From: a virus
Virus record (IMG/VR): IMGVR_UViG_3300031417_000382
Span: 2,150-66,149 of that record
Strand: one strand, 5' to 3'
Length of the DNA stretch: 64,000 nt
Notes under the pieces: generated by a model
Told to the model about the DNA's origin: nothing
Databases searched by the model: none
The model's input: only the letters and a program-made list of their open reading frames with translations
Made by a program: the position numbers and the translations under genes
Part shown: positions 1-64,000 of the stretch, piece after piece
Position numbering within the stretch: position 1 is the stretch's first letter
Layout: every line of letters begins with the position of its first letter

Positions 1-1
1 G

Positions 2-1222
2 GCTTGCCCTCTTGGCGAAGCTGTTCACGGAGAGTTCGAAGATCCTAGAGAAGCCCAGGTTTTTGCTGAGCGAATTACTGCTGAAGCAGCCGGAGGTGTT
101 TTCAGCGCTGTAGCTACTCCAGCAGCTGTACCTGATCTTGCACATCTCGATCCGTTCTTGGCACAGGTGGCTCGTGAAGGTGCTGTAAGTGAACAGCTTC
201 GAAACGGTAACTCTATGCTCTCGGTAGATCGAGAATCTCTTATAGAAGAGCTTAAAGCTGTGAAGAACAGCTACGCTCTGGATGAAAGTTATTTAGGGGA
301 CAGTGGAGTTCCGCAACAACTAGGGATTACTGAACCTGAGGCACGGCAAGCCTATATCCGTTCTGTGCGAGCTCAGCATCCTCAGAATCAGGCTCGAGTA
401 GCTATCCTTGAGCGATACGTGAAGAAAACTCCCAATAGAACGCTGCTTAACCTGCTCTCTTACTACAAAGGTGAGTCAGATTATTACATCAGCAATGTCC
501 TATCACCCGAATCAACAGTGGCGCGCATTCCGGTGTTCAGTAGCGAAGCTGTAGCTCGAGACTCAGAAATCATGACGTCGCTAGCAGGTAAAGATCCGTT
601 CAAGGCGAAAGAGTTTGGCGCTCGAGCCCTTAACAGTCTTAAAAAGCTCTGCGCAGACTCCGGGCTTGAACTTGAAGACGCCGTAGCAATCAGCGCTGGT
701 CCGACTCATGAGCAGAAAGCTCAAGAGTTCGCTGAAGAAAATGGATTAGAACTCAAAGACTCAACAGAACTACTGTTTCATGGCACGAATAAAGCTAACG
801 TGCTCCGTTTGGTTAAGTACGGATTCGAGCAGGAAGCCGGCATGCTGAAAAGTGGTGCTGCTGCCGGTAAAGCTTTCTACTTCTCTCACGATCCGGCAGT
901 CTCAGGAGAGTTTGGACGCGATTCAAGCGTCGGTAAGGAAGAAAACGTCAGCTATATGATACTCTGCAAGGTTGTCACCGGAGGTGCGGAGCATACTCAG
1001 GCTAAAGACTTCAAAACAAGCGGAGATGGAGAAATCCGAGTAGGAAGCCTTCCCAAGACTCTTGGCCGCGGCAAGAACGGCGAGAAAAACGTCTCCCGCC
1101 GAATCACTATTCATGGTCCGTGGGAAGAGGGAAACTACGACGAGGTGACTGTCCAGGATGCTCGACAGATAGTACCGGTAGGCATCCTAAAAGTGCGTGG
1201 GAAAACTCGCCGAGCGATTTAA
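2..1222 (+). CDS. PARP-like (H-Y-E) ADP-ribosyltransferase domain protein, 5' end outside window
   Basis: Frame is open from position 2 (ACPLGEAVHGEF...); C-terminal LLFHGT ... KAFYFS ... MILCKVVTG ... YDEVTV...QIVP matches the PARP catalytic fold with H, Y and E. Confidence 0.7.
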   Translation, partial: ACPLGEAVHGEFEDPREAQVFAERITAEAAGGVFSAVATPAAVPDLAHLDPFLAQVAREGAVSEQLRNGNSMLSVDRESLIEELKAVKNSYALDESYLGDSGVPQQLGITEPEARQAYIRSVRAQHPQNQARVAILERYVKKTPNRTLLNLLSYYKGESDYYISNVLSPESTVARIPVFSSEAVARDSEIMTSLAGKDPFKAKEFGARALNSLKKLCADSGLELEDAVAISAGPTHEQKAQEFAEENGLELKDSTELLFHGTNKANVLRLVKYGFEQEAGMLKSGAAAGKAFYFSHDPAVSGEFGRDSSVGKEENVSYMILCKVVTGGAEHTQAKDFKTSGDGEIRVGSLPKTLGRGKNGEKNVSRRITIHGPWEEGNYDEVTVQDARQIVPVGILKVRGKTRRAI

Positions 1223-1346
1223 GCTCATTCTATGACAGTGTTGTGGATCCTGAGCAGTGAGGTGCTCTCAGCAAAAAGAGCTCCGATTAGGTATCGCTTG
1301 AGTCACGAACTCGGGAGCGGCACTACCTAGAACCGACTTCGGCTAG

Positions 1347-1967
1347 CTAGCTATGACGATACCCGGTAAACTCTTCAAGCTCTAGACGCCGAAGCGAATG
1401 CTGGACATACCCGCGCCACGACACATCGTGCGGGACCCCGAAGAACGCCCGTACTTGTAGTTGCTTTAAGCGGTCCCAAACCGGATCTTTCCAATAAGGA
1501 TTACTAAGCTCGCCACGAGTGAGCATTTCAGCCTCGAAAGCTGGATAATCATCCACTAGATAGATCGTCTGCATACCGCTACTGATGAGCCGAGTCGGTG
1601 CCGACATACTTCCGAGCCCGAGCCTAAGAAAGTCTCTAGCTCGTACGTCTAGATTCTCATCGAGGAGCGGAGCACCGGCGAGCTCCACAACGTCTTCAGG
1701 CTCCTGCTTAGCCTGATAGAGCATCTCGGCGCCTGGTAGCTCTCCGGAAAAGAAGCTCCACGCCTTGACTTTAGCTCCGTGAGCGACAAGGTGCTGAGAG
1801 AAGTTACGCAAGTTCGTCGCTATAAGCTTTCGAGAGCCGAAAACGAAGCCGCTCACCGTGTGTCGACGATTGATGAGCTGGCCATACTGAGTATATTCCT
1901 GGCGAGGAGTAGCGCTGACCCCGTGATCGACGTATGCAGAACCAGCTTTACCAAGCTTTTTCTCCAT
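1347..1967 (-). CDS. Paralog 1 of six-member family (degenerate FtsK-like ATPase fold)
   Basis: KVKAWSFFSGELPGAEM, IYLVDDY, FTGY motifs shared with 5 neighbours; RBS GGGGAGG upstream. Confidence 0.75.
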   Translation of the reverse strand: MEKKLGKAGSAYVDHGVSATPRQEYTQYGQLINRRHTVSGFVFGSRKLIATNLRNFSQHLVAHGAKVKAWSFFSGELPGAEMLYQAKQEPEDVVELAGAPLLDENLDVRARDFLRLGLGSMSAPTRLISSGMQTIYLVDDYPAFEAEMLTRGELSNPYWKDPVWDRLKQLQVRAFFGVPHDVSWRGYVQHSLRRLELEEFTGYRHS

Positions 1968-2034
1968 CAGTCTACCTCCCCGGCACCGCGCTCTTGGATA
2001 TTTATGTGTGCGATGGTGTCACACAGAGGTTAGC

Positions 2035-2244
2035 TTACTTAGCAGCCAGCTTTGGCGGGTTCGGAGTTGGTACTCCAGAGATCACGCTATAAGCGTAAGC
2101 AGCTGCGATCAAAGCCTCATTTGCATCACGGTACATCCGATTGCTGTTCTCACGCATAGCCTGGAGCATGAGCAGCTTTGTCTCTGCTATCTCTTTCTCA
2201 AGCTTTTGTGCGTGGTCGCCGGAGAGATTGATGTGGTCGGTCAT
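2035..2244 (-). CDS. Small hypothetical protein (69 aa, helical)
   Basis: ORF with AAAGGGG RBS-like sequence before ATG, co-oriented with neighbours. Confidence 0.55.
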   Translation of the reverse strand: MTDHINLSGDHAQKLEKEIAETKLLMLQAMRENSNRMYRDANEALIAAAYAYSVISGVPTPNPPKLAAK

Positions 2245-2262
2245 GGAAAGCCCCTTTGAAGT

Positions 2263-2346
2263 TTAACCTTGGTCAGCGATAGCGAAGACGAGCCCGATAA
2301 AACCGAGCACTACAACACCTGAGACGATTCCTACCAGGATGAACAC
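2263..2346 (-). CDS. 27-aa single-pass membrane peptide (not in ORF track)
   Basis: GTG TTC ATC CTG ... GGT TAA = MFILVGIVSGVVVLGFIGLVFAIADQG; fills the gap between 2350 and 2244 ORFs. Confidence 0.5.
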   Translation of the reverse strand: MFILVGIVSGVVVLGFIGLVFAIADQG

Positions 2347-2349
2347 AGT

Positions 2350-2697
2350 TCAGCTCTCTTCAGCTGTAGGTAGCTTAACGGCGACCTGCTTGCTCTTGAG
2401 CTCCTGACGACGAGCAACGATCGCAAAGCCACCGGCTAACACAAAGAAGCTAAAGGCGCCGATGAGAGGTAACTGAGTATCTCTCTTATACTGCTCACCT
2501 TTGAGCGAGTTCTTAGCCGCTAAAGATTCGGGAGATGTGCAGTCTGAAGAGCTCTCGATACACGCTTCGATTGCGTCACTTTTAGCATGAAGCGATTGCG
2601 TTGCCATAAAAGCTCCGATGCCGCCACATAGGATACCCAAACCTGCACATACAACGGCAACGGTGTACAGGATAGAAGCCTTCTTAGCTGCTAACAT
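2350..2697 (-). CDS. Two-TM membrane protein
   Basis: Two hydrophobic segments flanking a Cys-pair loop; RBS GAGGAAAG and TTGGTAGCAT promoter upstream. Confidence 0.65.
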   Translation of the reverse strand: MLAAKKASILYTVAVVCAGLGILCGGIGAFMATQSLHAKSDAIEACIESSSDCTSPESLAAKNSLKGEQYKRDTQLPLIGAFSFFVLAGGFAIVARRQELKSKQVAVKLPTAEES

Positions 2698-2726
2698 TTA
2701 ATCGTCTTTCCTCTTATAGAATAGGT

Positions 2727-2736
2727 ATGCTACCAA
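2727..2736 (-). promoter_or_regulatory. SigA-type extended -10 (TTGGTAGCAT)
   Basis: Matches TYGG-TAnnAT seen before many genes in window. Confidence 0.5.
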
Positions 2737-2969
2737 GCTCGTCCTAGGACTTGGGTGTTCAATTTGAGCATCTTAAGCAGTTAGCTTAAGAGTGTTATGT
2801 CCTACTAAGCTTGCTTAGCTGAAGATGATTCAATCTAACAAGCTAGAATGAAGGTTAGAAGTGGGCGATACTTGTAGTTGTGCTTTGTCCTCGTGTATGA
2901 GGACAAGTTGAGTCGTACCGATTTGTGCATCTCAAGTAGCTACGGCGTGTCGCTGCCAAACTTGCTAGC

Positions 2970-3719
2970 TCATACGGTCGTGATCGGAGCGAAGGATGGC
3001 TCAACTTGCGGTCGAAGACTCGTCTCGTAGCCTTCAAAGCGGAGGAGGCCCATGTTTCGATGAGTGGCCATAGGGAAGGAGTAATCGGTCATCGGCAACG
3101 GAGTGTCCTCCGAGACGCAGGCGAAAAGCTGAGTTCGCTCTGTAAAAAGCATAGCACCAAGAGCGGTGTGCCCCCAAGTAGTAATCGACTTTCTACTCTC
3201 GAGCTCATCGCGAAGCGCAAGCCAGTCGTCCACTAGATATGCTCGCTTTACCACGGACTTGCTTCGAAGCTGCGTAACCATGTTTTGCCACAGTTCGGCT
3301 GGGTCTAGGTGAAGAGTCTGATCGCTAGCTCGCTCGACGTAAAGCTCTTCAAAGCTTCGAGACCCTGCAAGGTTAAGCACATCCTCAGGCTCTTGCTCCG
3401 CCTGATGGATCATCTCGGCTCCAGGGAGCTCCCCAGAGAAGAAGCTCCAGGCCTTAACCTCCACACCGCTAGCAACCAGGTACTCAGAAAGGTTCCTCAA
3501 GTTTGCGGTGATGAGCTTCTGGGCGCCGTGAACAACACGAGCACCACCGACTCCGAACTCGGCGAGTAACTGAGCTTCTTCAGTGTAAGTATGCTCAGTA
3601 TAGCCTTGGTTCGCACCAGGCTCGCCTACCTGGAATGCAGAACCGGGCTCACCGATCCTCGGACGCAGTACCAGCGGATTAGACAGCGTTAAGCCATCGC
3701 TTGGGATATGACCTGTCAT
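2970..3719 (-). CDS. Paralog 2 of six-member family
   Basis: EVKAWSFFSGELPGAEM, AYLVDDW, FEGY; overlaps paralog 3 by ATGA. Confidence 0.75.
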   Translation of the reverse strand: MTGHIPSDGLTLSNPLVLRPRIGEPGSAFQVGEPGANQGYTEHTYTEEAQLLAEFGVGGARVVHGAQKLITANLRNLSEYLVASGVEVKAWSFFSGELPGAEMIHQAEQEPEDVLNLAGSRSFEELYVERASDQTLHLDPAELWQNMVTQLRSKSVVKRAYLVDDWLALRDELESRKSITTWGHTALGAMLFTERTQLFACVSEDTPLPMTDYSFPMATHRNMGLLRFEGYETSLRPQVEPSFAPITTV

Positions 3720-4576
3720 GCTTCCTCAATCGACTGAGAGCGTACAGTACTGTAAGTTACAAGCTTACCGTTCTTCCTCAGATCTTTGGCCGTCTTCGCC
3801 ATCACACGATTGCGGGCTTTTCGAGCCTCGTGAGCGTTGGCGACTGCGAGCTGCATCTTGTAATCTGAATAGTCGTAGAGTAAACCAACCTCGGTAAGAG
3901 CCGTCCGACGGTAGCCTTCGTAGTGCTCCACCTTAATCTGCTCACCACTCACAAGGCCAAGCCCTGAGTCAGGAGATACGTTAGCCGCGAAAAGGCCAAG
4001 CGTCAGACCAAACGTATCTACAGCTGCAGAATCGGCTTCAGCGTAAGGGACGTTCTGCCGGCCGGCGACGCGCCAGCGAGCATCCATCTCATTCTTGAAA
4101 AGACTCCAGTCGTCAACGATGTACGCCTCTGACAAACCTGCTCGATAGACCTGCTCGCGGTTTGCGGTCCGGCGACCTCGCTCATCTTTGTTAAGTAAGC
4201 CCGCCTCATGAAGCTCGTTGAAGCGCTTCGTAAGCTCACCGGCAAAGCTAGGAGCTTCGGTGATCGTTAGGAGATCGTCGAGCTCACCGCTGCCGACGTA
4301 CATCATCTCAGCATCGGGCAGAACTCCGGAGTGGAAGCTCCAAGCCTTAACACGAACGCCTCTATCTGTGAGAACTTGAGACAGATTACGAAGGTTGTCT
4401 GAAACGAGCTTCATCGGCCCAGAAATGAGCTTCAGGAGAGTGTCGCCGGCGTACGGCACAAGCTGTGCTTTATCCGTAGCCCAAGACTCACGCGAGTAGA
4501 TGTTCAAGATGTTCTCAGACACGACGAAGTCGGAGCCGGGACCAAGCAATCTTGGCGCGTACGGAACAGCTGTCAT
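3716..4576 (-). CDS. Paralog 3 of six-member family
   Basis: PYAPRLLGPGSDFV, RVKAWSFHSGVLPDAEM, AYIVDDW, YEGY. Confidence 0.8.
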   Translation of the reverse strand: MTAVPYAPRLLGPGSDFVVSENILNIYSRESWATDKAQLVPYAGDTLLKLISGPMKLVSDNLRNLSQVLTDRGVRVKAWSFHSGVLPDAEMMYVGSGELDDLLTITEAPSFAGELTKRFNELHEAGLLNKDERGRRTANREQVYRAGLSEAYIVDDWSLFKNEMDARWRVAGRQNVPYAEADSAAVDTFGLTLGLFAANVSPDSGLGLVSGEQIKVEHYEGYRRTALTEVGLLYDYSDYKMQLAVANAHEARKARNRVMAKTAKDLRKNGKLVTYSTVRSQSIEEA

Positions 4577-4602
4577 AGCACCACGATATCACACTGTATC
4601 TT

Positions 4603-4612
4603 TCGGTATGAT
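4603..4612 (+). promoter_or_regulatory. SigA-type extended -10 (TCGGTATGAT)
   Basis: In divergent intergenic region upstream of 4782 ORF. Confidence 0.4.
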
Positions 4613-4781
4613 GTTCACGTTGGGCCGGACAGAGGCCCGTCTCAGAGCAGCGCTCCTACACGGCATCGCTCATCTGAAGAGCAAGGTCCCGCGGATCCTG
4701 TCGAAGCTGTTCCCAACTAGTTCATTCGTAACTTCCACATCAGGGATCAGGTGTAGGCTGAGACCCAGAGAGTAGAAGACA

Positions 4782-5237
4782 ATGACTAAGAACAGTTACT
4801 CTAAGGCCCTTATCCGTGCTCGTATGGATGCAACCGGTGAGCCGTACTCGGTGGCCGCTCGTGCTCTCAAAAAGGAGTTAGAGCTCCTTGATCCGTTCGA
4901 CGGAGCTAAAGCTGACTTCGGTGAGCTTATCCTGTTTACCGAGCGGCTTGCTGTGATTCTCGAGTCCAACTTGACGTTCCTACGGGCAGTCCATATGATT
5001 CGCGCGTACACTGAGGATCCTGTTCTCGCTGAAGGTATTGAGTTTCTCATCGAGAGCTTTGACGATGGTCATGATGTAGTCAAGGCGATGCGTATGAGGC
5101 CTAACGCTTTCCGCGGCATCTTGCCCGAAATCATAGAGAGCGGCGTCGATCTAGTACCCGGTATGCAGTCCCTTGCAAAGCTTTACCGTGTAGAGCTTGA
5201 GATGGAGCAGCGACGATTCGCTCAGAACCCGCTCTGA
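4782..5237 (+). CDS. T2SSF/PilC-like domain protein with N-terminal actinobacterial helical motif
   Basis: N-term KALIRARMDATGEPYSVAARAL; then LILFTERLAVILESNLTFLRAV...LIESFDDGHDVVKAM...ESG..L resembling the GspF/PilC repeat. Confidence 0.5.
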   Translation: MTKNSYSKALIRARMDATGEPYSVAARALKKELELLDPFDGAKADFGELILFTERLAVILESNLTFLRAVHMIRAYTEDPVLAEGIEFLIESFDDGHDVVKAMRMRPNAFRGILPEIIESGVDLVPGMQSLAKLYRVELEMEQRRFAQNPL

Positions 5238-5245
5238 TTCAGAAA

Positions 5246-5287
5246 CTTACAGCCCCGCCGGCTCTACCACACCGGCGGGGCTGTAAG
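5246..5287. terminator. Bidirectional terminator hairpin
   Basis: Perfect 16-bp inverted repeat CTTACAGCCCCGCCGG / CCGGCGGGGCTGTAAG between convergent genes. Confidence 0.8.
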
Positions 5288-5301
5288 CCTGAGCTTTTAC
5301 T

Positions 5302-6138
5302 TTAGCTTCCCGCAGCTATACGAGCTTTCATGTTCTGGCGTGCTTTAATACGACTACGCCCAATAGCCCCAGACTCGCGCGGCTGATCGTAGTAAAGTGC
5401 ACGGTCCACAAATCGGGTCTCTTGATAGCCGTCGAAGTCCTGAAGAACTACGCTGCTGTTGAAAAAGCCCCAGATATAGCTGTTACTCGGAAGATTAGCC
5501 ACGATCATGTTGAGGCCTACGCCGTGGCTTTCGAAGAGACAGTCGTCGGGACGGCGTAGTGCGCCAGGATTACCTCCGTCACCGGTGGCTTCGTAGTCAT
5601 CACGCCTCTTCAACTCCTCGGAGAGCAAGTCCCAGTCGTCCACAAGGTAGACCTCGTCAAGGCCGGCCGCATGAACCTTCTCAAAGTCACTCCAGCCGTT
5701 GTTAATACCACCTTCAGCGGATCGCCAAAGGCCCTCGGACTTGAGCATCTCTATGCGCTCGAGAAAAATCTCTCGAAGCGAAGGAGTGAGAGCAAGCTCG
5801 AACGCATCGTCCGGTTCTTGACGAGCCTGGTAGACCATCTCCGCGCCGGGCAGCTCTCCTGAGAAGAAGCTCCAAGCCTTGACCTTTACGCCGGCTTCGG
5901 CGAACGCTTTAGACAAATTGCGAAAATTAGAGGTGACCAGCTTGCGTGCTCCGGTGACCACAAGTCGATTCTCCGAGGTCATACGGTGAAAAAGCTGAGT
6001 GTGCTTGGTCACGTATGCGAGTCGAGTATCATCGGCTATAAGCATCGGAGTCAGGACGAACTCAGATCCCGGTTCAAACAACTGAGGAGCGTACGGTGGG
6101 GCACCCGTCGGAGTTCTTACGACTTCGTTCTTGTTCAC
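5302..6138 (-). CDS. Paralog 4 of six-member family
   Basis: PYAPQLFEPGSEFVL, KVKAWSFFSGELPGAEM, VYLVDDW, GLNMIV, FDGY. Confidence 0.8.
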   Translation of the reverse strand: MNKNEVVRTPTGAPPYAPQLFEPGSEFVLTPMLIADDTRLAYVTKHTQLFHRMTSENRLVVTGARKLVTSNFRNLSKAFAEAGVKVKAWSFFSGELPGAEMVYQARQEPDDAFELALTPSLREIFLERIEMLKSEGLWRSAEGGINNGWSDFEKVHAAGLDEVYLVDDWDLLSEELKRRDDYEATGDGGNPGALRRPDDCLFESHGVGLNMIVANLPSNSYIWGFFNSSVVLQDFDGYQETRFVDRALYYDQPRESGAIGRSRIKARQNMKARIAAGS

Positions 6139-6872
6139 GAGCCGCCGGCTAACTGAGAGTAATAGAGGTCACGATCCACAAGCTGAGTCCGACGATAGCC
6201 GTCAAACTCACTAAGAACTTTGTTCCTAGGGGTAACAGCCCAGACACCGCTGTCGTGCGCAGGATTACCTAAGACGAGGTTGATGCCGAGGCCGGAGCAA
6301 AGGAACGGATAATCGCCTGGGCGAGATAGCTCAAGAACCTGGTTCGTCAGCGTACCTCTTTTGTAGCGCTTCCGAAGCTCCTTATCGAGCGAGTCCCAAT
6401 CGTCCACAAGCCAGACTTCGTGGAAACCGGCTCTCACAACGGCTTCGAACTCGGTACGCTCGCCGTTGAACTTGATCTCTGATGACCTCATGAGCCCGTG
6501 TTCAGCAAGCTTCTGCTGACGAGTCTCAAGTAGCTCGAGAAAGCTCGGCATGAACTCAAGTTCGAAGACATCCTCTGGGCCAAGTTCGCCTTGGAAGATC
6601 ATCTCAGCACCGGGAAGCTTGCCAGAATAGAATGACCAGGCCTTCACCGTGATTCCAGAGTCGGTTAAGGCTTTCGAGAGTGTTCGAAGATTAGAGGTTA
6701 CGAGCCGCCTTGGCCCGGTAACCAACAGCTCTCGAGTTGTGCCCATCCGTGAAACAAGCTGCCCGTTCTCCGTAGTAAGCGCACTTCGAGTTTTGCCGTC
6801 CACATAGGTGGGCGTCAGGACAAAATCAGACCCAGGCTCGAAGAGTCGAGGCGCGTACGGAACAGAGGTCAT
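6135..6872 (-). CDS. Paralog 5 of six-member family
   Basis: PYAPRLFEPGSDFVL, TVKAWSFYSGKLPGAEM, VWLVDDW, GLGINLVL, FDGY. Confidence 0.8.
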   Translation of the reverse strand: MTSVPYAPRLFEPGSDFVLTPTYVDGKTRSALTTENGQLVSRMGTTRELLVTGPRRLVTSNLRTLSKALTDSGITVKAWSFYSGKLPGAEMIFQGELGPEDVFELEFMPSFLELLETRQQKLAEHGLMRSSEIKFNGERTEFEAVVRAGFHEVWLVDDWDSLDKELRKRYKRGTLTNQVLELSRPGDYPFLCSGLGINLVLGNPAHDSGVWAVTPRNKVLSEFDGYRRTQLVDRDLYYSQLAGGS

Positions 6873-6913
6873 TGCTCCATAGTATCACATAACAAGCTAG
6901 CTTAGTTTCTCAC

Positions 6914-7690
6914 TCATCGTCTAAACTCAGGATGCAAGGCGCCAGCAACGTTTCGGCGTCCGATAATACCGCTAGCGGTTCTTGGTTGAGCGTAGAAGAG
7001 ATCTCTATCGTAGATGCTATAGGCTCGGTACCCCGAGAAAGCTTCGAGCTTAAAATCGCTTATGAGCGTAAACGGAGACGCGTTTCCGGAGATGAAGAAG
7101 AGTGTACCTAGCAATCCAGCTCGAAGAGGATAAAGACCAGGCTCCGTGAAAGGGTTGTCGGATACTTGGATTTCAGGTACTCTACTGTTCAGCTCTTTTA
7201 GGAGCGCTGGCCAATCATCGACCATACAGATGTCTAGTAGACCGGCCTCCAATACAGCTTCAAGATCAGCGTAGCTATCATCAATACCGTTTGATTCACT
7301 TGTAATGCCAAGTGATCGCAATTTAATTCGCTTGGCCTCAAGTACTTCTGCAACGCCGCGCGCTTCTGTTACAGTGAGGATATCCTCGAGCCCATCTTCT
7401 CCGACATACATCATCTCAGCGCCGGGGAGTATCCCCGAAAAGAAGCTCCAAGCTTTTACCGGAATGCCCGCCTCGGAAAAAGCTCGCGAAAGGCTTTTGA
7501 AGTTAGTCTTCACAAGCTCCCTAGAGCCTCTAACTATCATGCCTTTCGGAGAACCCATAGCTGAAACGAGCTGTGTGTTCTCAGTGGCCATCGCAAGGCG
7601 ACTGTCGTCATCAGTTAACGTCGGAGTCAAGATGAACTCTGAACCAGGCTCAAAGAACTTAGGCGAGTACGGAGGCAATGCTAGATTCAC
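6914..7690 (-). CDS. Paralog 6 of six-member family
   Basis: PYSPKFFEPGSEFIL, PVKAWSFFSGILPGAEM, ICMVDDW, FSGY. Confidence 0.8.
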   Translation of the reverse strand: MNLALPPYSPKFFEPGSEFILTPTLTDDDSRLAMATENTQLVSAMGSPKGMIVRGSRELVKTNFKSLSRAFSEAGIPVKAWSFFSGILPGAEMMYVGEDGLEDILTVTEARGVAEVLEAKRIKLRSLGITSESNGIDDSYADLEAVLEAGLLDICMVDDWPALLKELNSRVPEIQVSDNPFTEPGLYPLRAGLLGTLFFISGNASPFTLISDFKLEAFSGYRAYSIYDRDLFYAQPRTASGIIGRRNVAGALHPEFRR

Positions 7691-7707
7691 CTGTAACTAT
7701 ACCCAGT

Positions 7708-8442
7708 CTACAGGCTAGTCTTGTTCAGCTGGACTGCCATTACGGCCTGCTCAGCGGTGCGTACAGAGCACGCAAACCACTCGCCCTCGGGATTCGGCAC
7801 GCCGGCGTTCTTAAGCACACGATGAACCGGGTGGTCCATGAACGGCTTCCCACTCACCGTCACCGCCGGCATGATGAAGTGGATCTTATACGGGATCTTC
7901 AGGCGTGCGGCCGTCTTAAACTGATCCTCGATTCGCTTATGAGCGTTGTTTTTCGCGTAGCCAACCTTGACGATCCCGCGATGAGTCTCACTTGGGATGC
8001 TGTAGCAGTAGATCTTCGGGTTACCATCATTGAGCTCACGCCCAAGCTTTAGCTGCTCTTCGTAGAGCTCGTTCAAGCCGAGGATACGCTCCTTGCCGGC
8101 GCCGTAGATTAGCCGAAGCTTCTTCACGAAATCTTCCACCTCGGGGAGTGAGTACTTCTTCGAGTTGCCGTAGGTGGTCTTGCCGGACGGCGTGGTGTAG
8201 CTCCAAGCTAAGCGCAATGACTTCTTCTTTGCGTTCGGCTCTAGCATAAGCGCTAGCTGTTTGAAGTCTTCCTCTGGCAGTGAGAGCATGTAGAGATCCG
8301 GCTCGAAAGCGTCAACGAGCTTGCGCGACTTGAGCTTGACTTGGAACTTAAGTACACGGCGCTCTACAAGGACGTAGATCGTAGCACCAAAGATAAAGAC
8401 CGCGGCGGTGCCGAGGATCATAAGAACTGAAGCTTCCGACAT
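7708..8442 (-). CDS. Membrane-anchored GIY-YIG (T5orf172-like) nuclease
   Basis: N-terminal TM helix; C-terminal IYCY...IVKVGYA...KRI..Q...DHPVHRVL...GEWF. Confidence 0.7.
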   Translation of the reverse strand: MSEASVLMILGTAAVFIFGATIYVLVERRVLKFQVKLKSRKLVDAFEPDLYMLSLPEEDFKQLALMLEPNAKKKSLRLAWSYTTPSGKTTYGNSKKYSLPEVEDFVKKLRLIYGAGKERILGLNELYEEQLKLGRELNDGNPKIYCYSIPSETHRGIVKVGYAKNNAHKRIEDQFKTAARLKIPYKIHFIMPAVTVSGKPFMDHPVHRVLKNAGVPNPEGEWFACSVRTAEQAVMAVQLNKTSL

Positions 8443-8615
8443 GGGCTAAACCTAACGCTAAGAGTGGATGGAGAGGATATCAGATGTTGTCATTTCTTGC
8501 TCTGGCAAACAGCTATTACAATGCCAACGAAGCCTAAGAGCCCCTGATTTGCCTCTAGAAAGGGTACTAGTATAACACTAGTAGTGTGTAAGCTTATTAA
8601 ACTTAATAGCATTGT

Positions 8616-9314
8616 TCAGTCCTCAAACAGCTTACCAGTGTAGTTCCACTGATTGGGCTCATACTTTGGATTCCGATAAGTCATGGGATTTCGCTGATAC
8701 TCGTCTTCGAGAGTCCTTTTAAAGTGTATCTTCCGATCTGGCCCTAGAAATCCAAAGACTGAAAGATAAAGCTCTAATGAATCAGAATCTAATGTCCTAA
8801 TCTCCTCTAAAGTAAGTATCCCATAAGCTTCTCTTTGATCGAAGGTTAAATAAAGTAAAGAGCCACGTGCAAGACCCTTATAGTCGCCAGAAGCTTCCTC
8901 AAATCGATCTAGCCATATTTCTTGTAGCTCTAAACGCTGCTCAAGTGTCCAGTATCGCAAATCAACAGGTAGAGGCATGTCTATCCAGAGTATCCAATTT
9001 TTAGCATCAGGTGTTGCCCAGCGACCATCGCTGAGAAAGCAGCTCATATTCTCTCGGAATGACTGAAGCTGACTAAAAGTTTGAAATCGTGGAGGTGTCG
9101 GCGCTCTTCTTCTACTCTGACGATAAAGAGCTTCGGCAGGATAGGCGTCTTCCTTTTTAAGGCCTAGACCTTCGACGTATTCTTCCCAGATTGTAAGATT
9201 CTTATACTTATTTATAGCGTTTTTGGTACTTGGATCAAAGCATTTCCAGTTATGACCTAGAGCTATCTGTAGCATATGTTCTAGCTCGACGGATAGCTGA
9301 GGATAAGAAACCAT
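8616..9314 (-). CDS. Hypothetical protein, AT-rich gene
   Basis: ORF track 8616..9347; ATG at 9314 preferred (RBS AGAAGGA, CGATATT motif upstream). Confidence 0.6.
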   Translation of the reverse strand: MVSYPQLSVELEHMLQIALGHNWKCFDPSTKNAINKYKNLTIWEEYVEGLGLKKEDAYPAEALYRQSRRRAPTPPRFQTFSQLQSFRENMSCFLSDGRWATPDAKNWILWIDMPLPVDLRYWTLEQRLELQEIWLDRFEEASGDYKGLARGSLLYLTFDQREAYGILTLEEIRTLDSDSLELYLSVFGFLGPDRKIHFKRTLEDEYQRNPMTYRNPKYEPNQWNYTGKLFED

Positions 9315-9345
9315 TATTACATCCTTCTGGTTAAATCTTGCAACC

Positions 9346-9352
9346 AATATCG
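9346..9352 (-). promoter_or_regulatory. CGATATT motif (candidate alternative -10)
   Basis: 32 nt upstream of ATG 9314. Confidence 0.5.
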
Positions 9353-9420
9353 AGCTCAGTGACCAAAAAACTTGCTAAGGGTTCTTGGACTGATGCCACT
9401 TATTCATGATGGTTCAACAC

Positions 9421-9461
9421 ACTTCTGGGGTGTTGCCTAAGTTAAGCAACACCCCAGAAGT
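9421..9461. terminator. Terminator hairpin with ACTTCT/AGAAGT base
   Basis: 16-bp perfect inverted repeat ACTTCTGGGGTGTTGC / GCAACACCCCAGAAGT just after 9471 stop. Confidence 0.75.
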
Positions 9462-9470
9462 TCTTATAGA

Positions 9471-10571
9471 TCAGTCCTCGTCGTACTCGATGTGTGCACC
9501 TAGCCCAAGTGCAGAGGACAGCTCTTCAAGCTGCTGTTCACGACCAAGCTTAGAGAGGTTCACATAGAGATGCACACCGTCCGCAAGTTCAGCTGTCATA
9601 AGTTTCCCTGCAGAAGCAACACGTGGTCCGGCGGTAAGACACTTCACGCCGTTGGCCATAAGCCCCAAAAGCATCTGCTTGCCCTGAGGATCACGAGCCA
9701 ATGCTGACCAATACTCGATGTACGCCGCCTTAAGGTTCTTACCCTGGATCACGTTTCCAAACTTATCAATGATCTTGCCCTTAGCGCGAGCTCGAGTCTC
9801 ACGAACTTCAGCCTCCTGAGCGATCTCTTCGATGAGAGCCAGCGAGGGCTTCTTTTCAACATCATCACCCTTGATGGTCTGTATAAGCTTCTCTTTAAAC
9901 AGTACCGCGCGAGGTGCGGTCAACGAGTAACCTGGCTTGAGCTTACGCCAGAACAGCTTCAACAGCTCTTCCGACGGATCGCGTAACTCACTCGCCACCA
10001 GGTGCTTAAGCTCGTTCTCCTCTCGCTTCACTTCCGCCCAAGAGCGGAGTTTCACAAGATCGAAGTCATCGTACGAGAGATTGCTAAAAAGCTTTCCCAA
10101 CTGACGATTCGTGTCTAGATCAGAGAGCGTAAACTCAATGAACGGCTCAGCGTCCATGATGTTTGCCTTGTCCAGATCAGTAAACAGCTTCCATGTGTAG
10201 CCATCAGTCAAGATACCGATGGTAGCGTCCGTCATGGTGAAGTATCGGTGAAGCTGCGCAGCTTGACGAGTCTGAAGAGGTGAGTTGAGCGGCTTCGTTT
10301 CGATCAAGACTTCAGGCATTCCGTCACCCTCGTAGTCAAGCGCGTAGTCCACACGCTCGCCACCCTTCCCAGGAGTGTCAGCCGTAAACTCAGGGATTAC
10401 TCGAGTCTCATCGAAGATATCCCACCCAAGCACCTGCTGGAGGATCGGCAGCACGAGAGCATGCTTCGTTTGTTCTTCGTTGAGGTCGCTGTCTTTTTTA
10501 GCGATGAGCGATGCAAGGTTCAAGGTCGGGTCCCTTTCCGAGGCTTGAAGAAGATATCGAAAAACCTGCAA
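9471..10571 (-). CDS. Solo type I restriction HsdR N-terminal (PD-(D/E)xK) domain protein
   Basis: EEQTKHALVLPILQ.VLGWD...VIPEF...ERVDYAL...LIETK...QLHRYF...ILTDGYTWKLFTDLDKANIMD.EPF. Confidence 0.8.
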   Translation of the reverse strand: MQVFRYLLQASERDPTLNLASLIAKKDSDLNEEQTKHALVLPILQQVLGWDIFDETRVIPEFTADTPGKGGERVDYALDYEGDGMPEVLIETKPLNSPLQTRQAAQLHRYFTMTDATIGILTDGYTWKLFTDLDKANIMDAEPFIEFTLSDLDTNRQLGKLFSNLSYDDFDLVKLRSWAEVKREENELKHLVASELRDPSEELLKLFWRKLKPGYSLTAPRAVLFKEKLIQTIKGDDVEKKPSLALIEEIAQEAEVRETRARAKGKIIDKFGNVIQGKNLKAAYIEYWSALARDPQGKQMLLGLMANGVKCLTAGPRVASAGKLMTAELADGVHLYVNLSKLGREQQLEELSSALGLGAHIEYDED

Positions 10572-10627
10572 TTTTAGCGTACGTTGAGATTTTGATTGAT
10601 ATACGATGTTCTATCAAGGAGATCAAT

Positions 10628-10768
10628 ATGACATGGGTGTTCACTTTTGAAGGCACTGAGATTGCTCAAGGCCCTTTCCCATTTGAAGACTTTGCTTGGC
10701 AAAAGGCTAAAGAGTATGCTGAAGAGTATAATCTAAACCCTGATGATATCCGCGTTTTTCAGATGTAA
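10628..10768 (+). CDS. 46-aa acidic hypothetical protein
   Basis: ATG at 10628 with AAGGAG RBS: MTWVFTFEGTEIAQGPFPFEDFAWQKAKEYAEEYNLNPDDIRVFQM; followed by hairpin. Confidence 0.6.
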   Translation: MTWVFTFEGTEIAQGPFPFEDFAWQKAKEYAEEYNLNPDDIRVFQM

Positions 10769-10777
10769 ACAGCTAAT

Positions 10778-10823
10778 AGACTTCTAGACCATACTACTTG
10801 AACCTAGTATGGTCTAGAAGTCT
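10778..10823. terminator. Hairpin, 19-bp perfect stem
   Basis: AGACTTCTAGACCATACTA / TAGTATGGTCTAGAAGTCT. Confidence 0.75.
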
Positions 10824-10895
10824 GTAGCCGTCGGTCTTAGCGGGCTACGGCCTAAACTCGCGTCAACATGTGTGTACAAGCCTCAGCGACTTAGA
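10814..10895 (+). repeat. Intergenic repeat copy A (direct repeat with 12123-12204)
   Basis: CTAGAAGTCTGTAGCCGTC identical, CGTCAACrTGTG and CTTAGA at identical offsets (1309 nt apart). Confidence 0.8.
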
Positions 10896-11043
10896 CAGCT
10901 GTCTACAGTGCCGAAGCTACTCCCCGCTTCGACTCTACGGACCCGACAAGTCATCTTAACGGATCGGGTTAGTCAGCTTAACCGATATGATTCTTCACCT
11001 CCACTGTGGAGTATAAACACAGCCGACTAACAAAGGAAAAGCT

Positions 11044-12075
11044 ATGGCCAAGAAGAAAGCAAGCTCGCTCGAGATCTCTGACATCCGAGTGAAGTACGAC
11101 AAGAACGATGGAAGCCTCCGGATCACCTCCAAGGACCCCGACCTCAAAGGCAAACCGTTCACTCTCACCGTCACCGGGAACTCGCCCACCGCAGAGACGC
11201 TCTTCGAGCTCATGCGCGACCACGGACTCGTAGAAGAAGCTAAACTTCCGACAGACCTCACCATCAAAAGCGAGACTGTGCTTAAGGAGTTCTACGATCC
11301 CACCAAGCCTCTACAGTTCGTCCTCGGCGAGACCTACGGGAAAGAGCTCGCCACCATCGACCTTAGCGACATGCCACACATGTTCGTAAGCGGGGGCACC
11401 GGCTCCGGAAAATCAATCCTGCTCCACAGTCTCGCTCGGCAGATCGGACTTCGCAACGATTTCCAACTCACGATCTTCGACCCCACCGGCATCCAGTGGC
11501 CTCAGGATGACCTACGGGCGCAGGATCGAACTCTCCAAAGCAACGAGGCGCTAGCAGTAGAGCTTGAACAGCTCGAGGATGAACTTCAGTACCGCCAGTA
11601 CAGCATGAACGCCGAAGCGGTGAATCACGTGGCTCAAACGAAGAACCCGCCGAAGTACAGAGTGCTCATGCTCGACTACGCATCGCACTTCTTCCTCGGA
11701 GAAGGTGTCGATAAGAACGACGGAGTGGCGATGGCGAAGCACGAGCTTGCTAAGCAGCGACTCTTTAGGCTCCTGCGGCTCGGTCGCTCCGCCGGAATCT
11801 ACGTGATCCTCAGCACACAGAAATTTGACCTCGAAACTCTCCCGAACGAGATCCTCGACCTCATCCCTATCCGAATCGCCATGGGTTCTAACGGCTACAT
11901 GGCCTCCGCGGCTCTCCTCGGGAAGAAGCCTCTCTACGGCAAGGGCATACTCGACCGACCCGGCCGCGGAGTGTTAAGTCTCCACGGTAAGCAGACGCCG
12001 TTCCAGGCCTATCGCGTGGATACTAGTGGAAGCAACCGTGATCGAATGCTGAAAATGCTTCGAACAGTCAACTAG
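11044..12075 (+). CDS. FtsK/SpoIIIE-family P-loop ATPase
   Basis: PHMFVSGGTGSGKS Walker A, LLRLGRSAGIYVILSTQ, RPGRGVL; Walker B atypical (VLMLDY). Confidence 0.8.
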   Translation: MAKKKASSLEISDIRVKYDKNDGSLRITSKDPDLKGKPFTLTVTGNSPTAETLFELMRDHGLVEEAKLPTDLTIKSETVLKEFYDPTKPLQFVLGETYGKELATIDLSDMPHMFVSGGTGSGKSILLHSLARQIGLRNDFQLTIFDPTGIQWPQDDLRAQDRTLQSNEALAVELEQLEDELQYRQYSMNAEAVNHVAQTKNPPKYRVLMLDYASHFFLGEGVDKNDGVAMAKHELAKQRLFRLLRLGRSAGIYVILSTQKFDLETLPNEILDLIPIRIAMGSNGYMASAALLGKKPLYGKGILDRPGRGVLSLHGKQTPFQAYRVDTSGSNRDRMLKMLRTVN

Positions 12076-12082
12076 GACTTAC

Positions 12083-12130
12083 ACTTCTAGCCCGTGGTCA
12101 GCGGATCAGGCTTGGCCACGGGCTAGAAGT
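12083..12130. terminator. Hairpin, 15-bp perfect stem
   Basis: ACTTCTAGCCCGTGG / CCACGGGCTAGAAGT between convergent genes. Confidence 0.75.
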
Positions 12131-12204
12131 CTGTAGCCGTCAGTTTGAGACGGTAATAGGGCGAGCGTACGTCAACGTGTGAGAAGGTTCACACGAGGCT
12201 TAGA
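12123..12204 (+). repeat. Intergenic repeat copy B (direct repeat with 10814-10895)
   Basis: Same three conserved blocks, gap-free alignment. Confidence 0.8.
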
Positions 12205-12217
12205 AACGGCGAGAACG

Positions 12218-12865
12218 TTAGTCGCTCTTGCTCCATCCGTGCGCTTCCAATACTGATCTATACTCTCGAGCTATAGCAAGAGCTTGAGTTTCACGATAGC
12301 TCTCCATTGAGTCAATTAACTTTTTTACTGTGCTTTTCGAGAAATCGAGATGAAACTCGCGGTCACAGAAGAGAAGTACCTCTTCTAGCGAAGGACGCAT
12401 AAACCCGCCTCCGACCGGAAAGTGAGCTGCAGACATAGGTACAAGACTGTCTTTAAACAGATCCCAGTTTTGTTGAGCATGAGTAAACTCTCCACGCTGG
12501 GCGTGTATGTGAAGATGAGAGTTTGGTACTTTTGCCGTATGCATGGCTTTAACGTACTCGTAGCGAAAAATAGGCTCTGTACGCTTTGCCGCACCGAAAA
12601 ACACGTGAAACTCAGATTTTGCAACTGAGAGATACTTGTTTTCCCTGTCTAACTCTAGCCCGAAAAGGAATGACGCTAATATCTTACGACTCGAGCTGAT
12701 AACGAAAAGCTTGTCCGCGTTCCTTGATGTAGAAATCGTAACTCGTCCAGTATTAGTAGCAGAGAGCTCGATCTCAAATGGACTTTCGCCGAAGCAATCG
12801 CTAAAAAGCTTATTCAGGTCATCTCTGAACTGAACAGCTAACTCATCAAGCGAGCGCGAACTCAA
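12218..12865 (-). CDS. Hypothetical protein (FRYEY...HLHIHA...HFPVGG..RPSLEEVL motif)
   Basis: ORF track 12218..12961; TTG at 12865 overlapping the upstream small ORF is the likelier start. Confidence 0.6.
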   Translation of the reverse strand: MSSRSLDELAVQFRDDLNKLFSDCFGESPFEIELSATNTGRVTISTSRNADKLFVISSSRKILASFLFGLELDRENKYLSVAKSEFHVFFGAAKRTEPIFRYEYVKAMHTAKVPNSHLHIHAQRGEFTHAQQNWDLFKDSLVPMSAAHFPVGGGFMRPSLEEVLLFCDREFHLDFSKSTVKKLIDSMESYRETQALAIAREYRSVLEAHGWSKSD

Positions 12866-13010
12866 GACTATCCAACCTATATGCCTGGCTAATCTCTGTA
12901 TTACTAGCAAAGTCCCAGAAGTCGAATCTCTGTTCAAGCTCTTCGCGGGAGTCAACTTCAAGATCTACCCGAAGCTTATCGCGTTCTGCCAGAAGTTCCT
13001 GCCTAGTCAT
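12846..13010 (-). CDS. 54-aa acidic helical protein (not in ORF track)
   Basis: ATG 13010 with GAGGAG RBS: MTRQELLAERDKLRVDLEVDSREELEQRFDFWDFASNTEISQAYRLDSLEFALA. Confidence 0.6.
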   Translation of the reverse strand: MTRQELLAERDKLRVDLEVDSREELEQRFDFWDFASNTEISQAYRLDSLEFALA

Positions 13011-13092
13011 AGTAGATCTCCTCTTTTTCGAGTACCTTGCATCCTGGGGAGTGAATGCAATCTCCTTAATACTCGAAAAGCCTACATTGGCA

Positions 13093-13099
13093 AATATCG
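13093..13099 (-). promoter_or_regulatory. CGATATT motif
   Basis: Upstream of 13010 ATG, followed by a leader hairpin (13025-13079). Confidence 0.4.
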
Positions 13100-13137
13100 T
13101 ATCTAACGCTCCAGACTAGCGAAACTTTGACGAAGCT

Positions 13138-14334
13138 TTACACTTTTGAGAGCCGCGCTAGCTCCTCTTCAGTGGGTGGGCGAAGGATACTAAGCTCGAT
13201 CGAGCTGTTGCTCTTGAGCTGGATAGCCTGGTCTAACACACGCTTTACACTTTGCTCAGCTAAAAGCCACTGTGACTCCCAAACAAAGAACAATCGGTAT
13301 CCTTTTGTGCGAGCCAGCTCGAGCTTCTTCGTATGGTAAGCTACTGGGTCCCCACCGGTCTTTTCAGAGTGTTCGCCGTGCCAGAAGTCGCCGTTATACT
13401 CAATACCTAGCTTAAGCTCGGGGATCACTATGTCAATCTCGTATGGCTTGATGATTTTACGGTCACGAAGCTCGATATCCCAGGTCTGAGTAAGATATGC
13501 TGCTAGCTCTTTCTCTCCTTTACTAGCTTGACACTTGCCGCAACCAAACTTAGCTCTAACATCGTGTGTAGTGAAAGTATCGTGGCCTTCGTCACAGCGC
13601 CACCAATACTGTTGCCAGTTTCGACAGCCGATGGTGTCAAGTATCTCGAACGGTTGCTCGTTCTTAGGGCTCCATAAAGGACGGAGTTCGGGAAACTCAG
13701 TCATGGCGGAGATCACTCCTGGGATAGCCTTGTAGCCAGAGCATACGGGACAAGCATCAGTATCATTTGCCATCTTGACGATGATTCGGTCCCACTCGTG
13801 ACCTTTCTCACAAAGCCAAAGACCGCGGTCACCACTACCTGCAGTTACTTCGGTAGGAGTCTTAGAGTTGTTCGGGCTCCATAGCTTAGAAAGATCTGGA
13901 CGTGTAGTAGCCATGTCGTTAAACCCCATTACCACTACGCGGTTAGTGCATACAGGGCATAGAGGCTTACTAATTTTGCGCTGAACCGTCTTGATGGTCT
14001 CGTGCCCAAGATCGCAGCGCCAGAGATACTCAACGGATGAACGTAACCCTACTGAGCTAAAAGCGATTAGGTTGTCAGGAGACCAGTAAGGCGCAAGTTC
14101 CGGGTGCAAAGTAGCAGCGTCGTTAAGTCCTAAGACAAGCTCTCTCCCACTGCAGACTCTGCAAGGTTTTTCGGAGCGAAGTAGGTGACGTATAGACGCA
14201 GTGAAGCTATGGTCGCAATCAACTGCGTGGGCTTTTACTTCTTTACGCGAGTTAGGCGAAAGCTTAGCTGCTGAACCTTCTGAAAGCTTTACGCCGTAAA
14301 GCGTAAGCTTGTCTATCTGAAACTGATCGATCAA
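13138..14334 (-). CDS. Zinc-ribbon-repeat endonuclease (DUF4379-like repeats + Vsr/PD-(D/E)xK-like domain), putative free-standing homing endonuclease
   Basis: Repeated W.C..GH....CPVC units; C-term YEIDIVIPELKLGIEYNGDFWH...YHTKK...GYRLFFVWESQW; lies directly downstream of nrdE. Confidence 0.75.
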   Translation of the reverse strand: MIDQFQIDKLTLYGVKLSEGSAAKLSPNSRKEVKAHAVDCDHSFTASIRHLLRSEKPCRVCSGRELVLGLNDAATLHPELAPYWSPDNLIAFSSVGLRSSVEYLWRCDLGHETIKTVQRKISKPLCPVCTNRVVVMGFNDMATTRPDLSKLWSPNNSKTPTEVTAGSGDRGLWLCEKGHEWDRIIVKMANDTDACPVCSGYKAIPGVISAMTEFPELRPLWSPKNEQPFEILDTIGCRNWQQYWWRCDEGHDTFTTHDVRAKFGCGKCQASKGEKELAAYLTQTWDIELRDRKIIKPYEIDIVIPELKLGIEYNGDFWHGEHSEKTGGDPVAYHTKKLELARTKGYRLFFVWESQWLLAEQSVKRVLDQAIQLKSNSSIELSILRPPTEEELARLSKV

Positions 14335-14385
14335 TGTTCCATTCCTAACAGCTTAAAGCGGACAGGTGGATTGTTTGGCGCGACC

Positions 14386-14392
14386 AATATCA
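14386..14392 (-). promoter_or_regulatory. TGATATT motif
   Basis: Between nrdE terminator and endonuclease start (TTG 14334). Confidence 0.45.
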
Positions 14393-14396
14393 AAAA

Positions 14397-14453
14397 GAAG
14401 TGGCACCCTGGGGAACAGATCATCGCCAAACAATCCTACCAGGGTGCCACTTC
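14397..14453 (-). terminator. Intrinsic terminator of nrdE
   Basis: 15-bp stem GAAGTGGCACCCTGG / CCAGGGTGCCACTTC followed by TTTTT on minus strand. Confidence 0.8.
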
Positions 14454-14501
14454 AGTTTATCCCACTCGTTTCAGAGTGGAGCTAATTTGATGCCTTAAGC
14501 A

Positions 14502-16859
14502 TCATAGAGCACAGGCCACACATTCATCCCCGTCCTCGTCCAGCTCAACGGCGAAGTTACCCGAAGCCATCATCTGAGAAAGCAGGTCGAGCGCCGGAGC
14601 GTCTACCTTCTTTCCCTCAGCCTGAGCTGCAGCCTCGACAGAGCCGAACTGCTGGATGTCCTTGAGCTTGAGTGCTACCTTCTCTTCGCGCTTCGGGACC
14701 TTAATGGCGTTGCCTACTGCGTTCTCGAGTTGGGTAGAGGCAAGTGCATCCTGTCTAATGCGTGCATAATAAAGGGTTTTAATGCCCTTGCGCCACGCCT
14801 TGATGTAAGCCTTGTTCAGATCACGCGTGGTTGCGTCACCAGTGTAAAAAATAGTTAATGAAAGTCCTTGATCTACGTGAGTTGTAGCAGCGGCGTAGAC
14901 ATCGATGATGGCATCCGGGCCGTACTCGTAAGCGTCACGGTAGTACTCAAGGTTATCGTTGGTCATGTGCGGTGCCGGGTAGTAAACGCGACCGATCTTA
15001 GATTCCTTACGAATCTCGATACGGCCGGCAATCGGGTGAATCGAAGCCGTAGCGTTATTGATATATGAAATACTACCAGTTGGGGGGATCGCCTGACGGT
15101 ACGCGTGGTACATCCCGTGAGTCTGCACCTCTTCAGCAAGCTGCTTCCAATCCTCAGGAGTGGGGATGTGGATGGTGGAGCGCTTCATGAGCTCCTGGAT
15201 CTTGCTGGTTTTTACGAGGTGGAAGTCGCCGTTGATGTACTTGTCGAAGTACGATCCGTCAGCGTACTGCGACTTCTCGAACCCTGCGAACTTCTCGCCG
15301 GTCTCCTGAGCGATCTTTACGGAAGCCTTGATGGTTTCGTAGTTGACGGCGAGGAAGTAGAGGTTGGTGAAGTCAACCGCTTCCTTGGAGTCGTAGTGGA
15401 TGCGCTCGCGGCCGAAGAAGCCGTGGAGGTTCATGGCGCCGAGGCCGACGGCGTGGCTGCGGCGGTTACCTTCGGCGACGGACGGTACGGAGGAGATGTC
15501 CGAGAGGTCCGAGACGGAGGTGAGGGAGCGCATGGCCGCCTCGATGGTCTTCGAGAAGTTCGGGGAGTCGAAGACGTTAGCGATGTTCAGCGAGCCGAGG
15601 TTGCAGGAGATGTCTGAACCGATGGTGGCGTACGAGCCATCAGCGTTGAACTCTGAAGCGGTGGAAACCTGGAGGATCTCCGAGCAGAGGTTGGACATGG
15701 TGATGCGGCCGTCGATCGGGTTGGCCTTATTGACGGTGTCCTCGAAGACGATGTAGGGGTAGCCGGACTCGAACTGGATCTCGGCGAGCGTCTGGAGGAA
15801 GTCGCGAGCATTGATCTTGCTCTTCTTGATCTTCGGGTTTTCTACGAGTTCGTAGTACTTCTCGTTGATGGAGAGCTCGGTGAACGGTACGCCGTATTCA
15901 CGCTGGATCGAGTGCGGGGAGAAGAGGTACATGTCCTCGTTCTTGCGGGCAAGCTCGAAGGTTACGTCGGGGATGACGACGCCGAGGGAGAGGGTCTTGA
16001 TGCGGACCTTTTCGTCGGCGTTCTCGCGCTTGGTGTCGAGGAAGCGCATGATGTCTGGGTGGTGTGCGTGGAGGTACGCGGCACCGGCACCTTGACGTGC
16101 TCCGAGCTGGTTAGCGTAGGAGAAGGCGTCCTCGAGCATCTTCATGACCGGAACCACACCGGCGCCCTGGTTTTCGATCTGCTTGATCGGAGCGCCGAAC
16201 TCGCGGAGGTTGCTCATGTTGAGAGCCACGCCGCCGCCACGCTTCGAGAGCTGGAGGGAGGACTGGATGGCGCGAGAGATGGACTCCATGTTGTCCTCGA
16301 TGCGGAGGAGGAAGCAGGAGACGAGTTCGCCTCGCTGAGCCTTTCCGGCGTTCAAGAAGGTGGGAGTAGCCGGCTGGAAGCGACCGGACATAAGCTCATC
16401 GAGAATCTCTTCGGCAACCTTCTGCATGCCGCGAGCGAGGTAAAGGGCTGTCATGGCGACGCGGTCCTCGTAGCGTTCGAGGTAGCGCTTACCGTCGAAG
16501 GTCTTGAGAGTGTAGGCGGTGTAGTACTTGAGAGCGCCGAGGAAGGTGGGGAAGCGGAAGTTGAACGCGTAGGCGCGCTTGTAGATCGCCTTGACGAACT
16601 CTGGAGTGTACTGGTCGAGAACCTCTTTCTCGTAGTAGTGGTTATCTACGAGGTAGTTGAGCTTCTCTTCGAGGTCGGTGAACCAGACGGTGTTCATGTT
16701 GACGTGCTGGAGGAAGAACTGGCGTGCTGCCTCTACGTCGGACTCGAACTGGATTTTCCCGTCTGCACCTACTAGGTTAAGCTGCGCGTTGAGGGCGGAG
16801 TAGTCGAGCTCGCTGACCGCGGCTCCTGCGTCCTGTAGTGTGTCGATGGTTAGTGACAA
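14502..16859 (-). CDS. nrdE: Class Ib ribonucleoside-diphosphate reductase alpha subunit
   Basis: [58 protein letters not shown], terminal CVAC. Confidence 0.95.
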
Positions 16860-17106
16860 TGTGATGCTCCTCGCGCCTCTTTGTTCTGTCAGTTTTGTGG
16901 GTTAGTGTGGGGTGTAGAACCCCAAGTTTGACGGCGGTGTAGAGAGTCGTCGCTTCGCCGTCAGAGCGAGATACGCTGGAAGAAAACCGTGGTTCTATCA
17001 GGGTTTTGCTTCTATCTTTCGCGGTCCCCGGAAAGCCGGGGTAGGTATCTATCTAACGACTTCTGAAGATTTGGTTCAAGTTATATCGCTTTGATACCGG
17101 CCGCTT

Positions 17107-17778
17107 TTAACGCTGCTCAGGCCTCTCTAACTCGGCCTCTGTGGCGGCTAGTTTTGCCCGGAGTTTCGCGGCTTTCGCCTCGGTCTTCGCGTTAGCAGCC
17201 GCCTTAGCACGTGTTTCGACGCGTGGCTTGACTGCGGATGCTCGACGGCGTAGGTGCGTGTTGAGCGCTGCGTCTCGAGCGTCGGGGATACCGAGTTCTT
17301 CGCGGTTGATCTCCGCTACGGTCTTTCGCATAAAGACGAAGAGGCCGATGATGACGGCTACGATCACCGAGCTGGTGAGAGTGTAGCCGGGGCGTGTGGT
17401 CACCGCGTAGATCACGACGAGTAGGATAGCGGCGATGATGGCTGAGATTCGCTGTCGCCAGGTGGGCGAGAAGCGAGCTCGTACGTTTGTCCACTCGGGG
17501 TCGCGAGCCTTAAAGAATGTCCACCAGATTGCTCCGGCGTACCCGAGGACGAAGAGGGCGACGGAGGTCGGCACGAGTAAGAGCGTGCGCGCCACCATGC
17601 CCCATGAGCCCCACGGGAGGAACAGGTCCGCGGCTACAGTGATGAGTCCGAGGATCGCTGATGCTGCACCGGCGATTAGGAAGAGCTTCTTTCGGTCGGT
17701 GAGGAACCAGTCTCGGATGAGCAAGAGCGCCTCGCGGAAGTTCTTCACTTCGCGGATTGAGTTGAGTACCTGCTTCAT
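17107..17778 (-). CDS. Four-TM membrane protein with basic C-terminal coil
   Basis: Four hydrophobic segments; start abuts RecG-like stop. Confidence 0.65.
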   Translation of the reverse strand: MKQVLNSIREVKNFREALLLIRDWFLTDRKKLFLIAGAASAILGLITVAADLFLPWGSWGMVARTLLLVPTSVALFVLGYAGAIWWTFFKARDPEWTNVRARFSPTWRQRISAIIAAILLVVIYAVTTRPGYTLTSSVIVAVIIGLFVFMRKTVAEINREELGIPDARDAALNTHLRRRASAVKPRVETRAKAAANAKTEAKAAKLRAKLAATEAELERPEQR

Positions 17779-20435
17779 CAGAATAGTCTCTCCGGTGATA
17801 CGAACTTGGTCTTAGCGTCTTTCAACGCTACGGCCTTGAACGGTGACTTAAGAATGCGCTTTGCTTCCTCTCTAGCCTCTTCGATTAGTCCGGAGTGCTG
17901 TGCGAGTTTTGCAAAGATCATATCGGAGCGCCCTGACTGGTCCGTAGAGAACATGGTGCCTTCTCCTCGGATTTCTAGGTCGATCTTTGCGATTTCAAAG
18001 CCGTTTTCGCTATCTACGAGAGCCTGAAGTCTCTTTTCTGAGTCTTCGTTCTTTCCTAGGGCCACGAGATAGCATTTGGACGCCTTATTACTTCTACCAA
18101 CTCGGCCGCGGATTTGGTGAAGAGAAGAGGCACCGAGTCGATCTGCGGAGAGGATAACTACACGAGTAGCGTCCGGGATATCTACACCGACCTCGATGAC
18201 TGTTGATGCCACGAGTACGTCGAGCTCGTGGTTACGGAACTTCTCCATGGTCTCACGCTGGTCCACCATCTTCATGGAGCCGTGGACGAAGCCGATGCGT
18301 AGGCTCTTGAGCGTACGCTCGGATAGTTCCTTGTAGGCGCGCTCTACAGAAGCTGAGTCAATCTTTGTAGAGTCCGTCACCATCGGAGCGATGACGAAGG
18401 TCTGGTTGCCCTTGGCAGCTTCCTTAGCCACGTCGAGCCAGATCGGATGCATGAGCTCACCGAGTGTGGCCTGTGGATCCTCTCGAGCCCATTCGGTCAC
18501 GATCGGCGTACGGCCCGGTGGCTTCTCGTCCATGGTGATGATGTCTACGTCTCCGTAGAAAGCCTGAGCCGTGGTGCGTGGGATCGGCGTGGCGGTCTGC
18601 ATGAGTAGGTCGGGGACGCGGCCATCCTCGCGGCTTTCCAAGAGTACGGAGCGCTGCTCAGCGCCGAACTTCTGCTGTTCGTCCACCACTACGAGGCCGA
18701 GGTTCTTATACTTCACGCTCTGTGCGAAGACTGCGTGAGTACCGACAATGATGTCAGCCTCTCCGTTTTCGATACGCTTAAGAGCGGCCTTTCGCTCGGC
18801 GGCCTTCATGCCTCCGGAGAGAAGCTCTATTCGGAGCTCTCCAGCACCGGCGTCGGCTAGCATTTGAGCAAGCTTTTCGGTGTTGCGGTGGATCTGACGA
18901 GCTAGCACGTCGGTGGGGCCGACGAAGACAGCCTGGTATCCGGCGTCTACGGCCTGGAGACATGCGAGCTGTGCTGTGAGCGTCTTACCGGCTCCCACGT
19001 CTGCGAGGAGCAGGCTCGAGGCGGGGCGTGAGTCCTTCATGCGAGCGTTGAGCTCCGCTACGGCCTTCTTCTGTGAACCGGTGAGTGAGTACGGGAGAGC
19101 CTCGATGGCCTGGCGCTGTAGGTCACGGTCACCGACGGTTACTGAGATGCCAGGCTTGCCGGTTACGGTGTCTCGTTCGTGTTGAATGATGAGCTGCATG
19201 TAGGTGAGCTCATAGTAGGCCATCGCGAGCATCGCCGCGTCGTGCTTATCCAGGTCGCTGGGGAAGTGGAGCTGTGCGAGGATGGTCTTCATATCCTCAC
19301 GCTCTTTGTTCTTGAAGTAGACCGGAAGCTCTAGATCGCCCATACGCTGTAAGAGCTCTCGCATGGCAGCGATAAGGAAGCCGGAGGTGATGCCGGCGCT
19401 CTCTGACTGACGATAGATCGGCACCACGGGGAGAGTGATTCCGTCGTCAAAGTGCTCGATAGAGTCACCGCCGAGGTTAAGGCTACCGCGGAACTCTCCG
19501 ACGGTGCCGTTGACGATCACCTCGGAACCGATCTTGAACTTTGACTTAAGCCAGACTTGCCGCCAGAACGTGACCGGAATCTTGGTGCCGGTGGAGTCAG
19601 CAACGGTGATCTTTAGGCCAGGCACGGAGGCGTTAAGCTCGTGCATGGAGACGATGCTCCCGATGATGGTGGCTTTCTCACCGATGATCAGATCATCGAT
19701 AAGCTGAGGCTTTGACTTGTCGATGTAGCGACGAGGAAGCCGGAAGAGCAGATCGTGGAGGTTTCCGACGCCGAGCTTCTCAAGTTTGGTCTCGAGTGTT
19801 TCTTTCGAGTTCTTGAGAGCTTTCCAGCCTTGGATGTTCGCTTGCACGATGTTGAGCATCCCGATAGGGATCTCTCGCAGCGAGTCAATAGAACCGTCGA
19901 AGCCGATGATCGGAGCGTTCGTAAGCTCCTGAACCTCTCGGCTGAGCTGAATCTTCGGCTGACGTGACCGCCAGGCCTCGAGCTTGAGCTGTAGCTCCAT
20001 GAGCTTGTCAGCGCGGAGACGGTAGTGCTCTTTTCCGGGGTAGGCGCCGAGGCGGGCCAGCGCTTCACGGTAGGTCTTGGTACCGGGAGCGGTGATTTCG
20101 ATGTAGCGTCGATCTTCCGAAAGCTTAGCGGAGGGAAGCGGAACCTTATCTGCAAGGCGGCCAAGCTCTTCTGCTGCTTTTTGCGATAGGCGAACACGCT
20201 TGTGCGGAAGCCCGTGGCGAAGGACAAAAGCATTGAGCGGAGAAAGCCGGGCAGTATGCACCCAGCCTTCCCCGCTCTGCTCTGAAGTTAAGCCAAGGAG
20301 ATCATTGAGATCTGAATCCTTGGGGAGCTCGTTACGGGTTGAAAAGTAAATCTCATCGTTAGTGAGAGCCATGACAACCTGGAACTTCGAGAAATCTACT
20401 CCGCCGAGGGCGGCGATGATTTGCGATTTCTCCAT
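17778..20435 (-). CDS. recG: RecG-like SF2 helicase with N-terminal extension
   Basis: DLLFRLPRRYID wedge, LLADVGAGKT, IIVGTHA, VVVDEQQKFG, QTATPIPRT, VIEVGVD, LHQIRGRVGR, GFEIAKIDLEIRGEG. Confidence 0.9.
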   Translation of the reverse strand: MEKSQIIAALGGVDFSKFQVVMALTNDEIYFSTRNELPKDSDLNDLLGLTSEQSGEGWVHTARLSPLNAFVLRHGLPHKRVRLSQKAAEELGRLADKVPLPSAKLSEDRRYIEITAPGTKTYREALARLGAYPGKEHYRLRADKLMELQLKLEAWRSRQPKIQLSREVQELTNAPIIGFDGSIDSLREIPIGMLNIVQANIQGWKALKNSKETLETKLEKLGVGNLHDLLFRLPRRYIDKSKPQLIDDLIIGEKATIIGSIVSMHELNASVPGLKITVADSTGTKIPVTFWRQVWLKSKFKIGSEVIVNGTVGEFRGSLNLGGDSIEHFDDGITLPVVPIYRQSESAGITSGFLIAAMRELLQRMGDLELPVYFKNKEREDMKTILAQLHFPSDLDKHDAAMLAMAYYELTYMQLIIQHERDTVTGKPGISVTVGDRDLQRQAIEALPYSLTGSQKKAVAELNARMKDSRPASSLLLADVGAGKTLTAQLACLQAVDAGYQAVFVGPTDVLARQIHRNTEKLAQMLADAGAGELRIELLSGGMKAAERKAALKRIENGEADIIVGTHAVFAQSVKYKNLGLVVVDEQQKFGAEQRSVLLESREDGRVPDLLMQTATPIPRTTAQAFYGDVDIITMDEKPPGRTPIVTEWAREDPQATLGELMHPIWLDVAKEAAKGNQTFVIAPMVTDSTKIDSASVERAYKELSERTLKSLRIGFVHGSMKMVDQRETMEKFRNHELDVLVASTVIEVGVDIPDATRVVILSADRLGASSLHQIRGRVGRSNKASKCYLVALGKNEDSEKRLQALVDSENGFEIAKIDLEIRGEGTMFSTDQSGRSDMIFAKLAQHSGLIEEAREEAKRILKSPFKAVALKDAKTKFVSPERLF

Positions 20436-20441
20436 AAGCTC

Positions 20442-20451
20442 ATTGTACCGA
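20442..20451 (-). promoter_or_regulatory. SigA-type extended -10 (TCGGTACAAT), near-leaderless
   Basis: 6 nt upstream of recG ATG. Confidence 0.6.
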
Positions 20452-20465
20452 GCTTCAACGGCTTA

Positions 20466-21476
20466 CTACCCCTGAGCTGCCTTGAGTACCTTGTCCATAG
20501 CCTCTGCGTAGATGATCGGCTCGTTAGTGAGCTTGTCAATCGAGTCTACCAGAGCACGAGCGAACTGTAGGTCACCCGAGCCGCTTGGAAGTGCGGCTCC
20601 TGAGTAAGCTTCCACTAGCTCACCGAGATACTTGAGGACATCCTTCGGTAGAGCAAGTACGTAGAACACTCGCTCTACCGGCTCAGCCTGCTTAGCCTCG
20701 ATAAGAGCTCGCTGCGTAGCCTGCTGAATCGAATCAGCGTAGATAGCCCGGATAGCGACGGCGCCTTCGTCCTGCGTGTAATCCTCAGTGGTCGGCGCGA
20801 GAAGCTGAGCCACCACGTCCTTAGCCTCTGTAGTGAGGCCTCGGTAGACATCGATGGTGTTCACGACGCGCTGAGCGAGCTGGATCTGCTCTTCCACGCT
20901 GAATGACTTCGGCTTAGGAGCAAGACGGTTACTTTGCAGCGGCGTGGTTGGCTCCTGCACGGCGGCGGGAATCGGCTGTTGCTGTACCGGCGCTACATAG
21001 ACCGGCTCAGGAATCGGTGCTACGTATACTGGCTCAGGCTCCGGCACGGTGACCGGCTCCACAACCGGAGCGTAGACCGGCTCTGCTTTGTAGACCGGCT
21101 CTGGCTCCGGCTCCGGGACGTAAACCGGCTCGGGCTTCGGCTGTGACTCCTGCACCGGCGTTTCGATGGTCGGAGTACGGCCAGCTTCAAGTTCGGCGAG
21201 CATCTTCTCAATGTCGTCACCGGTGTCCGAACTGAAGACATCTTCACGCGGCGACTCAGGGATGTGAACCGGCTCAGGAGTAACCTCAGCTACCGGCTCC
21301 GGTGTAGGAGCCGAAGCGGGTGCGTCATCCTCGCCGAAGACATTGTTGGCCGTATCCTCTTCAGTAGCAGCAGAACCGGCCTCCTCAGCTTGACGCATGA
21401 GGGTGTCCATATCTTCGTCTTCGTCGTCTACGAAGAAACCGCTATCGACTTCCTGATCAGGCTTCCGTCGTACCAT
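20466..21476 (-). CDS. Acidic, Pro/Glu-rich protein with PEPVY repeats and helical C-terminal domain
   Basis: DDEDED N-terminus, multiple (P/E)EPVY units. Confidence 0.7.
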   Translation of the reverse strand: MVRRKPDQEVDSGFFVDDEDEDMDTLMRQAEEAGSAATEEDTANNVFGEDDAPASAPTPEPVAEVTPEPVHIPESPREDVFSSDTGDDIEKMLAELEAGRTPTIETPVQESQPKPEPVYVPEPEPEPVYKAEPVYAPVVEPVTVPEPEPVYVAPIPEPVYVAPVQQQPIPAAVQEPTTPLQSNRLAPKPKSFSVEEQIQLAQRVVNTIDVYRGLTTEAKDVVAQLLAPTTEDYTQDEGAVAIRAIYADSIQQATQRALIEAKQAEPVERVFYVLALPKDVLKYLGELVEAYSGAALPSGSGDLQFARALVDSIDKLTNEPIIYAEAMDKVLKAAQG

Positions 21477-23496
21477 TGGTTTTGCTCGCTTTCGCCTTTA
21501 CGAAAAGACCCTTGTCGCCGATGGAAAGAGTCAGTGTCTTCTTGTCGGAGTTAGTCAGGATTTCATCAGCGAGCAGTTCGAGAATGTTGGCTCCAACCAC
21601 GCGCTGAACTTCACGAGCACCGTACTTCGATACGTCAGAAAGCCCTGCAATGTGATCGAGAATATCAACACGCGGCTTAGTGAGGGTGTATCCTCTAGCG
21701 GTGAGCTTCTCACTAGCGTGATTGATCTCCTTAGCGATGACCTTGTGCAGGATATCGGTGGGGAGCTCGTTGAAGACCACGATCTGATCGATGCGGTTCA
21801 CCATCTCGGGACGGAATTCGTCTTCAACAGCACGCTTCACGATTGTCTTAGCGTCAGCTACACGAGCCTTGTAAGCCTCTTCGTGAGTGCTTGTGGAGAA
21901 TCCCATGTTGGCGCGCTTGATGCGGTCAGCGCCGAGGTTGGAGGTCATAACGATGATGGTCTTCGAGAAGTCCACAGTGTCACCGTGGCTATCGGTCATA
22001 CGACCGGCGTCCAGGATCTGTAGGAAGCTATCCCAAACCTTCGGGTGAGCCTTCTCGATCTCGTCAAGGATAACAACCGAGCGAGAGTGCTCCTTGACGA
22101 AGTTTGTAAGGACACCGCCGGACTCGTGACCGACGTACCCGGGAGGGGCTCCAAGCAGCTTAGAAGCCTCGTGAGCAGCACCGAATTCGGACATGTCAAT
22201 ACGTTCGACCGGCAGCTTAGCTTCCATTAGCTCCTCAGCTAGGCTGAGTGAGAGTTGGGTCTTACCGACACCGGTGGGTCCGAGGAAGAGAAGCGAACGA
22301 AGCGGCTTCGTTTCAGCGTTCAGCCCTGCAGCAGCGATCTTTAGACCGTTGACTACCTCAGCGATCTGCTCTGACTGCCCGAGCACTGACTTCTCGAGGC
22401 GCTCCTGAAGAGTCTTGATGTTCGAGAAGTTTGCAGCTTCAGGAGTATCGGCTTCATCCTTGCCCTTCTTTCCCTTCTGGGGAGACGGGAACTGGAGTAC
22501 CTGGATTCCCGGGGGAAGATTTCCTTCGATGAACTGACGTAGCGCGTCGTCATCCTCATCCGGGCCGTCTGCGAACTCGAGGAAGTCTTTAAACGAGTTG
22601 TAGAAGAGCTCTTCAAAGCTAGCGAAAGTCTCCTTGATTGCACGAGCGTAGTTGAGTACGCCCTTACTGTTTCGCATGGTGCTATCGAACGCGAGGATAG
22701 ACGCGAAACGGAAGAGAACACGAGCCATAATGCCTGGCTGTACCAGGATTAGGCCGGCGTACTCCTCGCTCATCTCTTCTGAGATAGTAAGCTCACCCTC
22801 ACGGATGCATCGATCCATAAGAAGGGCGATGTGCTTACGAGTAAGATTGATCTCGGGATAGTCCGTGTTGATGGCGTCTAAGTGAGCCTGAGCCAGGATC
22901 TCAATCATGGTGGACTTATCCAGGAACGTGGTGTCTACATCGATGGTCTCCCACGAGTTCCACTGCTTAATCATGCCAGACATCTCGTGCTGGTGAATAG
23001 TGTGGAGCGTGTGCTGACTGGCCTCAAGTACTACTCGGCCACCGACTCCGGTGATGCCGACGGCAGCGTCGAGCGACTCCGTTACGAAGATAAGATCGCT
23101 GAGCGGGAGATCATGAATGTTCATGCAGAGCTCGACGTAATCAACCCAGCGGCCGATGGCGTTCTGCGCGACGAGCGAGACGTGCTCGAGCGGGACGTTG
23201 ACGAACTCGAGTCTATTGAGCTTTGCACGCTCCGTGAAAACCTCACGGTTGTAGTAAAGCTGGTTAATCAGGAAGCTCTTACCGACGGTGGGGGAGCCGG
23301 TGACGATGGTCTTTCCAAGATTCGGATCGAGCACCGTCACCGCGAAGGAGTCTAGGTACTCGCGGAACTGCTTCGGCATTTTGTCATAGGCCACCACGGC
23401 TCCGGCTCTGTCCGCAAGAAAACTCTTGTGAATGAAAAGCTGTCGTTCGTTGGTGGGACCACTGTTCGCGAGCGTGTCTGCGAGTGTATCCTTCAT
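21457..23496 (-). CDS. Clp/Hsp100-family ATPase (degenerate D1, intact D2)
   Basis: D1 GSPTVGKS only; D2 LFLGPTGVGKT, RIDMSEF, LLGAPPGYVG, ILDEIEKAH, IIVMTSN, FRPEMVNRID, YGAREVQR. Confidence 0.85.
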   Translation of the reverse strand: MKDTLADTLANSGPTNERQLFIHKSFLADRAGAVVAYDKMPKQFREYLDSFAVTVLDPNLGKTIVTGSPTVGKSFLINQLYYNREVFTERAKLNRLEFVNVPLEHVSLVAQNAIGRWVDYVELCMNIHDLPLSDLIFVTESLDAAVGITGVGGRVVLEASQHTLHTIHQHEMSGMIKQWNSWETIDVDTTFLDKSTMIEILAQAHLDAINTDYPEINLTRKHIALLMDRCIREGELTISEEMSEEYAGLILVQPGIMARVLFRFASILAFDSTMRNSKGVLNYARAIKETFASFEELFYNSFKDFLEFADGPDEDDDALRQFIEGNLPPGIQVLQFPSPQKGKKGKDEADTPEAANFSNIKTLQERLEKSVLGQSEQIAEVVNGLKIAAAGLNAETKPLRSLLFLGPTGVGKTQLSLSLAEELMEAKLPVERIDMSEFGAAHEASKLLGAPPGYVGHESGGVLTNFVKEHSRSVVILDEIEKAHPKVWDSFLQILDAGRMTDSHGDTVDFSKTIIVMTSNLGADRIKRANMGFSTSTHEEAYKARVADAKTIVKRAVEDEFRPEMVNRIDQIVVFNELPTDILHKVIAKEINHASEKLTARGYTLTKPRVDILDHIAGLSDVSKYGAREVQRVVGANILELLADEILTNSDKKTLTLSIGDKGLFVKAKASKTNGTTEA

Positions 23497-23529
23497 GCTG
23501 CCACCTCAAGTTTGGTTGTAGATAACGCT

Positions 23530-23539
23530 ATCTTACCAA
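23530..23539 (-). promoter_or_regulatory. SigA-type extended -10 (TTGGTAAGAT)
   Basis: Upstream of Clp ATG, RBS GAGGTGG. Confidence 0.55.
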
Positions 23540-23563
23540 CGCACACCGTCGGCTTGCAGAATC

Positions 23564-24457
23564 TTACTCTTCAGAACGAAGTTCCCAGAGAGTCGAGAAA
23601 CGGTTAAGCCATGCGGTGGCGGTGTTGATCTGGTTCGAGATCTCTTCCTCGCGACCAGGCGGAATAGTTCCGATGAAGTCGTCCGGCTCAGATAGCGAGG
23701 TAATGCCGGAGAGAACGTTGAGGAAGTTGTAGAGATCAACCTTCTGCTGCGGAGAGAGAACGGCCACGCCGTCACCCTCTACTTCGAGCTCTACGAATTC
23801 CGAATCAGCGTGATCGGTCATAGAGCCCTCGGCGTCAGCCTCAAGCATGGCGTCCGCAGCAGCTTCTAAGCCCTTGTGGTAACCGTCCTGCTCTGCGTCC
23901 TCAAGATTACGCTCACGCTCTTCAATGGCTTTCTCGTCAGCCTTCTTCTGCTCACGAGCGTCCTCAATGATGGAGTCCACCATAGCGGTCGCCTTATCAG
24001 CCGACTGCCCTTCGGTCTCCTCGCGGATCTGCTCGGTGATCTTCGGGAGCTCGCGTTTGATGTCGCGAGCCTGTGCCTCAGTAAGTCGAACCTCTGTGCC
24101 CTCCGGCGTAACAGATTCGATCATCTGTACAGCCTTAGAGAGGTCGAGGAGCTGGTAGCTTCGTGATGCCGAGATATCGAACTCATGCTTCACGTACTCA
24201 GCCCAGGTCTCGTAGCCGAGAGCCTTGTAAGCCTTCCCATTGTGGGCCTGAGCAAGGAGGATATAAGTTGCAGAAGCAGCGGCGCGGATAGCGTCGGTGA
24301 TCTCGCGAGCCTTAGCCTCACTCATCTCAAAGTCTAGGTCATCATCGGAGATGAGTAGATCAGTGCCGTGGTCAAACGGATCAACATCGTCGTCGAGCTC
24401 AAGCTCATCGAAGCCGTCGTCCTCCAGGTCGTTGATCTGGTCAAGAATGTCGCTCAT
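23564..24457 (-). CDS. Acidic hypothetical protein with phage/plasmid-type ALGYxTWxEYV..EF..SxSRSYQLL motif
   Basis: Motif KAYKALGYETWAEYVKHEFDISASRSYQLL suggests DNA-binding helix bundle. Confidence 0.6.
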   Translation of the reverse strand: MSDILDQINDLEDDGFDELELDDDVDPFDHGTDLLISDDDLDFEMSEAKAREITDAIRAAASATYILLAQAHNGKAYKALGYETWAEYVKHEFDISASRSYQLLDLSKAVQMIESVTPEGTEVRLTEAQARDIKRELPKITEQIREETEGQSADKATAMVDSIIEDAREQKKADEKAIEERERNLEDAEQDGYHKGLEAAADAMLEADAEGSMTDHADSEFVELEVEGDGVAVLSPQQKVDLYNFLNVLSGITSLSEPDDFIGTIPPGREEEISNQINTATAWLNRFSTLWELRSEE

Positions 24458-24483
24458 AGTGTCCCTTTCTCAAAGCTGTAGGG

Positions 24484-24490
24484 AATATCG
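24484..24490 (-). promoter_or_regulatory. CGATATT motif
   Basis: 27 nt upstream of ATG 24457. Confidence 0.5.
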
Positions 24491-24499
24491 GAAGTAGGC

Positions 24500-25174
24500 T
24501 TAAAGCCCAGGTATGAACTGTCCTAGGAAGAGCACGAGAAGAGTTGGGATCAGAATGATCGGCACCATAGGAAAGTGCTTTTTCGTGAAAAGCTTCTTGA
24601 AATCCCAAGAGCGGAGATAGATCGAGTTTGCTACGTAGTAGACAATGAGAGCTACGAGCACCCCGTAGAGTGCGAGCTTAAGACCTGGGAGTACAAAGAA
24701 CGGATAGATCGAGTAAACGAGAGTTTGCAAAGCTCGACCGTCAGCATTTCCGATGCCTGGGAAGAACGCCACTGCAAAAGCGAGAACTGCGAAGACCGCG
24801 AACGTAACTCGCTCACTCTCGAGCCCAAAATGGTATAGCAAAAAGATAGCTACACCGAGTGCGATGAGATTGCCGACTCGAGCCATCCATGCGTCCACGT
24901 AAAACACAGTCATGTCGGTGAAGCATGACTGGAATGTGGTGAACGCTACAACGCCGATGACTGCTGCCATGTAGTTCGACGTGTCGAAAGAGTATGAAAC
25001 TACTGTCTCACCGAGGACGAACAGTGCTCCTACGAGAGTAGAGTAGATTGCTAAGCGACGCCAGTTAGCGTCTAAGCCTTTGTGGTCTGTAGTCCAGCTA
25101 GGCTTATAGAAAAACGAGACGGCGCCTTGGGCTGCAACACCAAGTACACCGATTGCAGCCCAAAGCGCCATCAT
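24500..25174 (-). CDS. Prepilin-peptidase (A24)-like polytopic membrane protein
   Basis: Multi-TM; CFTD first Asp and GIGNADGR GxxD-type second Asp motif. Confidence 0.55.
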   Translation of the reverse strand: MMALWAAIGVLGVAAQGAVSFFYKPSWTTDHKGLDANWRRLAIYSTLVGALFVLGETVVSYSFDTSNYMAAVIGVVAFTTFQSCFTDMTVFYVDAWMARVGNLIALGVAIFLLYHFGLESERVTFAVFAVLAFAVAFFPGIGNADGRALQTLVYSIYPFFVLPGLKLALYGVLVALIVYYVANSIYLRSWDFKKLFTKKHFPMVPIILIPTLLVLFLGQFIPGL

Positions 25175-25187
25175 AGCTCTTTAATCC

Positions 25188-26357
25188 TTACGAACGCTCA
25201 GGGATCGCGAGGAGGAAGACGTTCTCCGCGACAGAGTCGTCATCGTAGACCGGCTCCAGAACGAATGCCGAGTTAGCGTCCTGCCACTTCAGGTTGAAGC
25301 GGTTGCTAGAGATCGGGCCAAGAGCCTCGTTAAGGATCGCACGGCTGAAGCGTACGACCACAGGCGCGTCGAGCTCAGTAACCTCCTGGAGGTTCACACG
25401 AAGAGTGTTGGTCTCGTGGATGTTCGAGACAACCAGGCCCTTCTCCGAGATGGTGAGCTGGATGTTCGACTCATCGTAGACCAGGCTGCTGATCGAGGCG
25501 ATTGCGTTACGAAGCTCCGGCAGGCTGATGAGGGCCTTGCTGTCGGTGTTCGATGCGCTCTTCTTAATCACCTGGTAAGCCAGCGGCTCAGCACTGGAGA
25601 GAGCGAAGAGTGCAATACGACCATCGGGGAAGACGTAACCGAACTTCTTGGCCTTAGAATCGAAGATCAGCTCGATGTTGTCAACCGAACCCTTTGAAGG
25701 AGCGATCATAGAGGCGCGCTCCGCAGGGATGAGCAGGTTCGGGTTATCGCTGAAGAACTCAGCTCCGGTGCTCGGCACGAACGGGATCACGATCTCACCC
25801 AGAGCGTAACGGTCAGTGGCCATGACCGTGATGGTCTTCTCATCAGCGTCGAGCTTCACGTCAACCGTGCCGATGACCGGCAGAACACCGGCGTTGGTCG
25901 GGTCGGTGAGCTTCGCCAGGCGGTTGAGCGTGTCGAAGTACTCAGTGTCCGAAACCGAACCGATGGTCTCGTAATTCGGCTCCGCACCGATGCGAGCCTC
26001 AACCAGAGGAATGGTGTAGTTCTCCTGGGGGCGCTTCACCTTGAGCGAAGTACGCGGGTTGTTGAGCTCCTTGGAGAAGGTCAGCGGCGCCTCGTGGTCA
26101 CGAAGAGAAGAAGCGAAACGCTTTAGGTACTGTGCGTCTAGAGCTAGCTTCACCTCATCCTCGTCATCCTCGAGCTCAACCTTGTCCACCACGAGGTTGG
26201 ACTTGATGTAGGAAAGCCCGTTGGTGTGGGAGAGATAGCCGTGACCGTCTGCATCTACAACTAGTGCGATGTAAGCCTTGTCATCCTTGGTATCGAGCGT
26301 CTTAGCGACCCAAGCGGTTGCTTCGACCAGGCTCTTTGTGTTCAGTACTAGCTGCAT
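25188..26357 (-). CDS. dnaN: DNA polymerase III beta sliding clamp
   Basis: 389 aa, three-domain size, ITVMATDRYAL motif, C-terminal FLLAIPER. Confidence 0.8.
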   Translation of the reverse strand: MQLVLNTKSLVEATAWVAKTLDTKDDKAYIALVVDADGHGYLSHTNGLSYIKSNLVVDKVELEDDEDEVKLALDAQYLKRFASSLRDHEAPLTFSKELNNPRTSLKVKRPQENYTIPLVEARIGAEPNYETIGSVSDTEYFDTLNRLAKLTDPTNAGVLPVIGTVDVKLDADEKTITVMATDRYALGEIVIPFVPSTGAEFFSDNPNLLIPAERASMIAPSKGSVDNIELIFDSKAKKFGYVFPDGRIALFALSSAEPLAYQVIKKSASNTDSKALISLPELRNAIASISSLVYDESNIQLTISEKGLVVSNIHETNTLRVNLQEVTELDAPVVVRFSRAILNEALGPISSNRFNLKWQDANSAFVLEPVYDDDSVAENVFLLAIPERS

Positions 26358-26420
26358 TGTGCCGGTAGCCTTTCGTTGTCTATATGTCTATCTTACAAAG
26401 TGTTTAGCAGTTTTTACCGA

Positions 26421-26507
26421 CTGTAGACGGCGATCTAAGCGATTATGCCCAGTAGGTATACATCCACGCGTCTAACGAGTGAAAGTCGCTTAGGCCGCCG
26501 TCTACAG
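26421..26507. repeat. REP/MITE-like element with 22-nt terminal inverted repeats
   Basis: CTGTAGACGGCGATCTAAGCGA (26421-26442) / TCGCTTAGGCCGCCGTCTACAG (26486-26507), 2 mismatches. Confidence 0.7.
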
Positions 26508-26513
26508 TGTTTC

Positions 26514-27290
26514 TCAGCCGAATAGAGCCGGGTTGTCAGTGTAAAGCTTGTTGAGCTTCTCGACATCCTTCATGGTGTCCATAGCGTGCCAGAAACCACG
26601 GTGGGTGTAAAGACCAAGCTCTCCATCAGAGGCGAGCTTCTGCAGGGTCTCGTAAGCGTAGTCACCAGAATCAGGAGTCACACGCTCTAGGAGGCTGTTG
26701 TCACAGGCCATGAAGCCACCGTTGATGAAGTTCTCAACGCTGGAAGCCTTCTCTACGAAGCTAGTGATCTGGCCATCCTCAACGTCGATGATACCGAAGC
26801 GCTCTTCGCGGCCGACGCCGGTCATCGTGACGGTGTTGTCAGTAGCGTAGTGCGTGGCCTCAACAGCGTGGAGATCCACATCCGAAACTGAGTCACCGTA
26901 GGTGAGGAAGAAGTCGTCGTCACCGATGAAATCCTTAGCAAGTGCCAGGCGGCGACCGGTGTCCGACTTCTCTCCGGTCTCTACCACGTGGACGGTCCAA
27001 TCCTCACGTGGATTGCCGTGGATAGTCATGCCGTCGTGAGCGTTGAACGTAACGCTGCGACCGCGGAATCCGTAGTCACGGAAGTACTGCTTGAACTGCT
27101 CCGAGCGATACCCCACCAGAAGGATGAACTCCTTGTAGCCCTGCGAGTAGAAGTGTCGCATGATGTGGACCACCACAGGATCGTTTCCGATCGGCACGAG
27201 TGGCTTAGGGGTGAGTGTGGTCTTTTCGGCGAGGCGAGTTCCTTCGCCACCGGCGAAGATTACGACCTTCTTAATGCGTGGTTCAGTCAT
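26514..27290 (-). CDS. rfbF: Glucose-1-phosphate cytidylyltransferase
   Basis: FAGGEGTRLAE.T...PKPLVPIG, TGRRL, LTYGDSVSDVD, INGGF, GFWHAMDT; ATG 27290 with AAGGAG RBS. Confidence 0.85.
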   Translation of the reverse strand: MTEPRIKKVVIFAGGEGTRLAEKTTLTPKPLVPIGNDPVVVHIMRHFYSQGYKEFILLVGYRSEQFKQYFRDYGFRGRSVTFNAHDGMTIHGNPREDWTVHVVETGEKSDTGRRLALAKDFIGDDDFFLTYGDSVSDVDLHAVEATHYATDNTVTMTGVGREERFGIIDVEDGQITSFVEKASSVENFINGGFMACDNSLLERVTPDSGDYAYETLQKLASDGELGLYTHRGFWHAMDTMKDVEKLNKLYTDNPALFG

Positions 27291-27312
27291 GGGTGTAGCT
27301 CCTTTACTTCCT

Positions 27313-27322
27313 ATGCTACCGA
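27313..27322 (-). promoter_or_regulatory. SigA-type extended -10 (TCGGTAGCAT)
   Basis: Upstream of rfbF ATG 27290. Confidence 0.55.
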
Positions 27323-27325
27323 AGC

Positions 27326-28051
27326 TCAAAGCTTCTTCTTTGAAGCCAGGCTTCCTGTCGGTTCAACTTTAAACGTGCGTCCATCGACGAGCGTTCGAAG
27401 CTTGGTTTCACCGGATGGTGAGAGATGTGCAGAGAATGTGTCTAACTCGTCCACGCTCGTGAGGATTGCGGTGAGGTCGTGCGTGTAGATGTGGTCGATA
27501 ATCTGCTCCCAAAGCCCCGCGACTCTCTCCTGTTCGTGGTCACCGAGAGTGCCGATGCCGTCGAAGAGGAAAAGCTTGTGCTGCGAGGAGAGGATAGCGC
27601 TAAGCTGATCCTGTCCTTGGAAGCCGCGGAAGGCCCAGTTAGACAATACCGACTCTGACACAGTCTTTACCTGAGAAGGCGAAACTGTGCCGTGGCCAAC
27701 CATGCGACGAATTACGGCGTAGGCAACAAAGCTCTTGCCCGCCCCGGATTCCCCGGTCAAGAAGAAGCTGCCGGCCGGCTGCTTCTCCAGAGCACTCTTG
27801 ATCTTTGCGATCACCGGCTTCTCAATCAGATTGAGTTTCGCATCACGCCAGCGACCGGTTAGAGCTGAGTCCCACTTTTCGAGATTTGAGATCCGCTCCG
27901 ATCGGCGGCGTCGAATCTCTACCTGAGCAAAGCGCTCATCGATCTCTTTCTGAAAGTCCTTAAAACCATCAAAGTCCGTCTCGTTGTGTCTGACGAAGTT
28001 GAAATCGTCAGTGACGGTGCTAGCGAGGAAATCGTCGTTGTCCTTAGCCAT
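27326..28051 (-). CDS. DnaC/IstB-like AAA+ ATPase (helicase loader)
   Basis: SFFLTGESGAGKS, LFLFDGIG Walker B, ILTS; located downstream of dnaB. Confidence 0.7.
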   Translation of the reverse strand: MAKDNDDFLASTVTDDFNFVRHNETDFDGFKDFQKEIDERFAQVEIRRRRSERISNLEKWDSALTGRWRDAKLNLIEKPVIAKIKSALEKQPAGSFFLTGESGAGKSFVAYAVIRRMVGHGTVSPSQVKTVSESVLSNWAFRGFQGQDQLSAILSSQHKLFLFDGIGTLGDHEQERVAGLWEQIIDHIYTHDLTAILTSVDELDTFSAHLSPSGETKLRTLVDGRTFKVEPTGSLASKKKL

Positions 28052-28485
28052 CAGATACGGCCCCTTCGTCTGGAGGGCACAGCTTTCTTTCCGGCTGGAG
28101 CGAGGCGACCCTGGTCATGCATCTTACCACGAGCATCGAGAACTACTTCACCGAGCATCTGATTGTCTCCGAGAATAGTGTCGAGCACCGTAACGTACTT
28201 CTCTTCTGTCCACTTACCGCTCAAGACGAGTTTAACGTAGAAGCGTTTGAAGTCTCGAAGCTCCCAACCCCAATCCTTCACCGACCCCTTGAAGTATGGC
28301 TCAAGCTTCTTATGGTAGAGATCGCCCTCCTTGAGATGGTCAAGGTAGCGGGAGATAAATCCTGCGGCCTTTTGGGCGTCGGTTAGTTCGATAGCCTCTT
28401 CAGGCTCAAGATTGTCGAACGTGAGCGCCGGCTGCTGCTGGAACAGCGGGTCGTTTTTGATGGATCCTGATTTGCTCTTAGCCAC
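28051..28485 (-). CDS. Hypothetical protein between dnaB and loader
   Basis: Translationally coupled (TGATG) to loader gene. Confidence 0.6.
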   Translation of the reverse strand: MAKSKSGSIKNDPLFQQQPALTFDNLEPEEAIELTDAQKAAGFISRYLDHLKEGDLYHKKLEPYFKGSVKDWGWELRDFKRFYVKLVLSGKWTEEKYVTVLDTILGDNQMLGEVVLDARGKMHDQGRLAPAGKKAVPSRRRGRI

Positions 28486-28500
28486 GGTTCATCTCCTCTC

Positions 28501-29949
28501 TTAGAACTCTAGCTCGTCGTCATCGTCAAAGTCTAGGTCATCATCGTTTGCGTATGAGCTCAAGCTATTGAGATCGTCGTCGGACAACTTAGCTTCGACA
28601 TCCTTACTACGCTGCACCTCTCGGAAGAGTGAGCACTCAAGATTTGAGTGACAGCGGATGGTTTTGCTCGCCTCACCGTTACGGTTCTTCTCAAGCAGAA
28701 TAAGCGTCTGTGGAATCGTATCATCGATCGATTCTTCACGGTGGATTAGCACAACGATGTCAGAGTCCTGAGCGATAGCACCGGACTCACGAATCTGGCT
28801 TAGACGAGGGAGTGCGTTTTCGTCATCCTTGCTTTCTCGGTTAACCTGAACAAGCACCATAATCGGAATACCGAGCTGCTTTGCGAGAAGCTTTGTGTTA
28901 CGAGAGATATCCGCAACTGCTTCCTGACGAGACGAGTACTTCCCGCTTGGAGTAATGAGCTGCAGATAGTCAATGATTGCAAAGTCAAGCCCCTGTGGTG
29001 ACTGTGCAAGCTGTAGAAGACGAGCTCTGATCGAGTCAACGGTGACCTTCGGGTCGATGTCAATCTGGATCTTCATGCTGTCAAGCTCAGTCTTAGCGTC
29101 TTGGAGCGTACGGTTCTCCTCGGGTGAGAGGTTACCTTGCTTCAGAGCGTTAAGTGTGATGCCGGTGCTGGACGCGATCATTCGGTCCTTGATCTCGGCC
29201 TCGCCCATCTCGAGAGAGAAGAACGCAACCGACTTACCGGCCTTAGCAGCGGCCATAGCGCAGTTAACAGCAAACACTGACTTACCGACACCGGTGCGAG
29301 CGCCGACGGTGATGAGCTGACCAGGGAGCCATCCGGTGGTGTACCCGTTGAGGGATGGCAGTAGCGAGGGGACACCCTGTAGTCCTGCTGCGTCGCCGGC
29401 GTTTTCGGCAGCTACACGCTTACGCTCATCAAGAAGAGCGATGTAGCCATCCATGGAGTTTTCCATCTGATAGATGGTTGACTCATCCGAGAGACTAAAG
29501 AGGGCCTCATCGAGTGATTCGCGGAGATTACCGATTACCTCAACCGAGGAAACTCCAGAGTCAGTCTTGAGCAAATCATTCTGTTCACGCAAGGTCATGC
29601 GAATGAACGTTTTAGCGTGCTGCTCGCGCACGATGTTTGCGTAGATCTCCGGGGGCGCTTCGAGAAGCCACTTGGCTCCATCTTTAGCCAGCTTGTAGAG
29701 AGCCGCTACACCTTCCGCTGCCGCAAGATTTCCGTTCGCCTCGAGATTAGCCGCCACGGTCATCGGAGTAATCGGTTGATTAACTCTGTTGACCTCGGTG
29801 ATAGCGTCGAAGATAAGCTGGAACTTGGGGTCAAGGAAGTTTGTCGAGTTGATGAGCTCGAACACTCGGTTCTGGTCTTCTGAATCAGCGAGCAGAACAG
29901 CGATCACGCGCTTCTGTGCCTCTAGATACAGATCCATCTTTGAATCCAT
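28501..29949 (-). CDS. dnaB: Replicative DNA helicase
   Basis: GARTGVGKS, FFSLEM, IIDYLQLI, QVNRE, PRLSQIRESGAIAQDSDIV, KNRNG. Confidence 0.95.
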   Translation of the reverse strand: MDSKMDLYLEAQKRVIAVLLADSEDQNRVFELINSTNFLDPKFQLIFDAITEVNRVNQPITPMTVAANLEANGNLAAAEGVAALYKLAKDGAKWLLEAPPEIYANIVREQHAKTFIRMTLREQNDLLKTDSGVSSVEVIGNLRESLDEALFSLSDESTIYQMENSMDGYIALLDERKRVAAENAGDAAGLQGVPSLLPSLNGYTTGWLPGQLITVGARTGVGKSVFAVNCAMAAAKAGKSVAFFSLEMGEAEIKDRMIASSTGITLNALKQGNLSPEENRTLQDAKTELDSMKIQIDIDPKVTVDSIRARLLQLAQSPQGLDFAIIDYLQLITPSGKYSSRQEAVADISRNTKLLAKQLGIPIMVLVQVNRESKDDENALPRLSQIRESGAIAQDSDIVVLIHREESIDDTIPQTLILLEKNRNGEASKTIRCHSNLECSLFREVQRSKDVEAKLSDDDLNSLSSYANDDDLDFDDDDELEF

Positions 29950-29987
29950 GGTACTCCCTTACAAGTTTGCTGACCTATTCTAACAAG

Positions 29988-30085
29988 AAAGAAGCACCTG
30001 AGCTGAGTACTCAGGTGCTTCTTTGATTAGAGGATAGGAAACTAAAATTGGGGAGAGGTCAAGCCCGAAAGCCCAACCTCTCCCC
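29988..30085 (-). terminator. Tandem terminator hairpins after MoxR gene
   Basis: 10-bp stem 30050-30085 and 15-bp stem AAAGAAGCACCTGAG/CTCAGGTGCTTCTTT 29988-30024. Confidence 0.7.
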
Positions 30086-30128
30086 GTGCAAACTCCCTAT
30101 CGGGGGTCTTCCTTATGGAAGTCTTGTG

Positions 30129-31334
30129 TTACAGAGCCTCAGGCGCTGCTCCTTCGGTGGCCGGCGCCTTCGCGACCGAGCGGTACTTCTGGAGGACGGT
30201 CTTGGAGACAGTACGAGCATCCTCGAGCTCCTTCTTACCGACCACACGAGTCGTCTGGACGATCTTGGTGAGCATGTCGTTGATGTACGCACCGACGAGA
30301 GCCGCACGGTCCTGCTCGGCGACGACCTCGAGCACGTTGAGCACCTGACGCCAGTTCTTGGCATCGATGAGCTCGACGATGGACGGGAACAGGATATTGG
30401 CATCCGAAACACCGATGGTGGTCCAGTCGATGGACTTCGGGTTCTTGATGACATCATGCGGGTTGATGGCGCTGTTCTTCTGGAGCCATGCGCGGAAGGC
30501 GGTGGCGGCCGAACGACCGACAGTACCCGAAGCGATGGTGTCCTGGATCGTGTGAGCGTCATCCTCCGTGTGAGCGAGGATGCGGGACAGGTTGTCCCAC
30601 GAACGACGCGAAGCCCATGCGTAGCGCAGGATCTCAGCCTCGGACGGGTCGTTGTAGTTGACGCCGAGGGCCTCCGGGGTGCCGGTCTCCTCGTTGTTCA
30701 TCTTGGAGAGGTACGTCGGCGAGTCCTTGAGGAAGCGCACGACGAGTCGACGCCAGGTCATCTCAGCCTCGGAGGTCTGCTCTTCCTTGCCCCAGGCGTT
30801 GAGCATGCCGGTGTACCACTCCTCAGCAGTGGTCTTCCACTTGAGGAACACCATACGGTTCGTGGTCGGAGCGTCGAGCTCCCAGCCGTCAGCAGCCTGC
30901 TCGGTCGGGTTCATGGCGCCGACGACGATGGTCTCAGGCGGCATGGTCTCGCCGTTGGGGAACTCACGGTTCTGGAGCATGGTGAGGAGCGAGGCGCGAA
31001 CAGCCGACGAGGTGTTCGAGAACTCGTCGAAGAAGAGGATGACCTTCTTCTTACGCATGATCTTGACCTGCCACCAGGGGGCCAGGTAGACGGTGCCCCA
31101 GACGGGGTTGCCGTCGGCGTCGTCCATGATCTTCTCACCCTTGGGAAGACCGGTCACGTCGGTGGGGTCCATCTGGGAACCGAGGAGCGTGACGAGTTCG
31201 TACTCGATCGAGTCGGCGAAGGCGCGCATCGAGGCGGTCTTACCGACGCCCGGCTCACCGACGATCATGGCGGGGATTCGAGCGGCCATGACGGCGGCGA
31301 TCTCCTGCATAGTGGTGTTGACGTATTCAGCCAT
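30129..31334 (-). CDS. MoxR-like AAA+ ATPase
   Basis: GEPGVGKT, MDPTDVTGLP, LFFDEFSN, IVVGAMNP, LDAPTTNR, SRRSWDNL. Confidence 0.85.
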   Translation of the reverse strand: MAEYVNTTMQEIAAVMAARIPAMIVGEPGVGKTASMRAFADSIEYELVTLLGSQMDPTDVTGLPKGEKIMDDADGNPVWGTVYLAPWWQVKIMRKKKVILFFDEFSNTSSAVRASLLTMLQNREFPNGETMPPETIVVGAMNPTEQAADGWELDAPTTNRMVFLKWKTTAEEWYTGMLNAWGKEEQTSEAEMTWRRLVVRFLKDSPTYLSKMNNEETGTPEALGVNYNDPSEAEILRYAWASRRSWDNLSRILAHTEDDAHTIQDTIASGTVGRSAATAFRAWLQKNSAINPHDVIKNPKSIDWTTIGVSDANILFPSIVELIDAKNWRQVLNVLEVVAEQDRAALVGAYINDMLTKIVQTTRVVGKKELEDARTVSKTVLQKYRSVAKAPATEGAAPEAL

Positions 31335-31526
31335 GAGCTGTATTCCTCCGAGTTGGGGTTGTTTGCGAGACTAACTGTAACACACGGTTTCAAGCAGTGC
31401 AACACGAGAGTCAAAACTTTTTCTAGCCCTCGGAAACTCAACGGTTATCCTGGACCGGATACATAGCTATAGTACCCAAAAGCGTCAAGCTTGCAACCTG
31501 CCAAACCGTAAGTCCCGGTTTGTTTC

Positions 31527-31536
31527 TCGGTACGAT
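31527..31536 (+). promoter_or_regulatory. SigA-type extended -10 (TCGGTACGAT)
   Basis: Upstream of the epimerase-SDR-lhgO operon. Confidence 0.55.
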
Positions 31537-31572
31537 AGCGAGTAAGCACTCCACGCAGAAAAGAGCACAGCA

Positions 31573-32184
31573 ATGCTGACATCGCCGCTTAAGAACTCCA
31601 ACCTTGAGCTTCTTCAGGCTCACGCCGGTGATTACCGCTATCCTCAGGATCTTGAGGCTTCGCACAACGCTGACAACCGCGGTGTTCACTCGAAGTTCTA
31701 CGGTAACGGCCCGGCAAAGATTAAGCTCGCCGAAGATTACCCCATTCACGAAGTCTTCATCACAGTGAACCACAAGGATACGCTTCGTGGTATGCACTTC
31801 CAGAAACCTGGGCAGCCGAAGCTCATCCAGGCTGTTTCCGGAGCCATCATCGGTAACCTACTTTGCGTTGATCCCGATCTTCCGGAGTTCGGTGATGTAG
31901 TTAACTTCTCTCTTGCTGAGGGCGACGGTCGTATTCTGGTTCCTAGCAACTGGGCTCTCGGCTACCGCGCCGTAAGTGAGGAAACCACTCGTATCCTCTA
32001 CCTGGCGTCTGCTGACTTCGCTCCTGGTGGCGACGGCGGTGTCGACCCCTTCGATGAGAAGCTCGATCTCTTCTGGGGCTTCACCGAAGCTGGTCAGAAG
32101 TTCCGTCCCGAAGACGCGAACTTATCAGCCAAGGACCTCGAACTTCCGTCCTTCGCCGAGTTCGCTGATCCGGTCGGCTACTAA
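31573..32184 (+). CDS. NDP-4-keto-6-deoxysugar 3,5-epimerase (RfbC/RmlC cupin)
   Basis: DNRG..S, TLRGMHFQ...QPKLI...SGAI, ILY, DGGVDPFD.KL...WG, LSAKD. Confidence 0.8.
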   Translation: MLTSPLKNSNLELLQAHAGDYRYPQDLEASHNADNRGVHSKFYGNGPAKIKLAEDYPIHEVFITVNHKDTLRGMHFQKPGQPKLIQAVSGAIIGNLLCVDPDLPEFGDVVNFSLAEGDGRILVPSNWALGYRAVSEETTRILYLASADFAPGGDGGVDPFDEKLDLFWGFTEAGQKFRPEDANLSAKDLELPSFAEFADPVGY

Positions 32185-32232
32185 ATAGATATAAGCTATA
32201 GAACACGTAAGCAATCAAGGAGTAAGTAAGCT

Positions 32233-33267
32233 ATGGGTAAAAGAGTAGCAGTTACCGGCGCAGCTGGATACATCGGATCGCGGCTCGTTCCGCACCTAAT
32301 CGAGCGAGGCCACACAGTTGTACCGTTTGACAGTGGTTTCTTCACTGATTGCTACGTGACGGAGGACCTGCGAGAGCAGTCATCTGACTTCATCCAGCGT
32401 GATGTGCGAGAAATGACCGCAGCTGACTTCGTCGGCTTTGACACCGTGATCCACCTTGCCGGGCTTTCCAACGACCCGCTCGGTGACATCAACGCTTCCC
32501 TTACGGAAGACATTAACAGCCGAGGCACCATCAACGTAGCTAAGGCTGCGAAGGAGGCCGGCGTTGGTCACTTCATCTTCGCTTCGTCTTGCTCGGTTTA
32601 CGGTGGTGGCGCCGGTGACCGTGTCCTCAGCGAGCTCGATCCTGCTGATCCTCTTACCCAGTACGCTTCCTCGAAGCTCGATGGTGAGACTTTCCTAGCC
32701 TCTATCGAGGACGAGAACTTCCGCACCACATCGCTTCGTGCAGCTACTGTCTTCGGTTTCGCTCCTCGACTACGTCTTGACCTGGTCATCAACGAGCTTA
32801 CTGCTCAGGCAGTGGTTGGCCGACCGATTACGCTTAACTCACAGGGCAACGCCTGGCGTCCGTTCGTTCACGTGGAGGACCTCTCCTCGGTTTACTCGAC
32901 CGTGCTTGAGGCCGCTCCGGAAGACTTCAATCACACCGTCTACAACGTCGGTACTGAGTCCACCACTTCGACCATCCTCGAAATCGCTAATCTGATTTCG
33001 GACGCAACCGGAGTGGATGTGAAGATTAAGGAGGGCGCTTCGCCTGATTCGCGTAACTACCGTGTCTCGTTCGACCGCTTTACCGAGGACTTCAAGAACT
33101 GGACTCCTAAGTTCGACACTAAGGCCGGCGTCAACGATCTCGTTGAGAACCTCAAGCGTTACTCCTTCGAGGAAGAAGGGCTCGGCGACTCCGCCTTCCG
33201 TCGTCTCCCACGTATCCTTGAGAAGATCGAGGCCGGCCGCCTGAACAACGATCTGTACTGGATCTGA
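32233..33267 (+). CDS. NAD-dependent epimerase/dehydratase (extended SDR)
   Basis: TGAAGYIGS, HLAGLSNDP, FASSCSVYG, YASSK, RLDLVIN, RPFVHVED. Confidence 0.9.
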   Translation: MGKRVAVTGAAGYIGSRLVPHLIERGHTVVPFDSGFFTDCYVTEDLREQSSDFIQRDVREMTAADFVGFDTVIHLAGLSNDPLGDINASLTEDINSRGTINVAKAAKEAGVGHFIFASSCSVYGGGAGDRVLSELDPADPLTQYASSKLDGETFLASIEDENFRTTSLRAATVFGFAPRLRLDLVINELTAQAVVGRPITLNSQGNAWRPFVHVEDLSSVYSTVLEAAPEDFNHTVYNVGTESTTSTILEIANLISDATGVDVKIKEGASPDSRNYRVSFDRFTEDFKNWTPKFDTKAGVNDLVENLKRYSFEEEGLGDSAFRRLPRILEKIEAGRLNNDLYWI

Positions 33268-33269
33268 AG

Positions 33270-34460
33270 ATGGCAGATGTAATCGTTCTCGGAGGCGGAA
33301 TCGTCGGCCTTGCTACGGCTCGGGAGCTTGCTCTCGCGGGCCACTCTGTCCGTGTTCTTGAGAAAGAGGACAGAGTGGCCCGGCATCAGACCGGTCGAAA
33401 CTCCGGAGTGATTCACTCTGGTCTTTACTACGCACCTGGTAGCCAAAAAGCTATCATGGGTGTTGCCGGTCAGAAGTCAATGTTCGCCTACGCTCAAGAG
33501 CGCGGAGTGCTTAACGAACGCACCGGTAAGCTAGTTGTGGCCACTGAGGCTCGCGAACTTTCACAGCTTGACAAGCTTGTTGAACGTGCAAAGCTCAACG
33601 GCGTGCCGGCTCGTAAGATCACCGCCGAAGAGGCAAAAGAGTATGAGCCTCACGTCAACTGTTTAGCTGCGCTTCGAGTAGAATCCACCGGTATTGTCGA
33701 CTACACCGGCGTTTGTGAAGAGTTAGCTAAGGATATCCTAGCTAACTCAGGCGAAATCGTCTTCGGCGTCACCGTAGGTGGAGGCGAAACGAGCTACGGT
33801 AAGGTGAAAGTTCAGACCAATCTCGGTGTTTACACCGCTGACTACATGGTCAACTGCACCGGACTGTATTCGGACAAGATCGCTAAGAGCTTCGGAGTTG
33901 ATCCTGAAGTTCAGATCGTCCCGTTCCGTGGTGAGTACTTTGAGCTTAAGCCTGAGCTTGAGCACCTAGTAAACGGCCTAATCTATCCGGTGCCGGATCC
34001 GCGATTCCCTTTCCTCGGCGTGCACCTCACGAAAATGGTTTCCGGCGGCGTTCACGCAGGGCCTAACGCTGTACTTGCGCTAGCTCGTGAAGGCTACGAT
34101 TGGAAGACTGTAAACACTAAGGAGCTTGCAGAAGCTCTTAAGTGGCCTGGCTTCCAGAAGCTCGCTGCCAAGAACGCTATTCCCGGCTCACAGGAGATCC
34201 TTAGAAGCTTCTCTAAGAAGCTCTTCGCAAAATCGCTCTCAAGACTCGTTCCGGGGATTGAGAAGGATGACTTGATCCCGGCTCCTGCTGGAGTTCGAGC
34301 ACAGGCGCTCAAGCGAGACGGTGGGCTAGTTGACGACTTCTTTATGAAGACCGGAGTTCGCCAGCTGCACGTGCTAAACGCTCCGTCACCGGCCGCAACC
34401 GCCTCACTCGAGATCGGTAAGGCTATTGCTCAGAAGGTGGCCAATGAGCTAACCATCTAA
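33270..34460 (+). CDS. lhgO: L-2-hydroxyglutarate oxidase-family FAD oxidoreductase
   Basis: GGGIVGLA, HQTGRNSGVIHSGLYY, VPDPRFPFLGVHLT, GPNAV, GVRAQA, NAPSPAATASL. Confidence 0.9.
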   Translation: MADVIVLGGGIVGLATARELALAGHSVRVLEKEDRVARHQTGRNSGVIHSGLYYAPGSQKAIMGVAGQKSMFAYAQERGVLNERTGKLVVATEARELSQLDKLVERAKLNGVPARKITAEEAKEYEPHVNCLAALRVESTGIVDYTGVCEELAKDILANSGEIVFGVTVGGGETSYGKVKVQTNLGVYTADYMVNCTGLYSDKIAKSFGVDPEVQIVPFRGEYFELKPELEHLVNGLIYPVPDPRFPFLGVHLTKMVSGGVHAGPNAVLALAREGYDWKTVNTKELAEALKWPGFQKLAAKNAIPGSQEILRSFSKKLFAKSLSRLVPGIEKDDLIPAPAGVRAQALKRDGGLVDDFFMKTGVRQLHVLNAPSPAATASLEIGKAIAQKVANELTI

Positions 34461-34465
34461 AAGCT

Positions 34466-34993
34466 TCACTTCTTGAAGACCACGGAGAGCTTCAGCTTGT
34501 AGACATCGAACACCTTAAAGAGGGTATCCAGATCTACGCTGGGGCTCTTCGGGTCTTCGAGCTCTTTTAGACGGATCGGGCGTACGCCGGCGACAGCAGC
34601 AACCTGACGATGAGTAGCGTTACCTCTCGCTTTCACGAGTACGTCTGCGAGCTCCGTACGACTACGAACCACACGCTGAGACTCGCGCTCGAGCTTTACG
34701 CGTGCGTGACCGATGTGTAGGTTGCCACAGGATGAGGCACACCAGTACCAGTTGCTCGAAGGGTCTTCGCGCAATTTTGTTGGGATCTCGCTCTCGCTGC
34801 GATAGCGACGCTTAAATTGCCAAACACCGTCACGCTCAGTCTTACATTCACGAGGCGCTTCATCCGGAGTCTTTGCCGGCGGCGCCATCTCAGCGCAGCG
34901 ATAAGAGTCATAGAGACCAAGAACAACGATGTTCTCGAGCTTTTTGCCGCAGGCTTTACAGCGCTGGCGTTTTGGGAAAAGTACGTCTGCCAT
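34466..34993 (-). CDS. Zn-ribbon + XRE-type HTH protein
   Basis: CKAC, FKRRY...YWC..CGNLHIGH, C-term HRQVAAVAGVRPIRLKELE...DLDTLFKV. Confidence 0.6.
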   Translation of the reverse strand: MADVLFPKRQRCKACGKKLENIVVLGLYDSYRCAEMAPPAKTPDEAPRECKTERDGVWQFKRRYRSESEIPTKLREDPSSNWYWCASSCGNLHIGHARVKLERESQRVVRSRTELADVLVKARGNATHRQVAAVAGVRPIRLKELEDPKSPSVDLDTLFKVFDVYKLKLSVVFKK

Positions 34994-35611
34994 TCACAGT
35001 CTCCAGTCGTCAAAGTATAAGTCGATAGCCGCCGCGTTCACAGATGTTTCGCCGGCATGAGCGAAGAGATAGCTAAGATCAGTTTCTTCTACCCCATCGA
35101 CACCTGAACGATAGCTCGCAAGCTGCTGATCGCTATTGTCACGCTTAATTCGATCGTATAGATCGGTGATGTGCCATTCCCCATTACGGAACCAGAAAAC
35201 TCCGGTGGGAGGGTTCATCTCAAAGCGCTCGTCCTCCACGAGCCGATTGAAGATCTGCTCCCATGTACTCGGAGCTCCTACGATGAGAGGAGCCAGATAA
35301 TCGGTTCGATCACCTTCGTAAGCCTGATCGCTCGCATCCTCATGATTACTTGAGAGGAACAGCATCTCAGGGCCGATGATGAACAGTGAGGCCCCGAATC
35401 CGTCACCGTAGCGAGATATCTCGTAGTAGCTTCGATCAGAGGCGAAACTATGCTCCGTACCAGGCTCATAAATCTCTGGATGAAGGTAGTAGCTTGGGAT
35501 TTCTCCAGCCGCTACGAGACGCCGGGCTTCTTTGTCTGTCGCTCGAGCCACTTCAACAAGTAAGCGTGAGTTTTGAAGCTTACGAAGACTGGGATTACTG
35601 AATACTGTCAT
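34994..35611 (-). CDS. Hypothetical protein
   Basis: 205-aa ORF coupled to downstream gene; RBS GGAAAGG and TGATATG upstream. Confidence 0.6.
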   Translation of the reverse strand: MTVFSNPSLRKLQNSRLLVEVARATDKEARRLVAAGEIPSYYLHPEIYEPGTEHSFASDRSYYEISRYGDGFGASLFIIGPEMLFLSSNHEDASDQAYEGDRTDYLAPLIVGAPSTWEQIFNRLVEDERFEMNPPTGVFWFRNGEWHITDLYDRIKRDNSDQQLASYRSGVDGVEETDLSYLFAHAGETSVNAAAIDLYFDDWRL

Positions 35612-35744
35612 CTAGGAGGGCACCTTTCCGGAATGACATATCACCCAGCCTAGCTATCCTGTGCTGTTAGCATCACAGATAGACGCTCTCATACAAAACC
35701 GGCGAGCACCCCCGAAAGGGCGCCCGCCGGCTAAGGAGCGAAAA

Positions 35745-36830
35745 TCAGTCCTCTTCGTCACCGTCATCGTTTACTGTACCGCTAGTATCGATGTCAGCGT
35801 CATCCTCTGCAAGACGCTGCTTGAGCAGCTCAGAGAGTCGTTCGAAGAGCTCCGTGTCAGCCTCAAGAGCTGCAACTGCGTCAGCCTTCGACTTAGCGAA
35901 CGGTTCAGCCGCACCAGGCTCTACATAGGTACGGTTGTTCGGCATCTCGATCACACCGAGGCTCGGTCCAACAGTAACGAGCTCAGCCGCACGGTTGATG
36001 CCCTTGTTGAACGTAAGAACGGTCAGACCCTCGCCGAACGGCGGGGCAATCTTGTTCTTCACGATCTTCATTCGGACCTCGTTACCGATGACCTCCTTGC
36101 CTTCCTTCACCTGCTGGCGACGGTTGACCTGGATACGCTGCGAGGCGTAGAACTTCATAGCCTTACCACCGGTGGTGGTCTGTGGCGTACCGGCCGGCGA
36201 GTAACCACCGATAGCGTCACGAGTCTGGTTAATGAAGATCACAGTGGTCTTCGTCTTGTTCGCGGTGCTGATGAGCTTCTTCAGCGAACGCGACATGAGA
36301 CGAGCGACAAGACCGATGGAGCCCTGATCCATGTCACCTTCGAGCTCGAGCTTCGGAACGAGAGCAGCGATAGAGTCAACCACGATCACGTCAACAACTG
36401 CAAGCTCAGCAAGCTGCTGAACGAGCTCAAGAGCCTGCTCAGCGTAATCCGGCTGAGAAACAGCGAGGTTCTCGATGTCCACGCCAAGCTTACGAGCGTA
36501 CTTCGGGTCAAGAGCGTTCTCAAGGTCGATGAACGCCGCGGTGCCACCGGTGCGCTGTACGTTAGCGACAGCGGTAAGAGCGATGGAGGTCTTACCCGAT
36601 GCCTCAGGGCCGAAGATCTCGATTAGACGGCCGACGGGGAGGCCACCACCGAGGATCGAGTCAAGCACCAGCGAACCGGTGGAGATAGTCTGAACGTCGA
36701 GCGGGCGGTCACCGAGCTTAGCAATGATGCTTCCGCTCTCAGAGGATAGAAGCCCCTTAGAGTTGTTGAGGTGCTTGAGTGCGTCGTTGAACGCTTTGAG
36801 CTTAGCCTCGTTCGTCCCTACTGTTGCCAT
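35745..36830 (-). CDS. recA: Recombinase A
   Basis: ISTGSLVLD, GPEASGKT, IDLENALD..YA, SQPDYAEQAL, VVDSIAAL, ARLMS, FINQ, GGKAMKFYAS, KNKIAPPF. Confidence 0.97.
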   Translation of the reverse strand: MATVGTNEAKLKAFNDALKHLNNSKGLLSSESGSIIAKLGDRPLDVQTISTGSLVLDSILGGGLPVGRLIEIFGPEASGKTSIALTAVANVQRTGGTAAFIDLENALDPKYARKLGVDIENLAVSQPDYAEQALELVQQLAELAVVDVIVVDSIAALVPKLELEGDMDQGSIGLVARLMSRSLKKLISTANKTKTTVIFINQTRDAIGGYSPAGTPQTTTGGKAMKFYASQRIQVNRRQQVKEGKEVIGNEVRMKIVKNKIAPPFGEGLTVLTFNKGINRAAELVTVGPSLGVIEMPNNRTYVEPGAAEPFAKSKADAVAALEADTELFERLSELLKQRLAEDDADIDTSGTVNDDGDEED

Positions 36831-36870
36831 TACTTTCCTGCCTTCTTACTTGGGGCGATTAGATGTACTC

Positions 36871-36880
36871 ATTTTACCGA
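36871..36880 (-). promoter_or_regulatory. SigA-type extended -10 (TCGGTAAAAT)
   Basis: 41 nt upstream of recA ATG. Confidence 0.6.
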
Positions 36881-36988
36881 GATAGAACCGCGATCTGACG
36901 GTTTGTCTCACGCTATAGCGTCGATTGCATCGTTGTAAAGCTAGAAGCATAGCTGCGGTCTCATCGGCAAAAGCCCTTAGGCCGTACA

Positions 36989-37097
36989 ACTCGACAGAAC
37001 TGACACCTACAGCGAAAGAGCCTTCTTAAACCTAAAACTAACCCCTCTACTCCCCCGGACTAGTGCGGGAGTTAAGACAGCTAAGCATAGCGCTGTT
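36989..37097. repeat. 109-nt intergenic repeat, copy upstream of recA
   Basis: Gap-free alignment to 62942-63050; last 58 nt 51/58 identical, ACTCRACAGAACTGA and AAGAGCCT at identical offsets. Confidence 0.85.
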
Positions 37098-45625: not shown

Positions 45626-46663
45626 TTAGCTTTTCACCTCGATTGTGCCGCTGTCAATGACAACGCGATTAGCCGACCCGTTAGCGTATTCGTTCTGATT
45701 AGGGACGAGATTGAGCGTAAGTTCGACGGTCTGTGTGGTCTTTTGCTTGCTCTGCGTCCAAGTCGTGTACGAAATATCAGCGACGAGCGTTACTCGGTAG
45801 TTTCTAATGCTCTCATCGTACTGGAAGTCAGTGGTCATGTCCTTTACCTGACCGATCCATCGGGATCCGCCACTGGGGAGGTAATCAACACTTTTGCCGG
45901 CGCCGAGGAATACTGGGATGTCGCTTGCGTTAGGGTGCGCCTCTTGCCATGTTTTCGAGAATAGATCACTTAGCTTCTTGTATGAGCCGTCCGTCATGCG
46001 ACCAGCGTTACTGTCAGCTTGCCATCCACCAAAAGTTGGGTTAATGAGGCGCTCAAGCATGGTGCCTGTTTCAGCTTCAAAGTCCTCCTGAGTCCAGTAG
46101 GAGAAAAGCGGGTTAAGGCGCCCGTCGACAGTCTCTTGCTTTGGGTCGTTAGTGAAGCCGGTGCTTTGCGATGGTAGCTGATTTGAAGCCGATTCAAGCA
46201 TGGTGCCGGTGTAAGCAGCGTCAACAGAAGCGTAAACTTCGGTAGCGTTCTTTGGGTTGAACGTCTGCTGTTGCCAAGGCTGAAGCTCAACGGGGTACTT
46301 ATTCGCCGGCTCTTCCCACCAGTTTTGGGGTTGCCCTGCAACGTTGCCGTTCTTTTGAGTATCTGTCCCTTCGCCTTTACCAGCGGCTACTTGATGAGTT
46401 TCTTTTTCACCAAAGCGGAGAGCTCCTGAGGTGGGATCGTAGATCACAAGGCCAGCAACAATGAGAGCGGTTACTCCAGCTCCCACGCCAAGAAGCACCT
46501 TACGGTTACGTGAGTTATCTCCACGCTGTCTCTTAAGGGCCTGATCTTGGCGCGCCTTGTCAGCCTTCTCCTCGGCCATGAGTTTTTCGAACTCAGTTTG
46601 CGGCTTCGAGGAATCCGGCGTATTGGAATCATCCGGTCGTTTCGGCAACATTCGTTTCTCCAC
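45626..46663 (-). CDS. Bitopic conjugation-associated protein (possible VirB8/TcpC-like NTF2 fold)
   Basis: Single TM, C-terminal beta-rich YRVTLVADISY...VELTLNL...VVID. Confidence 0.55.
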   Translation of the reverse strand: MEKRMLPKRPDDSNTPDSSKPQTEFEKLMAEEKADKARQDQALKRQRGDNSRNRKVLLGVGAGVTALIVAGLVIYDPTSGALRFGEKETHQVAAGKGEGTDTQKNGNVAGQPQNWWEEPANKYPVELQPWQQQTFNPKNATEVYASVDAAYTGTMLESASNQLPSQSTGFTNDPKQETVDGRLNPLFSYWTQEDFEAETGTMLERLINPTFGGWQADSNAGRMTDGSYKKLSDLFSKTWQEAHPNASDIPVFLGAGKSVDYLPSGGSRWIGQVKDMTTDFQYDESIRNYRVTLVADISYTTWTQSKQKTTQTVELTLNLVPNQNEYANGSANRVVIDSGTIEVKS

Positions 46664-46685
46664 ACTGCTTTACTCGGTTAGGGTG

Positions 46686-46692
46686 AATATCG
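46686..46692 (-). promoter_or_regulatory. CGATATT motif
   Basis: 23 nt upstream of GTG 46663. Confidence 0.5.
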
Positions 46693-46713
46693 CTGCGGGT
46701 TTGAAACTTAGCG

Positions 46714-47118
46714 TTACCTCTTATAGCTTCTACGGAACGGGTTCTTTAACTTCGGACGGAGAGCTACTAATACTACGAAGCCACCAAGAATAATGATGTA
46801 GCTAATAGATGGCACAAGACCAACAGCAACCCATGGGAAGAGACCTACACCGAAACCGGCGAACCCGAAGTCAGCGTGACGAACTCGTGTTCCGAAGATG
46901 CCGATGCCGACTAGCATTACAAGAGCACCGATAACTCCAGTGACGAGTGGAGCTAGAACGCCACCATCGAGCACTGTATATGTGAGAGCTACGTTAGCTG
47001 CTACGAGGAGAAAGTAAACTCCAAAGTAGGTCTTCATTGTAGCCTTGAGAGCCTGCGTTAGGATGATACCTACCAATAGAGGGACGAACATAAGAAGCTG
47101 TTCCGGTTGCACGGTCAC
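46714..47118 (-). CDS. Small polytopic membrane protein
   Basis: 134 aa, ~5 hydrophobic segments; overlaps upstream gene (GTGA). Confidence 0.65.
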   Translation of the reverse strand: MTVQPEQLLMFVPLLVGIILTQALKATMKTYFGVYFLLVAANVALTYTVLDGGVLAPLVTGVIGALVMLVGIGIFGTRVRHADFGFAGFGVGLFPWVAVGLVPSISYIIILGGFVVLVALRPKLKNPFRRSYKR

Positions 47119-48386
47119 TGCCAGCCTTTCATGAGCTTGTCTAGCTCGTCTTCTTCATCGTCATCTTCGCCGAATCCCTTGTCAGTGCTTCCATCGTCAA
47201 TTTTCAGAGTGTCAAGGAAGTCAGCTACGTCGTCCTCGGGGAGATCAAACGATGAGTTCTGTGTCTTAGGTTTTGGCTCCCGAGAAGCCGCCGGCGCCGT
47301 TGTGGGGGCTGGTAGTTCATCGAAGTCAGGAAGAACATCAAGTACAGGCTCCGGAGCGCTGTTAGTGATCTGCCCAAAGTCTGGGAGTTCTTCGTCGTCA
47401 TCAGCCGATTCGAAAACGATTTCAGCCGACTCATGCTCCATGCCGTAGGCTGGCCCGGTCGGCATGTCATCTGCCTCTTCCTCGTAGCGAGCAAGCTCAA
47501 AACGAAGTGACTGGTTACTCTCTTTTAACTCTTCACATTCTCGAGTAAGACTTGAGAGCTCGTTCCGCATTCCTTCGTATAGCTTACGTTCGTCAGAGTT
47601 GAGTGTGGTTTTCTGCTGATCAGTGAGCCGCTGGATCTTAAGCTTGAGTTCTAGGTTCTCATTCTCAAGCTCCTGCGCATCCGACGTTGGGATGATCCCG
47701 ATGCCGGCGGCTAACTGGTTGTCGTATTTGAGGTTGTTCGCGTCTACCTGAAGACGGTCCACGGTGGTAGCAAGCTTTGCGATGTGTTCGTTTCGAAGCT
47801 GGAGTAAGCGAATGAGCTCAGCAACGGTTGATTCAGCACGCTCTACGAAGTACTGAACCTGGCCTTGATCAAAGCCCTGCGGTACCTGGATGTCGAAATC
47901 GATTTCTTGGAAGTCGTCTGGCATGAGATAGCGCTCGCCAATGACAAAGGTGCTAGGAATCTTGAGCACATCGAGCACATCCTGGATAGCGCCGTTGTCC
48001 GGTACAAGTTCGTTAACTCCAGCACCTTGGTTCTTACTATCCCAAGCCGCTTGCTTCTCTTCGTAGAAGTTCGGCTCGCTATCATCGATCTCAAACGCAG
48101 TGCTTTCGGAGCGAAGATGACGGCTTTCAGTTATGTCTCTGTGGAGTTCTCCAGCAGGTACGTCGTTATCGTCTTCGTCGTCTTCAGGTTCTTCGTCGTG
48201 GTGCTTACCGAGAGACGGTAGGAGGTTCTTAGCCCCAGAGAAGTCGAGCTTCTTACGCGGCGCTTTAGGCTCTTTCTCACGCTGAGCAGGCTCTTCGTTC
48301 TTCGGCATTGCATCGTAGTCTACGACGCGTACAGTCTCTTCGCTAGCTCGCGCAAAGCGGCGCGAAGCTTTATCGAGTAGGCCCAT
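47115..48386 (-). CDS. DivIVA-like domain coiled-coil protein with acidic tails
   Basis: LMPDDFQEIDF...QGFDQGQVQYFV resembles DivIVA N-terminal LTPxDI...F...RGYDxxEVxxFL; long heptad coil follows. Confidence 0.6.
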   Translation of the reverse strand: MGLLDKASRRFARASEETVRVVDYDAMPKNEEPAQREKEPKAPRKKLDFSGAKNLLPSLGKHHDEEPEDDEDDNDVPAGELHRDITESRHLRSESTAFEIDDSEPNFYEEKQAAWDSKNQGAGVNELVPDNGAIQDVLDVLKIPSTFVIGERYLMPDDFQEIDFDIQVPQGFDQGQVQYFVERAESTVAELIRLLQLRNEHIAKLATTVDRLQVDANNLKYDNQLAAGIGIIPTSDAQELENENLELKLKIQRLTDQQKTTLNSDERKLYEGMRNELSSLTRECEELKESNQSLRFELARYEEEADDMPTGPAYGMEHESAEIVFESADDDEELPDFGQITNSAPEPVLDVLPDFDELPAPTTAPAASREPKPKTQNSSFDLPEDDVADFLDTLKIDDGSTDKGFGEDDDEEDELDKLMKGWQ

Positions 48387-48424
48387 TAACCGTCGCCTTT
48401 CCAGATGTGGTTGTCAGCAGTAGC

Positions 48425-48431
48425 AATATCA
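48425..48431 (-). promoter_or_regulatory. TGATATT motif
   Basis: 39 nt upstream of ATG 48386. Confidence 0.45.
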
Positions 48432-48440
48432 CTTGGCGTG

Positions 48441-51400
48441 CTACGAGCCCACTTTTCTCTCAAGATCAGCGAATACTGTCTGTACATCGGTCTCCTGAGT
48501 ACCGATTACGGTCGGCGTTGATGAGTAGTCTCCTGCGCCAGCAAGGTTGTTCTCGTAGGCGTACTGAACGATAGCCTGAGCGTAGAGATAGAGTACTGCC
48601 GAAAGCTCTCTCGGATCTCCGGTGCGGATAGCACGTTCAATGAGTGCTTCGTTTCCGTGCAGGTACGGACGTAGGAAGTCTGGGATCTCCGGCACTGCGC
48701 CGGCTTGAGTCAGATCCTTACGAAGCGCCTCACCGATGAGTTCTCCAGGAGTCGGGCCGTTCATTTCGCTCTGTTTGAGCGAAGCTGTCACGGCCGTAAG
48801 CTCAATACTGTCAACGTGAGATTTGGTCTTACGAACCTTTGCGTCCGGCGCAGCTTCCTGACCATCGCCACGGATTCGGATCTGCTGGTACGACCACTCC
48901 TGCGGCATATTGTCGATGCCGCCGAATTTCTCATTGACACATTCAACGTGCCACTTGTTGCCGTTAATGTCAGAAATCACGGTGCCTTGAGCAGCTCCGT
49001 TCGGCATATCTTCCAAGCCGTCTTTAAGCGGCTGGCCGCAGTAGACACAAAGCTCGCCTTCTGGAAGCTTTTCGCTTAGTGTCTCGTAAGTGTTTAGTGC
49101 ACGACGCATGGCCATGCTATCCTGGTAGTAAGCCTGAGTCTTAAGCTCACGGAGGAATCCGGTCTTCAGACCGTTGCCGAAACCTGCACCGTTACGAGCC
49201 GACATGACTCCACCGACCGCTGCCCCGACACCAACGTTGCTTACGCCGGCGCCGATCTTGCGCACCTGGCCCTTGAGTTTACCAGAGATCATGCTTGCTT
49301 TGCTCTCCATACTCGGATCAGCGAAGCGGAACGTAAAGAGGCCGCCGACCGTATCGATGAGCTTATCCTTGAGCTTCCACAGAATCACTGAGACGAGCGT
49401 GAGTGCAGCAACACCCCAGAAGTAATCCTGATCGGCCATCATGTTCAACACAGTGCTAAGGATCACCAGGTTAAGCACGAGGATGACTCCCATCATCACT
49501 CGCTTCATTATAAGGTTGAGAAGAAGTTGTCCCCAGGTCTTGAATGTCTCGTAGCCTCTATCTCCTAGGCTTCCCATGAGTAGGAAGATTGGAGCAAAAG
49601 CCATCACGATGATGATTCCGAACCCGTAGATAGCGGAGAGGAAGCCGAAAACAACGATGGTGAAGAGTCCGGCTCCGGCAGCTAAGATACTGGTAAAAGC
49701 GATACCGATTCTCTGTAGAGAGTTACCGCCGACCCACGTGCTCCAATAGGGAGTAGGCTTCTTGCTAAGATCGGGCTCAGCGTAGCGGACTTCCTTGATG
49801 GCCTCACCGTTGTTCTGGTTGACCTCCCCTGAGATGGCTGTTTCTTTCTCATTGTAGTTTGCCATGGCGTCTACGATGCGATACCAGTCGTTAGCGATGC
49901 CGTTAGTGTAAACAGCTAGCGACGGCTGCCCCGGCTCTGACGAGTCTTCAGAGTCCTTAGCCGGAGTTTGAGCGTGCGCGTTTGTCTCGGTTGAGATCTG
50001 GTATAGAGCCCAGTTGTAGATGTATGAGTCTCCACCGACCGGCACTGCAGCGTCACCGACCATGGCTTCGTTGTTGATCTTTACTTCGCCGGTCTTGCCG
50101 TATGAACCCTTCGGAATGTGTCCCTGAGCATAAAGCTTGTTGTAATCAGCACCGAACTGACCAAGTGACCACGGCTTTACTAAGAACGTAGCCCAAAGCT
50201 GGCATCCAACTGCGGAGCGCATGTTCTCAGAAGCTTTAGTCAGAAGATCTTGAGCACCCTTGGCATCGGTGACTGTCTTCCCCTTACCGGGGTTAGTTTC
50301 AACAGTCTTGGCTGCCGAGCCGTCTGTAGAACAGATGCCACCTCCGGCGGTAAGACTCGAGCTCATGGCGTTGATTACTAGTGACTGTAGCACCACAGCT
50401 GCGTTATTCGGAAGTGTGACGAAGAAAGCCGGGGCTGCGAAGACAATAATCGAGATCATGAAGAGCGCTACCGAGCGGAAGAGCATGGTGAGTGCACCTC
50501 TAAACTCGCGCTTAATCAGCCCCTTACGGATGAGCAAGAGGCCCACAAGCACCATCACAATGCCGATAAAAGGCTGATAGATCCCCTTGTAGAGGCTGGT
50601 GAACACGCCTCCTTCGCCACCGATGAGGTCGTTGAGCTTTAGCAGCTTAGTGAAATCAGAGAAAGAGATGTTGACGAGAGCAATTGCTACCGCTACGATG
50701 CTCTTGGTTACTGAGAACGTCCAGTTAGCCGTAGTGTTAAGGAATCCTTCACCGAGGTTTGCCATAAGCCCGTTACCGAACTGGGCAGTACGAACGTCCT
50801 TAGTGTCCTTCACGCCGTCGTAAGTAGTGAGAGGCTCAAGTCGGCCATCGTAAAGAACGCCGAGCTTTAGGTCGCGAGGCTCACCGTCACCGCAGATGTC
50901 TACATAAGGATAACGCCACTCTCCGTTGTAGCGAGTCCAGGAAAGGCCTGCCATGCCGAATCGGTCGTAAGCTGTTACTCGCGAACCGGAGTTCGGAGTC
51001 GCTTTCTTGATCGGTTCACCGTCGGTGAGATTAACACCGAGGATACGCTCGTTAGTCTTCGTGAAGCTCTCTGAGCGACCCCAGTTGATGAACGAGTTAA
51101 GAAGCCCGTCCACATCCTGAGTGCCGGAGTTTACAGTACTCTTTGATTCGAAAGCGAAGTGAAGGTCATCTGTATGAGTTACTCGGTAGATAGTGTAGGT
51201 TACGCTATCTTTACCGAAGAGCTTTGCGTCGCTGTCTGGGCCAGCCCAAGAGTTCATAAACGGAATACCGTCACAAACGATGTCGTTCGTGATGTCTGCG
51301 CTAGCTAACTCATGCTTGACCATCGATGTGGTGCTCACCGCTCCGAGAGTTGCAAGAGCGACTACAAATAGACCGGCAAGTGGAGCGAGTAGCTTCCTAC

Positions 51401-51443
51401 GGATTCGGGTAGTGCGGGAAGGGCGAGTGATGTACCCTGCCAT
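48441..51443 (-). CDS. VirB6/TrbL-like polytopic conjugation membrane protein (1000 aa)
   Basis: TM clusters, CQLWATFLVKPWSLGQFG, NWALYQ, WYRIVD, MAFAPIFLLMG...KTW. Confidence 0.7.
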   Translation of the reverse strand: MAGYITRPSRTTRIRRKLLAPLAGLFVVALATLGAVSTTSMVKHELASADITNDIVCDGIPFMNSWAGPDSDAKLFGKDSVTYTIYRVTHTDDLHFAFESKSTVNSGTQDVDGLLNSFINWGRSESFTKTNERILGVNLTDGEPIKKATPNSGSRVTAYDRFGMAGLSWTRYNGEWRYPYVDICGDGEPRDLKLGVLYDGRLEPLTTYDGVKDTKDVRTAQFGNGLMANLGEGFLNTTANWTFSVTKSIVAVAIALVNISFSDFTKLLKLNDLIGGEGGVFTSLYKGIYQPFIGIVMVLVGLLLIRKGLIKREFRGALTMLFRSVALFMISIIVFAAPAFFVTLPNNAAVVLQSLVINAMSSSLTAGGGICSTDGSAAKTVETNPGKGKTVTDAKGAQDLLTKASENMRSAVGCQLWATFLVKPWSLGQFGADYNKLYAQGHIPKGSYGKTGEVKINNEAMVGDAAVPVGGDSYIYNWALYQISTETNAHAQTPAKDSEDSSEPGQPSLAVYTNGIANDWYRIVDAMANYNEKETAISGEVNQNNGEAIKEVRYAEPDLSKKPTPYWSTWVGGNSLQRIGIAFTSILAAGAGLFTIVVFGFLSAIYGFGIIIVMAFAPIFLLMGSLGDRGYETFKTWGQLLLNLIMKRVMMGVILVLNLVILSTVLNMMADQDYFWGVAALTLVSVILWKLKDKLIDTVGGLFTFRFADPSMESKASMISGKLKGQVRKIGAGVSNVGVGAAVGGVMSARNGAGFGNGLKTGFLRELKTQAYYQDSMAMRRALNTYETLSEKLPEGELCVYCGQPLKDGLEDMPNGAAQGTVISDINGNKWHVECVNEKFGGIDNMPQEWSYQQIRIRGDGQEAAPDAKVRKTKSHVDSIELTAVTASLKQSEMNGPTPGELIGEALRKDLTQAGAVPEIPDFLRPYLHGNEALIERAIRTGDPRELSAVLYLYAQAIVQYAYENNLAGAGDYSSTPTVIGTQETDVQTVFADLERKVGS

Positions 51444-54400
51444 CAGTTACCCCCGTTGTTCTCGTCGTTTGTGCGGGGAGAGCTGTTGTTCCCTGCTGCT
51501 TTAACTCGAAGAGTCATATCACGAATGGCCTCTTTAGTGGCCTTTCGAGAGTCCGAAGCGATGTACTCCTGCTTCGAAACGTAGCGCAGCTGATCCTCGA
51601 TGCGCTCGATCTCAAACTCGACACTTTCTTGAGTTCGAGTATCTTTCATAGAGTCACGGATGAGCTTCTTTATCTTGACACGATCACCGTTGGTGAAGCC
51701 TTCAGTGTCAGAAAGCTCATTATCGATCTTCCGGAAGATCGTGTCCATGTCACCCTTCATCTCCACATCGAGGTTCTTCTCGAGCTTAGCCTTAGCGCGA
51801 AGATCGGTTTCCTCTCTGAACTGCTTGAGCGCCGGGGAAGCGTCGATGCGAGAGTAGTTACTGTAGGCGTTGCGAACACGCTCATCCGGGTTACTCTGAA
51901 CCTTTTCGAGACGTTCAACCTTTCGCTTACGGATGTCAAGCGATTCATCTTCAAGCTCAGCGTGACGCTCTACAAGACGACGATCCTGTGGCTTCATGAG
52001 ATCTTCGTAGTTATTGAAGTTCTCGGTAGGCTTAGAGATTAGCTCCTTTGATGGGTCGTCTTCAGCAACGATGAACTTTTCTAGAATCTGTTCTCCACGA
52101 CGGTCAAGCATCGGAAGACCTTCATCGGTGTAGCGAGGCTTTGCGACCTCGACGTAGCCCGGTTGCGTCTTTAGGAGATCGTAGAGCTGCTGCTTATCAC
52201 GAAGATCCTGAGTTGCCTGACCAGGAGTAGAGCTAGTTTCACCCTTCTCAAGAATCTCAGTAATACGGCGCTGAATATCCGGGTCAGCCTTTCGAGTAAG
52301 CTTCGTCTCGTTGTCGATCTCTTTAGCGGTAGCAAGACCAGAGCGAACGCCCTCGAATCCTTCGGAGCGACGCTGAACACGGAACAGCATAGCGTTACGT
52401 GAGCGAAGCTCGTCGAGTACTGCACCACCGAACTTGGTGTTCCCGTTCTCATCGGTGTACTTCTTGATTGGAGCGCGACCGGAGAAAACAGAACCAAGAG
52501 CAGCTGTAGCCACAGCTGTACGACCTTCCTGAAGTTGTTCAGCCTTCTGAGCAACAGTCTTAAGAAGCGGCCATTCCTTCATGGCTGCGCTTGGGTTCTC
52601 GCGCCACATACGACCAAAGTTCGGATCACCGATGCTCTTGAAGACGTAGCCCATGATGCTCTTTCTCCAGAACCAGAATAGAGCACAAACAAGCAAGCCC
52701 ATGAGGAAGCTATTGAAGTAGCTTCCGCTACCGGCTCCGGCGAATGTGAGCAGGAGTACGAAGAAGATCGAAAGTACGATGATGAGCACAACACGCTGAA
52801 TCATCATGCCGACAATAGCCATGAGATAGTCTTTGAGCTGCGGTCGCTTACTTGGGAACAGTCCCAGCAAGAATGCAAACGGTAGGAAGACCAGCATGAG
52901 AGCTGATACAGTCGTTACGGCAATCTTCGTCACTGAGTATGCGATCACCACTGCTGATCCAAAGATAGCTAGGATCGGGCTCAACGTAGCGATCAACCAA
53001 CGCTGGCTCTGATCAGCACCGGACCATGCGTGGCCGTATCGGTTTTCAGTACCCGCACCGTTATTTGGGCCGAACTGTGCGTCTACAATGCGGTAGAAGT
53101 TCGGATCTACACGGCCGTTCTTGATACTCGTGTCTGAAGTGGTTGCGGTGCCGGTCTTTACAGTGTCGAGCTGGTATAGAGCCCAGTTCTTAACCACAAC
53201 ACCGTTACCCATGTTGACACCTGCGTCGCCAACGAGTGAACCGTTAGTGTTCTTCCACTTCGTCGCTCCAGCCGGCACCCCGGTAGCGCCCTTAGCGTAA
53301 AGCTGGTTGAAATCAGCTCCGTACTGTCCGTAGACCCACGGGGTAAAGTCAAAGACACGCCAGTTATTACAGACGAGCTCGCGAGTAGCCTGCGATGAGC
53401 TCGTGTCTGTCATCTTCCCAAAGATGTTGCCCTTAGCGTTCACAGCTCCGTTAGTGGAAGTGCAAAGCTCATCGTTCCCCACGGAGCTCATCTTGAAGAT
53501 GTTCCCAACTACCGCTTGTTCTACCGCCGCCGGTGCTTTCTGAACAAAGTCGATGGTGGCGTCAGTTTTGTACATGAGCATGGTGCCGGAGATGAAGACC
53601 AGGCACATAAGGATGATGCTAGTGAAGCCTTCACGATAAGCCTGGTTCTTGAAGGCTCGGAAGAGAATCTGGATAGCGCCGGCGGCTACAAGCATGAACG
53701 CTAGTGGGAAGAAGATGCTATCCCGGAAGCCCTTGATGAGCCCGCTAATAATCTTGGTGAGCCCGAGAGAATCAAGAATCGGAGAGTACGTCCAGGTAAT
53801 AACCTCACTCGAAAGCTTCGTTGCGAACTGTCCGATACCAAGCCCGAACCCCTGGATCTGAGTCGAAAGCTCAGTAAGAGTGCCGGTGAAGACAACGCTC
53901 ATCGGGTCGCCGAAGTTTGAGATGTGGCGAGTATCAAGAGCAGGCTTCTGATTCGCACCGCCGGTGTAACCGTTGCCAAATAGGCCGTTCTGAATCGGTG
54001 CACGGAATTGCTTGTTACAGGCTGGGTTCGTGCCGCCGTCAGCGTTGAAAGCGTAGACGTACATCGAAACGCCGTTGACACTTCGCTGCATATCTGTGCC
54101 GTCAGCGTTTGTGCAAACGTAGCGACGCCATGGAGCATTGAAGTTGAGCGAATCCTGGTTCTTCTGGAGGAAGGACTGGATCATTACCTGAGATAGAACA
54201 TCCGAAACCCAGTCGTTGTTCTGCTGCGCCTGGTTGTCCTCATACTTCTTGTTGGCTACTTTGTTCCAAGCGTAGGGAGAGCTTACGCTTCCCGCCGGCT
54301 TTCCACCGGTGTAAGAAGTACCGGCGCCACTAGCGGTTCCACCCCAGCAGTCTTTAAAGCTGCCCCAGATAGAGTCAGCGGAAGTACCGCCGTTAGAGTA

Positions 54401-55912
54401 GGTAGCGGAGCAGTCGATGCCAAGTGCCTTACCCTTGTTCAGTACGTCACTGTTCCACTCAGCCCAAGTAGCTGCGGTGTCAGCCTTACGATTACCGTCA
54501 GCGTCATACTTGTAGAAGTCATCAAGGCTAAGCTTGTCACCGTCGTAAGCCTTAGCGCTCTTCCACTGATTGATACTCTCACGAGCCTGTGACTCACACG
54601 AGTCCCGCTTAATCCCGGTGTAGTTTGGGTCGTTCTGCTGATCACCGGAGGGCTTACCTCGTTCTTCGAAGCCACCTCGCGATGGCTCGCCCTCAGCGTT
54701 GACCTTAACAGTCATCACTTCACACTTAGCAATCGGCTTCCGTGGCGGTTTACCTCCGTCAGCAATGCTTAAGAGATCGTCTCCTAGTATGGCGTTAGCT
54801 GGATTGCTCTGAGTCAGAATCTGAATGAAGGATAGGCGGATAGCTGCCGCCATCTCAGCGTCTGTGAGCTGCCGCATTCCGTACGCAGTGTTTGCGTAAC
54901 CAACGCGATACCAGGCAAACGAGACGAGTACGTTCAGATCTGAAGAGTCTAAGATCGGCGTAATACCTCCGGCCACACTCCCTTGGAAGTAGCCAGAGAA
55001 GAATCCGCCGATGGCTTTGAAGACGTTGCCGTTACTTCCGAGCTGATCGTTGAAGTTGTCAACACCAACAGCTAGTCCGCTCGAGATAGAGTTACCCACC
55101 GCACTACCAGTAAGGGAAATCTTGTCGAAGAATCCAAAGTTACTCAGAAGACGTGCTTCGCTTTGAGTCTTGATGTGATCCCATTCACCGAGATAAGTAG
55201 TCCACGGCAGGCTGTAACCGTAAAGCTCGAGACCGGTGTACTTCTCGGAGCGGAAGTCAGCGTTGACCGGAACCTGCCCATCACCGGGAAGATTCTTCGG
55301 GATCCCAAATAGATCTCCAGCGTAGGCGTTCTGAGCCTCACCGTTCTGAACTCCAGAGCGGTCAAAGAGCGCGTAGCTGTCCTGGAGGAACTCAGTCATT
55401 AAGTTCGGTACATCACAATTGTGGTAGTACGCTGTGCCGGCACCGCGAGCGTTCGTGTTACAAGCATAGACAGTTGAGCTCGGGTTACTGATACCAAGCT
55501 TTTCGGCCATAGCTCTTGAGGAGCCGGCAACGGTTGCGTGCTTTACATTGTTGATGTAGCGGATGCCAAAGACACTCCAAAGAAGGCCTTGTAGCGAGGT
55601 AACCTCTTTGGTAGAGTCATAGGAGCTCACCTGATTAAAGAGATAGCTGCCGTTCTGCTCATCCTTCGGAATACCCGGATCTAAGCTGTCAAGCACCTTC
55701 TTAGCGTCGTCAGCAGCTTTCTGAGACTCAGCAGACGAATCCCCCGGATCAGCAAATGCGATCTCAGGAGAAATTCCCACGCCGGAGACGAGCACGAAGA
55801 AAGCCAGGAGCGTAGCCACCATCGAGACTGCCCACTTAGCGACACCTCTACCGGAGCGCGCAGTGCGACGACCGCCGGCAATGTATGTCGCCCCAGCGTT
55901 TCTAGCGTGCAT
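51443..55912 (-). CDS. VirB6/TrbL-like polytopic conjugation membrane protein (1489 aa) with large extracellular domain
   Basis: Paralogous core CNNWRVFDFTPWVYGQYG, NWALYQ, FYRIVD, FLPFAFLLGLFP; long N-terminal extracellular insert and charged C-terminal coil. Confidence 0.7.
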   Translation of the reverse strand: MHARNAGATYIAGGRRTARSGRGVAKWAVSMVATLLAFFVLVSGVGISPEIAFADPGDSSAESQKAADDAKKVLDSLDPGIPKDEQNGSYLFNQVSSYDSTKEVTSLQGLLWSVFGIRYINNVKHATVAGSSRAMAEKLGISNPSSTVYACNTNARGAGTAYYHNCDVPNLMTEFLQDSYALFDRSGVQNGEAQNAYAGDLFGIPKNLPGDGQVPVNADFRSEKYTGLELYGYSLPWTTYLGEWDHIKTQSEARLLSNFGFFDKISLTGSAVGNSISSGLAVGVDNFNDQLGSNGNVFKAIGGFFSGYFQGSVAGGITPILDSSDLNVLVSFAWYRVGYANTAYGMRQLTDAEMAAAIRLSFIQILTQSNPANAILGDDLLSIADGGKPPRKPIAKCEVMTVKVNAEGEPSRGGFEERGKPSGDQQNDPNYTGIKRDSCESQARESINQWKSAKAYDGDKLSLDDFYKYDADGNRKADTAATWAEWNSDVLNKGKALGIDCSATYSNGGTSADSIWGSFKDCWGGTASGAGTSYTGGKPAGSVSSPYAWNKVANKKYEDNQAQQNNDWVSDVLSQVMIQSFLQKNQDSLNFNAPWRRYVCTNADGTDMQRSVNGVSMYVYAFNADGGTNPACNKQFRAPIQNGLFGNGYTGGANQKPALDTRHISNFGDPMSVVFTGTLTELSTQIQGFGLGIGQFATKLSSEVITWTYSPILDSLGLTKIISGLIKGFRDSIFFPLAFMLVAAGAIQILFRAFKNQAYREGFTSIILMCLVFISGTMLMYKTDATIDFVQKAPAAVEQAVVGNIFKMSSVGNDELCTSTNGAVNAKGNIFGKMTDTSSSQATRELVCNNWRVFDFTPWVYGQYGADFNQLYAKGATGVPAGATKWKNTNGSLVGDAGVNMGNGVVVKNWALYQLDTVKTGTATTSDTSIKNGRVDPNFYRIVDAQFGPNNGAGTENRYGHAWSGADQSQRWLIATLSPILAIFGSAVVIAYSVTKIAVTTVSALMLVFLPFAFLLGLFPSKRPQLKDYLMAIVGMMIQRVVLIIVLSIFFVLLLTFAGAGSGSYFNSFLMGLLVCALFWFWRKSIMGYVFKSIGDPNFGRMWRENPSAAMKEWPLLKTVAQKAEQLQEGRTAVATAALGSVFSGRAPIKKYTDENGNTKFGGAVLDELRSRNAMLFRVQRRSEGFEGVRSGLATAKEIDNETKLTRKADPDIQRRITEILEKGETSSTPGQATQDLRDKQQLYDLLKTQPGYVEVAKPRYTDEGLPMLDRRGEQILEKFIVAEDDPSKELISKPTENFNNYEDLMKPQDRRLVERHAELEDESLDIRKRKVERLEKVQSNPDERVRNAYSNYSRIDASPALKQFREETDLRAKAKLEKNLDVEMKGDMDTIFRKIDNELSDTEGFTNGDRVKIKKLIRDSMKDTRTQESVEFEIERIEDQLRYVSKQEYIASDSRKATKEAIRDMTLRVKAAGNNSSPRTNDENNGGN

Positions 55913-55938
55913 TTAGGGCCACTTCCTCAGGTTGGATC

Positions 55939-56496
55939 TTACGAAGGAATATCGTTAGACCCTCGCTCAGTGATGGCGTATAGAAGACCAACACAACTAT
56001 CCGGCCTATCCCCACAGAACTTGCAATCGTAGGAGTACTTCTTGGACTTTTCGACGTAGTGGCCTTCATACTCTTTTACGAGAGAGAAGCCAAGCGCTGA
56101 TAGGACATCCTCGCTACCAATGAGGGGAACTCCCGGCATTGAATCAGTGTCACCGGTGCCTGGCACCTTGAGCATGATCTCTACTCTGTCAGCGCCGTGG
56201 GCCGACATCTTTCGAAGTACCCCGAAAGTAAGAAGGGTGCCGAAGCCCTCTTTACGATACGGCGGTGCAACCACCACAGCGTCAATAGAGCCGGTGACAA
56301 GTGTCTGATTGCCGACAGTAGTGTTCTGAAAATGGTAAAGTGCGAAACCGATAAACGCGCCGTCTGAGATCTTGATCATCAGATAGTAGGTGTGGCCGTA
56401 GCTAAACAACGACTTAAGGACACCAAGCCCGAGTGACTCGTTGGCTATCTTCTTAATCTCGATAGGCAACGAAGCATACGTTAGCTTTGAACTCAT
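55939..56496 (-). CDS. GNAT acetyltransferase with C-terminal CxxC motif
   Basis: VVVAPPYRKEGFGTLL acetyl-CoA motif A; YDCKFCG...SC. Confidence 0.8.
   Translation of the reverse strand: MSSKLTYASLPIEIKKIANESLGLGVLKSLFSYGHTYYLMIKISDGAFIGFALYHFQNTTVGNQTLVTGSIDAVVVAPPYRKEGFGTLLTFGVLRKMSAHGADRVEIMLKVPGTGDTDSMPGVPLIGSEDVLSALGFSLVKEYEGHYVEKSKKYSYDCKFCGDRPDSCVGLLYAITERGSNDIPS
55948..55954 (-). promoter_or_regulatory. CGATATT motif
   Basis: 36 nt upstream of ATG 55912. Confidence 0.5.
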
Positions 56497-56538
56497 CAGT
56501 CGTCTTCTTTCTTAAAGGGGTACGGCGTAGCCTGTTTT

Positions 56539-56545
56539 AATATCG
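56539..56545 (-). promoter_or_regulatory. CGATATT motif
   Basis: 43 nt upstream of ATG 56496. Confidence 0.5.
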
Positions 56546-56560
56546 AACTCACAGGCGATT

Positions 56561-56998
56561 TTAGTACTCGTCATCGTCCTCGAGCATCGGGTTGCTAGCC
56601 GGACCGCTAATCTGGCCTGCTTCAGGCGTCCCGTTGTTGTAATCCTCGAGAAGCTCACTGTAGCTTTTCTTCTCAACGGCTCCGCGACGAAGCTTACCAT
56701 TCCAGAGTTTCTTTACTCGGTCGTTTAGGCGAATGCTTAATCGATTGCGAGCAGGAATGACACCCTGGGGTGTAACTGTTTCTTTTGTTGGGTGGTTCTT
56801 TACAGCGAAAAGACCGGCAAAGTTGAACGAGCCTTTGTTCACGATCTCTTCGGTAACTACTTCTTTGAGAGTATCGAGCACGAGATCAACCACACCGACG
56901 TTGACGAGAGTTCGCGCGGCGATTTCGCGCTTTAGGCCATCCGCTTTGAGCGGTTCGTCAACGGTGAGGTTCTTGTACGGTTGCTGAAACTGAGGCAT
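56561..56998 (-). CDS. HU/IHF-like DNA-binding protein (divergent)
   Basis: LKREIAART...VVDLVLDTLKEVV.EEI...GSFNFAGLFAV...IPARNRLSIR. Confidence 0.65.
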   Translation of the reverse strand: MPQFQQPYKNLTVDEPLKADGLKREIAARTLVNVGVVDLVLDTLKEVVTEEIVNKGSFNFAGLFAVKNHPTKETVTPQGVIPARNRLSIRLNDRVKKLWNGKLRRGAVEKKSYSELLEDYNNGTPEAGQISGPASNPMLEDDDEY

Positions 56999-57005
56999 AG
57001 ATGGA

Positions 57006-57446
57006 TCACTTCGAGTAGGAGCCGACGCCGTAGAACGCGGCGGTGCGAGCCCAGCGCTTAATGATTTCCTGCTGCTTATCGAGCAGTTCGGAGACCGGCA
57101 CCGGGTTTTCTGAATCTTCGGCGATGAGCCATCCGTCCTTAGTGAGGGTAAGCTCGATCTTCCGATTGGTCTTCGCCGAGGGCCTCAGGTTGATCTGGGA
57201 GTTCTGTGTGAACGGCACTCGTAAGACGAGTTTAGAACCGAGATCCCAAGGCTGCCGAGCGACCGTTGAAGTCTTTAGGCGAGTCTGAATACGAGCGTTG
57301 TCAAAGACGATGTTCTTCTGATCCTCAGTGAGGCGAAGCTTCCACTTCTTCTGAGCAATCTTGATTTCGTCGTTAATCGTGGCGTCGAGCTCATCTAGGA
57401 AAGACTCGGGCAACTCGAGGTTGAGCGTTAGGTAAGAGTCAGCCAA
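57006..57446 (-). CDS. Hypothetical protein
   Basis: 146-aa ORF with RBS AAAGAGG and TTGGTAAGAT promoter at 57483-57492. Confidence 0.6.
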   Translation of the reverse strand: MADSYLTLNLELPESFLDELDATINDEIKIAQKKWKLRLTEDQKNIVFDNARIQTRLKTSTVARQPWDLGSKLVLRVPFTQNSQINLRPSAKTNRKIELTLTKDGWLIAEDSENPVPVSELLDKQQEIIKRWARTAAFYGVGSYSK

Positions 57447-57498
57447 GGTGAGTCCTCTTTCGTCAGGTTGTTACTTGGGCTCATCTTACCAAGACGGC

Positions 57499-57789
57499 TC
57501 ACTCAGTTGTTCTTACCCGATCAAGGAAATGCTTCATAGCGCGGATACGAACCGTCTTGGAAGCTGGAACCTCAATTGTCTCGCCGGTACGAGGGTTTTT
57601 CAACTCTCGAGCTGAACGGACGCTTGGCTCTACAGCGAGGAAGCCCATAAGCTTTACCTCGATACCGCGAGCCACGGTATCCATCACGATCTCCTGTAAA
57701 GAGTCAACTACCTTAGTCACAACCGCTTTCTCTACGGCTGTTTTCTTACTAATGGACTCTACGAGATCTGCTTTGTTGAGAATCGGCAT
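57499..57789 (-). CDS. HU family DNA-binding protein
   Basis: LNKADLVESISKK...V.L.GF...RSARELKNPRTGETIEVPASKTVRI. Confidence 0.9.
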   Translation of the reverse strand: MPILNKADLVESISKKTAVEKAVVTKVVDSLQEIVMDTVARGIEVKLMGFLAVEPSVRSARELKNPRTGETIEVPASKTVRIRAMKHFLDRVRTTE

Positions 57790-57803
57790 AAAGGGCGTTC
57801 CTA

Positions 57804-58184
57804 TCAGTGTCGCGGGGTGTTTCGGCCTCGTCGGAAGAGAGAAGGCTTCTCTACCGGCGAATCAGTTCGTGTTGATGCCTGCTGTGCACGATCGATGTCG
57901 TCCATGAGCTTGTTTGAGTCTTCGTCATCGAGGCGCGGCCCATCGTCCGGCTCTACATCGAACACAGAACGCTCGAGCACCTGCATGTCATCATCGTTAA
58001 CGGCAGGAGCTTCTTCCTCTGTACTGAATAGCTCAGGGAGAGCTGTTCGAGAGTACGCACGGTCACGCTTTAGGCTGATTAGGAAGGCGATCACCGCTCC
58101 GATGGCTAGTAAACCGAGGACAGCGAGAATTAGCGTTGCGCCGATGACGCTTGCACCTGAACTAGAAGTCATGTCGAAGTTCAT
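57804..58184 (-). CDS. Bitopic membrane protein with acidic tail
   Basis: ATG 58184 overlaps sigma stop (ATGA); one TM helix. Confidence 0.6.
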   Translation of the reverse strand: MNFDMTSSSGASVIGATLILAVLGLLAIGAVIAFLISLKRDRAYSRTALPELFSTEEEAPAVNDDDMQVLERSVFDVEPDDGPRLDDEDSNKLMDDIDRAQQASTRTDSPVEKPSLFRRGRNTPRH

Positions 58185-59263
58185 GCGTTCTCCCGAGGTA
58201 GGAATAGGGGCTCCCATTGTGATTTAGCTATCACTTCAGCGCCGTTATCGACAGCTTTGATCGTTCGCTTAATGTCGAACTCATCGAAGCCTTGCCCTCC
58301 AGCACGCTTCAGGAAGGCGTAGAACGGCCCCTTAGCGTCTCTGATGAGTAGTTTCCATTGCGATACGAGCTTGCGTAGTGCGCTGTTAGACAGCTGCTCA
58401 AGGGCAGCTTGTTCTTCGTCAGACAGTTCTGACTGAAGTTCGTGCTTGATGGCTAGAACGGCTTCAGGTGTGAAGCGCTCCTCAGCTACGAAAGCACCGA
58501 ACAGTGTCTCATCAAAGATCTTCGTTGAGATTTCACCGAACACCATCTCACTCATAGAGCGATCAAGCGGATCGATGAGATTTTGGACGATGAGATTACG
58601 CTCGAAGTACTCCTGCTCTTCAACGAGCTCGAGAGTGATCTTCTGATTGCTGCTATAACGTTTCTCAGATGAACCGACGCGGCCGTTCATCGACTTAACA
58701 TCGGCAGCGCCGGAGTGCAGGTAATCAAGGACTTCCTGATTGGTGGCGTAGCGACCGTAGAGCTCGGATAGCTTTTTTCGAACTGCTGAGATCTTCTTAT
58801 AAGTGTGGAATCTCGACGGTGGGATGCCGAACGGAGCAGCCTCAAGTGTGAGAAGCTCTTTCTTCGCGTAAGCAGTGAACCACTGAAGTAGGTAGTTCGT
58901 CGCTGATGAATCGAGCTTGTCTACATCGAAGTGGCGAAGCCCTTTGACTGCTCCTGCGCGACCAGCGTAGTAAAGCTGGTTATAGATGCTCTCATCTGTC
59001 CCACGAAGATGGCTCTTCGAAAGGATCGAGTTTACCTCACGAATAATGAGCGGCTCAGCGAGCTTAAGCAGCTTGTCAAGAGCGTACTCGCGAAGTGTGA
59101 AAGCTGCGTCTACTTGAGTCTGAAGCTCCGGCTCATCGTCGAGATACTTTACCAGCTTTTCGTAGCTGTCATCAGAATCTTGGAAGATTGGCACATAGTA
59201 GCGAAGAGACTCTACTGTAAGACGCTCCCCCAAGCTCTTTGCTGTCTGCTTCTTCGGCGTCAC
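58181..59263 (-). CDS. Sigma-70-like RNA polymerase sigma factor (divergent)
   Basis: Region 2: EPLIIREV...QLYYAGRAGAVKGLRHFD....ATNYLLQWFTAY; region 3-like KLSELYGRYATNQEV; region 4 not clearly recognisable. Confidence 0.65.
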   Translation of the reverse strand: MTPKKQTAKSLGERLTVESLRYYVPIFQDSDDSYEKLVKYLDDEPELQTQVDAAFTLREYALDKLLKLAEPLIIREVNSILSKSHLRGTDESIYNQLYYAGRAGAVKGLRHFDVDKLDSSATNYLLQWFTAYAKKELLTLEAAPFGIPPSRFHTYKKISAVRKKLSELYGRYATNQEVLDYLHSGAADVKSMNGRVGSSEKRYSSNQKITLELVEEQEYFERNLIVQNLIDPLDRSMSEMVFGEISTKIFDETLFGAFVAEERFTPEAVLAIKHELQSELSDEEQAALEQLSNSALRKLVSQWKLLIRDAKGPFYAFLKRAGGQGFDEFDIKRTIKAVDNGAEVIAKSQWEPLFLPRENA

Positions 59264-60508
59264 TTAAATAGTCCTAACTGGTAGTCCGCCCGCGTTGGGT
59301 CGACCAAAGCGAGGAACCCCTCCGCCACTTTGACCGGGACCTGGATTAGTCGAAGCTGTTTCAGCTGCGCCGCTTCCTTGAAGTTTAGAGCCGGGCTGAC
59401 TCTTTGCGATGTCAAGGATCGAGATCCCACTGTCTTTGAATTTCTTACGCATGTCGTCAGTAGGGTTTGCAACCTTAGACCAGGTATCGTCAGATTCGTT
59501 GTATGTGTAGAGTCGGTTAGTGGTGATACTAGCAGACTCCTTCTCATTCACGATGTTAGTGATCTCCTGGACTGCGGTTACTCGATAACGTGAATCCTGC
59601 TTGAAGTAAGCAAGCTGGATCACCAGGTCGATTGCGTTAGCAATATCGATGTTGGCCGCTCTCGTGGGCTGGTTGGGATTACCCTTGAGCGTAAAGTTTG
59701 TCATCTTCTCGAGAGCTCGCACTGGGTCGTTCGCGTGAAGCGTAGTGAGTGATCCATCCATACCGGAGTTCGCGGCGATTAGGAAGTCTGCGAACTCTTT
59801 ACCTCGAGTCTCACCGATGATGAGCTTGTCTGTACGCATTCGATTGAACTGTGCAACAATCCACGAGAGAGAAGCTACGTTTTTCTCCTCCATCCCTGGG
59901 CGCCACGGGACCGAGTGCAGATATGTGGTGTTCGGCTGAACGAGTACTAGTTCAGGAGTATCCTCAGCTACGCCGAGACGAGTTGTGTCCGAAAGCTCTT
60001 TCGTGAAGGCTTCTAGGAACGTTGTCTTACCTGCACCGGTACCTCCGCTGAACACAATGGTGAGATCTGCCGCTGCAGCAGCCTTTACGAATGCTAGAAC
60101 CTCGCTCGGCATTGATCCCCCGCTAGCAATAAGATCTAGCGTCGATAGTGACGTGCTCTTTTTAGCGATCGTTACCTGCGGGACATCAGCTGCAGGAGGG
60201 AGCACGATGTGGCAACGACCACGGATCTCTCGGCCGTCTACTTTATAGCGAAGCGGGCCCTCAAAGATGTAGCCTTGAGGATCGAACTTATCGAAAGAGA
60301 CGATGTGAGGAACAAGCCCTGGCTCGATTGAGTCGGCGTACTCCTCATCATTCTCAAAGCTAAGCGCTTCGATGTGCTCTCGCCGGCCTTTACGCTTTAG
60401 GAAGAATCCATCGCGAGCGTTTACCTCGATCTCCGATACAGCATCATCGCGAAGTATGTTAAGAGCTAGGTTCCACTGTTTGTTACTGCTGATGTGCTGG
60501 AGATCCAT
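59264..60508 (-). CDS. CpaF/VirB11-family secretion ATPase
   Basis: SEIEVN, FSGGTGAGKTT, VAEDTPEL, RMRTDKLIIGETRG, NSGMDGSLTTLHAN. Confidence 0.9.
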   Translation of the reverse strand: MDLQHISSNKQWNLALNILRDDAVSEIEVNARDGFFLKRKGRREHIEALSFENDEEYADSIEPGLVPHIVSFDKFDPQGYIFEGPLRYKVDGREIRGRCHIVLPPAADVPQVTIAKKSTSLSTLDLIASGGSMPSEVLAFVKAAAAADLTIVFSGGTGAGKTTFLEAFTKELSDTTRLGVAEDTPELVLVQPNTTYLHSVPWRPGMEEKNVASLSWIVAQFNRMRTDKLIIGETRGKEFADFLIAANSGMDGSLTTLHANDPVRALEKMTNFTLKGNPNQPTRAANIDIANAIDLVIQLAYFKQDSRYRVTAVQEITNIVNEKESASITTNRLYTYNESDDTWSKVANPTDDMRKKFKDSGISILDIAKSQPGSKLQGSGAAETASTNPGPGQSGGGVPRFGRPNAGGLPVRTI

Positions 60509-60577
60509 AGAGATGTGTGGCCTTCCACGAGCTTCAATGTGTAGAAGCCATATCAGAACCGCGGTTCTACGGGCACT

Positions 60578-62839
60578 TTAGCTCATCGGAAGCGAAACGA
60601 TCTTATCAGCAATCGATTCTACAAGATCGTTGTGGGCGATGAGCACAACCTGCCCCTGGAACATCTCTTTCACCGTAGAAAGGATAAGCTCAGCTCGTAG
60701 CCCATCCTGTGAGACCAACACTTCGTCCAGGATTACCGTGTTCTGTTCAGAGCCAGAGTTCAGAAGCATAGCGATGGCCAATCGAAGAGAGATGGCCGCC
60801 GCCGAAAGCTCTCCACCGGAGAGCAAGCCAACCGAACGGCGCGTTCCGTCAGCAAGATAGACGGTTGCGTTGAACTTCTGATCAAGGGTTAGTCGAGTGA
60901 ACATCCCGTCTGTAAAGCGTGACAAAAGATCAGATGCGTAAACTTCGATAGTTGGGATACTGTTACGGATACGCTCTTCACGGAACTCAGCCACGATCTC
61001 GACAGAGTGAGCAGCTACAGCAACAGACTGCAAGAGCTCCTTGTGCCGGCTAATCTCTTCCTCATGGCGCTGGATGTCCTGGCGAAGATGCGCAAGCCGT
61101 TCATGGTTTAGATTAAGATCACCGGTTGCCTGAGCATACTCAATAGATGCTGAAGAGTGCTTCGAACGGATAGCGTCTAGTTTCTTCTGTAGAGCGTTAA
61201 GCGAGCGCTGCGATGCAGACTCGAGACCCGCGTCTTCCTTCTCGAGCTTCTGAAGTTCAAACTCGAAGTTCTCAATCTCTTCCGTAAGCCCTTGAGCTTT
61301 CTCTAGAAGACGCTTGTAGGAGCGCTGACGTTCTTTGTTCTGTTTTGCCTCATCGAATAGCTTGTTGACACCCTTAAGCTCTTTTTCGAGCACAAGAAGT
61401 TCGCTAGAGACGTTGTCCAGCTCCTTCTTTTTCTGAGCAAGTTCACCTTCGATTTCAGCAAGACGTACGGTAACACGCTCATGCGTCTCTAGAACAGCAA
61501 GCTTACGCTGCAGTTCGGCGAGCTCTGCTCGGCCTTCCTCGAGTAACTTTCTGTTGGTGTCCTGAGTATTCTGCAGTGCGGCGCTGGTGACTTCAAGCGC
61601 TTTTACAGCAACCGATGAATCAGCGACTTTCTGAAGGCAAGTCGGGCAGCTCTCTCCGTGCTCGATCACCTTGATAGCGTTGAGCACTGATGCCTGCTGA
61701 GCTTTTGCTTCACGGCCTTCTGAAGATAAAGCTTCCTGCCGCTCTACGAGCTTTGCCGTAGTCTCGGTGAGCGTCTCAAACGACTCCTCGGGAGCTTCTC
61801 CCGCCGCTTCATTTTCGGCTTGAAGATCCTCGACCTCACGCTTAAGCTGTTTTACGGAATCATCAGCTCTTGAACGGCTGATGCGTAGCCTGTCACGGCG
61901 CTTGTCCAGATCGGCCGCCTGCTGAGCGAGCTCATCATATGAGCCGGCGGTGGAGTCAGATAAAGCTCTACGCTCCTGATCCTTAGCCTGGAGGGTCTCT
62001 TCAAGAGCCTCCTGCTTTACAGCAACGCGCGTTTTAAGCTCGGCGATTCGACGCTCTACATCGGCCTTGTGCTCGAACTTCTCAGTAGCCTCTTCAAGCT
62101 TTCCCTTAAGCTCGACGCCTTCGGTTTTGAGTTCCTTAGCCTGAACCTTGAGAGAAGCGGTGAGCTCCGCGAGCGTAGAGATTGCGTCAACCGTAGACTG
62201 CTCTTCTTTACGCACCTTAGCGAGGCCAGCTTCATCGATGGCAGAGCTTTCAGTGGCTTTCTTTAGAAGCTTGTGTTCAGCTCTAGACTGCTTAAGAGCT
62301 TCGGTGAGGCTAGCGATACCGGTGAGCTTCTCGATCACCTCTCCACGCTCTCGTGGGCCCGAAGAGATTAGATGGTCAACCTGCTTCTGTTGAACCAGAA
62401 TCGAGGAGAGGAAGCCTTTCTCGTCCATGCGGAGAAGCTTGCGGATATACGGTTCAGCGTGAGAGATAGCAGGCCCGGCAAGCTGCTCAGATTCTTCCTC
62501 ACCGTCTTTGTCGGTGATAGACCAAATCTCACACTCAAGCGTGCCGTGCTTGTTTACTCGCCGACGCTCAATGCGGTACTGAACTCCGTCGATGAGTAGA
62601 TCAACACGAGCAAGGGCTTTATCCTTCTCGCCGAGACCGTTGCGGAATATCTCTACACTCTTCGAGACGCCGTCAGGCTTGGTACCGAAGAGAGCCCATG
62701 CGATTGAGTCAACGATGGAGGATTTCCCAGTTCCGTTGGCTCCCTGGATAGCTGTGATACCGACCGAAGCAGGTTCAAAGATAAGGTGCTCGTGAGAGCG
62801 AATGTTGAACAGCTCTACCTTAAGCAGCTTCAATGACAT
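60578..62839 (-). CDS. SbcC/Rad50-like SMC ATPase
   Basis: NIRSH, GANGTGKSS, VQQ, coiled coil, CPTC hook, LLSGGE, VILDE, IAH; ATG 62839 preferred because TTGGTACAAT promoter overlaps 62878. Confidence 0.9.
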   Translation of the reverse strand: MSLKLLKVELFNIRSHEHLIFEPASVGITAIQGANGTGKSSIVDSIAWALFGTKPDGVSKSVEIFRNGLGEKDKALARVDLLIDGVQYRIERRRVNKHGTLECEIWSITDKDGEEESEQLAGPAISHAEPYIRKLLRMDEKGFLSSILVQQKQVDHLISSGPRERGEVIEKLTGIASLTEALKQSRAEHKLLKKATESSAIDEAGLAKVRKEEQSTVDAISTLAELTASLKVQAKELKTEGVELKGKLEEATEKFEHKADVERRIAELKTRVAVKQEALEETLQAKDQERRALSDSTAGSYDELAQQAADLDKRRDRLRISRSRADDSVKQLKREVEDLQAENEAAGEAPEESFETLTETTAKLVERQEALSSEGREAKAQQASVLNAIKVIEHGESCPTCLQKVADSSVAVKALEVTSAALQNTQDTNRKLLEEGRAELAELQRKLAVLETHERVTVRLAEIEGELAQKKKELDNVSSELLVLEKELKGVNKLFDEAKQNKERQRSYKRLLEKAQGLTEEIENFEFELQKLEKEDAGLESASQRSLNALQKKLDAIRSKHSSASIEYAQATGDLNLNHERLAHLRQDIQRHEEEISRHKELLQSVAVAAHSVEIVAEFREERIRNSIPTIEVYASDLLSRFTDGMFTRLTLDQKFNATVYLADGTRRSVGLLSGGELSAAAISLRLAIAMLLNSGSEQNTVILDEVLVSQDGLRAELILSTVKEMFQGQVVLIAHNDLVESIADKIVSLPMS

Positions 62840-62868
62840 GCAGAACTCCGATCGATTTACGTCGAAGT

Positions 62869-62878
62869 ATTGTACCAA
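62869..62878 (-). promoter_or_regulatory. SigA-type extended -10 (TTGGTACAAT)
   Basis: 30 nt upstream of ATG 62839. Confidence 0.6.
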
Positions 62879-62941
62879 GACGCTGTTTCGTCGGTAGTTC
62901 AGTAACAGCTGTCTAAGCCTGTCTTATGCTGTAGACGAACG

Positions 62942-63050
62942 ACTCAACAGAACTGAGGTTTGCGCTGCAAGAGCCTGTTTAGCTGTGCTAAGAACCCCTC
63001 TACTCCCCCGGATTAGCAAGGGAGTTAAGAGGGGTAAGCATAGCGCTGTT
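62942..63050. repeat. 109-nt intergenic repeat, copy upstream of sbcC
   Basis: Aligns gap-free to 36989-37097; contains hairpin ACCCCTCT-ACTCCC/GGGAGT-TA-AGAGGGGT. Confidence 0.85.
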
Positions 63051-63063
63051 TTAAGCTAGCCGA

Positions 63064-63633
63064 TCACTTATAGAAGTCGCCGAGAATCTTGTCACTCTCG
63101 CCCTTCTCGGTCTTCACCTTTACGTCTTGCTTTGATTGGAAGATGCCACCACCCATGCTCTGAGCGATGCCACCGAAAAGAGCGGCTAAGACGACGAAAG
63201 CTGTTATCGCGGCGAGTGTAATCACAGCTGCTCGTGAACGAGTTTTAGCAGGCTGCCGGAGCTTGTAGCCCTTAAACTCGATCAAACTTACGAGCCAGCG
63301 CCGAGCCACGAAAAGCTTCCAGTTCTCTTCGACGAGCTTGTCTTCGACCTCTTCGCTTCCAACAGCTCTGTCGAGCTCAAACTCATCGCCGACTGTATAT
63401 CCGTTCTCTGAACTGTGAAGAAGCTTGAATACCTGCTCCTTCAAATAGAACACCGGCTTACCGTTTTTCTCGTCAAGAGTCACCGTCAGTTTGAATTTCT
63501 CCGGAATAACCTCATCGACGAGTTTGTCAGGTGCAAGCTCAAGCACTAGCCCGTTCTCAGTGCTTGAAAGCACATACGGTTGATTCTGCTTCTCGATTGC
63601 GTTCTCGATAAAAGCGTAGAGCTCTTCGTTCAC
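63064..63633 (-). CDS. Hypothetical protein with C-terminal TM helix
   Basis: Acidic N-domain, hydrophobic AVITLAAITAFVVLAALFGG. Confidence 0.6.
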   Translation of the reverse strand: MNEELYAFIENAIEKQNQPYVLSSTENGLVLELAPDKLVDEVIPEKFKLTVTLDEKNGKPVFYLKEQVFKLLHSSENGYTVGDEFELDRAVGSEEVEDKLVEENWKLFVARRWLVSLIEFKGYKLRQPAKTRSRAAVITLAAITAFVVLAALFGGIAQSMGGGIFQSKQDVKVKTEKGESDKILGDFYK

Positions 63634-63683
63634 TGTGGATCACCTAGCTAGTGTGGTTCGGACGTGTTGACTATCAGCTTTCG

Positions 63684-64000
63684 TCAGCTCAAGAGTTCGT
63701 AAGAACGAAGCTGAACTCCTTCAGCGTCGATGGCGAACGTAATCTGCCACGATTCCATACCCTGGCGCCGAATCTGATCGATGAGTCCGTCAAGGTCCAG
63801 GTTGTCGCGAAGCTTAAGCTCATTGCTTGTTTTCAGAGTGTTCTCGTAGACAAAAGCAGCCAAGAGAGCAACACGTTTGCCCAGCTGAAGCTCAGAGAAG
63901 AGATCATTAAGCTGCTTTGGCATTCGAGCTCCGACCGCATCCGAGGAATAGTCAGTCTTCACCGGAATACCTTCCGGAATTACTGTGTGAAGCTTGATTA
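63684..64000 (-). CDS. Hypothetical protein, 5' end outside window
   Basis: Frame of 63684..63962 ORF stays open to window edge. Confidence 0.55.
   Translation of the reverse strand, partial: IKLHTVIPEGIPVKTDYSSDAVGARMPKQLNDLFSELQLGKRVALLAAFVYENTLKTSNELKLRDNLDLDGLIDQIRRQGMESWQITFAIDAEGVQLRSYELLS

Follow-up and report, generated by a model that had tools for sequence, protein, structure and literature searches.

The 64,000-nt stretch of DNA considered here (the window) lies in a contig of 88,999 bp (89 kb) with 93 ORFs, which represents about 31% of the whole element. Its genes include recA, recG, ssb and sbcC, as well as a T2SSE-ATPase gene that runs directly into a gene for a divergent member of the sigma-70 family. 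Two kinds of short sites precede the start codons, YGATAT(T) (class 1) and TGnTAnnAT, an extended -10 motif (class 2), and their locations are listed in Table 1. The database labels the record as a virus.

Seven related loci, with protein identities of 30-70% and GC contents of 31-51%, were used for comparison. The initial annotation had viewed the window as part of a conjugative element, and this frame is plausible. TraG/VirD4-type proteins (TraG-D_C) occur in all three complete relatives, AAA_10 ATPases in four of five records, and T2SSE/VirB11-like ATPases throughout; TrbL matches were found in L020 and L021, with a weak one in the window. Searches with three Pfam families for terminase, capsid and portal proteins (PF03237, PF05065, and PF04860) gave no match in four to five records of 189-438 kb, although divergent virion genes would escape such searches, and PHROGs matches in the contig are confined to DNA-metabolism families. 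As no RNA polymerase (RNAP) beta gene was found in five records, the host core enzyme is the putative partner of any sigma factor encoded by the element.

Table 1. Class-1 and class-2 sites and associated features, in order of position
Feature	Position	Strand	Context
TGATATC (class 1)	8476..8482	-	34 nt before gene 7708-8442
CGATATT (class 1)	9346..9352	-	before gene 8616-~9308
CGATATG (class 1)	10983..10989	+	55 nt before FtsK/SpoIIIE-like gene 11044-12075
CGATATT (class 1)	13093..13099	-	gene 12218-12961; ~83 nt before likely ATG
TGATATT (class 1)	14386..14392	-	52 nt before DUF4379/REase-like gene 13138-14334
GGTACAAT (class 2)	20442..20449	-	6 nt before recG ATG (17778-20435); leaderless-mRNA spacing
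TGGTAAGAT (class 2)	23530..23538	-	33 nt before Clp-type ATPase gene (21457-23496)
CGATATT (class 1)	24484..24490	-	27 nt before gene 23564-24457
TGATATG (class 1)	35637..35643	-	26 nt before gene 34994-35611
GGTAAAAT (class 2)	36871..36878	-	40 nt before recA (35745-36830)
CGATATT (class 1)	42554..42560	-	26 nt before gene 41710-42528; overlaps tail of strong terminator hairpin
Intrinsic-terminator-like hairpin	42559..42592	-	15 pairs, 10 of them G-C; end of ssb unit, adjoining class-1 site
GGTACCAT (class 2)	43192..43199	-	58 nt before ssb (42612-43133)
CGATATT (class 1)	46686..46692	-	23 nt before gene 45626-46663
TGATATT (class 1)	48425..48431	-	39 nt before gene 47115-48386
TGATATG (class 1)	51515..51521	-	72 nt before 1000-aa gene 48441-51443; within end of upstream ORF
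CGATATT (class 1)	55948..55954	-	36 nt before 1489-aa TrbL/VirB6-like gene 51443-55912
CGATATT (class 1)	56539..56545	-	43 nt before GNAT-like gene 55939-56496
TGGTAAGAT (class 2)	57483..57491	-	36 nt before gene 57006-57446
Divergent sigma-70-family gene (P0001, 360 aa)	58181..59263	-	regions 1.2-3.0 recognisable
TGATATG (class 1)	60549..60555	-	41 nt before T2SSE-ATPase gene 59264-60508
GGTACAAT (class 2)	62869..62876	-	before sbcC; real start below TTG at 62878

Position, orientation and conservation of class 1

Nine YGATATT heptamers had been listed in the initial annotation, and all of them are present, every one on the strand of its gene. The window contains 12 matches in total, all 12 on the minus strand. 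Their raw count is not significant (12 versus 8.1 expected, with at least 12 in 11 of 100 shuffles); the class-1 signal resides instead in position and orientation. Across the contig, 21 of the 37 YGATAT sites are intergenic, while intergenic DNA makes up 8.5% of the sequence. The -100 to -10 windows of the 93 ORFs hold 17 sense versus 2 antisense sites, and 2000 dinucleotide-preserving shuffles of these windows averaged 2.12 and never exceeded 8, so that the enrichment over background by which the motif was to be judged is indeed observed. Similarly, TGATAT (9 versus 1.0 expected) and GATATT (9 versus 1.1) are the top two hexamers in an unbiased ranking of contig upstream windows. The strand of the motif tracks gene orientation, the plus-strand site preceding a plus-strand gene. 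Distances to the start codon are mostly 23-52 nt in the contig and range from 20 to 75 nt among 48 pooled sites.

Genes with class-1 sites encode the T2SSE/VirB11-like ATPase, the TrbL/VirB6-like 1489-aa protein, the FtsK-like protein, nucleases, and proteins with no assigned function. A 785-aa gene (43268-45625) follows gene 45626-46663 without a gap. The real start of the gene at 8616-~9308 is probably an ATG about 31 nt downstream, rather than the TTG at 9347. Looser variants of the motif had also been put forward. YGATAT is truly present at 8482, 35643, and 60555, but several of the others fit class 2 (TGnTAnnnT), such as TGATACTAT upstream of the 6872 start and TGATATCGT, at leaderless spacing, upstream of the 4576 start.

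Relatives display the same pattern. TGATAT (27 versus 5.4 expected) and GATATT (26 versus 5.9) rank as the top two of 4096 hexamers in the seven related loci, where YGATAT occurs 33 times in sense and 3 times in antisense orientation. In whole related records, strand bias is 48:5 and 30:3, against 37:34 and 12:25 for the motif read backwards. Moreover, the motif is retained 31-67 nt before the same orthologous genes while its flanks have diverged. For example, the ATPase-gene orthologue carries YGATAT 31-66 nt upstream in six lineages (L004, L008, L009, L010, L018, and L021), and the orthologue of gene 55939-56496 has the same site 40-44 nt upstream in L004, L009, L010, and L021, in an otherwise diverged spacer. 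YGATATT likewise lies 42-67 nt upstream of the 1489-aa gene orthologue in L009, L018, and L020, and CGATATT lies 44 nt upstream of the 1000-aa gene orthologue in L020.

Neither the 17 contig sites nor the 48 pooled sites show any conserved position upstream of the motif, in agreement with the earlier statement that a common -35 is absent. Because the flanks exhibit no further conservation, these sites are not copies of a repeated element. Its orientation and closeness to start codons would also suit an oriented 5'-UTR or RNA signal (a processing or RNA-binding-protein site), and it might otherwise be the half-site of a DNA-binding regulator. We consider such non-promoter roles very improbable, because its spacing from the start codon is variable and no conserved flank or structure accompanies the motif. 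In addition, the class-1 site at 42554 comes directly after a terminator, so that transcription has to start anew there. Weak metatranscriptome data include one contig over 42388-42538, ending about 9 nt past the predicted start, and none that spans 42539-42619. Finally, disregarding class 1 would leave many units devoid of any recognisable promoter, and canonical -35/-10 pairs are rarer than in shuffled sequence (5 versus 10.5). A role of class 1 as a promoter -10 element thus appears preferable.

A second class at replication and repair genes

The hexamers GTAAGA (13 versus 2.8 expected) and TAAGAT (11 versus 2.1) come next in the contig ranking. They correspond to class 2, and the ordinary promoter class that had been proposed for replication and repair genes is real: TGnTAnnAT precedes recA, recG, clp, ssb, sbcC, and the sugar epimerase gene, and also dnaB and dnaN. 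Leaderless arrangements (TAnnAT-N6-ATG) are included in this class. It too is found in relatives, as sbcC orthologues have TGnTAAnAT upstream and the orthologue of gene 57006-57446 is preceded by TGGTAAAAT, TGGTAGAAT, and TGGTATGAT in L008, L009, and L020. RNA contigs from two studies, a weak signal, end at 43172 and 43173, near the ssb class-2 site. Among contig genes, 16 have class 1 only, 18 class 2 only, and 2 both. The two promoter-like classes are therefore nearly exclusive, and they differ in gene function.

Class 2, leaderless cases included, is the extended -10 of primary sigma factors (TGnTAnnnT). Could class 1 be a regulated subset of these ordinary promoters, with GATATT read as a weak -10 by the host primary sigma, perhaps with an element-encoded activator or appropriator? 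GATATT agrees with TATAAT at four of six positions (A-11 and T-7 are kept), four contig sites (TGATATNNT or CGATATNNT) are also compatible with the TAnnnT register, some TGATATNNT sites fit TGnTAnnnT, and three sites at exact leaderless spacing are best read that way. Class 1 as a whole, however, does not follow the TGn-TAnnnT pattern, which suits only the TGATATNNT minority. With ATAT fixed downstream, the base at the putative -12, where primary sigmas want T, is G 18 times and A, C, and T twice each. Just 12 of the 48 pooled sites have T at the position that would be -7 in the TGn register, and the T of 'TG' is replaced by C in 8 of the 17 contig sites. Class 1 also keeps its identity over GC contents of 31-53% and remains distinct from class 2 in front of orthologous genes. 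Reading by the primary sigma is thus improbable, and a -10 element specific to another sigma factor is favoured. Its register would be G-12 A-11 T-10 A-9 T-8 T-7, preceded by a pyrimidine (-13).

The divergent sigma factor and comparable systems

Taken as a single sequence, P0001 has no Pfam, NCBIfam or PHROG match, and its best sigma score has an E value of 0.2. A profile built from 44 homologues, on the other hand, matched only sigma factors, namely regions 1.2-3.0 of SigA, HrdB, and SigB (E values of 8e-8 to 1e-5). The AF2 model of P0001 (pLDDT 89.6) retrieved sigma A/B chains as all 50 of the top 50 Foldseek matches. Profile and fold therefore agree that the product is, as initially annotated, a sigma-70 relative, although a very divergent one. 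Region 3 (PF04539) is matched weakly by 22 of the 44 family members (best E value 1e-4), and the profile alignment spans region 3.0. In region 2.4, the alignment replaces Q437 by A or T and T440 by K; K134 is invariant among close members of the family. Judging from this alignment and from textbook knowledge of E. coli sigma-70, the protein would lack both residues with which primary sigmas read T at -12 and carry an invariant lysine instead.

Region 2, which binds core and recognises the -10, had been described as clear, with no obvious region 4. The former holds, but an outright absence of region 4, the helix-turn-helix that contacts -35 and the beta flap, would be too strong a statement. 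The C-terminal domain (aa 247-360; pLDDT 94 when modelled alone) has no sequence match and no Foldseek match better than an E value of 2.6. With VIA-align, by contrast, sigma region 4 domains aligned to model residues 6-75 account for about 17 of the top 40 rows, with Z scores of at most 3.7. These weak but recurrent structural matches suggest at best a degenerate region 4.

Several known systems resemble the arrangement proposed here. T4 gp55 lacks a normal region 4 and serves late promoters that consist of a -10 only (TATAAATA). Both features would be shared by the element, but the T4 promoter sequence is different and gp55 is a much smaller protein that requires gp33 and the sliding clamp. 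A tblastn search with P0001 against 50,697 phage records returned nothing. Promoters of the sigma-28 group (FliA/SigD/WhiG) read TAAA-N15-GCCGATAA/T and have the CGATA(T) core in common with class 1.

The late promoters of Bacillus phage SPO1 have, as quoted in PMC3601020, the consensus CGTTAGA-N17-19-GATATT. Their -10, served by gp34 with gp33, is identical to class 1, GATATT being a top-two hexamer both here and in the relatives. Like gp34, the sigma encoded in the window would be a divergent mobile-element factor sending host core RNAP to its own class of genes. Differences are that the SPO1 -35 at 17-19 nt is found in neither the 17 nor the 48 class-1 sites, and that SPO1 is a phage, whereas the element carries type IV secretion-like genes, with no virion gene detected. 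The Bacillus subtilis plasmid pBS32 encodes SigN, whose regulon is confined to the plasmid and whose own gene has tandem SigA- and SigN-dependent promoters that provide positive feedback (PMC6751061). These tandem promoters are paralleled by TGATAAGAT, a class-2-type site about 50 nt further upstream of the TGATATG that precedes the ATPase-sigma operon. SigN is, however, ECF-like, whereas regions 1.2-3 of the protein studied here align with those of group 1/2 sigmas, and the SigN regulon comprises nucleotide and replication genes, which in the element carry the ordinary class.

Candidate readers of class 1 and order of expression

Which sigma factor might read class 1? The product of 58181-59263 is the most likely one. 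Taken together, we give about even weight to the reading in which YGATAT(T) is a -35-independent -10 element driving transfer-like, membrane, and accessory genes, and is recognised by this divergent sigma with the host core. Because neither the motif nor the sigma varies among close relatives, these offer no co-variation to exploit, and distant members gave no clear pattern.

Another reader is somewhat unlikely. Relatives carry one or two further sigma genes nearby in conserved synteny, for an RpoD-like sigma (complete) and for a third, sigma-like protein of 420 aa (a few kb upstream), and as the contig is a 31% fragment, such genes may lie beyond it. If one of these were the reader, the divergent sigma would belong to the regulon instead of governing it; the class-1 site ahead of its operon in six lineages also fits a reader acting upstream of it. 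Yet the RpoD-like protein is of full group-1/2 type and is therefore expected on TAnnnT, that is, on class 2, while the sigma nature of the 420-aa protein comes from one 13-bit match. A host FliA/SigD/WhiG-type factor could also be envisaged, as the CGATAT core is a SigD-type -10 (GCCGATAT/A in this group). Such a factor should nevertheless require TAAA at -35 and GC before CGATA, for neither of which do the 48 sites show any column preference, only the CGATA core matching; moreover, T stands where C is expected in at least half of the sites. The divergent sigma thus remains our preferred reader.

The initial annotation had envisioned a two-stage programme, with ordinary promoters for replication and repair and the element's own sigma for transfer. 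The two gene classes stand, but a simple cascade does not, as a class-1 site precedes the sigma operon itself in six lineages, which makes feed-forward with autoregulation likelier. Lacking an RNAP of its own, the element would redirect host core with its alternative sigma, replication and repair genes being left to the host primary sigma, or to the RpoD-like sigma of relatives, through TGnTAnnAT. The succession of a class-2-type and a class-1 site at the sigma operon suggests that sigma synthesis would begin at the ordinary promoter or through sbcC read-through (no terminator-like site was found in the stretch from sbcC to the ATPase gene), after which the sigma would boost its own production and turn on class-1 genes. 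The sigma gene of L020, located after sbcC, has no class-1 site of its own, and class-1 sites precede large transfer-like genes there.

More tentatively, the window may be part of an undescribed lineage of giant (~190-440 kb) conjugative-type elements filed as viruses, some with inverted terminal repeats, that would run a sigma programme of their own on host RNAP with up to three element-encoded sigma factors. One of these families, invisible to Pfam and with a lysine in place of the threonine that reads -12 and a degenerate region 4, would read a -35-less YGATATT promoter, thereby switching on the transfer apparatus and amplifying its own synthesis.

Placement and conservation of the YGATAT motif

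All nine YGATATT heptamers reported in the initial annotation are present, and the window holds 12 matches in total, every one on the minus strand, which carries nearly all genes of the linear contig of 88,999 bp (the window being its bases 2150-66149). By number alone, the matches do not exceed chance (12 vs. 8.1 expected); what distinguishes the motif is the placement and direction of its sites. When ORFs were called across the whole contig and all hexamers were ranked in oriented upstream intergenic DNA, the three most enriched words were TGATAT, GATATT and CGATAT (11-13 fold). Twenty-one of the 37 YGATAT sites of the contig fall in intergenic DNA, which represents 8.5% of the total, and the distance to the start codon is mostly 23-52 nt. 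Between -100 and -10 of 93 ORFs, there are 17 sense vs. 2 antisense sites, while 2000 dinucleotide-preserving shuffles of these upstream windows gave a mean of 2.1 and a maximum of 8. Enrichment over background or coding DNA, which the initial annotation had left to be checked, is found. In the 81.6 kb of coding DNA, no more than 12 sites are sense and 4 antisense, whereas base composition would predict some 33 on each strand. Such rarity within genes, to which dinucleotide bias may contribute, would fit selection against stray promoters, antisense ones above all.

One YGATAT site lies on the plus strand, ahead of one of the few plus-strand genes, indicating that the motif tracks gene direction and not DNA strand. 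Flanking positions from -45 to +20 are not conserved, except for a T preferred after YGATAT, so that class-1 sites (YGATAT and YGATATT) have no shared -35, as originally noted, and are not copies of a repeat. The base preceding the fixed ATAT is G in 18 cases and each other base in two, and the base before this G position is T or C in 17 cases, A in one and G in none.

An exhaustive profile-free search for homologues of the encoded sigma factor retrieved about 96 clusters, formed at 50% identity (33 below E 1e-30), on contigs of up to 189-438 kb, two of them with inverted terminal repeats. Gene order is kept: SbcC, T2SSE ATPase, sigma, a small gene, HU, a GNAT protein and two very large proteins. 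The 96-aa gene two after the sigma gene in the window is the orthologue of the HU-type (Bac_DNA_binding) gene that relatives hold at the equivalent position. In seven relative loci (protein identity 30-70%, GC 31-51%), the same unbiased ranking placed TGATAT (27 vs. 5.4 expected) and GATATT (26 vs. 5.9) as hexamers 1 and 2, with 33 sense vs. 3 antisense YGATAT sites. Six lineages have the motif 31-66 nt ahead of the ATPase orthologue, five have it 40-44 nt ahead of the GNAT gene and four ahead of the TrbL-like gene, and the spacer surrounding the conserved heptamer has diverged between relatives. Over whole related records, the strand bias of the heptamer is 48:5, 30:3 and 74:26, vs. 37:34, 12:25 and 38:50 for the same heptamer read backwards as a control; in a record with terminal repeats, the pattern of one arm mirrors that of the other. 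Together, these data are strong evidence that YGATAT(T) is a signal with a function and an orientation, placed close to genes, tied to specific ones among them and retained in evolution. The original observation stands, and it applies to an entire family of elements.

A second class of sites and the division of genes

The next-ranked upstream words (GTAAGA, TAAGAT, GGTAAG and TCGGTA) assemble to (T)GGTAAGAT, which corresponds to an extended -10 (TGnTAnnAT; hereafter class 2). Class-2 sites precede the genes for RecA, RecG, a Clp-type ATPase, DnaB, the beta clamp, SSB, SbcC and a dTDP-sugar epimerase, and, in relatives, the orthologues of the gene at 57006-57446 and of sbcC. Class-1 sites precede the genes for the T2SSE/VirB11-like ATPase, an FtsK/SpoIIIE-like protein, nuclease-like proteins, a GNAT protein, many unknowns and a 1489-aa protein whose TrbL/VirB6 match is weak. 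Sixteen genes have class 1 alone, 18 have class 2 alone and two have both; the division of genes proposed in the initial annotation is therefore right, and the two-class promoter reading is supported. Among the looser variants that it had counted with class 1, TGATACTAT and TGATATCGT belong to class 2 instead.

Four class-2 hexamers (TACAAT, TACTAT, TACCAT and TAGAAT) lie 6-7 nt before an ATG. This is the geometry of leaderless mRNAs, an independent sign that TAnnAT acts as a -10. Leaderless mRNAs are frequent in Actinobacteria and in a small number of further phyla, and the geometry may be a clue to the host. A scan with a -35/-10 consensus found fewer sites than in shuffles.

RNA data consisted of assembled contigs from four leaf-litter metatranscriptomes, matched to a 20-kb stretch. 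Nearly all of these contigs fall on one segment containing ssb, a 785-aa gene and a 272-aa gene, with most class-1 genes outside their cover. One contig stops 9 nt beyond the start that a class-1 site predicts, just past a strong terminator, and in two studies contigs stop 12 nt beyond the predicted class-2 start of ssb. We regard these ends near predicted starts as weak hints.

Coordinates of features in the window and in loci of related elements (L numbers)
Feature	Location	Strand	Remark
Sigma gene	window 58181-59263	-	360 aa
T2SSE/VirB11-like ATPase gene	window 59264-60508		runs into sigma gene
Class-1 site	window 60549-60555		precedes ATPase gene
HU-type gene	window 57499-57789	-	96 aa
Segment with nearly all RNA contigs	window 42229-45669
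ssb	window 42612-43133
785-aa gene	window 43268-45625
272-aa gene	window 41710-42528
Class-1 site near RNA contig end	window 42554-42560
Leaderless-type class-2 site	window 20442-20449		recG
Leaderless-type class-2 site	window 6878-6886		before gene 6135-6872
Leaderless-type class-2 site	contig DNA preceding window, position -1008
Leaderless-type class-2 site	contig, 70808-70815 in window numbering	+
420-430-aa protein	L004:3582-4844, L008:3678-4952, L009:2004-3290, L010:2142-3428		after RpoD-like sigma and small gene
181-aa release-factor-domain gene	L004:1368-1913, L005:456-1001	-	PCRF/RF-1
Apparent tRNA gene array and TnpB/Cas12f-like gene	L024:1-5000 and L024:6336-7958

The sigma factor and its proposed reading of class-1 sites

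As a single sequence, the protein (360 aa) matches nothing in Pfam, PHROG or NCBIfam and reaches solved sigma A chains only at E 0.2. A profile of 44 homologues matches exclusively sigma factors, with Streptomyces and Mycobacterium SigA/HrdB/SigB as best matches (E 8e-8 to 3e-7, regions 1.2 to 3.0). Sigma70_r3 is weakly detected in 22 of the 44 members, and all of the top 50 Foldseek matches of the AlphaFold model (pLDDT 89.6) are sigma A or B chains. Profile and fold thus agree with the initial sigma-70-like assignment, and the protein is a real, sequence-novel sigma. No relatives were found in phage records, in IMG/VR (single-protein query) or in 185,579 species genomes; the family is known from metagenomes only. 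An RNA polymerase beta gene is absent from the five records examined, so that the sigma would need the core enzyme of the host.

The C-terminal 114 residues alone are modelled with a pLDDT of 94. This domain has no PDB sequence match and no Foldseek match, and exhaustive structural alignment gives Z values of 3.7 at most; even so, sigma region 4 domains make up about 17 of the top 40 rows and align to its first four helices. The initial annotation saw no obvious region 4; given these weak but recurrent structural matches, the domain is possibly a much changed region 4, which fits the lack of a -35 in class-1 sites. In E. coli sigma-70, Q437 and T440 are the readers of the -12 base pair. They align with A131 (T in most relatives) and with K134, which is invariant among close members; judging from this alignment, the lysine could contact guanine.

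That this sigma reads the motif is the best available hypothesis, and we consider the chances that it is correct to be about even. In six lineages, a class-1 site precedes the ATPase gene and the sigma gene that directly follows it. This fits autoregulation, but a different reader of class 1 equally well. Such a reader could be found in relatives, where a complete RpoD/SigB-like sigma and a conserved 420-430-aa protein are encoded a few kb upstream. The latter has a Sigma70_r2 signal of only 13 bits and no NCBIfam match, and is possibly a third sigma-like factor. In the 89-kb contig, from which two thirds of the element are absent, neither Sigma70_r2 nor orthologues of these second and third sigma-like proteins were detected. 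In a close relative, the RpoD-like sigma gene is adjoined by a gene with a release-factor domain.

Co-variation was examined in loci L023 and L024, which belong to distant members of the family whose region 2.4 differs. Neither shows enrichment of YGATAT, and the dominant word in L024 is TA(A/T)GATC, but three TGATATCTT sites are present, two of which are better read as leaderless extended -10 elements. L024, on a 349.7-kb contig, also has, just upstream of the sigma region, an apparent array of densely packed tRNA genes as well as a TnpB/Cas12f-like gene.

The class-1 site of the sigma operon is preceded, at a distance of about 50 nt, by a class-2-type TGATAAGAT, and no terminator was found between sbcC and the ATPase-sigma operon. 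In another related locus (L020), the sigma gene follows sbcC without a class-1 site and the large genes have class-1 sites, an arrangement that is a simple cascade. The proposed programme, with host SigA for replication and repair and the element's own sigma for transfer, is supported as to its two gene classes; the sigma operon itself stands behind a class-1 site.

Several known systems show partial likenesses. SPO1 late promoters (CGTTAGA-N17-19-GATATT; PMC3601020) have a -10 word identical to the GATATT of class 1, but their -35 is missing from class-1 sites and their sigma has no BLAST-level kinship to that of the element. Sigma-28-type promoters have a similar CGATAT core, yet class-1 sites lack the accompanying TAAA and GC. 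T4 gp55 combines a -35-less promoter with a sigma without a normal region 4, as possibly here. Finally, sigN of plasmid pBS32 has tandem SigA- and SigN-dependent promoters (PMC6751061), which recall the class-2-type/class-1 pair before the ATPase-sigma operon; its plasmid setting is a further likeness. None of these likenesses is a family assignment.

Nature of the element and significance

The source database enters the contig as a virus record of the provirus class, with an estimated completeness of 31%. Its DNA occurs in public runs from phyllosphere, leaf-litter, plant and soil metagenomes, and has no near match in plasmid or phage collections. Relatives encode TraG/VirD4-type and AAA_10 ATPases, their large proteins carry TrbL, M23 peptidase and lysozyme domains, and a sortase was found in one distant member. 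Three virion gene families (terminase, HK97 capsid and portal) had no match in the related records. With T4SS-type ATPases and no virion-family matches, the putative conjugative frame is at least equal to the equally putative virus label. The related records G001-G004 (loci L007-L011; 189-438 kb) are filed as viruses, but instead of phages they may represent giant elements of conjugative type. Two of these four have the inverted terminal repeats. One record of 437,576 bp contains the sigma region twice, in mirror image and close to both ends (L010 and L011: 41670-62662 and 374915-395907 reversed), which implies terminal inverted repeats of more than 60 kb, unless it is an assembly artefact. 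Inocle elements of oral streptococci, which are circular with a GC of 24-32%, were considered as relatives and dropped.

Sigma substitution is a textbook strategy of phages, and one Bacillus plasmid is known to use it. To our knowledge, a large conjugative-type element that divides its genome into host-read maintenance and self-read transfer sets has not been established. Our results provide a testable pair, namely a seven-base word kept over elements of GC 31-53% and a metagenome-only sigma family. If the link between them is true, a simple residue change would account for a -10 specificity not seen before (G at -12), the sigma and its promoter would form a compact orthogonal pair, and the motif would provide a sequence rule to annotate transcription units in giant elements now filed as viruses.

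Follow-up and report, generated by a model that had tools for sequence, protein, structure and literature searches.

Ribonucleotide reductase gene and downstream cassette

The window, the 64-kb stretch of DNA analysed here, belongs to an 89-kb record called a provirus by IMG/VR; the element carries replisome and conjugation-type genes and is not a T-even phage. The locus consists of an nrdE gene with, downstream on the same strand, its terminator, a gene for a homing-endonuclease-type protein and an ORF to which no function is assigned (Table 1).

Table 1. Features of the locus, with positions in the window.
Feature	Position	Strand	Basis or remark
nrdE, class Ib ribonucleotide reductase (RNR) alpha subunit, 785 aa	14502..16859	-	Pfam domains, family relatives
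Recombination/divergence boundary, codons 589|590	15092..15093	-	Maximum-likelihood change point
Patch P1, codons 593-603 (wide sense, codons 590-607)	core 15051-15083 (wide sense, 15039..15092)	-	Core GC3 2/11
Patch P2, codons 657-674	14838..14891	-	16/18 codons A/T-ending
Patch P3, codons 693-707	14739..14783	-	GC3 0.27; includes YY radical-transfer pair
nrdE terminator hairpin and T-tract	14391..14450	-	Read from sequence
Free-standing homing-endonuclease-type gene, 398 aa	13138..14334	-	DUF4379 zinc ribbons and C-terminal Vsr/PD-(D/E)XK-like domain
ORF of unassigned function, 247 aa, in haplotype-specific cassette	12218..12961	-	No Pfam/PHROG match

The NrdE domains, in order, are RNR_N (PF08343, E 5e-29), Ribonuc_red_lgN (PF00317, E 2e-17) and Ribonuc_red_lgC (PF02867, E 4e-160), the last match spanning profile positions 1-522 of 523; the RNR_N, all-alpha and ten-stranded barrel domains of a class Ib NrdE are thus all present. 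The translation carries the NLCSE, PTGSIS and YY motifs and ends in a CxxC tail, preceded by an unusual insertion of ~65 aa that is common to a family of 780-788-aa NrdE proteins. Screening for additional members of this family returned none with the C-terminal tail from an IMG/VR profile scan and none from a scan of GTDB genomes. No intron or intein interrupts the nrdE of the window. As to nrdF and nrdI operon partners, no PF00268 match was found in the 89-kb record, for which CheckV estimates a completeness of 31%; the partner gene may lie elsewhere or be supplied by the host.

The sequence-only reading had placed a free-standing nuclease next to nrdE, and Pfam, PHROG and tblastn matches agree in predicting a homing-endonuclease-type protein. 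The Pfam matches were DUF4379 (treble-clef zinc ribbons, E 7e-22) and, below the cut-off, MTES_1575 (E 7e-4), and the PHROG matches were to the ‘homing endonuclease’ families phrog_559 (E 3e-27) and phrog_3339 (E 4e-24). Likewise, tblastn retrieved phage proteins annotated as homing endonucleases, including Campylobacter-phage Hef-like relatives. The protein also shows an acidic-residue motif of the form EID...IEYNG..WH, and a PDB sequence search with the nuclease domain returned only Vsr, at a non-significant E of 0.89. The predicted protein therefore appears to combine a homing-nuclease domain with a DNA-binding module. Furthermore, in L002, a distant low-GC viral contig of 309 kb (GC3 0.32, NrdE 71% identical to that of the window), nrdE is followed after 135 nt by a homologue of the nuclease (E 1e-55, 32% identity over 348 aa); the nuclease family thus recurs beside nrdE in a distant genome, as expected of a homing gene.

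The window allele (Q) is referred to below as haplotype A, and the closest other haplotype, L088, which has a GIY-YIG gene at the same position (L088 5808-6833, 341-aa product), as haplotype B. Blastn homology between the two stops just past the nrdE terminator, at ~14398, and picks up again at ~12214; the first of these points is the left border of the variable cassette. The layout of a further allele, L090, matches, with hairpin, T-tract and TGATAT followed by a GIY-YIG remnant.

Recoded patches in the 3′ part of nrdE

The nrdE gene is strongly biased towards G/C-ending codons, with a GC3 of 0.84 across codons 1-565. At about codon 566 there is a change point, and the 3′ part (GC3 0.68 outside the patches) has a codon style unlike that of the 5′ part, a shift that is family-wide. 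Within it lie three patches with a GC3 of 0.11-0.31, which total 44 codons (5.6% of nrdE) and have a combined GC3 of 8/44 (0.18). Their AT-rich stretches are 33-54 bases long with ~33-38% GC, in a gene of 57% GC. The counts of A/T-ending codons given in the sequence-only reading were reproduced exactly, both for the patches (9/11 at 15051-15083, 12/13 at 14838-14876 and 11/14 at 14742-14783) and for the GC3-rich comparison stretch of 21 codons (1/21); P2 proved longer than first described, extending upstream to codon 657. The sole AGT (596), TTA (668), AGA (702) and TTT (671) codons of nrdE are all inside patches, as are all three of its TAT codons (599, 697 and 698), against 39 TAC codons in the gene.

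When synonymous codons were shuffled within amino-acid classes across the whole gene, clustering of this kind was obtained with p<0.0002. With the three lowest 14-codon windows summed, p was 0.001 in a synonymous shuffle of codons 566-785 and 0.003 for codons 590-715. In a scan of the ORFs of the window (at least 120 aa), only P2 and P3 fell below a binomial p<2e-5. No patches resembling P1-P3 were found in any of 152 other nrdE genes, 117-118 of which have a GC3 of at least 0.7; mean GC3 at the three patch sites was 0.90-0.93 in these genes and the largest site deficit -0.19, against -0.47 in the nrdE of the window. An identical nrdE allele was independently assembled in L248 and occurs at high depth in a second run, hence the patches are not an assembly artefact.

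One part of the original description held less well. The claim of a precise match between the recoding and the best-conserved motifs is weak and does not discriminate, nearly all residues from 582 to 705 being highly conserved; RVYYPAP and a 13-residue block are as conserved as the patches and not recoded, and the association of A/T-ending codons with conservation within the 3′ part reached only p=0.05.

The PPTGS(IS) motif of P1 is occupied by a group I intron in nrdE of Enterococcus phage phiEF19G and of Brochothrix phage A9, and PPTGS by a mini-intein in nrdA of Campylobacter phage CPt10. In three phage RNR genes the P1 motif hence serves as a homing site, twice for an intron and once for an intein. 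No intron or intein counterpart was found at P2 or P3 in ~300 loci searched by tblastn and in the three phage genes. RNR genes are the phage genes most often interrupted (PMC3653736, PMC2248736). Intein or intron scars at the patches were also sought in close relatives, and the idea was rejected: the inteins of Corynebacterium phage C3PO (residue ~392) and Miltoncostaea (residue ~218) are not at the patches.

Nuclease slot and divergence between alleles

The 13 distinct alleles of the 780-790-aa NrdE family have, between them, nucleases of five types in the slot directly 3′ of nrdE: a zinc-ribbon DUF4379 and PD-(D/E)XK type (Q and L248), GIY-YIG (L088, L249 and, decayed, L090), GIY-YIG with HTH (L085), HNH (L251) and a zinc-finger-array nuclease of the phrog_3339/314 type (L084 and L253). 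In several alleles the slot is empty or has other occupants; L086 is an allele with no nuclease. Presence or absence, and exchange for unrelated nucleases, at one intergenic position are characteristic of homing genes. The patches flank this homing-endonuclease hot spot. Haplotypes A and B were both found in assemblies with neighbouring ENA accession numbers, and in one run a minor allele, 13% divergent, occurs alongside haplotype A. Portions of the locus are present in numerous sequencing runs from plants, the phyllosphere and silage.

Nucleotide divergence between Q and L088 is 3.7% over codons 1-589 and ~18% (17.9-18.0%) over codons 590-785, with its onset at the start of P1; the change point after codon 589 has an LLR of 57. 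In an independent pair, L253 and L090, divergence rises after the same codon from 8.0% to 21.0% (LLR 33). The genes upstream differ by ~12% between haplotypes A and B. The ratio of 3′ to 5′ synonymous divergence was 4.8, 1.9 and 2.0 in family pairs, against a median of 0.86 in 58 control nrdE pairs, and the control pairs together with the 152 control genes rule out the patches as a general trait of nrdE or of GC-rich genes. The boundary comes right after a nucleotide-conserved stretch (MYHAYRQ), and such sharp boundaries would fit co-conversion and would also fit crossovers favoured by the conserved stretch without any nuclease. Two pairs also gave change points at about codon 397, not far from the NLC intein site; these were weak, with several near-equal alternatives, and were set aside.

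Within the 3′ part, divergence peaks at the patches. Identity between Q and L088 is 0.67 in P1, 0.76 in P2 and 0.68 in P3, and 0.87 and 0.93 between the patches. P1 has a nucleotide identity of 0.63-0.67 in three independent close allele pairs, with flanks at 0.85-0.95; it is the top window of synonymous divergence of the entire gene in four of six pairs, and is hyper-divergent also in L085-L086 and L253-L090. Against a whole-gene null, hyper-divergence was seen for P2 in two pairs, Q-L088 (p=0.003) and L085-L086 (p=0.0002), and for P3 in Q-L088 only (p=0.0004). With the null limited to the 3′ region, P1 gave p=0.02 and 0.007 in two pairs, and P2 and P3 were not significant. Patch hyper-divergence is then modest, so that much of the signal reflects turnover of the whole 3′ end.

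The codons that differ between Q and L088 are concentrated in the patches (28/46, compared with 30/80 outside, p=0.016). Seven of the patch changes are non-synonymous; the recoding, first described as synonymous, is therefore mostly but not wholly so. The changes also have a direction: codons A/T-ending in Q and G/C-ending in L088 outnumber the reverse by 20:3 in the patches, and the corresponding figures outside are 8:10 (p=0.006). In both haplotypes the patches are poor in the preferred C-ending codons (0.20 and 0.23), compared with 0.39-0.40 nearby and 0.61 in the 5′ part. In L088 the patches move to G-ending codons instead, with a P1 GC3 of 0.85 and without the A/T run. Among C3-rich alleles, patch C3 was 0.20-0.27 where the nuclease gene is intact and 0.34-0.54 in the others (p=0.03, n=8, related alleles). 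In this small sample, no consistent haplotype of patch sequence was found to be shared by alleles of the same nuclease class. No relative with the same patches and without the nuclease was seen, the only patch-sharing relative (L248) also having the nuclease gene.

Origin of the patches and comparison with known systems

Nuclease-driven divergence of target sites with linked co-conversion is, in our judgement, the best reading of the patches, and one that we hold with moderate confidence. The patches would be islands of DNA-level divergence in that part of nrdE which flanks a slot for free-standing homing endonuclease genes (HEGs). Nucleases in the slot, those of the element itself and of its rivals, would cut conserved nrdE sequence in competing alleles, and an allele would survive both only with its DNA changed at the sites and its protein kept. 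Such selection would favour many synonymous changes, codon-family switches included; the changes tend towards the bases seldom used at wobble positions by this C3-rich gene family. The segment from codon 590, the first putative target site, to the nuclease gene would be inherited as one block, because nuclease and resistant target must stay together; haplotypes would remain divergent there, and the 5′ part of nrdE would meanwhile recombine freely. We infer from the comparative patterns that cleavage occurs at the patches, that they confer resistance and that a nuclease, whether the resident one, a GIY-YIG enzyme or a past one, may stand behind each. The connection between recoding and nuclease proposed at the outset is supported in part, by the swapped slot nucleases, by the divergence peak at the patches against a haplotype with a different nuclease and by the use of the P1 motif as a homing site elsewhere.

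Resistance alone does not require the A/T direction. A fuller version, which we put forward tentatively, is that the nuclease and three synonymous ‘immunity islands’ form a linked unit, with recombination in effect suppressed from codon 590 to the nuclease. Successive unrelated nucleases would each have left a recoded site, and the choice of A/T-ending codons in haplotype A and of G-ending ones in haplotype B would reflect selection for DNA as distant as possible from the C-ending consensus that nucleases evolved to tolerate.

The patches could alternatively be a neutral mosaic of short conversion tracts from unsampled AT-richer alleles, without selection on the DNA sequence, the nrdE 3′ end being repeatedly replaced, over tracts both short and long, through recombination with diverged alleles that travel with downstream cassettes, some of lower GC. 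We regard this as unlikely, although the separate history and lower GC3 of the 3′ region in several family members, together with the amino-acid differences at patch edges, are consistent with it. Family alleles with a GC3 of 0.3-0.5 are indeed known (L250, L084 and L252), and at P1 Q is nearer to L084 (~85%) than to L088 (~64%), overall its nearest allele, which is a sign of exchange. However, ~85% is also the best match to any patch among 80 IMG/VR relatives, 14 family alleles and the low-GC L002, and when phage and plasmid records were searched by blastn with the 664-base 3′ segment, nothing exceeded ~75%. The combined patch GC3 is far under that of the lowest gene of the element (0.36) and under that of the family's most AT-rich allele. 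Moreover, divergence peaks at these sites in independent pairs as well, and it is there that L088, too, leaves the C3 norm, in its case in favour of G. An AT-rich donor spanning the region, which the sequence-only reading had named as evidence against itself, did not emerge: no allele matched, and GC3 is high between one patch and the next.

A role for the patches in their own right, as rare codons that slow translation for folding or as an AT-rich DNA or RNA element (an internal promoter of the nuclease gene, an Lsr2-like silencer site or an RNase site), appears improbable. In favour of such a role, no codons of this strongly biased gene are rarer than those of the patches, and the stretches are AT-rich. 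Nevertheless, no sigma-70-like promoter was found in 13000-17200 and no repeats or common motif between P1, P2 and P3. A conserved pause or site is not indicated either, since the A/T run at P1 is missing in the nearest haplotype and in all 152 other nrdE genes, and a regulatory element would leave the divergence boundary and the link to the nuclease slot unexplained. Escape from CRISPR spacers or restriction enzymes matching conserved nrdE follows the same logic as escape from nucleases, with patch lengths that suit protospacers and other defence-related genes in the window (among them one for an HSDR_N-like protein), but is the least probable account, as it explains neither the nuclease slot nor the recurrent codon-590 boundary nor the intron and intein site at P1, and one or two changes, not 10-16 recoded codons in a run, are usually enough to evade CRISPR.

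If nuclease-driven divergence is correct and the patches are resistance determinants, this one gene would display the evolution of an essential target under several selfish nucleases: catalytic motifs would carry stretches of silent changes, linked to a nuclease gene and accompanied by a sharp recombination boundary. Rare-codon islands with a divergence step beside a nuclease slot would then serve as a metagenomic signature of HEG target sites without an assay, and the alleles would provide matched sensitive and resistant substrates for the little-studied architecture of a zinc-ribbon array with a Vsr-like nuclease. Should the immunity-island version hold, the locus would offer a natural parallel, visible directly in the sequence, to drive-resistant alleles made by recoding. 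If the patches are not resistance determinants, it is still a clear case of a nuclease hot spot reshaping the end of a core metabolic gene.

The locus belongs with the known mobE, hef and Seg-like systems. HEGs adjoin RNR genes, their sites span critical residues, different classes target the same gene and co-conversion around their cuts extends up to ~2 kb (PMC2988022, PMC2790892). The HNH enzyme gene mobE of phage T4 and hef of phage U5 are free-standing, between nrdA and nrdB; the nuclease targets the adjoining RNR gene of a competing genome within its coding sequence, with co-conversion of the flanks. Nucleotide substitutions at the site distinguish the home allele from the target, and one slot can pass from a nuclease to an unrelated one (PMC2790892, PMC2988022). 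Here, too, a free-standing nuclease gene occupies an intergenic slot beside an RNR gene. In contrast, the protein is of the zinc-ribbon-array and Vsr-like PD-(D/E)XK type and would act on the 3′ end of the alpha-subunit gene; the recoding falls into three discrete patches, and the element is not a T-even phage.

For ICP1 and further phages, Barth, Dunham and Seed (2023, PMC10448857) described HEG islands, with nuclease genes at boundaries of genetic exchange: the genes adjoin essential ones and lie where blocks that differ in identity between related genomes begin or end. The nucleases there, as here, have a repetitive zinc-finger-type domain architecture; the blocks exceed 10 kb, and short synonymous recoded patches in the target gene are not described in the part of that account consulted. 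The T4 genes segF, segG and segB are intergenic GIY-YIG genes whose products cut several hundred bases away inside a neighbouring conserved gene, with co-conversion from the cut to the nuclease gene (localized marker exclusion; PMC2988022). The ~750 bases from codon 590 to the slot agree with such an arrangement; the Seg systems were demonstrated by crosses, whereas the present case consists of comparative sequence patterns. Finally, the intron and intein systems of RNR genes (nrdE of A9 and phiEF19G, nrdA of CPt10) share their insertion point with P1. Unlike these, the nrdE of the window is uninterrupted and the nuclease is free-standing, comparable to the ‘collaborative homing’ of F-CphI and psbA. 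The nrdE introns IVS2-5 of the B. cereus group represent further homing sites in an RNR large-subunit gene.

A/T-ending codon patches in the 3′ part of nrdE

The fraction of codons ending in G or C (GC3) is 0.84 over codons 1-565 of the window nrdE and 0.68 over codons 566-715 without the patches, and falls to 0.11-0.31 in three patches of A/T-ending codons (P1, P2 and P3), where the counts of the sequence-only reading proved exact on recount. The 44 patch codons hold every AGT, TTA, AGA and TTT codon of the gene, together with all three of its TAT codons (TAC being used 39 times). Synonymous shuffling within amino-acid classes over the whole of nrdE never reproduced the clustering, and with shuffling restricted to codons 566-785 the summed three lowest windows had p=0.001. 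When all long ORFs of the 64-kb window were scanned for codon use, P2 and P3 of nrdE were the only stretches flagged. Among 152 other nrdE genes none came close to comparable patches, the mean GC3 at the three patch sites being 0.90-0.93 in the GC-rich genes. An identical allele is present in a separate assembly (related contig L248), and the window allele was also found at high depth in another sequencing run.

Coordinates and description of nrdE, its codon patches and the occupants of the gene position directly 3′ of it (the slot) in the window and related contigs
Feature	Sequence	Coordinates	Strand	Description
nrdE	window	14502-16859	minus	class Ib RNR alpha subunit, 785 aa; all three Pfam domains matched
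P1	window	15051-15083		GC3 patch, codons 593-603
P2	window	14838-14891		GC3 patch, codons 657-674
P3	window	14739-14783		GC3 patch, codons 693-707
Slot occupant	window, L248			398-aa protein, DUF4379 zinc ribbons and Vsr/PD-(D/E)XK-like end
Slot occupant	L088, L249			341-aa GIY-YIG protein
Slot occupant	L085			GIY-YIG protein with helix-turn-helix
Slot occupant	L090	5825-6250		GIY-YIG remnant with stop and frame change, same start offset
Slot occupant	L251			HNH protein
Slot occupant	L084, L253			phrog_3339/314-type proteins
Slot occupant	remaining alleles			unrelated or unknown genes

The patches had been placed at the most conserved motifs of the protein. They do lie in a conserved region; however, conservation runs almost unbroken over NrdE residues 582-705, so this location is not distinctive and does not single them out. 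The codon style itself changes at about codon 566, C-ending codons decreasing from 0.61 to 0.39 and T-ending codons increasing from 0.08 to 0.24; the style of the 3′ part agrees with the remainder of the element, and the shift is common to the relatives.

The element and the slot 3′ of nrdE

IMG/VR classes the 89-kb record to which the window belongs as a provirus; the record encodes replisome genes and further nuclease genes, and the runs containing its sequence are phyllosphere, plant and silage metagenomes. An actinobacterial host is probable, since the window NrdE shares 71-74% identity with chromosomal NrdE proteins of Actinomycetaceae and their relatives. The element seems to carry the alpha subunit alone, because nrdF (PF00268) was not found in the whole record, itself estimated to be only 31% complete. 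A C-terminal insertion is common to a family of 780-788-aa NrdE proteins; these ∼65 residues, absent from ordinary 715-725-aa NrdE proteins, separate the YY motif from the C-terminal CxxC tail (window 14505-14714, codons 716-785).

The family was sampled at the DNA level as 13 distinct alleles. In each of them nrdE lies downstream of genes for a ClpB-like ATPase, a RecG-like helicase and a ∼215-aa protein, and gene content becomes variable directly past the nrdE terminator. A nuclease adjoining nrdE, as had been claimed, was confirmed for the window: its 398-aa protein matches PHROG families labelled ‘homing endonuclease’ or ‘HNH endonuclease’ (E 1e-24 to 1e-27), and it also matches phage proteins that carry a Hef-like homing endonuclease annotation. 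In L090 the same slot shows the homing-endonuclease life cycle at its decay stage, as a broken GIY-YIG gene. Furthermore, the distant low-GC 309-kb viral contig L002, with an NrdE of 71% identity, encodes a homologue of the window nuclease (568 aa, E 1e-55) that begins 135 nt past nrdE, with a second DUF4379 protein in tandem to the first (L002 6313-9993). The varied slot nucleases and the L002 homologue together mark the slot as a genuine hot spot and the window neighbour as a homing-endonuclease-type gene, and indicate that the DUF4379/Vsr-like nuclease family has been associated with nrdE more than once.

In the second L002 protein, a Mom-like domain replaces the Vsr-like nuclease domain. 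A shared layout precedes different nuclease genes (window 14335-14452 and L090 5682-5830), with a long GC-rich terminator hairpin, a T-tract, TGATAT and the nuclease start ∼50 nt on; the hairpin loop holds sequence that recurs downstream in inverted form. A second homing-type nuclease (phrog_3339/559/314) at window 38792-40675 has the architecture of the L084 and L253 slot proteins; the window-wide scan showed no rare-codon patches in the genes around it. In related elements, a PF03496 ADP-ribosyltransferase-toxin-like gene and a GmrSD-type restriction gene lie a few kb downstream of nrdE (L085 11543-12331 and L086 9248-11596).

Divergence at the patches between alleles

The window allele (haplotype A) and its nearest other haplotype (B, contigs L088 and L249) are colinear from upstream of nrdE to ∼100 nt beyond its stop codon, after which B has a GIY-YIG cassette replacing that of the window, homology returning at ∼12214. 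The upstream genes differ by ∼12%, and nrdE by 3.7% over codons 1-589 and 17.9% over codons 590-785. Before this step come 21 identical codons, and the first differences appear at codon 590, where P1 starts. P1, P2 and P3 have identities of 0.67, 0.76 and 0.68, and the segments between them 0.87 and 0.93; within codons 590-715, 28/46 patch codons and 30/80 others differ (p=0.016). Of the A/T versus G/C differences in the patches, 20 have A/T in the window and G/C in B and 3 go the other way; outside the patches the split is balanced, at 8 to 10 (p=0.006). The B patches are likewise poor in the family-preferred C-ending codons (0.23) and are richer in G-ending ones, as in a series of TCG serines within P1; haplotype B is not simply unrecoded.

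The dip at P1 recurs in two more independent close pairs: identity is at its minimum there in L085-L086 (0.63) and L253-L090 (0.67), and is low at P2 as well. The best change point of L253-L090 again falls after codon 589 (LLR 33). In an unbiased scan of the whole of nrdE, the top synonymous-divergence window was 591-609 in 4/6 pairs. With correction for amino-acid composition and a whole-gene null, three pairs show significant hyper-divergence of P1; with a 3′-part null two pairs do, and P2 and P3 reach significance solely with the former null. The 3′/5′ ratio of synonymous divergence is 4.8, 1.9 and 2.0 in the family pairs, compared with a median of 0.86 in 58 similarly diverged, independent control pairs from other nrdE genes. 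Codon-family switches at invariant serines cluster at positions 596, 598, 606 and 667. Among eight C3-rich alleles (C3, fraction of codons ending in C), the four with an intact nuclease have patch C-ending fractions of 0.20-0.27 and the others 0.34-0.54 (p=0.03, the alleles being related).

In phyllosphere run X2, haplotype A has a word depth of ∼9000 over window 12900-17000, and a 390-base contig over 14583-14972 has 51 differing positions at a depth of ∼3; two 3′-end alleles hence co-occur in one sample.

Proposed target-site divergence and its alternatives

Free-standing endonuclease genes adjoin RNR genes, the sites of such endonucleases cover critical residues, different classes target the same gene, and repair co-converts up to ∼2 kb (PMC2988022); MobE nicks T2 nrdB at a position where nucleotide substitutions distinguish T2 from T4 (PMC2790892). 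As the window locus fits free-standing endonuclease/RNR systems such as MobE, we read the patches as putative target-site divergence held in linkage with the nuclease gene. The nuclease would cut nrdE at the patches, the home allele would resist its own nuclease, and particular patches would answer to particular nucleases. Such linkage would explain the divergent block starting at the first patch, the possible similarity of the segments between patches, the avoidance of consensus codons in both haplotypes and the recurrence of one motif as the hot spot in independent pairs.

The P1 position is interrupted elsewhere, by a group I intron (RF00028, E 1e-8) between AP and GSI in nrdE of Enterococcus phage phiEF19G, by an intron at the same position in Brochothrix phage A9 nrdE, and by a ∼145-aa mini-intein directly after PPAGN in Campylobacter phage CPt10 nrdA; the P1 motif is a homing site in other RNR genes. 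Other insertions in relatives lie at residues 212/213, ∼253 and 392, and none was found at P2 or P3 in the relatives and phage RNR genes surveyed. The earlier interpretation, of the patches as putative immunity scars beside a nuclease, is partly supported, by the hot-spot slot, the divergence step at P1 and the use of P1 for homing elsewhere.

The main rival is a neutral mosaic, in which the nrdE 3′ end was exchanged with unsampled AT-richer alleles. This explains why the 3′ end turns over in general and why P1 is closer to L084 than to L088, but sits poorly with a patch GC3 of 0.18 over 44 codons, below every gene of the element, and with haplotype B having shifted towards G-ending codons at these sites; moreover, no donor allele was found among relatives, family alleles, L002, and phage and plasmid records. 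Escape from CRISPR spacers is a further, improbable idea, and a translational pause, promoter or silencer site at the patches found no support. Read as nuclease-linked divergence, the locus would belong to a known kind of system, and its sequence signature is uncommonly easy to read.

The 5′ part of nrdE stands apart in another respect. Codons 1-565 (15165-16859) have their C-ending fraction of 0.61 where nearly all other element genes have 0.25-0.45, and are 96% similar between haplotypes A and B where neighbouring genes are ∼88% similar, which suggests recent exchange, or strong codon selection, confined to these codons. Within them, codons 249-259 (16083-16115) form the sole other 11-codon window of nrdE with ≤4 G/C-ending codons, a mild, family-wide A/T tendency. 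They coincide with the second intron site of the Brochothrix phage A9 gene (∼residue 253), and codons 254-256 are three consecutive differences between A and B inside the otherwise 96%-identical region.
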